Of a stretch of 64,000 nt of DNA, positions 1-64,000 are shown piece after piece. The notes beneath the pieces are model-generated. The model saw nothing but the letters and a program-made list of their open reading frames with translations. It did not search any database and was not told the DNA's origin. The position numbers and the translations under genes are program-made. Within the stretch, counting starts at the first letter, position 1. Each line of letters starts with the position of its first letter. The stretch is from Lingula anatina (lineage: Eukaryota > Animalia > Brachiopoda): NCBI GenBank assembly GCA_051362555.1, contig CM120648.1:19898587-19962586 (forward strand), given 5' to 3'.

Positions 1-99
1 AATTAGGTATGTCAGGGTCTACATTCTTATTTTCATCAAACTGGGACTTAGAACTGAAACGGACATGAAGCCCAGTGGTAATCAAATTTTCTTAATGTC

Positions 100-1075
100 C
101 ATGTTTTTAATAGATGATTAAAATTTTGTGGTATTTTTACAGTTGACCATTATTGCATCAAAAACCTACTTTGTGCACTATCACCATAACGTTATAAAAT
201 GAAAACTGTTACCTATTTTTTTATTTACAATAAATGGTTCTTAGGATTGACAAACAGCTTAAATTAGAAAACCAGCTCTTTTGAATTATTGTTTTTATCA
301 AATTATGCATTTTTTGTGAAATTTTTATTTATCTCATTCTGGTGTGAGCTTGAACTCTCATGGGCCTGAAGCCTTATGCTTACATCGTTATATACTGTTG
401 TGCATAATTAAATTTTGGGGTTGACTGTGCAGTTAAGCATTGTATTACATTAGAACTGACAGCCTCCTATTTTGTGCATTATTATTTTCTGCTTTTTTAA
501 AATTGTGACTTAGATATTTCATGGGCCTGAATACTGTTGCTAGTCACATTTGGGTGACAAGCCTCTAATCTTCCATTGGGTAACTACTAGCTAAATTCAG
601 AGCTATAAGTTCACTTGCCTAAATTAAGTTTCAAGTGGCAATAAAATGAGATCATATAAAACACACATGTTGAGATTCCCTGTAGACTCCCATAGGTTAA
701 GTTCTCTGCCAGATAACAGTGTCCATAATAGGGAAGCAGTGATAATTATGCAGATAAATGTTGTTTAATTTTGCAAATTAGTTTTCAAAAAATTATTTTG
801 TATAATGCCAACATTAATGCTAGTTTTAAAAGCAGCTTTACTGAAATGTTTTGTTTTTAATTTCTTTCAAACACTGAGGGTTTCAACTCAATTTTTAACT
901 CCCCTCCACCTGAACACTGCACATTTTCTGTTTTCCCACAAAAGCAGTTGTATTGGTATTTATGTATTTCAGCATTATGTAACATTATATTATTCTATGC
1001 ACTGCTTTCATATGTCAAATATTGTGATTTTCATTACTAGTATGTGAATTTGAACTTTCGTGGTCCTGAAACTGT
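100..1075 (+). mobile_element. Internal fragments of HINE family A (approximate limits)
   Basis: Motifs such as gaactctcatgggcctgaagccttatgct and ggaagcagtgataattatgcag recur in the family A copies at 15680-15720 and 53940-53970. Confidence 0.5.
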
Positions 1076-1328
1076 AATCTTATCATAGGGGCAGATTGGG
1101 ATCGTCCTCAAGGTTTTCAGGAAGACGGTCAGATTTTAAAGTTAACATTGACGGGTATCTATTTTTTTTGTTGGAAGACCATCTAAAATGGAGGGTGGAT
1201 TAACAAAGATATTTTAAAATACTGTCAGAAAATACATTTGGATCCGCTCCTGTTATTGACCATGTTACCTGTTGTGCATGACTTAAATTCAGTGTCGATT
1301 GACCGTGCTATTACAAGTATTATTTATT

Positions 1329-1367
1329 ATTGCATCAAAATGAGAAAATAACCTATTTTTTGCATCT

Positions 1368-1398
<31 letters not shown>

Positions 1399-1988
1399 TT
1401 TTGTCTGTAGACTTGTCCTTCAAGAAATACATGCCTTCAAGAAATCGACGAAAACTGGAAGTGCATGTTTTTTGCACTGTTTTTCCTGTCATGCCCATCG
1501 TAAACACTGTGTTGTCAAGTAAAAGGAAGCGTCTGATACAAAGTATCAAATGCGGCATTGACGTGCTTGCTTGCGATGTGTTCAGTACACTTTGTTTACA
1601 CTGACAAGTCGAGGTCAGAAATGCACAATGTTTTTCTATGTAATTACGCAGTTTCAATTTTGATTAGTGAATTTTCTTTTATCTGCACGGTCATTTTCCG
1701 AACATATGATAAGCCACGAAATATTTCTCATCGGAAAATCACCCAGCAGCTTTCCAAGTACAAGCGAGTGACGTCATGATGCACTTCCGGTTTTCGTCAA
1801 GATCTTGAAGGGATTAGCGTTATGGTTTGCTGCACATTTAAAGCGGTCTGTCTCAACATGTACTTGACTGCTTGGATTGAAATTTACAGAACTTATTCTT
1901 CACATGATATCACACATATGTGCTTAATTTGAGAGCTTTAGCTGTTATATATTTTCTACAGTGCCCATTCAAAATTGAAAAAGAGCTA
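1329..1988 (+). repeat. Interspersed repeat; uninterrupted paralogue of 40263-40295 + 43749-44384
   Basis: Near-identical text (ttattgcatcaaaatgagaaa...(ttta)n...cccattcaaa.ttgaaaaa) at both places; a more diverged inverted copy lies at about 17441-17630. Confidence 0.85.
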
Positions 1989-2403
1989 TTTTCCGTCAAT
2001 TTTTCTTGAAGGGCAGGTCTACATTTGACAGATTTGCTGTCTTGTTTTATCTGGGTACAAACACGACAATTTAATTTTCTGTAAAATAAGTCTTCTTTAT
2101 ATGACTGAGGATTATTTTTCTTTTTGCCAAGGGATTCCACCTTCTATGTGTTTTTTGTTGGCCATTATACCTTATGTGCCTTGAAGACTGGACACTTGAT
2201 ACCAATTATACTTGATCTTATTAGACGCATTTTCGATGTAATTTATTTATTTTTATACAATATTTATAGACCAATATCCCAAAGTTATATGTTAAAATTT
2301 TGTAAAGAAATTCCTTTATCTTAGCCACATTTTTGTTTACTTTAAGATTGAGTCATTTTCTGCTAGAATGGTGTTTGATATTCTTCTTCTCTTTATTCTA
2401 CAG

Positions 2404-2436
2404 CCGCTCCACCTGCCTCTCCTGACAGAGCAGCAG
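2404..2436 (+). CDS. Roc-COR-caspase gene, 33-nt micro-exon (xAPPASPDRAA)
   Basis: Strong acceptor ttcttcttctctttattctacag and donor cag/gtaagt; phase 1-1, joins exon 3281 in frame (g+tg=Val). Confidence 0.65.
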
Positions 2437-3280
2437 GTAAGTAGTGCACATGTAGTAAAACAAGATTCCGTCTTTTGCTCATAATCTGCAAGAGTTGTTC
2501 TTAGCTTGTCGATTAAGTATGTGAGTTCCTGCATTCTTATTTTCATCAAACTGTATTAATAATGTTATATTAAAATTGACTATACCTTACAATTTTAATT
2601 GATTTTAATGAATGTTAAAACATTCAGTATTTATCACCCAGTTATGTTTTGAGCTTACTCACTTGTATTCAACAGAGAGGATACATTTTTAAGAAAAAAA
2701 TGTTTTTTTTTTTGGAAATTGCCGATAAACCTTCAGAAACAGATGAAAGCTTCTAATTTATTTGATAACTGTTTCACAAAGTTAATTGACACTAAATACA
2801 TTCAAATTTTGTCAATGATTACAATACTTTTTTATGCTAAAAAGTTTTATTTTAACTGCACTGTTTATTGTACAGTCCTTTTCAAAGGTGAAAGTGGATC
2901 TCATACCTCTGGGGAAGAAAACATGAGTAGTATAAGAATGTTGACGATATGTCGATGTATGAACAGTCCCTGACAAATGAAATAAATTAGATTGAAAGCA
3001 TGTCTATAAAGATTAAGGTCTAGTCTCTCACAAACCCCCCCCCCCCCCCCCCCCCCCTTGAAGAAGGCACATCAGCTGAAAACTCAATTGGGCGCTTGAT
3101 ACCAATTATACTTATTACATGCATTTTCAATCTAATTTATTTATTTTTATACAATATTTATACAATATACTGCGGGATTAATACGATGATTTGGATAAAT
3201 ATGCACGCATTGCAATACATAACAATATGCATTATGCTAAAATCATTTAGTTTGGACATAGCTTATTGTATTCATCGCAG

Positions 3281-3526
3281 TGGCAGAAAGGAACCATCTA
3301 GATGATATTGACAAGGAGCTATTGGAAAAAATTGAGAAAATTGCCCGAGGGGAAGATGTGGAGCCAGAGAAACAGGTCACAATTTGGGATTTTGCAGGAC
3401 AGGATGTCTACTACACCACGCACCAAACATTCCTCTCAGAGCGGATCATCTACTTGTTGGTATTCCGACTTGACCAGGACCTCGATGATAAAATCCGTGT
3501 ATACAGGGGAGAGAAGACGCTGAAAG
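3281..3526 (+). CDS. Roc-COR-caspase gene, Roc exon (G3/switch II)
   Basis: ttcatcgcag acceptor, aag/gtattg donor; VTIWDFAGQDVYYTTHQTFLSERIIYLLVF is the typical Roc DxxGQ..Y..TH..F signature. Confidence 0.92.
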
Positions 3527-3792
3527 GTATTGTTGAGCTTTATATCTTTACATGTATAAGCTACTCAGGGCCCTGATGTAAATAATGGCCTATCAACTGT
3601 GTGTAATTTCTTTATTAAAAGATCCACATTTTTAAATCTCTCTATTGCTCTTAATATATATATATATATATAACATTGAGATTTTAGTAGCGTTAATTTT
3701 AAATGGTTCCGATGAGTGTTTTGGATTTTAATATTCTAGTGATTTTAAGGATTTTAGTTATATTTACCATTGTAAGCCGCCCAATAAGAAAC

Positions 3793-3823
<31 letters not shown>

Positions 3824-3914
3824 TATTGGCGCTATTTTTTAGCAATGCTGAGGAGAAAACACTGATTAATATTCATCTTTGCATTAACATCAAGGCTTTG
3901 TATGTATTTTTCAG

Positions 3915-4039
3915 AGTTTATTATGTTTTGGTTAAACTCAATCCATATGCACACTATTGGAAAATTGAGGGAAGAAGACAAAAATGCCATGCCATACGTC
4001 TTGATTATTGGAACTCATAAGGACATGTTATGCCCACAG
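3915..4039 (+). CDS. Roc-COR-caspase gene, Roc exon (G4)
   Basis: tttttcag acceptor (phase 1), cag/gtgaaa donor (phase 0); EFIMFWLNSIH...VLIIGTHKD matches Roc WL.SI and GTHxD. Confidence 0.9.
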
Positions 4040-4083
4040 GTGAAAACGCTTTTCTTATCACAATTATTCAATTACTACCATAC

Positions 4084-7000
4084 TTATTGTACCACCAGCG
4101 TAGGCGCTGGCGGTACACATGGTTTTAGTCCCGACCCGTATGTTCCGCCGGTTCCGTCGGCGCCTGCGGCTCCGCCGCCAAGTCACCGTTACCGCTTCTC
4201 CTCCTAGACGGTAAGGGCCTCCATACCCATCTCTTCGATTTAGGTCACCTATAATCTCAACATGTCCACGTAAAATTTGGGCTTTGTCGGTATTGGGGTC
4301 TAGGTGTGGCACTTATTGCAATGCACCCTTGTCCAAAAATGGCAAAATTAAATGCATATTATCTCCCCTATGGAAGGAATTATGGGAAAAATTTCTACAG
4401 ACAGCTTTCCAAAAGTCATATGTGTAGATTTCAAATATGCCCTTGGATTTGACCTTTAGAGTTTCGAGTTACGCTGTATCCAAAAGTACATATTGGTGGT
4501 GAAAGCAAAATGTGCAGTACGGTAATGGATAATAAATTTTGAACTCCGGAAAAATAAAACATAAGGCTTGGCAAAGCAGACAACTTGTGGTCAAAAATGA
4601 TATTCTTTCATCAAATTTGAACATCTGGAACTTCAGAGCACCTCCCATTTCAAGAATTTTGACCAAAATGATGTTTTCTTTATTTAAATTAATCTTTTCT
4701 GTAGGAAATTTATGGCACATTATGGTAACTCAAAAATTATAACATTTAGTCCCTTATATCTCCAAAACTGGCAGAGATAGGTCCATAGTTTCTATTGAAG
4801 TTGAATAGGAAGTCATATACTGGCAATCTACATGTGACCTTAAAATTGACCTTTGACCTACTTTTCACCATGAACTAAACTTTGCAAATTTTGATTCCCT
4901 TTTATCTCCAAAACTGGCAGAGATAAGTCCATAGTTACTATTAACCTTTTTCATCTTTTGCGGAAATACGAAGTGCGCATGACAGGAACCGCGCGCCACA
5001 GGGGTCATGGTGGTCCTCTGCTGTTTCCAGCATGGCAATGCTAGGTGTAGATGATGTACAAGGTGCGCATATAAAAAGGTCGTATGAAGCGTGCATTGCT
5101 TTCTGTCAAACTAAAAAGGTGGCTGAAGCACAGAAATGCGTAAACTGTAGGCAAGAAACAGCTATTTGGACGGAGAATCAAGCAATTAAATATTTTCTTT
5201 CTCAGTTTAAATACGATGCGCTTTACAACTAGACTTCACCTAAGCGTCCGAGCCTTGGCTGCACTTTCAATAGTGATGACGAACTAAAACTACGGAGTTC
5301 TTTTAAATGCTTCCGATAATAAAGATATGCGAAAGAGACTCGTTATTTTTATATATATAAAATCAAAATAGCCAGTAGACTCGTACACAGCTTTCAAGAG
5401 TGTGGACAGGTGCGCAGGCCTACGTCTCCACAATTTTGTACATGTTGTATGCAAGCTGTGGCGATATCACCTCATGTACTGGCAGTGTCATTTCATTACG
5501 ATTTTTATGTCTTGTTTGAAGGATATCTTAAGAGATTTTTAAAGAGATAAAATGAAAAGATTTCCTGCATTGTTTGACTCGTAAATACTGTGTATACAGG
5601 TAAAACTGATACGCAGATCGTTCGTCGGTGAACTGATTAAATCGTTTGGTACCTGATAAGGCATCAGGTGTTACTTGTTCAATTGTTCGGTAAGGCGGGC
5701 GGCCACGACTACGACCTTTCTCTGTAATTAAAACCTTTTAAGTGTTAAATAGGTGAGACAGGAATTCTTGACTCTTTCCCAGATGATAATTAAAGTTTAC
5801 CGTGTCTTACTCTAGTATATGCACAAAATTTACGTCAGGTAAAAAATGTCAGCCTTTCGGTCTGACAAGTATGAAAATTTTGTCAATCTGAAACAAAAAC
5901 AAAATTATAGCAAGAGCCCAAATTATTTGATTTTTAAACATTTTTATGCGTATTTTCATCGTTTTCAATCACAGACAATTAAAACATTCAAATAAAGTGT
6001 TTCCCACACATTTCATACTTTTCAACTATCTAAGACAATTAAATATACGTAGGCCTACTTTAATACTAAGCATATTTGTATTACTTTACAAATACGTTGT
6101 TGGATTATGTTTATTATCCATTTTGTCTTTACCATACATGTATTATGTATGTGTAGCTTACAGAAAGGCTTTTCTGCATTTTTTGTAAAAATATGCCCAT
6201 TGAATTTTCCAATGCTCTTGTCATTGAGTTCAGAAATAAATAACTTTTTATTTCGCCGATAACGCGTTCAACAAGAGCCGATGTACTTTCTTCTTCGTAT
6301 GTCTCTGTTGATCTTGATAATATGAGCTCCGTTTGTACAAATCAGTAATACGTATACGGGACTGAATACATAATAATAAAAATTTTATTAACGTCTCACG
6401 TTAAAAAAATAGAACCCACCCTGCTAAGGGTTATTAGAGACTAAAACCTGTGATGGGCCTACAACATTTAAAATGATCACTTATCAATAAAACACACACA
6501 AAAAGGATATTACATACAAAACTTTTCAAACCTTCTCTTTGTTGTTACACAAAAAGTCGTAAAAGTTCTTGAATTTTTTGTAAGTAGAATCCCCGTGTAA
6601 AACTTCAAAGCTTTTACTTTCTTTTTCCATAATCTCATGCTTGAAGTCTTTTCTTAATTTTTAGGCCCCGGCCTATTCTTCAATTTTTTCTTCAAATCTT
6701 TATAATGTTTTTTTTCTCGCATTTTTTACCCCGAGTTCTATTTGCCGATAGTTCGTTATATCCGTTGTTTAACTAAGCATTTCTGTTTTTTATTAAAGCA
6801 CCGTTGATCTCCTAATATTATAGTTTTTCTTACCGCCTTCGAAATGTTCAGCGCAAACGCGGTGCCCTGCTTTTGATACAAACTTGCTATATTTTCCTTT
6901 CTTTCCACCATATTTTTCATTCTAACGGGTTTGTTGGGAACTTATTAAACCTCATGTGTCGATCTCGCTTACTGTTATTGTAGTAGCGGGACAAAAAGCA

Positions 7001-7970
7001 CGTAAACCCAGCCATGGTTTTAAGCACCGCTGTAAGTGTTTCGACGTAGCAGGGCTCCCCTACCCACAATGCAATTTCCATTTCCGGAAAAGATGAAAAA
7101 GGCTAATTGAACTTGAATAGGAAGTCATATACTGGCAATCTAAATGTGACCTTAAAATTAACCTTTAACCTACTTTTCACCATGAACTGAACTTTGCAAA
7201 TTTTGCTTCCCTTTTATCTCCAAAACTGGCAGAGATAGGTCCCTAGTTTCTATTGAACTTGAATAGGAAGTCATATACTGGCAATCTACATGTGACCTTA
7301 AAATTGACCTTTGACCTACTTTTCATCATGAACTGAACTTTGCAAATTTTGCTTCCCTTTTATCTCCAAAACTGGCAGAGATAGGTCCATAGTCTCTATT
7401 GAAGTTGAATAGGAAGGCATATACTGGCAATCTAAGAGTGACCTTAAAATTGACCTTTGACATACTTTTCACCATGAACTGAATTTTGCATATTTTGCTT
7501 CCCCTTTATCTCCAAAACTGGCAGAGATAGGTCCATAGTTACTATTGAACGTGAAAGGAAGTCATATACTGGCAATCTAAGTGTGACCTTTAAATTGACC
7601 TTTGACCTACTTATTATCAAGAACTGAACTCTGCTAATTTCTTTCTCTTTTAATTCCAAATCTGGCAGAGATAGGCGAATAGTTACTATTGAAGTTGAAT
7701 AGGAAGTCATATACTGGCAATTTACTGTGACCTTGGAATTGACCTTTGACCTACCTTACGATGAACTTAACTTTGATTGTACCATTTTTAGTTATATATA
7801 TATTTTTTGCATATTTTGAAAATTCTTGTTGATTGCATTTTTACAGCTTGTTAAGCACAAGACTGGTGGCTGTGTTCCTTATTTTGTGTATGTGGGGGTC
7901 TATACGAATGCGCTTGCTCCAGCTGGTGGTACAATATTCAGAGGCGATATCGCCTCTCTGATCCTCTAGT
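4084..7970 (+). mobile_element. Helentron-associated non-autonomous element (HINE family B) with 146-bp tandem core
   Basis: 5' hairpin gtaccaccagcg-tagg-cgctggcggtac, 3' subterminal IR gctggtggtacaata, terminal palindrome agaggcgatatcgcctct then ctagt; 146-bp units start at 4757, 4903, 7215, 7361, 7507. Confidence 0.75.
4942..7105. mobile_element. Non-autonomous TIR DNA transposon nested in a HINE B repeat unit
   Basis: TIRs taacctttttcatcttttgcggaaat / atttccggaaaagatgaaaaaggcta; host unit tactATtgaa is split with AT duplicated (4940-41, 7106-07). Confidence 0.75.
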
Positions 7971-8301
7971 TCTATGTATAATTTGTATCCCTTCAACCAT
8001 ATCACGATTCCTGACGAGTGACTTAATTATTTAGAAACTTTTCACTATGTGACTATTTGTGGATGGCATGATTTAATGTTGGGGGAAAAGGGTGTCCCTT
8101 GCCCACTGACTCCATCCTAATTTTATAGGTTCATTGCAGCACACCCATTTTTCAACTTGAACGAAGTGGACTATATCATATACACATATATACATGTACA
8201 TACACACACCCTGGTAGATGTTTTCTTTCGCTCTGACACTTAAGCATTATTATATAGTAGTGAAAAACTACAAAAGAATCTTAACATCTTTTCATTCATA
8301 G

Positions 8302-9472
8302 GGCGAGGTTGAAAAGATTTTTGATAAACTCAAGAAGTGTCTCGATGACAAGCAGGTACTCAAGGACCACGTCTATCGATATTTTGCCATAAGCAACTTG
8401 GCCGAAGACGATGAGGAGTTTGCTGAAATAAAAAGAGCGATCGAAGATTTGTGCGGTTATAGCAGCGACAGTGAGGCTACCGTTCAACATCTTCCAGTGA
8501 GTTGGATTAAATTGGAAATGAATTTGACAAAGAAGAGTGAAGAAACACCCATCATAAGTATTGAAAAATTGATGGAAATGGCGCAAAGGGTAGGACTCCC
8601 TGATGGAGAATTACAAGAAAAATTCATTCCTTACCATCACCGTCAAGGTGACATCCTACACTTTAAAATTGATGGACTGGAAAGTGTCGTCATAATAGAT
8701 CCACTTTGGTTAGCAGTTGTGTTTTCTGCCATCATGACCCCGGCCAGCATTCACTCTGGATGCAGTCGCGGCCATGTCCTGAAAGATGAGCTTGAAAGAG
8801 GAGTCCTAAAAGAGGAGGTATTTGATGAGTATCTAAAAGAATTCAAGATGGCCGAAAAAAAGACTGAAATCATTCGACTTATGCTGCATTTCGACTTGAT
8901 GTTAGAAATATCCCAATCAGTTGAAAACCCTCTGCCTGGACATGGAAAAAGAAGATTCCTCGTACCCAGTATGCTGGTATCAAATAACAGTGCGAATGAG
9001 ACAAATCCGCAGAAATATTTGCTTATCGCATTCCCTCATATTCTGTTTCCTACTGGGTTATTTCATCGTCTGACCATCCGTCTTCTAAGGAAGTATAAAG
9101 CTCAGCAATATAAAAATAACATCCCAGTTGTCGGGTTTGACAGCGCCTCCTTCCGCCTGGCTGATAAACAGTCGGTGCTGCATCTCGCCATTGAAAATAA
9201 GGCCATGAAGTTGTTTATAACTAACGCCACTGGACTCCCTCCAAAGACTCACGTGTATTCAGAAGCAAGAAAAACAGTTGAAAACGAGTTGACAGTCCTT
9301 CGGGATACATACTGCCCCAGGATGCATTTTGGCTACAGCATCAGGTTAACAAATGACGGACCCAATATTCCAATAAATGCACATGACGTCCAAACAGCCG
9401 ATTCCATATGTGCGTATGTAGAGAACTCTGAAGTGTCGGTAGATTTAAGGCCATATCGCGTTTGGTTTTCTG
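8302..9472 (+). CDS. Roc-COR-caspase gene, Roc C-terminus (G5 region) plus COR domain exon
   Basis: ttttcattcatag acceptor (phase 0), ctg/gtaagc donor (phase 1); 390 open codons with COR motifs LPVSWIKLE, HRQGDILHF, VIIDPLWL, LMLHFDL, FLVPSML, FPTGLFHRL. Confidence 0.92.
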
Positions 9473-10141
9473 GTAAGCAGTTTGAAATATCATGTAGTGT
9501 TGTTGTGAATAGACATTAGGCCCTATGCTATTTTAACATAGAACATGCATTCCGTGTTAATTGGTTCACAGATCTTAACATTTTAAAAGATCCCTGATTA
9601 CACAGCATGTAATATCTGAAACCAGATACCATTAGAAAATTTAGGTTTGATTAGTTTTAATTTTCAAAATAATTTATCGGGAAAAATATATTAAGGATAT
9701 TTCTGTTTTGTACATATATTTTTGAAAATATTGATTTTTTACACAAACACTAATGACATACAATGTTAGTTATTTCTTATGAATACTCAATTGTATATGC
9801 AATAGACTAAAAAATGCTCAATTAGAAATTAATGGGAAAATTTATATTAATCTACCCTTCTTAAATGAACTATGTACTTGTTTGTAACATTTTTATTAGA
9901 AACAAAAGGCAAGATATCGTATTCAGATTTTACTCAAACGTTGTGAATTAGCAACCTGTGATAACAAGTCATTAGAAACATGTCAGTGAGAGATAAACCC
10001 AAAATTAACAATCATTTCGGAATGACACTTGGATTTTGAAAGGAAAAGTACGGCGTATGATAGGACATAAAGTATTTTGATGGGGCCCTAGAGGCCAAGT
10101 ACCAATATATAATATATATTAGGCCAATCTTACCATTTTAG

Positions 10142-10191
10142 CAGCCCCAGAGAATCAAGACCGTTGTGCAGCCAAGTGTCCTGAAAACGAG
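10142..10191 (+). CDS. Roc-COR-caspase gene, linker exon (AAPENQDRCAAKCPENE) with GC donor
   Basis: ttttag(cag) tandem acceptor; gag/GCaagt donor; converts phase 1 to the phase 0 needed by the caspase exon at 10514. Confidence 0.7.
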
Positions 10192-10234
10192 GCAAGTTAT
10201 GAGCTTTTAAATACGTTTGTGTCTAAGTACTGCG

Positions 10235-10322
10235 CAGCAAACACAGAACGTTATTATAACGTTACCATATCATATGTCCAAAAACATTTTGGTAACATTA
10301 TAGGAACGTTCTGTGTTTGCTG
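10235..10322. mobile_element. Tiny MITE-like inverted-repeat element
   Basis: cagcaaacacagaacgtt ... aacgttctgtgtttgctg inverted ends. Confidence 0.6.
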
Positions 10323-10513
10323 ACCATTATCCTCACTTGCACAAGTTTTAGTAAGACCATGAAATTAAATGTACTCGTATATACACAATCGTAAGAAAAA
10401 TTGGATACACTTAGGCATAAATGCGCACTTTTCACTCTGTTACACTTGCTATACGACCTCCGATATTTCTAATGATAAATTTCACATAAAGACAGTGTAT
10501 GTGTGCGTTTCAG

Positions 10514-10684
10514 TACAAGAACGATTCCGAACCGAGAGGTCGTGCACTCATTATCAACAACAAGACATTTGCCGTGGACTGGCTTCCAGAACGTGATGGT
10601 ACCGACGTAGATGTTTTTGCCTTGAGGAAACTATTCCGTTACCTCCATTATGAGACAGACGTTATCAGTAACCTGACTGCACAT
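10514..10684 (+). CDS. Roc-COR-caspase gene, caspase p20 exon 1
   Basis: tttcag acceptor, cat/gtgagt donor; YKNDSEPRGRALIINNKTF...ERDGTDVDVFALRKLFRYLHY...NLTAH is the canonical caspase large-subunit start. Confidence 0.92.
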
Positions 10685-10703
10685 GTGAGTTCATTAATAA
10701 GAT

Positions 10704-13529
10704 CCCAGACAGCCTCAGTGATCTGGCCCACGTCTGGCCCAGATCTGGCAACGTCTGGCAATGTCTGGCAAAAGGTATGGCCCACGTATGGCTTGCCACA
10801 TGTGGGCCAGATGTGGCAATGTTTGGGCCAGATCTGGCCCAGACATTGCCACATCTGGCCCAGTCCACATTTGCTCATATGGCCAGATGTCGGCCCAGAT
10901 CTGGCAATATCTGGCAAATGTATGGCATGCCAGATGTGGGCCAGATGTGGGCCAGATCATATTCAAATGGGCCAGATTAGGGCCAGACATGGACCACATA
11001 TGGCCCAGAATGTTTTTTTTTCTTTTTTTTAATTATTTTTAATTATTCAATAAGATTACTATAAAAAAGACATACAAGATTCAAGATTCAAGTATTTATT
11101 CTGTGCTAAAACCCTAAACAAAATTATTACACATTATATAACCTTGCTGGCAACTAACATGTAACAAATTAAGGGTCACTCCTTGTCTTTTTGTACAAAA
11201 CAATGTATATTTGAAAAAAAAAAAATCTACACTGCAAAAAGGTAAATATACAGACACTTAACAGGAGGAAATGTCACTTACATACATGTAAAGAAAACAG
11301 TTATAACAACAATTTTTTTTTCAACACAAAGCTGCTCATCGAATCTGAATTAACACAAATTACAAAAATTGTAATTAATTATGCATGTACATGGGGGAGG
11401 GGTTTGAGGGGGAAATATTTTTGCACACATTGTCATTTTTAAACTAATTCAAACATATCATTAATAATAATAATCACTAATGAATATAGTTTTGTAATGA
11501 ATAAATCTTGAATAATGAATGAAAAAACATTGTTTTTTAGATGATGGTGAGTTATAACAAAATTATAAATAACCATGCAGTAACTGTAATTCAACTTGCA
11601 TGCTGGCTACAGTACTGTACATACATGTAAATTCTGAAAAAAAAATGTATACTCCAGCACAGATATAGATGTACAATTAAAAGAGAATTACATGTGCACA
11701 AAAACAAACCCCAGTATCAATGCTTTTGAATTAAATCACATCATGAATCAAATCACTCAATGAATTGAACCAGTTTGCAATGTTTGCGCTTTTTTTAAAT
11801 CCATAACACTAAGAAATGATACATCCGGCTCCTTGACAAGCTTATAATTATTAATGGAATCAACAATATGGAACAAGTAACTCTACCAAGTTAACAACAG
11901 TTCATTCAAATGTCAAGTCAAAACACAACATCCCTTCCTTTCTTGGACAGAAACGGTCCTTTCAAAACATGTTTATTGACAGTTCAGTCTTTAAAATGTC
12001 CTTTCAAACATTTGCAGAATAGCATATGAACTCCAACTTTTATTCCTTAAACCACACTGAAAATTCTCAAAACTTATCAACTCATATCAAATCCCATGTC
12101 CTTTCACTACTACTGGTCTCTTCCTTTACGTCACATTCAAATGTTCCCTTCACTTTTAAAGGTTTCTCAGATGTGTATGAATAATACTGTTTGTTTTCTA
12201 GTCCTCCACAAGAGCCACATTTATTTTTCTTGGAGTTCAGCATTCTCCATGTATTTTCATCAATGATATTACAATATGCACCTGAATCTGGTAATACACT
12301 GAGATTAACACCGCCTCTATTTCCTCCATGTCTTCTGTGTATATTGCATTGGTTCCCACACCAAATGTATATGCACTCCTGGATTATCATGTTCAAAGCT
12401 GTCATTTACATGAATAATAGTTTCAGTTTTGCAGACTTTTGCAAAGTGATCCAACGTTCCATGTTTTCTCAGTCAGGGAGTTTCTACTTCGTTTTTCATG
12501 TCTAAACTCGTAATGTTTAGACTGGCTTGGTTTGTCAAATGACTTCGGTTTCATCATACTCACAGTTTCTGGTGTTCCAATTTCATTCAAAGCGTTAACT
12601 GTCTAATGTATATTCATGTTTCTAACCTGTGTTTGGGAGAGTCCTGAAAATATCTTGTACGCCTGTCCCTGCTGAATACAACATAAGCCCGCGTCTCCTC
12701 TGTCATGTATTTTTAATTTTCTATCTTTGTTCATTATTCATGCCGTCCGTTGGTTTTGAAAAGATCAATCTTTTCCGTTAGCGAAGAGGTTAAAACTGTC
12801 TAGCCATCGAGTCGAGCGTGACCATGTCTCCGGACTTCCGTACGGTTCGAATTCCGTAATTTCACATTTTTCCTCCATTTTTTCAAAGAAAGTTGGCTCA
12901 CAGTTTTGCACTAGTGTTAATCCTCGTTGCCAGTGTTGATGCCTTCGAAATAAATCGCATCACGAATCAAATCACTCAACGAATTGTATCAGTTTGATAC
13001 GCTTGTGCTTTTTTCATATCCATAACTCTAAGAAACGCTACATCCGGGTCCTTGACCGGCTTAGCATAAAAAGCGGAATTTTACAACAGCGGAACGAGTA
13101 GTTCAAAAAAAGTTTTAAAACAGTGAATTCATTCAAATGTCAAGTCAAATTAAACAAATAGCACACTTATGAGGGGACTTTGAAGAAAAGAGAGAGAGAT
13201 AAATAAAATCAAAATTTAACAAATGATGTCAGTTTAATGCATTCAGCTCACTGGTCAATAAAAAATAAATAAATAGAAAATAAAAATTGAAAATGAAAGT
13301 ACCATATCTGGCCCAAGTCTGGGCAGCATCTGGCAAAATGTGGCATAAATGCCAGACTTTGCCAGACTTGGCCCAGATCTGGCAAGTGTCTGGCAAAATG
13401 TGGCATAAATGCCAGACTTTGCCAGACTTGGCCCAGATCTGGCAAGTGTCTGGCAAAATCTGGCCCAGATATTGCCAGACGTTGCCAGATCTGGGCCAGA
13501 CGTGGGCCAGATTACTGAGGCTGTCTGGG
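10704..13529. mobile_element. CACTA/EnSpm-like non-autonomous element (CCC...GGG, 2-bp TSD AT)
   Basis: TIRs cccagacagcctcagt / actgaggctgtctggg, AT on both sides, arrays of 11-bp subterminal repeats (atctggcccag-type). Confidence 0.85.
11737..13150 (-). mobile_element. Deleted Gypsy-type LTR retrotransposon remnant inside the CACTA element
   Basis: Diverged direct repeats about 11737-11922 and 12955-13150; PBS-like tggcaacgagg (minus, 12922-12932); gag-like RRRGLMLYSAGTGVQDIF; protease-like VLPDSGAYCNII in ORF 12082-12405. Confidence 0.7.
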
Positions 13530-13833
13530 ATCATGGTGTGTTTGTAATAAAACGAACATCGTGAAAGCCAAATGGCTTTTAGGTTTCAAAGACTAACATA
13601 CTTTTTGGTGATATCTCAATATATTTATCAGTGACACAAAGATGATACAATTGATACTTGAACCTTTTGGTTCAAAACAGGTGTTGTCAAACAAACTTTT
13701 CGGTCACATTTTATTATGTTTATCTATTTCACTGCAATATATTTTTCTACTAAAATGAAGCTTTTCACTCGTTTCTGTTCATTGCATGTATTTGTATTTA
13801 TATGAGAGATGTACGGTACACTGAATAGTTATA

Positions 13834-16021
13834 CAACATTGGTCAAAAAGGTTGTCCCACCCCTATTTCCATGTACTTTAAAAACCAACCCCATAAAAAC
13901 CTGGGCCAAATCCCCCATCTTGTTTAAGAAGAATTGGACAAGTCTTTTCAATTTTATAGACATTTCTTTACATCTGTAGAAATCACAGTGAAACAGTCGA
14001 ATCGAGGGGTACCTCTTATAAATTTAACTAAATGGTATAAAATGTGTATATTTTCACCACTGTTTTGTTTTTATGTACAGACACAGATGTGTCTGTACAT
14101 ATTGCCATCACCTGCGTCTGTCGTCGCCGATGGCGATGCCGATGGCGATGCCGATGGCGATGGCGATGCCGGCGCCTTGCACTTTCCTTGTGAACACAAT
14201 AAGTGGAGGGCAGTTTTACTTTTTGGCTTTATATTTACAGAGCTGATGAATATTCATAAAACGCAGGTCAAGTTCGAAAATCAGCATGATCGGGCCATTA
14301 TTGTAGAAGTTATGCTGTTTTTTCACTTTTCAGCATATATGCAACACTGTAAACACATTTCAACAAAAACCGATAGGCCTGTTGTCATGAAACTCACAGG
14401 AAAAATTGATCTTACTAAAACGCAGGTCATGTTCAAAAATTGGCATGATCGGGCCACTATTTTAGTAGTTATGCTTTTTTTTCTTTTTTCAGCATATATG
14501 CAACACTGTAAACACAATATAAGAAAAACAGATAGGCCAATTGTCATTTAACTCACAGGAGTGGTCAATCCTGCTAAAACGCAGGTTAAGTTCAAAAATC
14601 AGCATAATCAGGCCATTAATTTAGAAGTTATGCTGTTTTTTACATTTCCTTAGATTCAATTCTTAGGCATGTTAACAGTTTCATTATTTAATTAATAAGA
14701 TATGTAAAAGTGTTTTTTTGACATTTCCTGCATCTTTACAACATTGTTAGTTGATTTTGTAAAAATGATGTTAAACTTGTTATTGTGTATTGTGTAATAA
14801 AGTTTCAAAAATGGAAATAAACTCATATCATTGCAGTTTGTCAGATTGAATCATTCACTATGTTCAGAATCTCAGAATGGAAGAAATTGGACATTTAACA
14901 CTATTCTATTGATATTTTTCCCATCTCATCAATTTTCTTAGTTGGTCATATAAAAATGGCAGTAAACTGTTAATTTTGTTTTATGTTAAAAAAGTGTTAA
15001 AAATGGAAATAAACCCATTTCAGAAAAGTGCTGTCTTGTTTACATTTTGGCATTTTCAAGTTGTGGCTTTGAAGTTCCATGGGCCTGAAGACCTTTGCTA
15101 GTCACATTTTCTGAATATCCATGATACTAATATTTTATTCTTAAAAATTGATGGTCATTATGTTGTTAAACATTATGTAATATTGCATCAAAATTTGAAA
15201 AAACCTATTTTGAGCACTGCTCCCATGATGACCATTTGAGAAAAACCATGTCACTTACTGTTCTCAAACAGTACAGTAAATATGTACAGATGTGTCTGTA
15301 CATATTGCCATCACCTGCGTCTGTCGTCGCCGTCATCGCCGTTGCCGGCACCTTGCACTTTCATTGTAAACACGATAAGCGGAAGGCAGTTTTACTTTTG
15401 GGCTTTATATTTAAAGAGCTGATGAATATTCATAAAACGCAGGTCAAGTTCGAAAATCAGCATGATTGGGCCATTATTGTAGAAGTTATGCTTTTTTCAA
15501 CATATATGCAACACTGTAAACACATTTCAAGGAAAACCAATAGGCCTGTTGTCGTGAAACTCTAAGGAGTAATCCATCTTACTAAAATGGAGGTCAAGTT
15601 CGAAAATCGGCATGCAGCCTGAGTTGGAAAAGCAGTCTAATTGGCTTCTTATTCTGGAAGTTATACATTTTCAAAGTGTGAACTTGAACTCTCATGGGCC
15701 TGAAGCCTTATGCTTGTTACACATTTTACTTTCATTGGTATTACCTGTTGAGCATAATTAAAATTTGATGTTGAATTTACAGTTTAACATAATGTACTTT
15801 TGCATCAGAATTGACAGTAGCCTATTTTGTGCATAGTAATTTCCTGCTTTTTGTCTGTACATTTGACAGCTTTGCTGCCTTGTTTTTTTTAACCATGAAT
15901 CATCTTAGACACGGTATCCGTAATAAAAAGCACTATTTCTAACAGTTCACAGCTGTGAGGTGATCATTTGTAAATAAAAGTACATGGAAATGGGGGTGGG
16001 ACAACCTTTTGACCAATGTTG
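13834..16021. mobile_element. Tc1/mariner-type non-autonomous element (TA TSD) hosting HINE A
   Basis: ta-caacattggtcaaaaaggttgtcccacccc...ggggtgggacaaccttttgaccaatgttg-ta. Confidence 0.8.
14068..15883 (+). mobile_element. HINE family A (head-to-tail double copy), 159-bp tandem core
   Basis: 5' hairpin tatgtacagacaca-ga-tgtgtctgtacata, gccgat/gtcgcc microsatellite, 159-bp units (14261, 14420, 14579), second head at about 15281, 3' gtctgtacat + cagc-ttt-gctg stem, T-rich flanks. Confidence 0.8.
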
Positions 16022-16248
16022 TATACAAACAGACATGGCGTACAATCTACAAATAAACCACCATATGTCCGTCCTCGGTGGCTACTGCCTTTCACATTCT
16101 CTGTTAGCGTCAAGTATGAATTGATGCTTTACGCTGTCGTTGATAACCCAATTCCGTACGTACCACGTCTCTGCAGTCATTGCATGCTATTTCGTTTGAA
16201 GTACACTATGTTTTTATGTCACTTCTTCTTTTATTTTAATGTGTAAAG

Positions 16249-16468
16249 GATATGAAGGAAGAAATAAAACAAGAAAGTCAAAGAGACGATCACAAGATCT
16301 ACGATTCTTTCATCTTGTTTCTACTGAGCCATGGTACCGAGGGTGCTGTTTATGGAACGGATGGCTATCCTTTACCCTTCAAATATATCAAAGCCATTTT
16401 GAATAACAGGAACTGTCTTGGCCTGTCGGGCAAACCGAAAATGATATTTATTCAGGCTTGCCAGGGAA
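16249..16468 (+). CDS. Roc-COR-caspase gene, caspase catalytic exon
   Basis: aag acceptor (phase 0), gaa/gtaagt donor (phase 1); DSFILFLLSHGTEGAVYGTDG...NCLGLSGKPKMIFIQACQG with catalytic His and Cys. Confidence 0.95.
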
Positions 16469-16731
16469 GTAAGTTATGGAATGTATTACACAAGCTTGAA
16501 TACCTGCGATGAAAATAACATGCAAAATTATTAAACAAATGTATTGAGATATTAAACTGTATTAACAGTTTGTCTCCTTTAAATTATATTCAGCCACACG
16601 AAATGAATGACACTTAGTATTATGTAATTGTTTAATTAGTTAATACTGATATCAATTCTAACTTATATGTAAACATGTAATCCACATAAGGGTGTATGGG
16701 GTATTTCATTTTTTTTTCCATATTCGCCCAG

Positions 16732-16902
16732 AGATGTTGGACAGTGGGACACTGCTGGATGGACAAACAGTTCAACAACCACAGCAAGCACCACCTGCAG
16801 CAAACCTTGGCGATGAGGTATCCGATGCGCCACACGAGATTCCAAAGCCATCCAATGATCCGACGATGTCCGATTTTCTCGAAGTCCATGCGACTTCACC
16901 AG
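16732..16902 (+). CDS. Roc-COR-caspase gene, inter-subunit linker and p10 start
   Basis: T-tract + cccag acceptor, cag/gtactt donor, phase 1-1; ...LLDG...DEVSDA...PTMSDFLEVHATSP. Confidence 0.88.
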
Positions 16903-18118
16903 GTACTTTAACCGTGTTTCTTTGTATGCCATTTTACTTAGGCCTTACAAATGTGTATTTCATCAGAAAAAAAAATCAAAATGATAAGGTGCACGTGGTG
17001 ATGCTGGGATTATGGCATTTTGCCTCAGGTAGAAGATGGTGTGCATTTTGTGGTCTTTCGACATATTGTGGAGAACTGTATTATACGTGTATACTTTAAA
17101 ATGCTCACTACATTACTGCACCAGTAAATACTGAAAATGGTGCATGTATTTTTATACAGTATCAAATAAAATATATGTGCCAAATTTAATTAAAATTTAC
17201 GTACATTTTTGCCATAATGCTTTTAAAAATGCGTTCAAGATCACTACGAAAAACGAAAGTGTGTCGAGACGTTACCTAATTGTATTTGGGAAGCTGTCAG
17301 ACGATTTCTTTCAAAAAAAGACTTTGTAGCTTATGCAAATGTTGAGAAAAAAACATGCCGATTATGGAAAATTCAATTATCAAAATTTAAACTACGTAAT
17401 TCGACAGATTTTAATTTAATTTAATTTAAAAATCGCTATCGTGTATTTCTGACATTGAATTCTCAGTGTGCACAAAGTGTAGGCATCGAAGGCATTCATG
17501 AATGTCGACACGTTTGATTCTTTGAATCAGACGCTTCATGTTACTTGATAGCGCAGAGGCATGCCAGGGAAAACAGAGGAAGAAAAACAAGTTCTGGTTT
17601 TTCTTGATTGAAGGCTTCGATTCGTTGAAGGGCAATTCTGTATAGCCTGGTTTCCAAAGATCGTGTGGCAGGCATATCAGCAAAACAAAATGCATCGCCA
17701 AGGACCCGAATGCCATGGCAAAATGTTTTAAGTTTACTTTGTTATTTTGATACAAATAAGCTTCCGGTTGACATAGATTTGACTGGTCTCCAACTTTCCA
17801 TGCTGCACTGTGCCTGACCGAAAAAAAAAAAAAAAAAGCCTTAAAATGAGTAGTGATTCAGTGTTCCAATGATGCCTGCGATGGCTAGAAATGTGACCCG
17901 TATTATTGGCCTTTTGGAGATCATTTCAGGTCGGTTCACTGTAACACTATCGGCAAATATACTTTACTAATAGTTCCTCGATCTATGCGATTTATGAAAT
18001 TTGCTTTTCCGCACTCTCAGTGAGACTAAGTACTGTTATATTAACAAAATAAAAATAAACAGTACTGTTGCATCTACGAGTAAATAATACGTTAAGGCTT
18101 CAGTATTTTCTGTTTCAG

Positions 18119-18228
18119 ATTACGTATCTTGGCGACACCCGGGAAAGGGAACATGGTTTGTTCAATCCATTGTCGATACATTTTATCGTGAAGCACACAA
18201 ATATGACGTTTTACAAATGTTGGTGAAT
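18119..18228 (+). CDS. Roc-COR-caspase gene, caspase p10 exon
   Basis: ttttctgtttcag acceptor, aat/gtaagt donor; DYVSWRHPGKGTWFVQSIVDTFYREAHKYDVLQMLVN (absent from the ORF track). Confidence 0.92.
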
Positions 18229-18450
18229 GTAAGTACTGTAATAACATGAACTACATTATTTTACATTGAAAGTGTGTTAAATTCATAAGAACACCAATCA
18301 AATATAAAACATAGCTACCAGAAGAAGTGACATGTCGTAAGAGGTGACTTATGTAAATACAGTCCAACATGCACAGACTTTTTAAGAACCAGCGAAATGC
18401 TCTTCTGTATATTTTGACAGTTTAATCAGAACTGTTCAATTCATGTAATA

Positions 18451-19623
18451 TTTTTATGTACAGACACAGATGTGTCTGTACATATTGCCATCACCTGCGT
18501 CTGTCGTCGCCGTCGCCGTCGCCGATCATGTCGCCGTCGCCGTGCACTTTCAGCGTTAACACCATAAGTGGAAGACAGTTTTACTTTTTGGCTTTATATT
18601 TACAGAGCTGATGAATATTCATAAAACACAGGTCAAGTTCGAAAATCAGCATGATCGGGCCATTATTGTAGAATTTATGCTGTTTTTTCACTTTTCAGCA
18701 TATATGCAACACTGTTAACACATTTCAAGGAAAACTGATAGGCCTGTTGTCATGAAACTCTAAGGAGTAATCAATCTTACTAAAAAGCAGATCAAGTTCG
18801 AAAATCGGCATGATCGGGCCACTATTTTAGTAGTTATGCTGTTTTTTCACTTTTCAGCATATATGCAACACTGTTAACACATTTCAAGGAAAACCCATAG
18901 GCCTGTTGTAATGAAACTCACAGGAGTAATCAATCTTACTAAAACGCAGGTCAAGTTCGAAAATCAGCATAATCGGACCATTATTTTATAAGTTATGCTG
19001 TTTTTTCACATTTCCTCAGATTCAATTCTTAGGCATGTTAACAGTCTCATTATTTAATTAATAAGATATGTAAAAGTGTTTGTTTGACATTTCCTGCATC
19101 TTTACAACATTGTTAGTTGATTACGTAAAAATGATGGTAAACTTGTAATCGTGTATTGTGTAATAAGGTGTCAAAAATGGAAATAAACTCATATCATTGC
19201 AGTTTGTAAGATTCAATCATTCACTATGTTCAGAAACTCAGAATGGAGGAAATTGGACATTTGACACTGTTGATATTTTTCACATCTCATCAATTTTCTT
19301 AGTTGATCATATAAAAATGGCAGTAAACTGTTAATTTTGTTTTATGTTAAAAAAGTGTTAAAAATGGAAATAATCCCATTTCAGAATAGTGCTGTCTTGT
19401 TCTTATTCTGGCACTTTCAAAGTGTGAACTCTCATGGGCCTGAAGCCTTATGCTTGTTTCACATTTTACTTACATTGGTATTACCTGTTGAGCATAACTA
19501 AAATTTGATGTTGAATTTGCAGGTAAGCATAATGTACTTTTGTATCAGAATTGACAGTAGCCTATTTTGTGCATTGTTATTTTCTGCTTTTTGTCTGTAC
19601 ATTTGACAGCTTTGCTGCCTTGT
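18451..19623 (+). mobile_element. HINE family A, complete copy
   Basis: Both diagnostic ends present; 159-bp core units. Confidence 0.8.
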
Positions 19624-19633
19624 ATTTCACCAG

Positions 19634-19736
19634 GTCAATCACGCGATCTCTCAAAAGCAAACAACAATGGGCAATAAACAGGCACCAGAGATAGTTACCA
19701 GCTTACGAAAGAAAGTTTTCTTCAACATAACTCCAG
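19634..19736 (+). CDS. Roc-COR-caspase gene, caspase p10 final exon
   Basis: ttcaccag acceptor (phase 0), cag/gtaagc donor (phase 1); VNHAISQKQTTMGNKQAPEIVTSLRKKVFF fits the caspase KQ.P...S.L.K...F tail. Confidence 0.92.
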
Positions 19737-20870
19737 GTAAGCAAAAAGAATCACATCTTCCCTAGGTGTATTCGGCCGAATAATAAAGACTATTGAACGC
19801 CATTCACGCAAAAAATGCAGAAGTCAATTCAACATTCTATCTGCACTATTTAACAGCCAAAACCTACTTCAACTATCTAAAGTTAATTCTACTAAATTAG
19901 TTTTTGTCATTTTAATCATTCGTCAAAATCTAACAATCAATAAACGATTCAAAAGTCAGTTACTGCAACTCAACAATCAGTCACCGCAACTCAACAATGT
20001 ATTTTTGCGTGAATGGCGTGAATGCATGGAACGCCATTCACGCAAAAATTCAGAAGTCAATTCAACAATCTACCGGCACTATTTAACAGCCAAAACCTAC
20101 TTTAACTATCTAAACTTACTTCTACTAAATTAGTTGTGGTCATTTTAATCATTCGTCAAAATCTAACAGTCAATAAACGATTCAAAAGTCAGTTACCGCA
20201 ACTCAACAATGCATTTTTTGCGTGAATGGCGCGAATGCATGGTGCGCCATTCACGCAAAAAATGCAGACGTCAACTCAACAATCAGTTGCCGTAACTCGA
20301 CAATCAGTTGTCGCAAACGGTCATTCGCAGACTTAACACCAGATGGCGTGCGCGCACCGTCAGCGATCTGAAACGTCCTTGACCTTTTCCATGTTTTCAA
20401 TTCCGCATATTATGCGCGTACATGTGGTTCATCGTGTTCGTATTGTCATGATATAGTTAAGTATATAATAGTATGATGTGATTGAACGCAATGCTACTAT
20501 TATATACTATTATATAGTTAAGTATATAATAGTAGCATTGCGTTCAATCACATCATACTGAAATTAGATATGGCAATGAACCACATGTAGTTCCTACTCG
20601 CATAATATGCGGAATAGCACAGGTCTCAAACTACTGCGCATGCGCGAAAAGTACGCTGTTTGAAATAAACAAATGCATTTATTTTCTCTTCACAAATAGG
20701 GTAATTCCTTTCGCATTTATAGTGTTATATGTGGCACCAAGGGGATTTTCCACCCCTCCCCCACTCTTGATTAATAAAATTATCCATCGGGAGAAAAGAA
20801 AATTATATTGCAAAATACATTAAAAAGCGTAGAAAGGTTAATTGCAGATAATGCTGTGAGGATATTCTAG

Positions 20871-22645
20871 GGGGTCATGCTGATACTCCCCCGCACCTTA
20901 ACTCCCCCGTACAAATACTCCCCCGCACCGATACTTCTCCTTAGTAAATTTTTGCATTATGCACATCGATACGACCTCACACCAATAGATCCCCGCATCG
21001 ATAAATCCCCTCTAAAATTGCCGTTATACACACCTCGCAACGATACTCTCAGCATTATTACTCCCCCTATGCAATTTCCACGAAACTGAGGGTCTGGGTA
21101 ACGGAGAGTCATCCCTTTATTTAATTATAGGCCTACAGGTTAGGGTCAATCGACGTAAGTGGGTCAAAATCTAGGGCGGGGCTGAATTACCTATGCAAAT
21201 TGATGGGAACTGGACTGTCTATCATGGGAGAGTCTGTCACCTTGCATCAATTTTTTTCACATATAGATTTGAAAAATTGGTCAACGACTTGGAAGCACGG
21301 CCTACATTGTATAAGAAATACTTTTTTCAAATGGAAAAACGCTTTGGATATTGGTGAGATAAGTAAAAAAAAAAATGACCACAGGGAGATCCTTGGTGAT
21401 GTTGTTTTTATGCTATTGCACAGTGCATACAACTCTTAATTGCTTACAATTGAACATCGATATTGTACAAAAGAAGCCGCAAAGTTCCTAAAAAATCTTG
21501 GGCGACAACACATTAGTCTCGGTCACAACCGGCCGCACGGGCTCTTACGACCCGTTTGAGTCCAAATTTTGCGGAGAATCTCACGTGCCAAGCAAGTCCT
21601 GTATGCGAAATTACGAGTTCGTATGCACGTATGTAAGCACGTATGGAGGATACTAAACATTTCCAATAGATTCTACAAATAATCTTTGTTACGCTTTATT
21701 CTACAAATAATCTCAAGTTACGCTTGCGGCCTCGCTGTTTAAATAATCTTTAAACAGCGAGGCCGCAAGCGTCACTTGCTCCCTTCGCAAGGAGTTTGCA
21801 AGTGAGACTTGCGTGGTCCAAGATGCACGTCGCAAGCAATGAAAGAGAAAGTGCCCTTTGCGTGTTGAGTACTGCGCACGCCCTCACATCTATGACGAAT
21901 TAAGTCGAAAACACGGCGGGACTGGGAGAATAATAGTTGTGCTCACGACGCATGCTCGTATCTCTACAATTTCGTTGTCCAACAATTTTCAAAAATTTTG
22001 AATTTTGCTCAATTCAGATTCTAATGTGCCTCCAAAAGACAAGGGAAAGAAATTTAAGAGCAGAAAAGAAGGTTGGAGGAAGATAACAGAAAACGAAGCG
22101 CTTTAGCACTGCTTTTTTATTATTTAATAATTTAACAAAACCATCGTTGCCTGAAGAAAAGACATAGCTGCGTCATCTTAGATTAAAACTAACTTTGCCT
22201 TAAGTAAATAAATATAAGGGCATATAATATAAATATGGTAACTACAGTAGGAGAACAATATTAATTTTGCACAAACATTACTCAGCTGTAGGCCTACGTA
22301 CTGTTAAGCTGCACGCAAAGTCTGAGATCGACTTCGAGTAACGCCCTTTATTTTCCCCAATATATTTCGAATAAAATGTGTCAATTATGTGTCCCAAGAG
22401 GGTGGTGCATCTTTAAAAAAAAGTAGCATAATATAAAGGGTTTTGAATCACGATTTGTGTTTACAAAGCCCAGGGAATCTTTGCTTTGGGGGAGTAGTGT
22501 TTTTGCAGAGTATTGGTAGGCGGGAGCATCAGTGGGGGGAAGTATCGATGCGAGGATGTAAAGAAGCGGGGGAGTATCGGTGCGGGGGAGTATTGGTGCG
22601 GTGATGTAAAGAAGCGCGGGAGTATCGGTGCGGGGACATATAGGC
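20871..22645. mobile_element. Nested element with repetitive TIRs (atactcccccgcaccg units)
   Basis: Units inverted at the two ends; attctag duplicated at 20864-70 and 22646-52; related short copy at about 60549-60781. Confidence 0.65.
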
Positions 22646-23087
22646 ATTCTAGACGGGGGCGAACTCGGCCAACATAAAAATTTTAACTTTGTCTTACGAT
22701 TTTGGAGCGCCTGTTCTAATTTTTAAAAGCGAGGCAATGGAACCAAACAATACGAATCTCAAAAAAATTGATATTTTTTAATAGAGGTTATAGCCGGGCG
22801 TACATCAAAAGGCGGCTCGTTTATTATTGTGATATGTAATAATAATTTATGTAAAAGATACGATATAATAGGTTCTTGTCGATTAGCTTTATTGATTTTT
22901 TAAGTATTTGGAGACTAAAAACACAATTTAAGCTGAATGGTTTCAAATCGAGGCACCACGTATTTTAATACTGTTAAAACCATGTAAAAGGTCAAGGACG
23001 TTTCAGATCGCTGACGGTGCGTGCGCGCCATCTGGTGTTAAGTCCGCGAATGACCGTTTGCGACAACTGATTGTTGAGTTGCTGTAA

Positions 23088-23310
23088 AGCCCCCTTTACA
23101 CTGGACGGCGTCCTTTCTGCGTCCAGCAGTCCGGTCCCATTTGAGAGTTAAAAAATTATAATATTATACATGTCGACAACTGGCCGATCATTGAGCATTC
23201 ATTCTGATACAAAATTAATGCTCGTGCCTCCTTTTTAAGACCACAGCGATGCCAAATTTCATGGTCGCAGAAAGGAAGCAGAAAGGACGCCGTCCAGTGT
23301 AAAGGGGGTA
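23088..23310. mobile_element. PIF/Harbinger-type MITE (TAA TSD)
   Basis: cccctttacactggacggcgtcc ... ggacgccgtccagtgtaaagggg; TAA both sides; second copy at 37725-37936. Confidence 0.85.
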
Positions 23311-23849
23311 TAACTGATTGTTGAGTTGCGATAACTGATTGTTGAGTTGCGGTAACTGACTTTTGAATCGTTTATTGATTGTTAGATTTTGACGAATGAT
23401 TAAAATGACCAAAACTAATTTAGTAGAATTAAGTTTAGATAGTTAAAGTAGGTTTTGGTTGTTAAATAGTGCTGATAGATTGTTGAATTGACCTTTGCAT
23501 TTTTTGCGTGAATGGCGTTCCATAAAAGACTCGAGATCAAAAGTAAGCAAAAACAACGAACCTGGAACGTGTTAAGGTACAAACAACGCTGCCAGTCCTG
23601 CTGAAGATCTCATCCTTTTATCAAATGTCTCAAATCTCCAACCCAGTTGCAGACCCCACCTACAAAATTGTTTCCCAACTTCAATAAATTATTCCCAACT
23701 AAAGCTGGAACTTCAAGGTTATGATCTTCATAAGGTTATTTTTCTCATCAATGTTATTTCTATGTGTTTCCACCTAAATCGCACCACAACTCCCAGCATT
23801 CACACACCTCACATTCATTTATCAGTACTTACTCCTCCTGAAGTGATTT

Positions 23850-24150
23850 GGGACTACATTGAATCAGGTTATCCTTTGGGCGGATTGCTGGCACAATTTA
23901 GTCTCCTTCTTACAGATTTCAGATGTTACATGTTGTCCCTAAATTTGATCTTCACAAAACTCGTGTAATTTACGATCTTTTTTTTTTATCCCAACCTGGT
24001 CTCGGTTGATTCTAACATTCCAAGAGAGTTCTCTGTGGCACAGTACGACTTCATTGATGCTGTTATCGCACATGTCCAACATTTTGTTCGTGGTGCTCTT
24101 TTAGGTATATCTTATATTCAAGATGTTTTCCACATTTTACCGATTATCAA
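23850..24150 (+). pseudogene. Degenerate DIRS/Ngaro-type reverse transcriptase fragment
   Basis: Broken translation VVPKFDLHKTRVIYDL...SVDSNIPREFSVAQYDFIDAVIAHVQHFVRGALLGISYIQDVFHILPI parallels the DIRS/Ngaro RT N-terminal pattern. Confidence 0.6.
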
Positions 24151-25771
24151 CTGCGTCCATCCCTTAAAGGCCCAGTGGGTCACCTGTGACCTACACGTTT
24201 GACACGTCCCCACCCACACCACACAAAATGAATCCACTTCATTTTGCCATTTCCTATTCCTTATGTACTAGTTTATCCTTGTTGACCAATAAGAAACTAG
24301 ATCATTATCCTTCACTTACTCAAATATGTCTGCCTCCATAAGAAGGAGTAAATGCTATTGTCTAGTGGGTTTTTATGTGTCTGTATTGTCATCTCAAGGT
24401 AAATAATAATTTCAATATTCTGGCTTTTCATTATAAATACAATAGTCTTAAACCACACAGAAATGTTTTATACAGTTGTTAGCTATGCTTCCGGGTTTAA
24501 ATTTATTTTTTATGTTGTTATTGTAATAAAAAGAGGTTTGTGATATCTTGAAACTTAGTCATTTGTTTACCTCTAAAGCCCAGTGGGTCACCGGTGGAAC
24601 ATAACCAAAAACTAGGTCAATGTTGCCCAAAACATTTTTTTCAACATTTATTGAAAAATATGCTTATTACAACCCTATTACCTAGGTATTAAACTTTTCA
24701 TGCAAGAAAAACATGTCTTGGGCCTTTAAGGGTTTTTCCTGGAATGATCTGTTTTATTATGAGAAATGTTTGCCAATAGGTGCAAGTTGTTCGTGCCAGA
24801 TTTTTTAATCTATGAGTAAAGCTATGCAATGGATAATGTTGGAGAGATTTCATGATTCGGCCATGTCCCGTATAATAGATGATATCTGTTTCATTGGACC
24901 TCAAAATTCCAAGAAGTGTCAGGTTGATTTTTTCTTGTGTTATGACATGGATAAACGTTTCCATTAACGCAGTAAAAACCTTTACTCTGACCACTTTTCT
25001 TTATTTTATCTCATTGAAATAGATATAATACAAATGAAACCTTGGATAGGCTTTTAGGGTTTAATCTGAAATAAAATTTCATGCATCGGTCAAATGTGTC
25101 TAATTTGGTTCAGTTTTGTTGTGGGATATGGTTGATTGGGCGAGTAATGACCCACCCACTTATTGTCCATGTGGTTCAAGTATGGTGATTTTGATGATCA
25201 AGGTAACTGCTTACTCCCTTGTTTCATTAAGTTATCTGCTATTCGAGGTTCTCTGTTCGAACCAGTAATCTCATTGTGCAACCTTAAATTACTCCTTATG
25301 TGCCCCCTAGTCATGCGATTCCCAGATTATAACTTACTTTGATGTGTTTAGGATCTTATTATTTTTTTACTATTATCTTGGTTGCACCCATTAAATTATA
25401 TTATTATTATTTATATTATGACATTTATATAGCATGGGGTGTATGATAATCCCCCATTTTTGTAAGTTTATATCTCATTATTCTTCGTCATTAATAAATG
25501 ACAATTTTCAGTCATGTGGACTTTATGCTATGTACCTTTGAGCAAAAAGCTGAGCTTTGTTGTGTTGGTGTGATTATTTGGCTACATGAATAGAATATTT
25601 CATCCACAGAGGTGTCTCTTGGCTGTAAGATATATGAAATAATATTCAAATAAATCTGAACTGAAAAAAATTAATTAATTCTATAAAACGCAATATTTTG
25701 AAGAAACATGTTGTTGTAAAGAACAATTTTCTTGCTGCTGTCATATCACCTGGTAATTGTTTGTGTTCTAG

Positions 25772-25893
25772 GTGAAGAAGAGCGAGTCCAAGACCAAAAC
25801 AAAAGACGGCTGTCGACGGTTTCATGCACAGAGAGCCCGCAAACGAAGTACACACACTGGACAATAGAAGTGTCACCCCCTAAATCAGAATAA
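25772..25893 (+). CDS. Roc-COR-caspase gene, candidate terminal exon (GEEERVQDQNKRRLSTVS...PPKSE*)
   Basis: ttgtttgtgttctag acceptor, phase 1 matches donor at 19736; 40 open codons to TAA TAA with AATAAA at 25892-97. No domain homology supports it. Confidence 0.55.
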
Positions 25894-27420
25894 TAAAAGT
25901 AGGCAGATCTTCGGTAGTTATAATGTCTGGTCTACTTATAATGTGACTAATGAGTATAAAACCGCTATACCATGGAATTGTATTGTTGGTCTTGTACATG
26001 TACAGCAAATATTATTCCTGTCTTCCTCCAATATGGCAAGATACAGGCAATTACATAACGGTTATATGCGTCAAGTTTTTAACCTGAAGAGACGGAATAT
26101 AGGCAATGTCAGAATATCAACACAATTGAATTGTTCAGTCAGAACCGTGCAGACCCAGATAGCAAGCATACGTTGGGCCAACGTTGGCCCAACGTTGCCT
26201 TGGTTGACCGTGCAACGTTGGCCCAACGTTGGGTTTCCATCTAAGTGCTCACTTTGGCCAACGGTTGGCTGAACGTCTTTTTAATGCCAACGCATTGCCA
26301 ACGTATTCCCAACCAAACTGCGTTGGCCCTACATTGGGCCAACTAATAACCAACATTGGTTCAACAATTACCCAACCTGTAACCAACAGTGTATTGACGT
26401 TGGTTCTACTAATAACCAACGTCAGTCCAACGATTTCCCAACCAAACTGCGTTGGCCCTACATTGGGCCAACTAATAACCAACATTGGTCCAACAATTTC
26501 CCAACCTGTAACCAACAGTGCATTTACGTTGGTTCTACTAAAAACCAACATCAGTCCAACAATAACCCAACAAATAATACAAAAAGACAACAAAGAAAAT
26601 TTTTATAAAATGTTATAATATTGTATTTAAACATTAATAAGTGTGTCTTATATCAATTGTTATTTTACATGATTCACATCAAGAAAAAATATCAACAGTC
26701 CTATGACTTTTCACTTATTCCTGGAGTCAAGGCATTTTTCTACTAGTAAAGTCTTTTTTTGCCTCATTTCAATTTTTAAAAATATTTTCATTAAATTGAA
26801 TTTTAAACCAGAAACCCTTGTTAATGTCAGGTAAGATGCTTTTCATAAGTTACATGTCAAGTCTATAAAATCACAGTCTCTTCCTTCAGGCAAAATCTCA
26901 GACATTGTCTCTTTAAAAATCAAGTCAGTGGTCATATGAGTTCAATCTTTGTTTTTTCTCTCTTTCCTGTTCTGCACCTGTGTGATCTTTGGCAAAGCAC
27001 AATTAGTTGGATGTATCCTCAATATATTTGTCTAACCAGTCACAGAAGAGTGTGCTGCACCTACAAATTTAAATATTAAAAACACTTGAAATATAATGCT
27101 AGAATTGGTATGGTACATAACATGACTGTACCTCTTCCCCCATCACTGTTTTCATATACAAACTAGTGCTAGTAGGTGTGTATTATATGATAATGTCCCT
27201 ACCTTTTCTAAGTTAGGCAACAGCCAATATCTTAACTATAAATGTGTGTGTCTTGTGTGCAGTAATTTATAGTGATTTATTTAAATTAGTTCTTACGTGT
27301 ACACTTGGCAATGAATTCAGTTTTTAGACAACTGTTATGTACCACTAAATTCCACATCATTTAATCATTCCAACAACTCTATCACATAATTTACTGGCCA
27401 GGATTCATACAGACACATAA

Positions 27421-28196
27421 AACAGGTTCTGATTTCAGCTGGCAATCATTTAGTCATTTGGCCAACTAAACATAAACTCCTTGAGAGTGTGCATCTGGGT
27501 ACTCTATCAGATTTAATTGCATAATGCAATGAAACCTAATCTCCAACTATTTAATTCAGGTTAGTACAGAGATGATTGACACTGACTTCTGCCAAGTTTT
27601 CCTCTCAGCTAACTTTATCCATAGATAAAGTTAGCTGAGAGGCCCAAAGCAGGAAACTGTGTCAGAAACTCAAACCAGGTAACTCTATCTACAGATAGAG
27701 TTACCTCAGACGCATTTTTAAAGGAATTAAAGCCATTACACTTTGACTATCCATGGGTTGGTTCCAGTGTTCAAACTCAAAAAATAAACATTATCTCTGA
27801 AATATCTTGAAGTATCATAGTCTTTATTTTGAAGGGCCCAAAATAAAGATTTAACCTCTGTATAATTATATATGGTACTTGGTATTTTCAACTAATGAAT
27901 GGCACAGTAATGCCAATTGTAAATGAAAAATATTAATTACTTAATTCTTTCAACTTGTAAAAAAATATTAATTATGAAATTTTCATTTAAAAAGATCTTC
28001 TACATTTACTGGGGGGGGGGGGCAGCTTTTCAATTACAAGGGTACTACAGTGTACTGTTGTATTTATGCTAGAATTAAAAATCAAGTAACCTAAGTCTTA
28101 GGTCAAATATGGCAGAATACACACTTGAGATGAAACTGCTACTCAAGTAAGTGGTTGTTTATTACATAGATAAAATTACTGTAGTGTGATTTCCTT
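27421..28196. repeat. Long inverted duplication, arm 1 (partner 33589-34366)
   Basis: About 775 bp reverse-complement match; visible differences are homopolymer lengths. Confidence 0.92.
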
Positions 28197-28362
28197 TCAG
28201 TTTGATTTATTTCAAACAGGCTTAGTAAACAATATATCTAATCTTTCTAAAGCAAGGGGGTTGAAGGGGAGGGCTGGGGATGGGGATGGGGACTGCATCA
28301 CTCCCTCATATATTAACACCTTACTACTGGGTATTGTAGCATTGCATATATTTGTGCCTGGT

Positions 28363-28517
28363 GAGTATGTAGGTCAGGAATTTGTCTGAGGTATTTCACT
28401 GGGATTTGCATTATGCAAGATATCAATTACATATGGCTGAGAAGATAACAGACTTGTTGTATGTTAGGTCTTAACACAGCTTTAATAGGACAAGTGATAG
28501 TGATTAATTTACATAAG
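28363..28517. repeat. Shorter, more diverged inverted duplication (partner about 33229-33381)
   Basis: agtatgtaggtcaggaatttgtc...gtgattaatttacataa is reverse complement of 33229-33381 with several substitutions. Confidence 0.85.
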
Positions 28518-28639
28518 CTTCTTATTATTTATAGCATCTCATTTTCAAATGACATTCACTCTAATACCTTATAATAATTAAGACATGTTTCCTATACATA
28601 CTTTTATTATGTATGTTTTCATTCTAAAGAATTATATTG

Positions 28640-29500
28640 TGCTAAACATCAATAAAAGTGCACTTGATCATTCAAAAGTGCACTTGATGATCTGAAAGGT
28701 AAAGCCATGAAGGCGGTTTTGCAGTTAAGCAGGCGGGCCCAAGCAGGCTTCACAGTCCACCACCAACAATATGACCCAGACACATTTAAAACTCTCCGAT
28801 GCCCTTTTATAAAACCCATACTGATGTACAGATGCGAAATCTGGGGACCATCAATCAAATATAACAGCCAAAAAAACCTTAAATACATGAATATTTTGCC
28901 ATTCGAAGTAGTACGAAATAACTATTGCAAATACATTTTAGCATAAGACGCAATGCCAGTAATATAGCAGCTAAAGCAGAACTAGGCAGATTCCCAATTA
29001 CGCATGACATAAGTGGTCATGCTACATCCTATTGGCAAAGATTTTCTGAAATGCCAAAGCAGCGCATGGCAAAAACAATGTATGCATACGAAACAAAACA
29101 TGACACACAGGTAAAAAATTGGTCAAGCAAAATTCAATACATTACTCAAAATCTAATCAAAACATCAACTAATACTCCCTCGAAAGCAGAAGTAAAACAT
29201 GCACTGGAAAGTCACTATACCTTTTTGTTTCTCAAAGAAACAGAGTGAGCATATAGCATACTACGTACATATTGATTATTTAAAACAAATTATGAAAGGA
29301 AAGCATACACAACAGCTAGCACCTATACCAAAACATGAAATGCAAAATTTGGTAAAATTTAGGACAGGGGCACACAAATTAGCAATCCAAAGAGGCAAAT
29401 ACCGAAAACTAAAATCAATATCCCCTGAACAAAGTATCTGCAAAATATGCTCAGCTGAAGTCGAAAATAAAATACACTTCTATTAAAATGCCCCTCACAC
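28640..29500 (+). pseudogene. Non-LTR retrotransposon ORF2 C-terminal remnant (RTE-X/L2-like)
   Basis: Frameshifted FIKPILMYRCEIWG, AELGRFPI, KFRTGAHKLAIQRGKY, ICKICSAEVENKIHF..KCP. Confidence 0.8.
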
Positions 29501-29848
29501 CAAACACAGGGAGATCCTAAAACCAGATCCTACACAAATAATCAGTAAATGCGTAATTAGATAGTTAAAACAGTTTAAGTGCAGCTATGTTTTCTTTCAA
29601 AACAGCGGAACTTGGGACTAAAATTCATAAGGAATACCGGGCCCTCTAACTATTGTAATATAGAATCCTCAGAACAGCAGTCGATTTTTTAACTTGACTC
29701 CTACAATTTTCATATTTTCGGATCCTCTGAACAACAAACCCATAGAATATAAGGCATACCCGCAAAATTAAGAGCCCTGTGCCTGGTTGTTCAATGCATC
29801 AAATTGAGATTAATTTTAGACCATTTATGATGCAAAATGAACTAGCAA

Positions 29849-29887
<39 letters not shown>

Positions 29888-30953
29888 GATCTTTTCACAG
29901 GGGAAAATTAGTATCACTTGGTAAGAAAAATGTGAGACACTTTTGTAAGTTAACTGATTTTGTGGCAGTAATTTAGCTAGATGGCTGTGATAGCTTTGCC
30001 TCAGACTTGATGCCAGTTGAAATTGTCTTGGGCACCTCCAGCTAGGACCCAGGCTAAGAATATTTTGTATTCTGGCCTCCAATAAGCAACCCATGGGGAA
30101 TCATCTGATGTCAGTTGACCTTAACCAATTAATCAGCATATAATCCTAATATAAGCATCCTCAGCAATGCCAGAGGCCTCTGAGCTCACTGATTACTCCT
30201 CCTGAGGAAAACTTGATTCATCTTAAATTACCTATGGTACATGCAGGGTGTCCCAGTACAAATATAACCCAAGAATGTGAACATAATTTATTTTCTGATA
30301 ACATACGATATGCAGCCCATACACTGTATACTAAAGATTAAGGTTCCAGGATGCAACCCCCTTACCAGAGCTAAAGGCAGCAAACACTTAAGAAATCTCG
30401 GAGCTTTACCAAAAGAAGAGTGCATACTAATGTAATCATGTATCCATAGACTGTTCCCTTGTGACCTTGTACCAGGCCACAAGGGGAATGAACCAATGAT
30501 AAAATGGAATCACTGTTCCCATAGACTGTACCTGTGGAGTATGTGGCCTTGGGTAGGGAACTAGTGGCCTGTGTCTAGGGAACAGAGGGAATGGACATGT
30601 TCATTCTTTGGTGGACTCCACAACGGAAAGCAAGCAAACGTTGCACTGATTTTTCTTCAAATTTTGTTCTCATACAATGTTCATACAAATTAATAATAAT
30701 AAAATATGATAAAAAATATGAAAAATACAAAAAAGCTCGATCCATCACATTCACACAGATTGACAGCATACCTGAAACGTTAGAAGCGGTAATTCATAAT
30801 TTGGGTGAAAATATTTACCAAAATGAACGACATTAAGAGATAATTCTGCACCATGTTCTGTATAAAACACAAAAGTACATTTGGAAATTAACAGAACCTG
30901 ATAGTACTTGCAAAGGTAACAAATAAAGATTTTAGTACTGTTGTTCAGTACAC

Positions 30954-32311
30954 GGCTGCGCTTCGCTATGCCGAAGGTTCGCTGTGCCGAGGGTTCGCTA
31001 TGCCGAAGGTTCGCTGTGCCGAGGGTTCGCTATGCCGAAGGTTCGCTGAGCCGAAGGTTCGCTATGCCGAGGGTTCGCTATGCCGATTGTTTTTATTTTG
31101 TGCCGAAAGGTTCGCTGCGTCGACGGCTCGCTATGCCGAAGCCATCGTAGAGTTAGATAGCCCATACTTTGAAGAAAATATTTTGAAAAAAATACCTTTT
31201 TTTCCCGGGAAATTTTCACAAAATCTTGAGACAGATCTCACGATTTTGCACCCGTCGGAGGCGCTCTCCGGACGCCTGCGGGTTGTCGCAGATTTTTTAG
31301 ACATCGCCACACCCGTCGCGGTCCCCAACTTTGAACTTAAAATTTTAAGATTGCTCGCAAGATTTTTCACCCATTTTGGGCATCCCAGACACAATCTCCG
31401 ATGACCTACGATGCCCTCCGATTAATCGGAGGCGTCCTCCGAATATATACCCATATATAACCACATATACCCAGGGGAAAAAAAATTACGAGAAAAGACG
31501 CTCGCAGAAATCGTCTCCGATCGCCTCCGATGCAATCGGAGGCTAATCCCACGATTTTTCGACAAAACCGGGTCAAAATCCTTGAAAAAATCTCTGTGAC
31601 AATGTGACTGCTCCACTTTTATTAGGATTATTGCTAGGATTGTTCAAGGATTCTTTATTTTCTACGACGACCCCCGGCCAAAACTAATCAAATATAAAAC
31701 TATATGTCATTAAATAAATAATAAATAGTAATTAAATAGATAATAACAAAAATACGAAGCTAAAATAACTGCATGTGACAATAACGACTACTAAAAGTAT
31801 AATGATAATAAATAAAAAGATGTTAATTTTACACACACCCAATAACTACAAGTTCGCCAAAAATAATTAGAGAATGTTTTCTTTCAGTAATTTCCTAAAG
31901 TGGGTGACGCCCATAGTGCCAAAAATAATTAATAAATTAACTTACAGAACTGATTATTTAAAGCGATTTAAGATGTTTATGTCCATTAGGATTAACTTTC
32001 AATGCGCAGTTTTAACAAATTCAAATGGTACGGATGGAAGAAGAGAACTTTTTAAACTCGTTTATTTTAAAAAAAGGCCACTGCTCGTCACGTTATATAA
32101 CAAGCACAATGGGTGATGGGTAGCCGACTTTTTCGGCGCAGCGAACCCTCGGCACAGCGAACCAGATCCTTTCGGCACAGCGAACCTTCGGCATAGCGAA
32201 CCTTTGATTTTGGGGCTCCGGAAAACTTAGCCGATTTTAGACCAATTTTCCGGTTTTGTCGGCACAGCGAACCCTCGGCACAGCGAACCCTCGGCACAGC
32301 GCGCTGTCCCC
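30954..32311. mobile_element. Non-autonomous DNA element with 17-bp repeat TIRs (MULE-like), 8-bp TSD
   Basis: ggttcgctatgccgaa-type units inverted at the two ends; cagtacac at 30946-53 and 32312-19. Confidence 0.75.
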
Positions 32312-33588
32312 CAGTACACAAGCCGTGGGGAATATAGGTACAGTAATTAGGAGGAGATATAATGTAAACTGTCTTGGATTAATGGGTAGCACACATTATC
32401 AAGAAATTTAATCATCTAGATTGTAAAGGTAGAAACTATGATATGATTACTAACTGCAACAAAGATTCCTGCTCCTGCAACTTTATCTTACAGTTTATTA
32501 TAGAAGTTTTTTTTTTACTTTATTAAATGTGCTTACTGGAATTCCCATTGCTAAAGGTGATATATCTGAACTTTGATTTTTCCCTTGTTTTTGTGTTCTG
32601 TTCACAAGTTTATTTTCCCAAAATTAAAAAATCTATTGTTCCCCTCCCAAGTGACATCAGCGACACACTGGTTATTCTAAAGCTGTCAGTTGCACAGTGG
32701 GTCCCCGGGTGACAGAGCTTTCACCCCTCCTGTTATATTTCCATGGTTAAGCCACCTAACCCCTAAATCATTGTAAAATGGTGGTACATATTTGAGAAAA
32801 TCACACTGCAGTAATCTGCTTAATAAACAACCTACTTTTGTGCTGCAATTTTCTTTCATTCGTATCTCCATTTTTGCCATGTTATTATTCTATTTGTAGT
32901 TATTTTTGAAGGCTCCTTATTAGTATCTCATTATGTTAAAAGAAATTAGCCTACAATATTAATTATTTAGATTTAGATATGCCTAGTCTATTTTAAGAAT
33001 CATATTTTATAATAATAATATCACAGGTTTCATTATTGTTGAAACCCATTACTGATAAGCACACCACACTGTAGTAAAAAAGTATGAAATACACAAAAAT
33101 GTTTGTATCCCAGTATTATATAAAACACTCAAACAAACCTAATAAAAGTATAAAAAACATGTTTTAATTATTATATGGTATAAGAGTGAATGGCAATTGA
33201 AAATGAGATGCTACAAGTAATAAAAAGTTTATGTAAATTAATCACTATCACTTGTCCTATTAAAGCTGTGTTAACACCTAACATACAACAAGTCTGTTAT
33301 TTTGTCAGCCATATGTAATTGATATCTTGTGTAATGCAAATGCCAGTGAAATTCCTCGGACAAATTCCTGACCTACATACTTTAATCCTTGATCTTCAGC
33401 ACACTCTCAGCAAAGAGGAATAGTATAATGTTCTTGTTGCATTGAGTCGATTTATTTTGGAAAAGTAAGGCTTTAGACATGATCAGCCATTTTGAGCTGC
33501 AAATTTTATAGGCAGTTTAATTTGGGCCAGATTCAAAACCAAGTTGAGTTACCTAATTAAGTCACTGGTCAGAAATGTCAGAACACAC

Positions 33589-34366
33589 AAGGAAATCACA
33601 CTACAGTAATTTTATCTATGTAATAAACAACCACTTACTTGAGTAGCAGTTTCATCTCAAGTGTGTATTCTGCCATATTTGACCTAAGACTTAGGTTACT
33701 TGATTTTTAATTCTAGCATAAATACAACAGTACACTGTAGTACCCTTGTAATTGAAAAGCTGCCCCCCCCCCCCCCAGTAAATGTAGAAGATCTTTTTAA
33801 ATGAAAATTTCATAATTAATATTTTTTTACAAGTTGAAAGAATTAAGTAATTAATATTTTTCATTTACAATTGGCATTACTGTGCCATTCATTAGTTGAA
33901 AATACCAAGTACCATATATAATTATACAGAGGTTAAATCTTTATTTTGGGCCCTTCAAAATAAAGACTATGATACTTCAAGATATTTCAGAGATAATGTT
34001 TATTTTTTGAGTTTGAACACTGGAACCAACCCATGGATAGTCAAAGTGTAATGGCTTTAATTCCTTTAAAAATGCGTCTGAGGTAACTCTATCTGTAGAT
34101 AGAGTTACCTGGTTTGAGTTTCTGACACAGTTTCCTGCTTTGGGCCTCTCAGCTAACTTTATCTATGGATAAAGTTAGCTGAGAGGAAAACTTGGCAGAA
34201 GTCAGTGTCAATCATCTCTGTACTAACCTGAATTAAATAGTTGGAGATTAGGTTTCATTGCATTATGCAATTAAATCTGATAGAGTACCCAGATGCACAC
34301 TCTCAAGGAGTTTATGTTTAGTTGGCCAAATGACTAAATGATTGCCAGCTGAAATCAGAACCTGTT
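33589..34366. repeat. Long inverted duplication, arm 2
   Basis: Reverse complement of 27421-28196. Confidence 0.92.
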
Positions 34367-37300
34367 ATAAGAACAATTGGCTTCCAAGGACTTTTAAGGC
34401 CTTAATTCAAATCATTTTCAATGATTTTTAACTAATGAGGGCAAGTTATACATGAATACAGTTATTTTAAAGTGTACATACCAAAGGAAAAAGGACTCAT
34501 TTCATGTAAACTTTGTCTTTGTAACACATTGATGATGAAAAGTTGAAAATAAAAGTACAAGTAATGATGTATTAAAACGTAAGGTATACCCCCATCTGTG
34601 AATCATTGTCTGTATTCATGTCAATAAACTACAAAGTTTTAAATAATATTTTTACAAAGACAAAATGCTGAAATGCAAACCTTTTTCAAGCCTAATAGCA
34701 TTTTCAAGTACTTTTCAAAGTTACATTTAAACTAGTACAAAGTGCTGGACTAAATTTGAACATTTTTCAAGGCTGTATGGATCCTGGTGCATCAGTAAAT
34801 AATGGGAAAATACACAATTAAAAAGTCACTTACCAGTACATGCTCACTTCTTATCCTGTCTCTTTATCTCTTCATTTCCAATTTCCAAAAAGATGTCTTC
34901 TTTTTATATCCAGAAATCAATGCTTTCAGTCGTAATTCTTGCCTCTTCCTTAGAACATTTCTGACCTTCTGGCTTAGATTTTTAAATTGGCTCAACTGAC
35001 CGCGCGCTTAAGACTGTGCTATGTATAGTTATTTGACCTGTTTGAGCAGGCAGTAGGCAAACTGTTTATATCAAACTGACAGTTAAGATAAACACCTGGC
35101 TTGTAATGAATCTGGTCCAGTGAAAGTTACCGGTTTACTTTAATCAAAAGTCAATTGATGCTAACTATAAAGTTTAAAATTTATATATTGTACAATTGTA
35201 CATTATAATAAGATTTCAATCATTTGTCTGATTTCAATAACAATAATAATAATAGCAATAATAAAAAATATGTTTCACAGCATTATTTAAAAATATAAAT
35301 CTGTTCACTCAGTTATTTTTTTATAGGTGAAGTCTATGTACTACATATGAGAGTATATAGCTTGGAAGACAAATAAAAGCAGAAAACTGTTTTTTAACCC
35401 AAGGAATTTGACAAACTCTTCATAAAAAAAAAAAAAAAAAATTTAATCCTAAAAACTATATGTTACTGATCAATAGATAAGCACATGTGATTCTCAGTTG
35501 TGAACAGAAACATTTTTATTATAACAGAAACATTATTCATTTCTATTGAGTTGTTAAAACAACTCAATAGAAATGAATAATGTTTCTGTTATAACTAAAA
35601 TATTTCTGTATTAATTAAAATTGGATACGTTGGCCCAACGTTAGGCCAACGTATGCAATAAATATACACACGTTGGCCCAACGTTGGGCCAAGGTGAGCA
35701 TATTGCAGTTATGTTGTGCATATTATGATGTGGTTGGGCCAACGTTGGGCCAACGTATTACTACCAACGCCAACTATGTGCCAACAAACCAACGATTCCC
35801 CTACGTTGGCCCAACGTATGCTTGCTATCTGGGGAGGGTCTGGTCTCGGTATGGAAACACTGGATCAAGAGACAAATTGCCCCTGATGGGTTGTCCAAGA
35901 AAAACTACTGGCCGTGAATACCGACGACTGATTTTGATGTCCAGGTTGTTAAAGTTCGACACTGCTTGTCAGTTGACAAGACAGTTGAACAATTTTACAC
36001 ATAAGAATGTGTCTGTGAAAATTACTAGGCGTCGGTTAAATGCTCAGAGAGTGTATAACAGGGTAGCAAGACAAAAAAAACTCATATATCGTTACAAAAC
36101 AGGCAAGGTAGAGTGAACTAGGGTCAACAGGATCTGGAACTGGACAGTCCATGGCAATTGGTCCTATATATTTTTTTCTGGTGGGTTTTGCTTTGGTCTG
36201 ACCTCTGATGACAGATGGGTACGATGCTAGCGAACTGCTGGTAAAGCATTTGAAGCACATGCACTGAATTTTCGAACCCGGAGCAGCATATTTATCATGG
36301 TGTGGGGCTGCATCAGCATCCATTGCGTGGGCGAATTGGTAGTGGTTGATGGAAACATGAATCACTAGAAATATATCGATGTTTTGGAGTCAGGCTTGCT
36401 ACCATCTATTACTAACATGTTTGGTGACAGGAGTTATCCATTTGTTCACCAGGATGTCCGATGACAGTGCTCCTTGTCACAGGCCCAGAGCAGTTGATGA
36501 TTGGTTTGAACAACAGGACATTCACAGGTGATGTGGCCTGCCCAGAGACCGGATGCAAGACCGGATGCAAACATACCTGTAATAGAAAATGTGTGGAATG
36601 ATATGTCAAAACTTTTGACAAATGTCCGTCTAACCAGTAGAGAATAATAGTTATATTATATAGAAAATAGTCATATTCAGTGTTTTTTTTTTGTGAAATT
36701 TGATGTTAATAAAATGATACCAGGAGCATAATATTCCACAGTCATTTATCTCCCCCATAGTATTGGTGCAGTAGGGGAGACACTGCTATTGTTCAGTGTT
36801 TGTACTTGCATTTTTTACTAGATTCTATTTTAAAATGGAGATATTAGGCAGTTCTCTGTGAACATTTCATTCGCCTTTGGTGTAAATATTACAAAGGATT
36901 ACGCAGTGCAGAGGTCAAATGTCTGATATTAGGGACATTCTGTCCAGCTCTTAAGAAATTTTGGGGTAACATTTCATTAAACAGACTTGTAATTATTTCT
37001 GAATATATGTCTTGCCGTCTACAGGAGACACATGCAGCACTTAGACATTAGCTTCTAAATAACGCAGTCTGATGCGGATAAAATATATGCTCTTGTTGAT
37101 AATGTACATAAATTTGGTGATAGTTGGCGGGGTCTTATCACTAAATGAATATTTTTACCTCTCTGGAAATCAATATAGAATATCAGATAAGATGGGCATG
37201 AATAATCTAAATCTGCAATGTGGTATAAGATATGGATTTTCACACTGGTATTTTGTTTTATGTACCTTAGCCCATGTTGATTACAGTGTCTGCAATAAAA

Positions 37301-37724
37301 ATATTAGAGACGGTTAACAGGTCTGATGCGATCATTTGTAAACGAAAGCACATGCAATTGGAGACGTGAAAACCTTTTTGATAAGTGGGTATGCTGTAAT
37401 AGAAATATAATATACGTACAAAGAAAATTTTGTAATAGACTTGCATAGTTGGTTCTGATTTTTATTTGAATATTAAATGTAACAAATGTATTACAAAACA
37501 TTTGTTTATTTATATAAGCTGTGAATACCTGTAGCTACGATGTTAATTCAAATGTCTGGCGGGCATTCTATTCATAGGCGTCTGATTTCCAACAACTGTA
37601 CCAGCACAGCTTTTTCTGACCGTACCATTGGCGAATCCACTGGGGCAAAGTAAGCCCTCTCCCTCATTTCTTAGCGCAAAACCACATGTGGGCATGTATT
37701 ATCCTTACCCCACTCTTTCCCTAA

Positions 37725-37936
37725 GGGCCCCTTTACACTGGACGGCGTCCATTCTGCGTCCAGCAGTACGGCCCCATTTGAGAGTTAAAAAATGATAATA
37801 CTTTATATGCCGACAACTGACCGATCATAGAACATTCATTCTGATACAGAATCAATGTTCGTGCCTCCTTATTTAGATCACAGTGATGCCAAATTTCATG
37901 GTCGCAGAAAGGACGCCGTCCAGTGTAAAGGGGGTA
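37725..37936. mobile_element. PIF/Harbinger-type MITE (TAA TSD), second copy
   Basis: Same TIRs and interior as 23088-23310; TAA at 37722-24 and 37937-39. Confidence 0.85.
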
Positions 37937-38722
37937 TAACAGACAAATCCAGTCAATATTCCAATTCATGCGCTCTGTATTACAATAAAATTGTCCTGGT
38001 CTACAAAACATTTTTGTCCTTGACCTCCCCCCCCCTGCTCCCACGTCCTTAGCATTACACTTGCCCCCAATGGGTAGCTACAGATAATACGCCGTCCCTC
38101 CCATCCACTCAAATTGCATTTACTGTTACATTGCTTAATTCCAAATTTCCATACTGACACAATACACATCTATCATATCTAGTAGGTGTAGTTTCATAGT
38201 GTGACTTGTCACAACTATAGCGCACTCGTGTTAGCAACGGACAAAATCTCGAAAAGATAGACGCGGGTACGATTCTTCATTTTCATGTTTCCTTGCAAGC
38301 CAGGTTGTTGTGTCTCAGCTACAAGTGCATTTGTTTGAAGTTTACGGCGACAATCACAAATGTTTGACAGGCTTATTAAGTACGTCACAAAAGAGTTCTC
38401 AACAAGAGAGTTCCGAAAAGGCGTAGACCTGTTGTATAAAAGACATTAACAATCGCTATAAAATAACGCTCGTATTCAGTACGTAACAAAACAAAACGTA
38501 AAATGAATGTGTCGAGTTATGAAACGTTTCTGTCAAATGTTTTTAGGAACCATGAAACTCGAATAACTAAATTCTGTTTTTGATTGGCGAGGTGAAATTG
38601 ACGGTTCATGTCAGATTCTGGCCAGCGCACTTGAAGGTTGGAAAAAGAGCGGATTTCGATGCACATATGATCCGCAAGTAAAATTTCATAATCCTTCCCC
38701 CTCTCTCTCTTTCTCCTTCAAG

Positions 38723-39361
38723 TGACCCTGGCTATGCAACCCGTGGGGTTCCCGAGAGAATTCAAAGCCAGATGTCGCGGGAAGTGGTTGGTCATTCAAA
38801 GCCACAAGGTCGGAGATCTCTTCTTCAACAGAACATGGACAGCTAGAGTATGAGAAAGGGTTCGGAAACCCAGTCACTGGGGACTACTGGATCGGAAATG
38901 ACGTCATTTCTTACATTACTAATAGCGGAAACTACAGACTTAAGGTTGAGTTCACAACTTGGGATGGCACACAACATGTGTTTAAGTACACTTCGTTTCG
39001 AGTCGGTTCCTCCTCGGATGGAAAACGCCTCTTCTTGCAAGATTTTAAGGGGTTCTGGGCTACAACTAACTTCACCTCAAACGACTCGAGCTGCCCGTCT
39101 GCGGACACGTGTTCCAGCGGGCAGACGTTCTCCACCTGCGACTATGGCGGCGAGTCGCACTGCGCATGCGCCAATGGTGGAGGATGGTGGTACGGCCCCA
39201 ACTGCACAGAGCTGGGTCTGAACTCCTGGTATCCGGGCACTGGGCATTGTGAACTGAACTCAGGGCAGTATGAGCGCTGTATGAAGTACGCCGGAATGGG
39301 AGGGGAGAACTGTGGACTAAACTGTATGTTAGGGAAAGTAGAGATGATGATTGCTAAATAA
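38723..39361 (+). pseudogene. Fibrinogen-related domain (FReD) terminal exon with +4 frameshift
   Basis: Long pyrimidine tract + aag acceptor; WLVIQ..., FFNRTWT[+4]EYEKGFGNPVTGDYWIGND, YRLKVEFTTWDG, FST, GGGWWY, VEMMI*; AATAAA about 39368. Confidence 0.85.
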
Positions 39362-40295
39362 GCAAAGAATAAATAAAAATAATTAAAAGGAATTGAACAT
39401 TAATTTTCAAAATGAAGTTCGGCCTTACTGCTTTATAAGAGTTTAGAGTTTTAATTTTTCACAAAGTAAAATAAATAACTAAATATCTGCGGACTTAATA
39501 TGCATGGCCAGCTCCACTTAAAAACAATGCTGCCTAATCCCATAATAGTCTCCCTACCTCTACATGTGCCATCTGTACAGGGGCCTAGCTATTAAATCTT
39601 AGCCAAATTCTAATCTGTTTAATTGCTAGGGTCCTGTGGTAAACATATTTTTATTTTGACAAATTAAAAAGTCCATCAGAATTGACTTCTCTGTTTTAGT
39701 ACTTGCCCTATGCGTCCATTTATCAAAATAAGAAAATAAGTGAATAGAAGAAAGTTCCAGTACAAACATGTTATCTTTCGTCTCTTTGCTACTGTGCTTT
39801 AGAATAAAACTTACAAAAAATATTTGTCTAATTTTCTGTTCTTAATGGTCTCTTAGTTGATTCCCAAACCAAGCTGAAGAGCACAGTGCATGCATCTCAG
39901 CAAGACAAGTCCCATTACTAGTTTCCACATTTAGCAGCAATAAAGTGAGTTGTTAACCTACACTTTGTCAGCTGCTACAGAAAAGATTGTGCCTTAGTTA
40001 CAATGCAAGTTGTTCCTTTTGTTTTTTGTTTAGTTTTTAGTTCCGCTGAGATTCTTTTGTATTGCCGCGGTCTTAAGATTTAGGAAAACACTGTGCACAG
40101 TATACGTAGCAGCAGCTGCATTAAAAAAAGAGTAAATACAGTGAATTACCTTTTGTCGAACTAGGGCTATTTTCATAATGCGTCCAGCTAAGCGTAAATC
40201 ATACCTTTGCAAGTTTTGCATAGTAAGAAACAGCTAGACTCGCCCTTCAAGAAATCCACGCCTTATTGCATCAAAATGAGAAATTAACCTTTTTT

Positions 40296-42726
40296 TATGT
40301 ACAGGCACAGATGTGTCTGTACATATTGCCATCACCTGCGTATGTCGTCGCCGATGCCGTCGCCGATGCCGATGCCGGCGCCGTGCACTTTCCTTGTAAA
40401 CACTATAAGTGGAGAGCAGATTTACTTTTTGGCTTAATATTTACAGAGCTGATGAATATTCATAAAATGCAGGTCAAGTTCGAAAATCAGCATGATCGGG
40501 CCATTTTTATAGAAGTTATGCTGTTTTTTCACTTTTCAGCATATATGCAACGCTGTAAACACATTTTAAGGAAAACCGTTAGGCCTGTTGTCATGAAACT
40601 CACAGGAGTAATCAATCTTATTTAAATGCAGGTCAAGTTCAAAAATCGGCAAGATCGGGCCACTATTTAAGTAGTTATGCTGTTTTTTCATTTTTCAGCA
40701 TATATGCAACACTGTAAACACAATATAAGAAATACAGATAAGGAAATTGTCATTAAACTCACAGGAGTGGTCAATCTTACTAAAACACAGGTTGAGTTCG
40801 AAAATCAGCATAATCGGGGCATTATTATAGAAGTTATGCTGTTTTTTTCACATTTCCTCAGATTCAACTCTTAGGCATGTTAACAGTGTCATTTTTGAAC
40901 TAATAAGATACGTAAAAGTGTTTGTTTGACATTTCCTGCATCTTTACAACATTGTTAGTTGATTATGTAAAAATGATGGTAAACTTGTTATCTTGTATTA
41001 TGTAATAGAGTGTCAAAAATGGAAATAAACTCATATCATTGCAGTTTGTCAGATTCAATTATTCACTATGTTCAGAATCTCAGAATGGAGGAAATTAGAC
41101 ACTTAACACTATTCTATTGATATTTTCCCCATCTCATCAATTTTCTTAGTTGATCATATAAAAATTGCAGTAAACTGTTTATTTTGTTTTATGTTAAAAA
41201 ATGTGTTAAAAATGGAATAAACCCATGTCAGAACAGTGCTGTCTTGTTTCACATTTCCTCAGATTCAATTCTTAGGCATGTTAACAGTCTCATTATTTTA
41301 CTAATAAGACATGTTAAAGTGTTTGTTTGACATTTCCTGCATCTTTACAACATTATTAGTTGATTATGTTAAACTGATGGTAAACTTGTCATCGTGTATT
41401 GTGTAATAAAGTTTCAAAAATGGAAATAAACTCATATCATTGCAGTTTGTCAGATTCAATCATTCACTGTGTTCAGAATCTCAGAATGGAGGAAATTGGA
41501 CATTTAACACTTGTATTGATATTTTTCCCATCTCATCAATTTTCTTAGTTGATCGTTTAAAAATGGCAGTAACCTGTTAATTTTGTTTTATGTTAAAAAA
41601 ATTGTTAAAAATGAAAAAAAAAAAAAAAAAAAAAAAAACATTTCAGAACAGTGCTGTCTTGTTTACATTTTGGCATTTTCAAGTTGTGACTTTGAAGTTC
41701 CATGAGCCTGAAGACCTTTGCTAGTCACATTTTCTGAATATCCATGATACTAATATTTTATTATTAAAAATTGATGGTCTTTATGCTGTTAAACATTACG
41801 TAATATTGCATCAAAATTTGAAAAAAACTATTTTGGGCACTACTCCCATGATGACCATTAAAAAAAAAAACAATGTCACTTACTGTTCTCAAACAGTACA
41901 GTAAATATGTACAGATGTGTTTGTACATATTGCCATCACCTGCATCTGCCGTGGTCGCCGTCACTGTCGCCGGCGCCGTGCATTTTCATTGTAAACATGA
42001 TAAGTGGAAGGCAGTTTTACTTTTTGGCTGTATATTTACAGAGCTGATGAATATTCATAAAACGCAGGTCAAGTTCTAAAATCAGCATGATCGGGCCATT
42101 TTTGTAGAAGTTATGCTGTTTTTTCACTTTTCGGCATATATGCAACACTGTAAACACAATATAAGAAAAACAGATTGGCCAATTGTCATTAAACTACGTA
42201 CGGATAAAATTTAGTCCCAAAATATTACATGTCCCTATACTCCCGTTACCGATAGATACATAAAGGAAAAACTGAAAAAACGTCCTTTTAGATTTAAATA
42301 CCGATAGATCCGATTTTTTACTGCTGTCCTATATATTTGCGTTCCTATAGTTACGACGTCCTCATAAACCCACGGCCTTTAAATCCGCATACCTATAGAT
42401 CCACGTATTTTGAGATCCAAAAACCGATAGATCCATTACAGGTATGCTTTTGCTCAAAATGGTTGGTATAGGCCTACTACTCAGTACATAAAATGCACTT
42501 CTTTAAAACGACAGTACACATATTAATCATTTTAGCAATTTATATTCTACTAGATCGTTTTCACACAATACTCAGTGAAAGAACATAAAAAGAACATTAA
42601 AAATGTGTTCTATATATTTCACAACGCTTAGGCCCTACTGTTCTAGCGTCAGAACACTGTTAAAAGCGTTCTCAAAATGTAACATTTGAACACGTAAAAA
42701 GTGTTCTGAATTTACATGTAAATGTG

Positions 42727-42761
<35 letters not shown>

Positions 42762-43748
42762 ATAAAAATGTGTTCTATATTTCACAACGCTCAGTGTTCT
42801 GGCGCAGAACACTGTTTTTATAAAAGCGTTCTCAAAATGTAACATTTGCACACTTAAAATGTGTTCTGTTTCATGTTTGCGACGCGTTCCCGAACTTTAG
42901 AGTGTGATAGACGTGTAGACGCGAACGTACATTGTAGGCCCTACATGTATGTCTTGTTTGAAAACCTAATAAATATATAAATACATAAAAATGAATAAAT
43001 AATAAATATAAGGTTGTAATTAAGTCAGATCACTAAGTGGATCAGTATGTATGTATTCGCAGCCAGACTATCACTCGAAAGCCTCATACCTGTATCACAA
43101 GTTGATATCGGCCTTAGGCGAGTACGATGTCAGATAGATGGATCTAGCGGTACCTGGATCTAAAGATACACACCATACGTGGGTTTATAGGAATCTGTTG
43201 GTGGATCTATCGGAACGTAAATTTAACGAGACGTAAATCTATTGAGACGTGTATGTATAGAGGCGTATCTATCGGGACGAATATTTATTGGGACGTTTAT
43301 CTATATGGCGGACCCCGTGACTCACAGGAGTGGTCATTCCTGCTAAAACGCAGGTTGAGTTAAAAAATCAGCATAATCGGGCCATTATTTTAAAGAAATG
43401 CAGTTTTTTCACATTTCCTCAGATTCAATTCTTAGGCATGTTAACAGTTTCATTATTTAATTAATAAGATACTTAAAAGTGTTTGTTTGGCATTTCCTGC
43501 ATCTTTACAACATTATTAGTTGATTATGTAAAAATGATGGTAAACTTGTTATCGTGCATTGTGTAATAAAGTTTCAAAAATGGAAATAAACTCATATCAT
43601 TGCAGTTTGTCAGACTCAATCATTAAAATTTGATGTTGAATTTGCAGTTTAACATAATGTACTTTTGCATCAGAATTGACAGTAGCCTATTTTGTGCATA
43701 GTTATTTCCTGTTTTTTGTCTGTACATTTGACAGCTTTGCTGCCTTGT
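40296..43748 (+). mobile_element. HINE family A (double copy with internal duplication)
   Basis: Both ends present, second head about 41906; inserted in a T-run of the repeat seen uninterrupted at 1329-1988. Confidence 0.85.
42196..43319. mobile_element. Insertion nested in a HINE A core unit
   Basis: Host aaactcacagg is split with act duplicated; ccgatagat / atctatcgg motifs inverted at the two ends. Confidence 0.65.
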
Positions 43749-43756
43749 TTGCATCT

Positions 43757-43791
<35 letters not shown>

Positions 43792-45459
43792 TTTTGTCTG
43801 TAGACTCGTCCTTCAAGAAATACATGCCTTCAAGAAATCGACGAAAACTGGAAGTGCGTGTTTTTTTGCACTGTTTTTCCTGTCATGCCCATCGTAAACA
43901 CTGTGTTGTCAAGAAAAATGAAGCGTCTGATACAAAGTATCAAACGCAGCATTGACGTGCTTGCTTGCGATGCGTTCAGTACACTTTGTTTACACTGAGA
44001 AGTCGAGGTCAGAAATGCACAATGTTTTTCTATGTAATTGCGCAGTTTCAATTTTGATTAGTGAATTTTCTTTTATCTGCATGGTCATTTTCCGAACATT
44101 TGTATAAGCCACGAAATATTTCTCATCGGAAAATCACCCAGCAGCTTTCCAAGTACAAGCGAGTGACGTCATGACGCACTTCCGGTTTTCGTAGAGATCT
44201 TGAAGGGATTAGCGTTACGGTTTGCTGCACATTTAAAGCGTTCTGTCTCAAAATGTACTCAACTGCTTGGATTAAAATTTACAGAACTTATTCTTCACAA
44301 GATATCACACATATGTGCTTAATTTGAGAGATTTAGCTGTTACATGTTTTCTACAGTGCCCATTCAAATTTGAAAAACAGCTACCCAGATAGCATGACGT
44401 CGTCGGCCCGACGTCGATTTCGAGCTACGCATATAGACCTCGACCCCACATTATGGAACGACCCCGGATTATGGAACAAAACCGGAAGTTTGCCCTTTTT
44501 ACCCAGCATGCAGAGCGTAAAAAATCCCCGTTGCCACGAAAGTTTCGAGCGTCTGCTACAATGTATCAAACGCGCTATGCAGACGCATGTTACGACCTGA
44601 TACAATAGAAGTGTTAGCGTTTGAAAGTTCGTTGTTCTCAAATTTGATAAAATTATTAATGAACTTACGTTTATTCAAGCACGTTTTAAAGCCGTTTATC
44701 GTCCGCTTTCGTCTGCACGTGTTACTGTCAGTTTCCGATCTCGATTTTTAACTTTTTCATACTGGTTACGGGTAGGTACATCGATCGCTGTGGACGTAAA
44801 CACGGCCGTCTTTTACTGCTATAAGTATTGTAGCCTAACTTGTCTCATCCCTTAGCCTATTGTTTGTAGGCCCCTATTTCTTGTTCTCGGCTTAATGAAA
44901 TTATTTTAAAACATCCACTTTCAAGAGGTTGAAGTATTCCAAGATCTCATAAAAATGGCTTTGGTTGGTCATTGCTGTGGGTGTTTTCTGCTCACTGTAA
45001 ACTGTCGCTAGAGAACGCTACGAGCGCTATTAGACTCAAGCGACTTGTGAAATAAATAAATTTGTTCTCACAAAATAACACTTTGTATTGACATTATGAG
45101 AGAAAAAATCGTTACTGACCTTTTTCATGCTCGATAAATTTCGGCATGTCAAAGAGGAAATTATAGGCCCACTTTTATTCAATATCAGAGGCGGCACGTA
45201 GGCCTATAGGGCCTATTTGAGGTGCCAAAGACGATCATTTTAAATCATATTTCAGGTAGGCCTACACAAATGACACATGATTGATCTTTGTTGTGATGAA
45301 AAAAAAAAAAGACTTATGAATCATTTAGGGCCTACTAGGTTTGCGCCTTTTGCTGGGAGTTTTATCTTTAAAACTTCTTATTTCAACTATCTCTATCCAG
45401 TATCTTCTTCTTCTATTTTTCTTAAATATAGGCCTACCACAGGTGCTCTCAAGGGAGGT

Positions 45460-45820
45460 GGTTATGGGAAGTTGGCCCTCAGTCACTCTGATGAGGCAGC
45501 TCTAGTCCACTACTGCCTTATTATGAGTGACTGGGGGTTTTCCCTCACCAAAGACTTGGAGTCTGCAAGTTTTTTCTGGCGGTGGGAAAACAAAGGGATA
45601 GGCCTATGGGCTTTTCAGCGTCGAACGGCTGGTGGGATCGGTTCATGAATCGACATCCCGAGTTGTAGGCCTACCTTAGAAAACCGGGAAGGATAAATAG
45701 GTGCGATATAGTGAAATAAAAAACATGCTAAATAAATGAAAAATAATGAGAAAATGAATTTTGTCTTCAAATAAAGATTTGTTCGGATATCGGATAATAA
45801 GAAAGCATTATTTAAAGACT

Positions 45821-45863
<43 letters not shown>

Positions 45864-46220
45864 AAAGAAGAGCTGTAAAAAAAATGAGATAAGCCGAAGA
45901 TGGCGCTAAGCGAAAAATGGAGAAAGAGGAGAAGAGAAGAGCGGGCGTGGAGAGGGAGAGGAAGAAGGCTGAGGTACGAGAGCGAAAGGCACAGAGGGCA
46001 TTGGAGGTGAAACGTACGTAGAAAAGATAAGAATGAAGAAGAGAGAGAAAAAAAATTTACGTTGCGTTGTTTGTAAAGCCTAGGTCCCAACCGAACGTAC
46101 GGGCTGCTACGTGTGGTCTACGGCCAAAAAAAAAAATGGGACAAACTTGGGAGTTCGTGCGTGAGGAGCACATCCATCGTGCGACTTTTGGAAGACGCAC
46201 ACAGCACGTAGTAACTTTTC
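45460..46220 (+). pseudogene. Degenerate pogo/Tigger-like transposase (CENP-B-type HTH) remnant
   Basis: LSHSDEAALVHYCLIMSDWGFSLT, then shifted GWWDRFMNRHPEL, then a K/E/R-rich stretch; limits approximate. Confidence 0.6.
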
Positions 46221-46563
46221 GACATGATCAACAGCCGCTACGTGCGATCTAGCTACATGTACGTCCTAGCCGGACGCGAGGAACTAAAAAACCGTGCGTC
46301 CAAAACGTATTTGGGACCTAGGCTTAACGCGCAAGAACATTTCACTTGCGCTTAAACCAGTACATTTTTGGACGTTTTCCTGTGTTAGGCCTATATCTGC
46401 TGGAATTTATCTCAGTAAAGGAGAAACATTGGTTGAGTTCTTTTGTTTTATATATTTTTTTAAGATTTATATTTTTTTTCTTACTTATACCGCAAAAGTA
46501 CATGGGCCTACAAGTGATATGTTCTTGTGCGTTACAAACGTAAAAATAAACATACATACGTAC

Positions 46564-46773
46564 ATGTCACCAATACAGGGAGGTTGGGAGGAGTGGTTGC
46601 ACTTAAAGAGGTAAACACACATACATCAACGTGTTACTATCATAACTATATAATACTGTAAACTTGAACCATGCCTATGTCACCAATACAGGGAGGTTGG
46701 TAGGAGTGGTTGCACTTAAAGAGGTAAACACATATCAACATGTTACTATCATAACTATATAACACTGTAAACA
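46564..46773. repeat. Direct duplication of about 100 bp
   Basis: atgtcaccaatacagggaggttgg...ctgtaaac twice. Confidence 0.85.
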
Positions 46774-47351
46774 TCAGAATTGCTGCTATTTGGCACTAGA
46801 AAAGTAAATGCTTAATGTGTTAAAAAGTTGTTACAGTATTACTCAGCCTTTGTTAAATCTTGTGTGACCCAAGTCTTGTGTAAGGTGTTACACTCTCAAA
46901 GTATAGGTCAGAGAATGATGGAATGATGGAACAAGTGCAGGTGAGGAGGGCCATTGAGGGCCAGGTAGAAGAAGACCATGAACTGATGCGGACACACAAG
47001 CATGGCAGTACTGTGGAACTGGAGATGGAAGTGAGGGAACGGTCGGATAGTGAGGCATGAACTACATCAACTCATCAGATAGTGAGGCGTAAATAATAAT
47101 TGCACATGGTCAGTTTGGGGCAGAAAGGAAAGTGAAGCACATGGAAACTGAAATATTTTATCAGGACATGAAATATGCCAGAAGACAGTGAAGAGAACAT
47201 TACTAGGAGCTGTGTACCAGTAGAGAGAGAGGAGAGTATGAACTCTTAACATTGGTGCTGTGGTCAGAATACTTGGTGTTTACCATGTACCCCCCTCTCA
47301 CTGCTGACATTATGCATTTAGGGAGTTATCAAAATAAAGAACAAAGAGATA

Positions 47352-47645
47352 TGGCATGTCATGATAGTCCATGACCTGACATTCAGTATATGGTATATGT
47401 TGCCATGACAATATGCCATGACAGTGCATGACCTGACATTCAGTATATGGTAATTGTTGCCATGACAGTCCATGACCTGACATTCAGTACCATGGTAACC
47501 ATTGCCGTGACAATATGGCATGACCGTCCATGGCCAGACATTCAGTATCATGGTAACCGTTGCCATGGCAACATGGCATGACAGTCCATGACCTGACATT
47601 CAGTACCATGGTAACTGTTGCCATGACAACATGCCATGACAGACT
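47352..47645. repeat. Minisatellite of about 55-bp catg-rich units
   Basis: catgacagtccatgacctgacattcagta... repeated about 5 times. Confidence 0.85.
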
Positions 47646-47832
47646 ATGTCGTCATATACAGTTACACAGTAACCATTGTTTCAGTTCATAATAATGCCAA
47701 TATCATTTTATCCATGTTAAATTTATTTGGGTCCTTAAGTAAATAAATACATTGTAACTACTGGTGTATGGGGGTGGGGGGGGGGGTGGGGGGTTCATGC
47801 CAAGGCAGTCCTTTTGTACCCAGAGTTTAAGA

Positions 47833-48086
47833 GTCTACTGTAGACTGACCTGTGTAATCATCATGTCTTCCAGAAAGGGAGGGGAGACATGATGATAATA
47901 CAGCTTACTGGTAGTTTACTGTAGACTGACCTGTGTAATCATCATGCCTTCCAGAAAGGGAGGGGAGACATGATGATGATAATAGAGCTTACTGGCAGTT
48001 TACTGTAGACTGACCTGTGTAATCACCATGCCTTCCAGAAAGGGAGGGGAGACAAGCTGATAATAGAGCTTACTGGCAGTCTACTG
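47833..48086. repeat. Tandem repeat, about 80 bp x3
   Basis: tactgtagactgacctgtgtaatca...agaaagggaggggagaca repeated. Confidence 0.85.
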
Positions 48087-48330
48087 GAAACTCCAAAACT
48101 CTGGATGCCATTTTAGTCATATATTTGTATATATATATATATATAAACATTACCATATTTTTCATATCTCTTTTTGTACAGACTGCATTATGATTTAAAT
48201 TAGCTTTTTGAATGGTCAAATGACCCCTTGTTTTTCTTGTTCTGTTTATTTCAGTCATTGGCATATTATCATTATTCATAAATTTCAATTATCACGAAAC
48301 AGATACAACTGTAACAGTGAATTTCCCTCT

Positions 48331-50114
48331 TAGTCTGGATGACTGGTGCTATATTTTGGCCAAATTGCTCAAAATGTGGAAAAAGCATGAAACTTGGCAC
48401 AAATGTTCTTTGGTCTATACTGATCATTTTCAAGGGCAGTGCCCAAAATTTCAAAGCGTTGCTTAGCAACTGTTGCTATGGAAGTGAATTTCCTTAGTAA
48501 CAAGCTAATTAGACCTTTCTTGTCCAGTTTAAATGGTTTAGAAATGCTAATAACTATGTTACAGGGCATCAGAACTATCACTAGACTATTCAAAAGTAAT
48601 TAAAACCCAAATTAACCTAAGCCATGATTGCTAGGCAGTATATTACCCTAGCAACAAGCATTTAAAGTTGCGTTAGTCTATTAAGTAAGGCAAATCTATA
48701 ATACTAGCTAAGAACTATACTTTTGAGAAAGATATTCATACTTTTAATATACTTACATGCACACTAAACTTTACATGGCTTAAAAGACTTCTTTATGAAG
48801 AAAATAAGAGTAAGTGGAGAACCTTTTTTCTCGGAATTGGTAGTAACAAAAGGTGGATTAAAAATACTAAAAGCAGCTTCTTATCACTTTTGGCAAAGAT
48901 TAATGGTTCTTTGAGTGAAGTTCAGGAAAATTGCATTTTAACCCCAGACGAAATCCTATCACAACCATTATGTCAAAACTCAAAAATTGAAAGAAATTGA
49001 AAAACTGTTTTCCATAAAAGATGGTGTAAAAATGTTTTCTTTTTTTACACCAATGATATTATAAATGACATTTGAAATCCCCTTTGTCTAGAGGAACTCG
49101 ACAAAAAATTAACCTTAACACCAACTTTCTGGGCTAATTCAGCATCCAAAAGAGCTTACCATCTGAATGGCTATCTCTTCCCATGGAAGGAAATTGAGCA
49201 TAGCAATCCAAGAAATAATTGACTCAATTAAACAAGTTACCAAACCATCCAGATATTTTTTTCGCAAAAATCCTCCAAAGCCATATAATATCACTAGATA
49301 AAGGTGTAGGTGAATGGCAGACATATTTAAAAAAAAAAACCTTGAGTACTGATAATTGGGAACTAACATTTAGGAAACAGATCACAAGAAAATGAAGTTT
49401 CTCCAATTCAGAATAAATCATAGAATATTCAATACTTATGCTTATCTTATGAATTTGAGAATTTTGCAATACTGCTAGGGAAAATATTCAGTTTCTGTTC
49501 GTTTTTTGGGATTGTCCACATGTAAAAAATGTTTGGATGTGCATCACTTGCCCAGCTAAAGATAATTTAGGTGTGGTCATTGATAGATCTCCAGAGATAT
49601 TTGTATTTGGGTTTGTGCAAGCATACACTATTTATGTACCTATCTTAATAACTAAGAAACATGTGAGTATATGTAGAATGAGAACAGAAAGATGGGAAGG
49701 AACTGGAGGGTATGTAAAATGCTACAGAGATACCTGTAAATATATTATTAAATATATATTATTAAATATATATTATTAAATAAATAATGTTTAATACTTG
49801 TTGCTAGGGTAATATGCTGCCTAGCAACTGTTGCAATGGTTTACTTGGATTTTTAATGTCTTAAAATAATATAGTGATAGTTCTGATGGCTTGAAACATT
49901 ATTAAGAGCCTTTTTAAATCATTTAAACTGAACAAGAAAGGTCCAATTAGCTTGTTACTAAGGTAAATCACTTCCTTAGCAACGGTTGCTAAGCAACGCT
50001 TTGAAATTTTTGGCACTACCCTTGAAAATGATCAGCATAGTCCAAAGAACATTTATGCCAAGTTTCATGCTTTTTCCACCTTTTGAGCAATTTTTGCACC
50101 AGTCATCTAGACTA
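48331..50114. mobile_element. Academ-like non-autonomous element (TAG...CTA, 3-bp TSD TCT) containing an L1/Tx1 remnant
   Basis: tagtctggatgactggtgc / gcaccagtcatctagacta; imperfect inverted arms about 330 bp; interior reads QFRINHRIFNT and FWDCPHVKNVW. Confidence 0.75.
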
Positions 50115-50191
50115 TCTGGGTTTTAACTGTTGTTTATATTTAACAAAAAGAAACAGCACTATGCTGTCAAGTGCAAGGAGCCAAGTTGTTT

Positions 50192-50352
50192 TAAAATAGG
50201 TTGTTCTATTAAAATAGACAGAACTGTTTTTATACGCTGTGGTATACAGTGTTTGTCCACATAAATAGAATTAAAATAGGTTGTTCTATTAAAATAGACA
50301 GAACTGTTTTTATACGCTGTGGTGTACAGTGTTTGTCCACATAAATAGAATT
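50192..50352. repeat. 80-bp tandem duplication
   Basis: taaaataggttgttctattaaaatagacag...atagaat twice. Confidence 0.9.
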
Positions 50353-50599
50353 CCTCTCTCTTCTTTAGAATGTCAATTTAATACTTTTGATTTACTGAAC
50401 AGCTGTGGCCAACAAACATATGTTATCTCTATCTTATAAAGTATAAGGGTGTGTGTATGTGTGTGATCATTTGTGGATATGTAACAGTATAAGAAACGTT
50501 GTGCAGCATAAAATTTGTTAAAACTACATAGTCATAGATAGCCTTGTGTATAAAGTTGGAGCCATGATATGTAAAAAATGAAGTCCTCTTTTTCAGATA

Positions 50600-51300
50600 T
50601 TCTAGTCTTACATACAGTATGTAGTATTGGGCCAGAATATCACTTGTTCTAGTCTTACATACAGTATGTAGTATTGGGCCAGAATATCACTTGTTCTAGT
50701 CTTACATACAGTATGTAGTATTGGGCCAGAATATCACTTGTTCTAGTCTTACATACAGTATGTAGTATTGGGCCAGAATATCACTTGTTCTAGTCTTACA
50801 TACAGTATGTAGTATGGATCAGAATATCACTTGTTCTAGTCTTACATACAGTATGTAGTATTGGGCCAGAATATCACTTGTTCTAGTCTTACATACAGTA
50901 TGTAGTATTGGGCCAGAATATCACTTGTTCTAGTCTTACATACAGTATGTAGTATTGGGCCAGAATATCACTTGTTCTAGTCTTACATACAGTATGTAGT
51001 ATGGATCAGAATATCAATTGTTCTAGTCTTACATACAGTATGTAGTATTGGGCCAGAATATCACTTGTTCTAGTCTTACATACAGTATGTAGTATTGGGC
51101 CAGAATATCACTTGTTCTAGTCTTACATACAGTATGTAGTATTGGGCCAGAATATCACTTGTTCTAGTCTTACATACAGTATGTAGTATGGATCAGAATA
51201 TCACTTGTTCTAGTCTTACATACAGTATGTAGTATGGATCAGAATATCACTTGTTCTAGTCTTACATACAGTATGTAGTATTGGGCCAGAATATCACTTG
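50600..51300. repeat. 47-bp minisatellite, 15 units
   Basis: ttctagtcttacatacagtatgtagtattgggccagaatatcacttg; four units are a 46-bp variant (…tatggatcag…). Confidence 0.97.
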
Positions 51301-51852
51301 GTTGTTGTGGGATTTTGTACTTTTTATTACTCAGTCAGAAAAATTTCATTAGCATGGTGGGCCTCATATAATATGCTTACAAACTTGAGCATTGGTTGAT
51401 CAAACATTTATATTGTTTATGCATCAATTATGTGCATATGTTATTGTTTATACAGAATGAAGTTAATCCAAGCCTGATATGTGTATATATTAGTGTTATG
51501 CAAGGTGTATTTAATAATAACGAACAGCAGTATTAACTACAGACTTCAGTGCAGTGATTTAGCTGGCATCATACCAGGAAGTTTATCAACAATTCTGTCT
51601 TCTCTGTAATGCTGAGATTTGAGACACAACTGTTGACCTTTGCAATTAATGAAAAATAAATATATTTTTCTTGAAATACAAGCTATTGTCTGTCTTGATT
51701 GACAGTAGACAAAGTTGTACATATATTCTATAAAGAAGTTGGATGAAAATGACCACTACTGGTAAGATCCTAAAAACATTACTTTCCATTTGCAATTGAA
51801 AAACGATTCCGTATAAACTTTTGTAGTTCTAAGGTATAAGCTAGGGTGATAT

Positions 51853-52089
51853 TTACAAGACTGAAAAGCTTTTAAGCATCATTTTATCAGCAAAATTTGG
51901 AAAAAGTAACCTTAAAGATATAAATATTTTGGATGGTATATCTGTGCTAGTGTATACTTCATATTGCCTAGTAACAGTTGCCTTGGTGATCTCCAATTAA
52001 GGCAACAAGTTCTGATTGTACTGGCTGTATGGAGTTGTGCCAGTCACTGCCAAACATGCCTACGAATGATTTCACCGCTCTCTCCGTCC
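51853..52089 (-). pseudogene. 11-beta-HSD1-like SDR, terminal exon with +4 frameshift
   Basis: ctatcttttcag acceptor (phase 1); TERAVKSF...ELVA[+4]LEITKATVTRQYEVY...LFPNFADKMM...*; ALEI.K...RQ.EVY resembles the HSD11B1/HSD11B1L C-terminus. Confidence 0.75.
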
Positions 52090-53998
52090 CTGAAAAGATA
52101 GGGTTTGATTAATAAAATGTAGGTAGAAAGACCAAGGAAATATTTAGTTGTAATTAATTAATTATTGTTTTGAAATAGAAAAATGATGGATTTAAGTTGG
52201 AAATTAGGATTACTGGAAGAGGGCACTGAATAGGTGAAATTACAACCTCTTTCATATCAAATTCACATGATAGATATATTTTATGAATGTACATATGAAC
52301 CAAGCATCGGTGGAGTGTGGATTCCCAGTAACACATAAACCACTTCTACTAGTTTCCTATACGGCTCAAATAAAATCAACATGTTAAGGGATAAACTGAA
52401 TAAATCACTCGTTCTGCCAAAAAAGAGCTTTAGACTGCTCCTTTCTTTAAATTTTTGGTCAAAAATTTTACCTACTTTCCTGACCTAGTTTTCTGCCACA
52501 TTGATATACAGCAGCAAATCCATTCAGATATGATTTTTCGGGTAAAATTAAAAAGTGTCTTTTGGTTATCATCTTAGTTATACTACTAAAAACTATATGC
52601 TGGCATTTTGGTTAGCTTTTATGGCAAAATGTGCCAAAATTTAAGACTGAAAGATTTAATAGTATTTAGTCCTTTATTCCATATGCACCTTTAAATCGTG
52701 GAACGCAACTTATTTTGTTCTTATTTTATTATTATTATATATACAGTCATCCAGAGGAAACAGTTCAAGTCTTATTATCTTTACTGCTATGAAATACGTA
52801 CACTGGTCTGGAAGAAATACAACATTGGTAAAAAAGGTTGTCCCACCCCCAGTTTCATGTCAGGAAATGACGTAACCGCAGAGGTCGCATTGTCCAATGG
52901 CATGGCTTCTTTTTATGTACAGACACAATATAAGAAAAACAGATTGGCCAATTGTCATTGTACTCACAGGACTGGTCAATCTTGCTAAAATGCAGGTTGA
53001 GTTCAAAAATCAGTATAATCGGGCCATTATTTTAGGAGTTATGCTGTTTTTTCACAATTCCACAGATTCAATTCTTAGGCATGTTAACAGTCTCATAATT
53101 GAATTAATAAGAAATGTAAAAGTGTTTGTTTGATATTTCCTGCATCTTTACAACATTTTTAGCTGATTATGTAAAAATGATGGTAAACTTGTTATCGTGA
53201 ATTGTGTAATAAAGTGTCAAAAATGGAAATAAACTCAAATCATTGCAGTTTGTCAGATGCATTCATCCACTATGTTCAGAATCTCAGAATGGAGGACGTT
53301 GGACATTTAACACTGTTCTATTGATACTTTTCCCATCTCATCAATTTTCTTCATTGGTCATATAAAAATGGCAGTAAACTGTTTATTTTGTTTTATGTTA
53401 AAATAGTGTTAAAAATGGAAATAAACCCATTTCAGAACAGTGCTGTCTTGTTTACATTTTGGCATTTTCAGTATGTGACTTAAAAGTTCCATGGGCCTGA
53501 AGACTTTTGCTAGTCACATTTTCTGAATAACCATGATACTAATATTTTATAATTAAAAATTGATGGTCATTATGCTGCAAAACATTATGTAATGTTGCAT
53601 CAAAATTTGAAGAAACCCCTATTTTGGGCACTGCTCCCATGATGACCATTTAAGGAAAGTCATGTCACTTACTGTTCTCAAACTTACAGGAAAGAAACAT
53701 GGGACTAAAATACAGCTTCAGTAGGCAATGCAGTCTGTTTGGTAAATTTTTCTGGTAGTTAAGCAGTTTTTTTGTGAAAATGTAATTTTTCACATATTGG
53801 CATTTTCAATGTATGACTTAGAACCTCCACGGGCTTGAAGACCCATGCTAGTCACATTTTCTGAAAATTCATGACACTTATATTTTATTATTAAAAATCG
53901 ATGGTCATTATGCCGTTAAGCATTATGTAATAGATTAATAATAAGGAAGCAGTGATAATTATGCAGGTAAATTTTGTTTAATATTGCAAATAAGTTTT

Positions 53999-54002
<4 letters not shown>

Positions 54003-54075
<73 letters not shown>
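54003..54075. repeat. (TA)n microsatellite
   Basis: Uninterrupted TA run. Confidence 0.97.
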
Positions 54076-54077
<2 letters not shown>

Positions 54078-54122
54078 AACTGGAAGATTAAAAGTTTGAA
54101 TAGCATCTTTATTGGAATTATA

Positions 54123-54355
54123 TTTACCTCAAGCTCTGCCAAGGAGGTCATATTTTCACCCCCGTTTGTCTGTCATCCACATAACAAAAAGTTATGGACT
54201 GATTTTGCAGAAATTTTCAGGAACTGTTTGAAGTGGGCCAAAGAGGACAATGATTAATTTTTGGTGGTGGTCTGGAACAATAATCAATCAATTATCAATA
54301 ATAATCAACAATTGCTGCCTTGGCAGAGGTCTGCACTCTCAAAGTGCTTTTCTAG
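54123..54355 (+). mobile_element. Short HINE-like element (third family)
   Basis: ctctgccaaggagg...gtttgtctgtc...cttggcagagg-tctgcactctcaaagtgc-ttttctag architecture. Confidence 0.55.
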
Positions 54356-55170
54356 CTTTGTTATGTTTTCCTTTATAATTTTTTCTCAAACACTTGCATT
54401 TGTGACTTTTAACTCTCATCTGCCTGGGGCTCTGCACATTTTCTGTATTTCCACATAAGCAGTTGTATTGTTTTTTATGTCTTTAAACATTATGTAATAT
54501 TATTTTATGCACTGTCATCATTTTTCAAATATTGAGAGTTTCATTTTATTATTAAAAATTGACGGTCATTATGCTGTTAACCAATATGTAATATTGCATC
54601 AGAATAGAAGAAAACAATTATGGGTGCTGCCACCATGATGACCATTATGGGAAAACCATGTTACTTATGATTGCCAAATGTTCAAAAAAGAAATGCAGGA
54701 CTAAAATGCAGCCTGAGTTGGAAAAGTAGTCTAATTGGCTTCTTTTTCTGGAAGTTATACATTTTCAAAGTGTGAACTTGAACTCCCATGGGCCTGAAGC
54801 CTTATGCTTGTTACTCGTTTTACTTACATTGGTATTACCTGTTGAGCATAATTAAAATTTGATGTTGAATTTGCAGTTTAACATAATGTACTTTTGCATC
54901 AGAATTGACAGTAGCCTATTTTGTGCATAGTTATTTCCTGCTTTTTGTCTGTACATTTGACAGCTTTGCTGCCTTGTTCGTAATGGTAGGTTAGAGAGGA
55001 CTGATATAAACATCAGAGGTGGAATTTGGATATACGGTTTGATTGTGCGTATGCCATGCACGGAATTTACAAACGAGCGACGGGATGATGTAGCCTGCAG
55101 TATTAGCGGTAAGCGTGCCAAGTTTTAGGCCGCTCCGATGCCCGGCAGTATTTTATTTCGATTATTATTA

Positions 55171-57760
55171 GGGGTGGGCAAATGAAAGCTTTTTTGGGAA
55201 ATTTAATTTCAGACAAGTGGATTCTATGGCCATTTTGGCTGCTGAATACAAATCTAATAAGTATTTTCATTTTAAATTACATCTGATATTGGTATCAGGT
55301 GATTTTTCAAAATGGCCACCAAACGCTCCCTCAAATCACATATTTCTCATGTAAATCTTTAAATATCAGTTCAAACATGGCTTTTTATATGTCTAACCAT
55401 ATGATTTCATGATCAATGAGCATAAATAGATACATCATTTTGGTTGGGTCACTTCATTTTGGGTTAAAAAGAGGATTTTTTGGTCAATTTGAGGTAAAAA
55501 TCACCCCAAAATCACCATTTCTGTGTACATAAATACAAATGTTTATATGCAACTGTGGCTTTTAAATTAGGAAAAACAATAATACAACAAATGTGGTCAG
55601 TATTGTTCAAGGATCACATGAAACTGAAAAGTTTTGACATAAAGAATAGCATAATGTTAGTTACATATGGGAATATTTACAGTAGAACACTCAGTAGCAG
55701 AGCATTAAGGATATTGTTACTCTTTATTACCATCCAGATACCGAAAATGAGTTTTTTCCTTGCATCTAATTATTCAATAATGTATCTGTCTTTGTGCTGC
55801 TTTGAAACAATGAAAAAACTCTTGAAAATATGAAATAATGGCGTTTATATTTTTTCGTTGCAATGTATAAGCATAAGCAACGCAAAGCTTTAATCATCTA
55901 TTTAACAGCTTTCTTTTTTGAGATTAGTTAGCAATGCATATGGGGCATAACTTCATCCCTGAACAAGATTTTATCACAAGGATTGGCCAATGGACCACAA
56001 GGGCATGAGCTACAATCCCATGCCAATGTTATGGTTTAAATGCTTTTGTTATGGAGTCATTAGTCCGTAATGACCGATCTTCTAAAAAAACAAAGGTATT
56101 ATTTTGCTTTATCAACGATCAAATCTGAGCTAAGGTTTTTAAAAAATCGCTGGCAGGGTTTTGGGGTACTAAATGGTGTCATTAAATTCGCTTTGAAATA
56201 GTGATCACGGGTGTTCAGGTAAAACAGACATTTGAGAAACCGATTTTTCAGTTTTTACCCCCAAACTGCAATTATACCATCCACGTAAGATAATGTGTAA
56301 ATGTTAATTGATGTAATCACTGAACACTGAAAATTTATTTATCACCGAAAAGAATGTATGTAAGGCAGTGAATAAGGAGTTTTGGGTGAACGGTGACAAT
56401 ATCCTTATTGTCTTCATTTATAACCTAGTCACACTATAGGCGGAATGAGCTAGAATGTAGTCGGAATAAAAAATTCTTGTTTGTTCCTGGATATTTGAAG
56501 TATCTTAAAATTCTAAGCGCATTATAAATGTTTGGGTCCATTCTTGTGTCCTGTTAAAATGTTTTGCTCATTCTCAAAACTTTCGAAGTGCATTGCAAGT
56601 GGAAAAATATCGAATGGCATTCAAGTGTATTCTAACTGCACTATGAGCGCATTCTTAAAATTCTTACGAAATTCCAACAGCATTCGAAACATTTTGATCA
56701 CATTCGAGGGAGAACCGAAATGGCAAGGCGCTTCAAATCTTGTCAGAATGTTCCACATTGTGCCTCCAATGAGCAGGGATGCAACTCGAATGCATCTTGA
56801 TTGCAGGCTGGGATTCAGCCAACAATGAAACCACACTTGTATGGCATTTGAAGTGCATTCTAAATATTCTCACTATATTTAGGGTGAACGGCATTAGCAT
56901 TAACGATATTCCTAATGTGTTCCAACTACATTCGAGCTGCATTTGAGAGCTAATACAATACAACCGAAATGCGCAAGAATCATTCCAGTTGGGTTCGAAG
57001 CGCATTCTGAGGTATTCTTGCTGGAATTAAGGTCAATTTGATATTACCCAACAAATGTGGCGCGAATTTTGAAAATTCTTCATTATGGCTCTTTCTGCTT
57101 GATTACTTCAGATTCCAAATAAGTGTGACAGGGGGCTTTACAGTGCCTTCTGGTCTCAGTGTATTTCTTGTTGATGCTTTCATGGTTGTGGTGAGATACT
57201 CTTAAACTACACAACTGAAACTAAGTACTATTCCAAGGTCAAGAGCTTAGAGGTTGTAAGAGGTTGATGTCACCTGACAAAGTTTTAGCTGTTCTGAAGA
57301 AAAGAAAAATTATACAGCATAAAATTTGTTGGTACACATCCATAAAGGTATTTTCAGCATTGTTTTTATACCAAACTGTAATCCATGAATTCAGTATGTA
57401 CATAATGGCCATTATTTATATTTATCTTAGGCTCGAAGTGTGTTTTTTATGTATATGTTTGTTTTAAATAACATATTTTTACAGATGTCACCCTAACAAT
57501 ATTGCCAATGTCTTGAATATGCTCATATTTGAACTCAGCAACCCTCAAAACATATAGAAAGACATATTACACATCATTTTTATGTACTTTACTGTGAAAA
57601 TATGGCCAAAAAGCCATTTCCCACCTTTTTTCACAAACAAATAGCAGATACCGATATAAATCTTTAGCTTTGGTAAAAAATATTGTCAGATTTGTGTTCA
57701 GCAGCAAAAATAGCCATAGAATCCACCTGTTTTAAAAAAATTTTGTCATTTGCCCACCCC
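55171..57760. mobile_element. TIR DNA element (GGGG...CCCC)
   Basis: ggggtgggcaaatga / tcatttgcccacccc; tattatta on both sides; further inverted similarity around atagccatagaatccac. Confidence 0.7.
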
Positions 57761-58235
57761 TATTATTATGTTGGAACTGGTTCTTTTTTGTTTCACAAGC
57801 TCATTCTATTTTATTGTCTCTATGGAGGTATATGGGGACTTTACGACATTCGGTTTGAAGGCTTTAACCACTTGTTATAGTTTATTTTTGCATTGTATTG
57901 GATTAATGTGGCAGTCTGAAGTTGTCCTAGGTGGTTTTCAAGTTTATGCACCGGGTTTTAATATCATTTAGCGATTTTACGACAACCGTTTACTATCCAA
58001 TCAAGGTGACAGCCGAGCGTGCTTTTGACCAATGTTGTATATACCATAAAACTAAGAAGAGCTAGGTCGTGATTATTTCAAATGAATTCAATTATTAAAT
58101 CAAAACACTCAACCTGTCTGAAAAGGTCTTCTGCAAGAATGTTGTTCGAGACTGAACAAACGGTAATTTTTTTTCATCTTCTTGTTATTTGAGACGTTTT
58201 ATTTCAAGTGATTGACAGGCAGACGACATACCCAC

Positions 58236-58449
58236 CCGCAGTAGAGGAGACCACAGAAAGGTGACCACGACTATTAGTCAACAGAGGTAGTGCATGGGAC
58301 GCCAGATGAACAAATGACCGGAAGTTAACGTCCATACTGGTGGTCAGTCTCGTGAAGTTATCCTCTGTCCCCAGCCACGGCTGGACGTTAGGCGATATAG
58401 CATGGTTCAAAATCAGTATGTCCAGCCCGCCGAGTTTGTTTTCCGTAAA
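58236..58449 (-). CDS. 11-beta-HSD1-like SDR, internal exon (probably part of a pseudogene)
   Basis: ccaag acceptor, g/gtgggt donor; KLGGLDILILNHA...SMDVNFRSFVHLASHALPLLTNSRGHLSVVSSTAG is typical of HSD11B1/HSD11B1L. Confidence 0.85.
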
Positions 58450-60004
58450 CTTGGTTTATGAAAAAAACAACAATGTTTTTATAATATTTAACCAATCGTT
58501 TGTTGCAATTCTAGAGACATTTCGCAGTTGTGCACACTTTAATTGCTGTACTGTTTTCACTGTTCGTTTAAAATTGCTTTCGTTTAGGTCACAAAAGTCG
58601 TCACGCTTGTTTCCATGAATATTATATTAATGATAAAAAACTAAACTTGGCATCCAATTGCTCATTATTCAGACATCTTCTTGTATATTTGACAATACTG
58701 TCATTCACAACGTTCACATTGTTCAGGACCCATATACTGTAACCCCTCTACCCATGATGACTGCCGAAATTGATAATGCCAAAAGTTTAGCTGGGTCCCC
58801 GATCTTAATTGCCCTGAGTGCCAGAAACGTATCATTCTCATCTAAATCGTTAACTTTAGGCAACTAACCAGAAATATCCGAAAGGCTAACCTTTCTCGCT
58901 GATAACAATACATCCATGGTTTAATAATTTTACTTGCTGTCAAAAATATCCAACAATAAACACGAGCATAAAAATCCCGCACACTACACTCTCTCCCCGA
59001 ATGCGCATGCGTACAACTTTTCGTAGCTACTTACAACAAAACGATCGGACTTACGTGAAAAGTTACAATAATTTTTAAGTTACAACCTTTCGAGAATACG
59101 GCCCCAGTTGTTAATAGATGGCGCAGCGAGTAGTTTTTAGAGGACATTGTGTTTTTGGTGCAAAGATGAAAAACCACCTTCGTCGGGGTTTACAATTGTA
59201 TTTTTTATGGATTATGCGATATAGGCCTATTTCTATTATTTTCTTTTTACCTACACAGTTTGGTAAAATGCTTTTTCTCCTTGATTATATCGGCTTATAG
59301 AAATATAAATTTTAAAAAATTGTTTGAAAAAAATGAATGTAAATTTGAATTTTTACAAGTGTTAATTTCTATAAACATATACAGTAGGTTCAAGCTCTAT
59401 TTAAATAAAAGAGAAAAATAACAGGAATAAAAGTTTAAGCAGAGTTTCGAATTGTTGATATCGAATATAAAAAAATAATGGGGGATATTTACTGGTCGTT
59501 GATGCTGTTTCCCCTCTCAAGCTCTGACTTAGCGTAGTGGAAACCAGATTTGAAGAGTGACAAGCCCCCGAGTGTCCAGACCCCGAGGCCCACGCTAAGG
59601 AGGCGAGGGCCATTCCCTAAAAACGCCCCCCCCCCCCCCCCCCGGCAAATAACCTGTATCGGTCCCTGCGTCCCCCCCCCCCCCCCCCTTCAATGAATCC
59701 TGGATCCGCGGGGAAGAGGGGCATGAATCTCTGTCAACTCCTGCCTTCGCTTTCTATAATGATCTCTTCACACATCTGGAACCAGTTACATTTAGGTGAA
59801 AACGGCACAGCAGGCCAAGAAATCTTTTACGTTAATAATTTTGATATTGTCATTTTTTCATTCTTACAAAGATTTTTAAAAATACTGTCTCCTAGACATA
59901 TCTGTTAAATATATCCCGACTTTTCTTTTCTTTTTTAAATTATATAATCTTATATAGAAATGAAAAAATGAGTTCAGGAATTAAAGCCGAAAAGTTATTG
60001 AATG

Positions 60005-60050
<46 letters not shown>

Positions 60051-60793
60051 GTGTGTGTGTTTTGCCTTATAACTCCTACCTCCGCTTTCAAAAATAAACT
60101 CTCCAGCCGTGTGGTATCAATTACATTTGGGAGAAAAGGACACTACAGGTCAGGACATCTGGTACATTAATATTTTTGATACTTTTCTTTTTTCGCTTTT
60201 ACAAAAATTTGTAAAAATTGTATCTCCTCGACATACATGTATCTGTTAAATATCCCACTAAAATATCCCCAAGTTATATAATCTTATAGGCCTATAGAAA
60301 TGAATTAAATGATTACCCATGATATGATAGATTTTTGTAAGATACTGGGGGAGAGAGAGAGAAGCGGGGCGAAATTGTGCTGGAATTTTGGGTGAACTCG
60401 GACTGGCTGTGGTGTAAAAAAAATGGACATCGGACTCAGGTCGGACTTGAAGAACAAAACAAACAAGCACAAAACAAGCACGAACGTAATCTCCTCTCAA
60501 CTCATCTAACACACTCACGTGGTCAAATACACCCCAGGTCAGCCTCCAGGGGTCATGTAGATACTCCCCCGCACCGATAATCCCCCTTAGTAATTTTTTG
60601 TATTACGTGCATCGATGCGACCCCACACCGATAGATCCACGCAACGGTAGCCTACATCCCCACACCAATACTCCCCCGCACCGGTACTTACCCTCAGTAG
60701 GCCTATGTTTGTAATTGTGGGGATATACAGTAGGCCTACCGGTGCGGGGGAGTAGGCCTATCGGTGCGGAGACGTATCGACAAGTAACCGCCT

Positions 60794-63700
60794 GCCAGAT
60801 AACATGCCACCAGTGGGTCACCTGTGGCTATAAACAGCAAACAGCCGCCGGTGGACCACTGGTGTACCGCTGGTGGTTAGCTGGTGGCAGGTTGCCGTTT
60901 ATAGCCGCCGGTGAGCCACTGGTGTAGGGCCTATTGCTGGTGGTTAGCTGGTGGCAGATTGCCGTTGGTAGGCCTAATGTAGCTGGTGACCGGTCCACCG
61001 GTGACCCATTCGCGATTTTCTCATCGTAATTGTTAAGTGTAGCTTTTTTTTTTTTTCAAATACGCGTATGTGTATTGTAATAACGTTACTTCATTTCGGC
61101 GGAAGTGTTTTTTTTTACCTTTGTTCACTCGTTTGGGAGTGCGCAATTTCCAAGCATTTCATTGGCCTATAAAATTTACGTGACGTAGACCTACTGCACG
61201 CGACGGCTGCACGTGACGTCTGCGTCGACCACTCTACTCCGCCTGACTGCTGCCACTGGGCTTCGATTTCACTATATTTCATGTAAAATAGGTAAGCCTA
61301 ATAATAATTAAATACACTGATTGCCAGATCTTTTCAATGTAGGCCTACATGAAGGAAAAATGTTGATTTATAAAACAGCTTTTTTAGAAATAAATTCTGG
61401 AAATTAGAACATTGTTATTGAGTGGAAGAAACAAAACGTGAAAGCTCCACCTAGGCCTACTATAGCCCTATAAGATATAGGCTAGGTATGAAAAAAATTG
61501 ATTATAAGATTCGTATTTTGTATTTGAAAGTCTGGTATTTTTTGCCTCTTGAAAAGATCGAGTCAATTAAAAGGTATATATTTTCAAAGGGTATATATTT
61601 TTTAAAAATAAAAATGTAGTTAATCAATGTGTTATGTAGGGTTTTCTGTGGCTTTTATTTAAGTAAATTTCATTTTAATAACAATTAAAATGGAAAAGAC
61701 CCATAACAGATTTATGAATTATATTGAAAACAATTGGAAAAAGTAAAGTTTGTATCTTAAAATAAACCTTGGGATATAACCAGTGAACATTGGCCCTTTT
61801 TCTTATGTGGTCTACCCTGAGTGTCAGAGCAACGTAAAAGCTAGCTTGCTAAATATACCTTGTGGAGTCGCTTTTACTAGTGCCTGGTATTGCTACTATG
61901 AGTTATATATGATATCAAGATCGAGCTGGCAATACTGGAATCTAGAACCTAGGGTAATGTGGTCCTGCCTAGCTAAATATTATTATTAAAATATCGGCAA
62001 AACGTCTGACATATGTAATGACTTGAAAACTGCGCTGCACTCCAACGAGACAGATGCGACTAATTGCTCATTCAATTTGGTAGTTGTGCCGCCACCTTTA
62101 TTTCTTATTTCAATTTATTAAACCCTTGACCCCAACGGCTCATCAGAATGGAATACAATGACAATATAAAGTCATATCAACGAACTACCACTACAACAAA
62201 AACTACTACTGATACAAATAATAATAATAATAATAACAATAATTCATTATACTGACGCTAATCTTAGCTCCGATGCACATTGTAGGTATTTCCCGAAGTT
62301 GTTTAATTGTGAGACATTGTTAAGTGATAATAATTTAATTAGTTTGAAGACTGCGAGCTTTTTGACCTTTTAATATATATATATATATATATATGAAGGC
62401 AGGGATCTTCTCTTGAAATAGTATTTATTTCAAAACATGTAGGCTTTACACATCACGGTCTCCTCTGCATTCACAGCAGCGAGGCGGTCCGGCTCGCTAA
62501 AATTCTCAAGAGACTTGCTTAAATTTGTAAAAATAAATAAATAAATAACTCTCGCTGAGATAAATTACTACTAACAGTATTTTTTTATTCAGGTTAACTA
62601 AAGATTATAAAGATGGTGAAGTAGCCATTCCTACGGATCATGTAGAAAGGTGATGACTAAGAAAATATATGGAAAAATTGGTCGTTTATAACTGACCAAT
62701 ATCTGGAGAAATAATACAGTTTACATTCAAGTTGTTTTGTGTTCTGACCACCAATATCTGGCATATGCATATTTGTCATATTAAGATTTTTTATGTGTTT
62801 TAAAAGGCAATTCGGTGTTAATTAAATTAAGACTAGCCATAAGGAAGTGCACATGGTGCATTTTGTGCGTTTTGGTAGTCATTTTAAGGTATTTTCATTA
62901 ATTCCAATCAGATTTCTTTACCGATAGGCCTAAAGTATTCGTATTATGGTTTTCAGAGATCGTTTCATCTTCACCACCCTCCTGCAGATAAAAGCTATGC
63001 TGAAGAATAACATTATTGTTCTTACAAGGTTAGAGCAAAGATTGAAACAGAACAGAAGTCCTGATGTCTCAACTGACGAGTTTGCCATTCCTATGGAGAC
63101 TAGAGAAGATGTGGCAAGGGTTGAAAACATACTTAAAGATAATCATAATGAAATTACTGGTAAGTTGAAAAAATAATAGTGTGATTAAAATTAATGTAGT
63201 GATTGTTGTGCTGAAGCTACATATGGAATAAATAATAAGTTGATTTTTAAAATAGTGGTTATTTGATAAATGATTAATATAACATTTTAATCTGAACACT
63301 TATCATTTGTTGTATGTATAGGGCCTATATATAAATGTGCTTTACTAATTAAGAATATTTTATATTTATTTCAAAGGTCAAACCACCTTGCCACACTGGG
63401 AGGGTTTTCCTCTTAGGAAATGGTACAGTGTAGATAGGATCATGTCTACTATTTTTAAAACTAACAGATTGCATGCCAGTGTAACTGGATTGGGAAGTGC
63501 GGAAAGGTTGCACTAAAAAACCTGGCCTTTACAAAAGCAATGGAATGTTTGCATTTCGTAATGATCAAATAATGTTTGCTTAGATATATTTTTACATATT
63601 AATTGTATTATAATTATCCTGAAGTAAAGTTACAGTTCAAAATGTAAAGGTTGTTTCTTCTGAACAACTTTGCCTTTTTATGCTTTTTAGATATATTCTC

Positions 63701-64000
63701 TTAAGGATAAACGCATATCAACCGATTTCTGTCCTTTGATGAGACCATTCCGTTTTGTAACTCCTTTTTGAACCATTTTTGTTTACTGTCCAATTTAGCA
63801 CTGTTAAGATAGGAGGATTAAGTTAAGTTTTTTTATATTTTCATAGATGCAGGTAGATCGAGAGCTACGGAGGCTGAATAAGACATGCATCAAATTGTGG
63901 CTCAAAAATGCGCATGATAGGGATGGCGGCAGAAAATTGAGGGAAATCAAAACAAGGAAAAAAGGAGGTAAATAAACACACTGGACAAAAGAAGTGTCAC
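60794..64000 (+). mobile_element. Left part of a CACTA/EnSpm-like element
   Basis: ccagataac terminus-like start, ccactggtg/gctggtggc subterminal repeats, and downstream DUF4806-like remnant. Confidence 0.55.
62957..63972 (+). pseudogene. Spliced DUF4806-like CACTA accessory ORF, disrupted
   Basis: PMETREDVARVENIL, VNHLATLGG, CNWIGKCGK, WLKNAHDRDGGR in successive exon-like pieces with stops and shifts. Confidence 0.7.

What the first reader, a model, noticed from the sequence alone, without database searches (positions are those of the whole stretch)
2404..25893. Roc-COR-caspase: a Roco GTPase whose effector is an intact caspase
Seen: 11 exons with compatible phases give about 840 stop-free codons in the order Roc (WDFAGQ, GTHKD) - COR - short linker - caspase p20/p10. 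The ORF track shows only scattered pieces. Established: Roco proteins (LRRK1/2, DAPK1, MFHAS1, Dictyostelium and bacterial Rocos) use Roc-COR for nucleotide-dependent monomer/dimer cycling, and initiator caspases are activated by induced dimerisation, normally via CARD or DED prodomains. Inference: here COR sits where the prodomain would be, giving a one-chain, GTP-switched death or immune protease. I know of no characterised animal protein with this architecture, but I cannot search. The clean frame amid heavy intronic TE load suggests purifying selection.
Basis: partly seen in the sequence, partly recalled or inferred. Interest (0 to 1): 0.92.

Follow-up and report, generated by a model that had tools for sequence, protein, structure and literature searches.

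The report
Brachiopod Roco GTPase-caspase fusion gene
A transcribed lamp-shell (Lingula) gene places an LRRK2-type GTPase switch (Roc-COR) directly before an intact caspase, likely in one protein that would act as a self-contained immune or cell-death switch; the layout was noted once in an annelid but here recurs in several animal groups and is untested.

Summary
Real gene; architecture confirmed, novelty overstated. Eleven exons give 839 open codons: Roc (G3, G4), complete COR, a 26-residue linker, and a caspase with intact His/Cys and S1 residues. RNA reads show 5 of 9 laid introns as joints and a sixth as a variant. The key COR-to-caspase joint (9472-10142) was not among the 15 rows shown; it rests on two ~95%-identical Lingula RefSeq models. 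A near-identical record suggests an upstream NHL propeller and intact P-loop. Roc-COR-caspase also occurs in other Lingula genes, Owenia, Branchiostoma and Exaiptasia; trees reject one origin. Close Lingula paralogs swap caspase for HEPN at the same point. Horkan 2024 already noted an Owenia ROC-prodomain caspase; Kaur 2021 lists bacterial and sponge versions. Likely mechanism (inferred): COR dimerisation activates the tethered caspase, with GTP-bound monomer as the off state. Best by-product: a Bcl-2-like-Roc-COR-caspase shared by Lingula and Owenia. The scan noted no look-alike of this sequence before; it did note a protist Roco with a MALT1-like protease.

The parts
2404..2436 (+). Exon 1 of the window: micro-exon of the low-complexity insert inside Roc; the gene continues upstream
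   Evidence: AG/GT ends; the 8 residues across the exon 1/2 boundary match 8 of 8 in RefSeq model P0007; joint not among rows shown
3281..3526 (+). Exon 2: Roc, G3 motif WDFAGQ (3385-3402)
   Evidence: Pfam Roc E 1.7e-8; RNA joint 3526>3915; 81 of 82 residues identical to P0007
3915..4039 (+). Exon 3: Roc, G4 motif GTHKD (4010-4024)
   Evidence: RNA joints on both sides; 42 of 42 identical to P0007
4085..7970 (.). Transposon-like insertion in intron 3, apparently absent from the locus behind P0007
   Evidence: 15-nt perfect inverted repeats 4085-4099 / 7922-7936; P0007 reads from the intron 3 start into window 7971; deep repeat-derived RNA cover with loose ends at 4084 and 7971
8302..9472 (+). 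Exon 4: end of Roc, COR-A and COR-B; mosaic breakpoint among paralogs at about 8851-9213
   Evidence: Pfam COR-A E 1.7e-21; model of the ~95% identical P0123 matches C. tepidum COR 3dpt, Z 19.4, rmsd 3.4, 274 residues; quartet test
10142..10191 (+). Exon 5: flexible COR-caspase linker, GC donor
   Evidence: RNA joint 10191>10514; 16 of 17 residues and the exon 4/5 boundary (8 of 8) in P0006 and P0123; pLDDT under 50
10514..10684 (+). Exon 6: caspase p20 start, S1 arginine codon 10592-10594
   Evidence: Pfam Peptidase_C14 E 1.2e-9; motif position
16249..16468 (+). Exon 7: catalytic His (16330-16332) and Cys (16459-16461, QACQG)
   Evidence: Pfam E 3.3e-18; sequence; estimated RNA depth about 18-26
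16732..16902 (+). Exon 8: intersubunit linker with candidate self-cleavage Asp703, start of p10
   Evidence: RNA joint 16902>18119; disordered in the model; Asp list; cleavage is inferred
18119..18228 (+). Exon 9: p10, SWR arginine codon 18133-18135
   Evidence: Pfam E 1.2e-5; RNA joints on both sides
19634..19736 (+). Exon 10: end of p10
   Evidence: RNA joint 18228>19634; 34 of 34 identical to P0123
25772..25893 (+). Exon 11: C-terminal tail and stop (least secure exon; P0123 instead reads on into intron 10)
   Evidence: Exon 10/11 boundary 8 of 8 in P0006; not covered by the RNA lay

Best explanation
The window holds the 3' part of a spliced, transcribed Lingula gene whose exons encode a Roc GTPase, a complete COR domain and an intact caspase-Y-type protease, likely as one chain that would work as a sensor-switch-protease unit: a predicted N-terminal NHL propeller would detect a signal, Roc-COR would pass from GTP-bound monomer to dimer, and the dimer would bring two tethered caspase domains together to activate them. 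Shown: domain order, motifs, expression, most splice joints, caspase-Y membership, exchange of effectors (caspase, HEPN) among close paralogs. Inferred from near-identical records: the COR-caspase joint, the NHL domain and the P-loop. Inferred by analogy only: dimerisation through COR-B, GTP as the off state, self-cleavage near Asp703 with the enzyme staying tethered, and an immune or cell-death role.
For: One frame with Roc, COR and C14. RNA joints link Roc to the COR exon and link the linker to p20. Low depth in the bin 9339-10005 fits only the last 134 bases of exon 4, not read-through to the stop at 9519 (estimates 21 and 6). P0006 and P0123 carry the exon 4/5 boundary 8 of 8. Of 271 proteins held, 14 matched both halves of a Roc-COR-caspase query and 10 have this order; named ones come from Lingula, Owenia, Branchiostoma and Exaiptasia, so the layout is not one gene-caller's slip. 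The model folds as COR plus caspase joined by a short disordered linker, and the COR match includes the C-terminal half that makes the C. tepidum Roco dimer (PMC6337361 passages). Caspase-9 chains are ranks 2-5 by sequence in the PDB; caspase-9 activation is thought to involve homodimerisation (PMC5410359, abstract start only). The caspase sits in a starred clade (95/86) with Lingula PARP-caspase and caspase-RIG-I fusions, sister to CARD caspase-Y proteins, so this caspase type is repeatedly grafted onto sensors. Among four close paralogs, 38 informative sites in residues 16-318 group by Roc type and 8 in 438-517 group by effector, with 2 of a third pattern between; 0 of 10000 permutations did as well. 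COR-B therefore travels with its effector.
Against: No read across 9472>10142 or 10684>16249 was seen in the rows shown. Estimated depth is 2-3 times lower over exon 4 (10-17) than over the Roc exons (41-52) and exons 5-6 (26-53); paralogs sharing only part of the gene can explain this, but so can caspase-only transcripts. The P-loop and NHL domain are outside the window; P0007 could be the 5' part of a HEPN-ending copy, since P0001 is also 78 of 82 and 41 of 42 identical in exons 2-3. RefSeq models are predictions, and Horkan et al. warn of chimeric gene models for such caspases. Linkers in relatives range from about 25 to 80 residues, so tight geometric coupling is not conserved. No ligand, substrate or infection data exist here. 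Expression was seen mainly in 2 of 4 runs, both from one study.
Confidence: 0.55

Rival explanations
1. One chain, but Roc-COR acts as a localisation or higher-order clustering platform, or switches on in the GTP state, and the caspase is activated by crowding or by an upstream protease, not by a COR-COR dimer.
For: Membrane recruitment and intramolecular GTP control are reported for LRRK2 and DAPK1 (PMC6337361 passages). Caspases also occur N-terminal to Roc in Potamilus, Antedon and Branchiostoma records, where COR cannot stand in for the prodomain. Linker length varies.
Against: COR-B is complete and co-segregates with effector type. The window's linker is only about 26 residues.
Confidence: 0.25
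2. The fusion is a by-product of frequent exon shuffling in an expanding gene family; the two halves are on one chain but are not functionally coupled.
For: Homology among six paralogs breaks exactly at the end of exon 4. Effectors differ among close paralogs, and one has none (P0004). Trees need many gains or losses. A broken caspase copy (QADQG, P0121) lies next to the HEPN paralog.
Against: All catalytic and GTPase motifs are intact in the window and in most fused relatives. One Lingula-Owenia pair is colinear at 40% over 1351 columns, which implies retention since the two phyla split.
Confidence: 0.13
3. Two transcription units: a Roc-COR gene that ends after exon 4 and a short-prodomain caspase with its own start.
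For: The 9472>10142 joint was not among the rows shown, and caspase exons look deeper than exon 4.
Against: No sign of read-through depth past 9472. Two RefSeq models and eight other records have COR and caspase on one chain. Exon 5 has no start codon. The obligatory intra-caspase joint 10684>16249 is also hidden, so absence from the capped table says little.
Confidence: 0.07

Closest known systems
Owenia fusiformis ROC-pro-domain caspase CAH1787638.1 (Horkan et al. 2024, PMC11463336; passages, section 11 and supplement table rows read)
   Same: Animal caspase of the caspase-Y group with Roc in place of CARD.
   Different: Reported as a single species-specific case, without mention of COR (0 whole-word hits), dimerisation or effector swapping; the authors suggest interaction with DAPK-type kinases. 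Their table lists XP_013381226.2 (P0006, ~95% identical to this gene) with a blank pro-domain. I did not see the CAH1787638.1 sequence.
Prokaryotic AP-GTPase(Roc)-COR counter-invader proteins (Kaur et al. 2021, PMC8195603; section 15 and supplement rows read)
   Same: Repeat sensor - Roc - COR - variable effector, several paralogs with different effectors in one genome; effectors include caspase-like domains. The supplement also lists sponge XP_019855546.1 as APGTPase+COR+DED+TRADDN+CASPASE.
   Different: Bacterial sensors are LRRs, and the one bacterial 'CASPASE' row I saw is a CHAT protein. Here the effector is a metazoan p20/p10 caspase directly after COR, with no DED or TRADD-N, and the likely sensor is an NHL propeller. 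Trees point to fusion within animals.
Roco proteins LRRK1/2, DAPK1, MFHAS1 and C. tepidum Roco (PMC6337361; passages read)
   Same: Roc-COR tandem, same COR fold, enzyme directly after COR as in LRRK2.
   Different: No kinase and no LRR found; a protease is the output; fits none of the three topology groups of that review.
Lingula caspase-RIG-I-like receptors and PARP-caspase (PMC8998645 passages; PMC11463336)
   Same: Same caspase clade grafted onto a sensor or enzyme in the same animal.
   Different: The partner is an RNA helicase or PARP, not a GTPase.
Initiator caspases-9/-2/-8
   Same: Catalytic dyad, Asp-pocket residues, long intersubunit linker; caspase-9 among the best PDB matches.
   Different: No CARD or DED; no separate adaptor platform would be needed.

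Membership tests
Roco proteins | Roc domain directly followed by COR | tested here: met
   Pfam Roc and COR-A; RNA joint 4039>8302; COR fold Z 19.4 over 274 residues
Roco proteins | G3 and G4 GTPase motifs | tested here: met
   WDFAGQ and GTHKD in exons 2-3
Roco proteins | Intact P-loop (G1) and switch I Thr | tested here: inconclusive
   Upstream of the window; present in P0007, which is 81 of 82 and 42 of 42 identical in exons 2-3
Roco proteins | GTP binding and hydrolysis with nucleotide-dependent monomer/dimer change | not testable with these tools
   Needs purified protein
Roco groups 1-3 of PMC6337361 (LRR-Roc-COR; plus kinase; DAPK) | N-terminal LRR and/or a kinase domain | tested here: not met
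   No kinase after COR; nearest 5' record has NHL repeats, not LRR; the window's own 5' end was not seen
Metazoan caspases (C14A) | His-Cys dyad in SHG and QACxG | tested here: met
   His626, Cys669
Metazoan caspases (C14A) | Asp-specific pocket Arg/Gln/Arg and p20+p10 fold | tested here: met
   Arg568, Gln667, Arg734 (their role is recalled); fold Z 34-36 to caspase chains
Metazoan caspases (C14A) | Proteolytic activity after Asp | not testable with these tools
   Needs an assay
Caspase-Y clade (lophotrochozoan CARD caspases) | Catalytic domain groups with caspase-Y sequences | tested here: met
   Starred 96/93 clade with XP_013405490.1 (Casp.Y3 in the Horkan table) and the PARP-caspase cluster
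Classical initiator caspases | CARD or DED prodomain | tested here: not met
   COR and a 26-residue linker precede p20
AP-GTPase-COR counter-invader systems (Kaur 2021) | Variable effectors after COR among paralogs of one genome | tested here: met
   Lingula: caspase, HEPN_DZIP3, Death, none
AP-GTPase-COR counter-invader systems (Kaur 2021) | Prokaryotic, with N-terminal LRR sensor | tested here: not met
   Spliced animal gene; likely NHL sensor. It works like such a system but is not filed as a member
AP-GTPase-COR counter-invader systems (Kaur 2021) | Defence role | not testable with these tools
   No infection data; the role is a prediction in the source paper too

The most novel reading that the evidence does not exclude
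Marine invertebrates possess an overlooked class of NLR-like receptors built on a Roc-COR GTPase instead of a STAND ATPase, in which sensor and effector cassettes (caspase, HEPN, Death) are exchanged by recombination, and in which caspases were recruited independently at least three times as adaptor-free, nucleotide-gated death proteases. One ancient member, shared by brachiopods and annelids, joins a Bcl-2-like domain, Roc-COR and a caspase in one chain and may stand in for the Apaf-1 apoptosome that these lineages lost.
Probability: 0.35. Interest if true: 0.88.

Novelty: new variant of a known kind. Interest (0 to 1): 0.62.

Why it matters
Brachiopods, annelids and molluscs lack Apaf-1 (PMC11463336), so how their caspase-Y enzymes are activated is open. 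A caspase hard-wired to Roc-COR offers an adaptor-free route. It also gives a direct readout for a debated question in the LRRK2 field, namely which nucleotide state of Roc-COR is dimeric and active: caspase cleavage would report dimerisation. The recurrence across phyla and the swapping of caspase for HEPN among close paralogs extend to animals a design so far predicted mainly for bacteria. Against a higher score: the layout has been listed before, and all function is inferred.

Tried and rejected
No whole genome is held, so the 5' end and copy number could not be read; a translated search found no P0007 upstream exon in 1-2403. No RNA holder was listed by the run index; raw-read runs of the same species label were laid instead. 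Complex prediction for two copies of the COR region of P0123 gave no verdict (score 0.00, alignment not used); it is no evidence either way. A profile search with nine fused proteins returned 19 hits and no new fused ones; it also missed known members, so it says nothing on rarity. ESM Atlas showed no cluster combining Roc/COR with Peptidase_C14 among the rows printed, all under 0.9. A single origin of all fusions was rejected: caspase domains p-AU 1e-53 (8 of 34 rows), Roc-COR p-AU 3e-5 (9 of 31 rows, quick tree). These trees used 34 of 145 caspase domains and 31 of 185 Roc-COR domains, chosen by me from larger FastTree runs, with LG+G4 and several long branches. A single origin of the Lingula/Owenia fused caspases was not rejected (p 0.225 and 0.187). 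Paper searches found no functional study of a Roc-COR-caspase and no mention of a Bcl-2-Roc-COR-caspase in what I read; one search returned only unrelated papers. Gerdol et al. 2018 on the Lingula immune system is not held and may describe these genes. Horkan's supplementary figure S1 was not seen, and Kaur's file 4 was cut when stored. Also read as passages without bearing on the verdict: PMC7159879, bioRxiv 10.64898/2026.04.20.719644; PMC9334734 reports Roc-COR with TIR or Death in Aplysia. dN/dS was not possible: relatives were held as proteins only.
Full report
Observation. The window is AT-rich, repeat-laden animal DNA. Eleven exons between 2404 and 25893 join into 839 codons and a stop, with AG acceptors, nine GT donors and one GC donor. 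Pfam places Roc in exon 2, COR-A in exon 4 and the caspase domain in exons 6, 7 and 9. RNA reads laid on 1-20000 show five of the nine introns there among the 15 joint rows printed, mainly in runs X4 and X5, and a sixth with a variant exon start; 109 rows were hidden. The joints 2436>3281, 9472>10142 and 10684>16249 were not among the rows shown. The last of these is needed by any working caspase, so the capped table cannot be read as absence.

Source and relatives. The closest proteins are Lingula anatina RefSeq models. P0006 (XP_013381226.2) and P0123 (XP_013405061.1) begin inside exon 4, are about 95% identical from there on, and carry the exon 4/5 boundary 8 of 8. P0007 (XP_023930482.1) matches exons 2-3 at 81 of 82 and 42 of 42 and shares intron 3 flanks. 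It adds an NHL propeller (TRIM2/3/71-like fold) and an intact P-loop. The public annotation thus holds the gene in pieces; the window and the 4039>8302 reads tie Roc to the COR exon. The full layout NHL-Roc-COR-caspase is inferred, not shown, because the HEPN-ending P0001 shares almost the same Roc exons.

Is it one chain? For: no read-through depth past 9472, two near-identical models, and the same layout elsewhere. Against: estimated depth over exon 4 (10-17) is below that of Roc exons (41-52) and exons 5-6 (26-53) (rough bin arithmetic). Paralogs that share only Roc or only the caspase would give this pattern; so would extra caspase-only transcripts. I put one chain at about 0.93.

Anatomy. 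The AlphaFold model of P0123 (mean pLDDT 87.5, pTM 0.60) has two bodies joined by a short disordered linker. Residues 1-321 match the C. tepidum COR domain (Z 19.4, rmsd 3.4, 274 aligned) and the rest match caspases (Z 34-36). His626, Cys669, Arg568, Gln667 and Arg734 are present (the pocket roles are recalled). The intersubunit loop offers Asp703 before Ala as a likely self-cleavage site. The COR-caspase linker has one Asp, followed by Arg, so the enzyme probably stays tethered (inference).

Distribution. Of 271 proteins held after the searches, 14 matched both the Roc-COR and the caspase half of P0002; 10 have the window's order and 4 have the caspase first. Named records with the window's order come from Lingula (five), Owenia, Branchiostoma and Exaiptasia; two are unnamed. 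This is a floor set by a top-150 list, and all are gene predictions.

Evolution. The window's caspase falls in a starred clade with the other Lingula and Owenia fusions, the Lingula PARP-caspase and a Lingula caspase-RIG-I helicase, sister to CARD caspase-Y proteins. The Branchiostoma caspase pairs with amphioxus CARD caspases (100/100), and the Exaiptasia one lies elsewhere on a long branch. One origin is rejected for both halves, though not for the Lingula/Owenia caspases alone. Among close Lingula paralogs, homology stops at the end of exon 4, after which come caspase, HEPN_DZIP3 or nothing. A quartet of two caspase and two HEPN copies switches topology inside COR: 38 sites group by Roc type, then 8 by effector, 0 of 10000 permutations. 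This points to recombination that moves COR-B with its effector; parallel selection on COR-B is an alternative. In Owenia, the nearest paralog of the fused gene ends in a weak Death-domain match (E 0.00036).

Mechanism. In the bacterial model, the C-terminal half of COR makes the dimer, and the protein is mainly monomeric with GTP and dimeric when nucleotide-free; GTP also inhibits DAPK1 (PMC6337361, passages). Caspase-9, among the best PDB sequence matches, is thought to be activated by homodimerisation (PMC5410359, abstract start). The simplest reading is that the resting GTP-bound monomer keeps the caspase idle, and that sensor engagement and hydrolysis favour the dimer and fire it. Every step here is analogy (confidence 0.55). 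The rivals are a clustering or GTP-on platform (0.25), uncoupled shuffling (0.13) and two transcription units (0.07).

Comparison with print. Horkan et al. 2024 (PMC11463336; passages, section 11, supplement rows) report one Owenia caspase with a ROC pro-domain inside caspase-Y, warn of gene-model chimeras, and list P0006 with no pro-domain. Kaur et al. 2021 (PMC8195603; section 15, supplement rows) predict bacterial LRR-Roc-COR-effector defence proteins with caspase-like effectors and list a sponge Roc-COR-DED-TRADDN-caspase. Caspase-RLR grafts in Lingula are known (PMC8998645, passages). My searches found no functional study and no account of the recurrence or of effector swapping in animals; the main Lingula immunity paper was not available.

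Verdict. A real, expressed gene and a new variant of a known design. It is a Roco protein and a caspase-Y; it works like, but is not a member of, the bacterial counter-invader Roco systems. The additions are the probable NHL sensor, repeated independent origin in animals, cassette exchange, and the Bcl-2-like-Roc-COR-caspase shared by Lingula and Owenia (40% over 1351 columns; Bcl-2 E 5e-23 in Owenia, 0.003 and below the curated cut-off in Lingula). Interest 0.62.

Noticed in passing
Related proteins P0128 (Lingula XP_013407220.1) and P0129 (Owenia CAH1786849.1); not in the window: Colinear Bcl-2-like - Roc - COR - caspase proteins, 40% identical over 1351 columns, in two phyla reported to lack Apaf-1. 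Probably deserves its own study.
   Followed up: partly
P0273 (Exaiptasia XP_020902336.1): HEPN_DZIP3 - AAA-type NTPase - Roc - COR - caspase in one predicted chain.
   Followed up: no
P0155 (Potamilus), P0220 (Antedon), P0229 (Branchiostoma): Caspase placed before Roc; P0155 looks catalytically degenerate and ends in a Death domain, P0229 ends in an OTU protease.
   Followed up: partly
P0121 (XP_023933245.1), same scaffold as HEPN paralog P0001: Partial caspase of the window's type with QADQG in place of QACQG next to a Roc-COR-HEPN gene: a sign of tandem copies and decay.
   Followed up: no
window:4085-7970: About 3.9-kb element with 15-nt inverted repeats and internal tandem repeats in intron 3, apparently absent from the locus behind P0007; related copies are strongly transcribed.
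   Followed up: partly
window:38726-39358 (+): Exon encoding a fibrinogen C-terminal domain (Pfam E 1.5e-21), a family often linked to invertebrate pattern recognition (recalled).
   Followed up: partly
window:2404-2436 and P0007 residues about 412-476: Roc carries a long disordered insert between switch I and G3, built from short repeated units that vary in number among paralogs; it could be a regulatory or bait segment.
   Followed up: no
window:11340-13340: RNA on the opposite strand within intron 6, probably from a repeat family with copies elsewhere.
   Followed up: no
window:27418-28196 and 33589-34369: 781-nt inverted duplicate, 99.6% identical.
   Followed up: no
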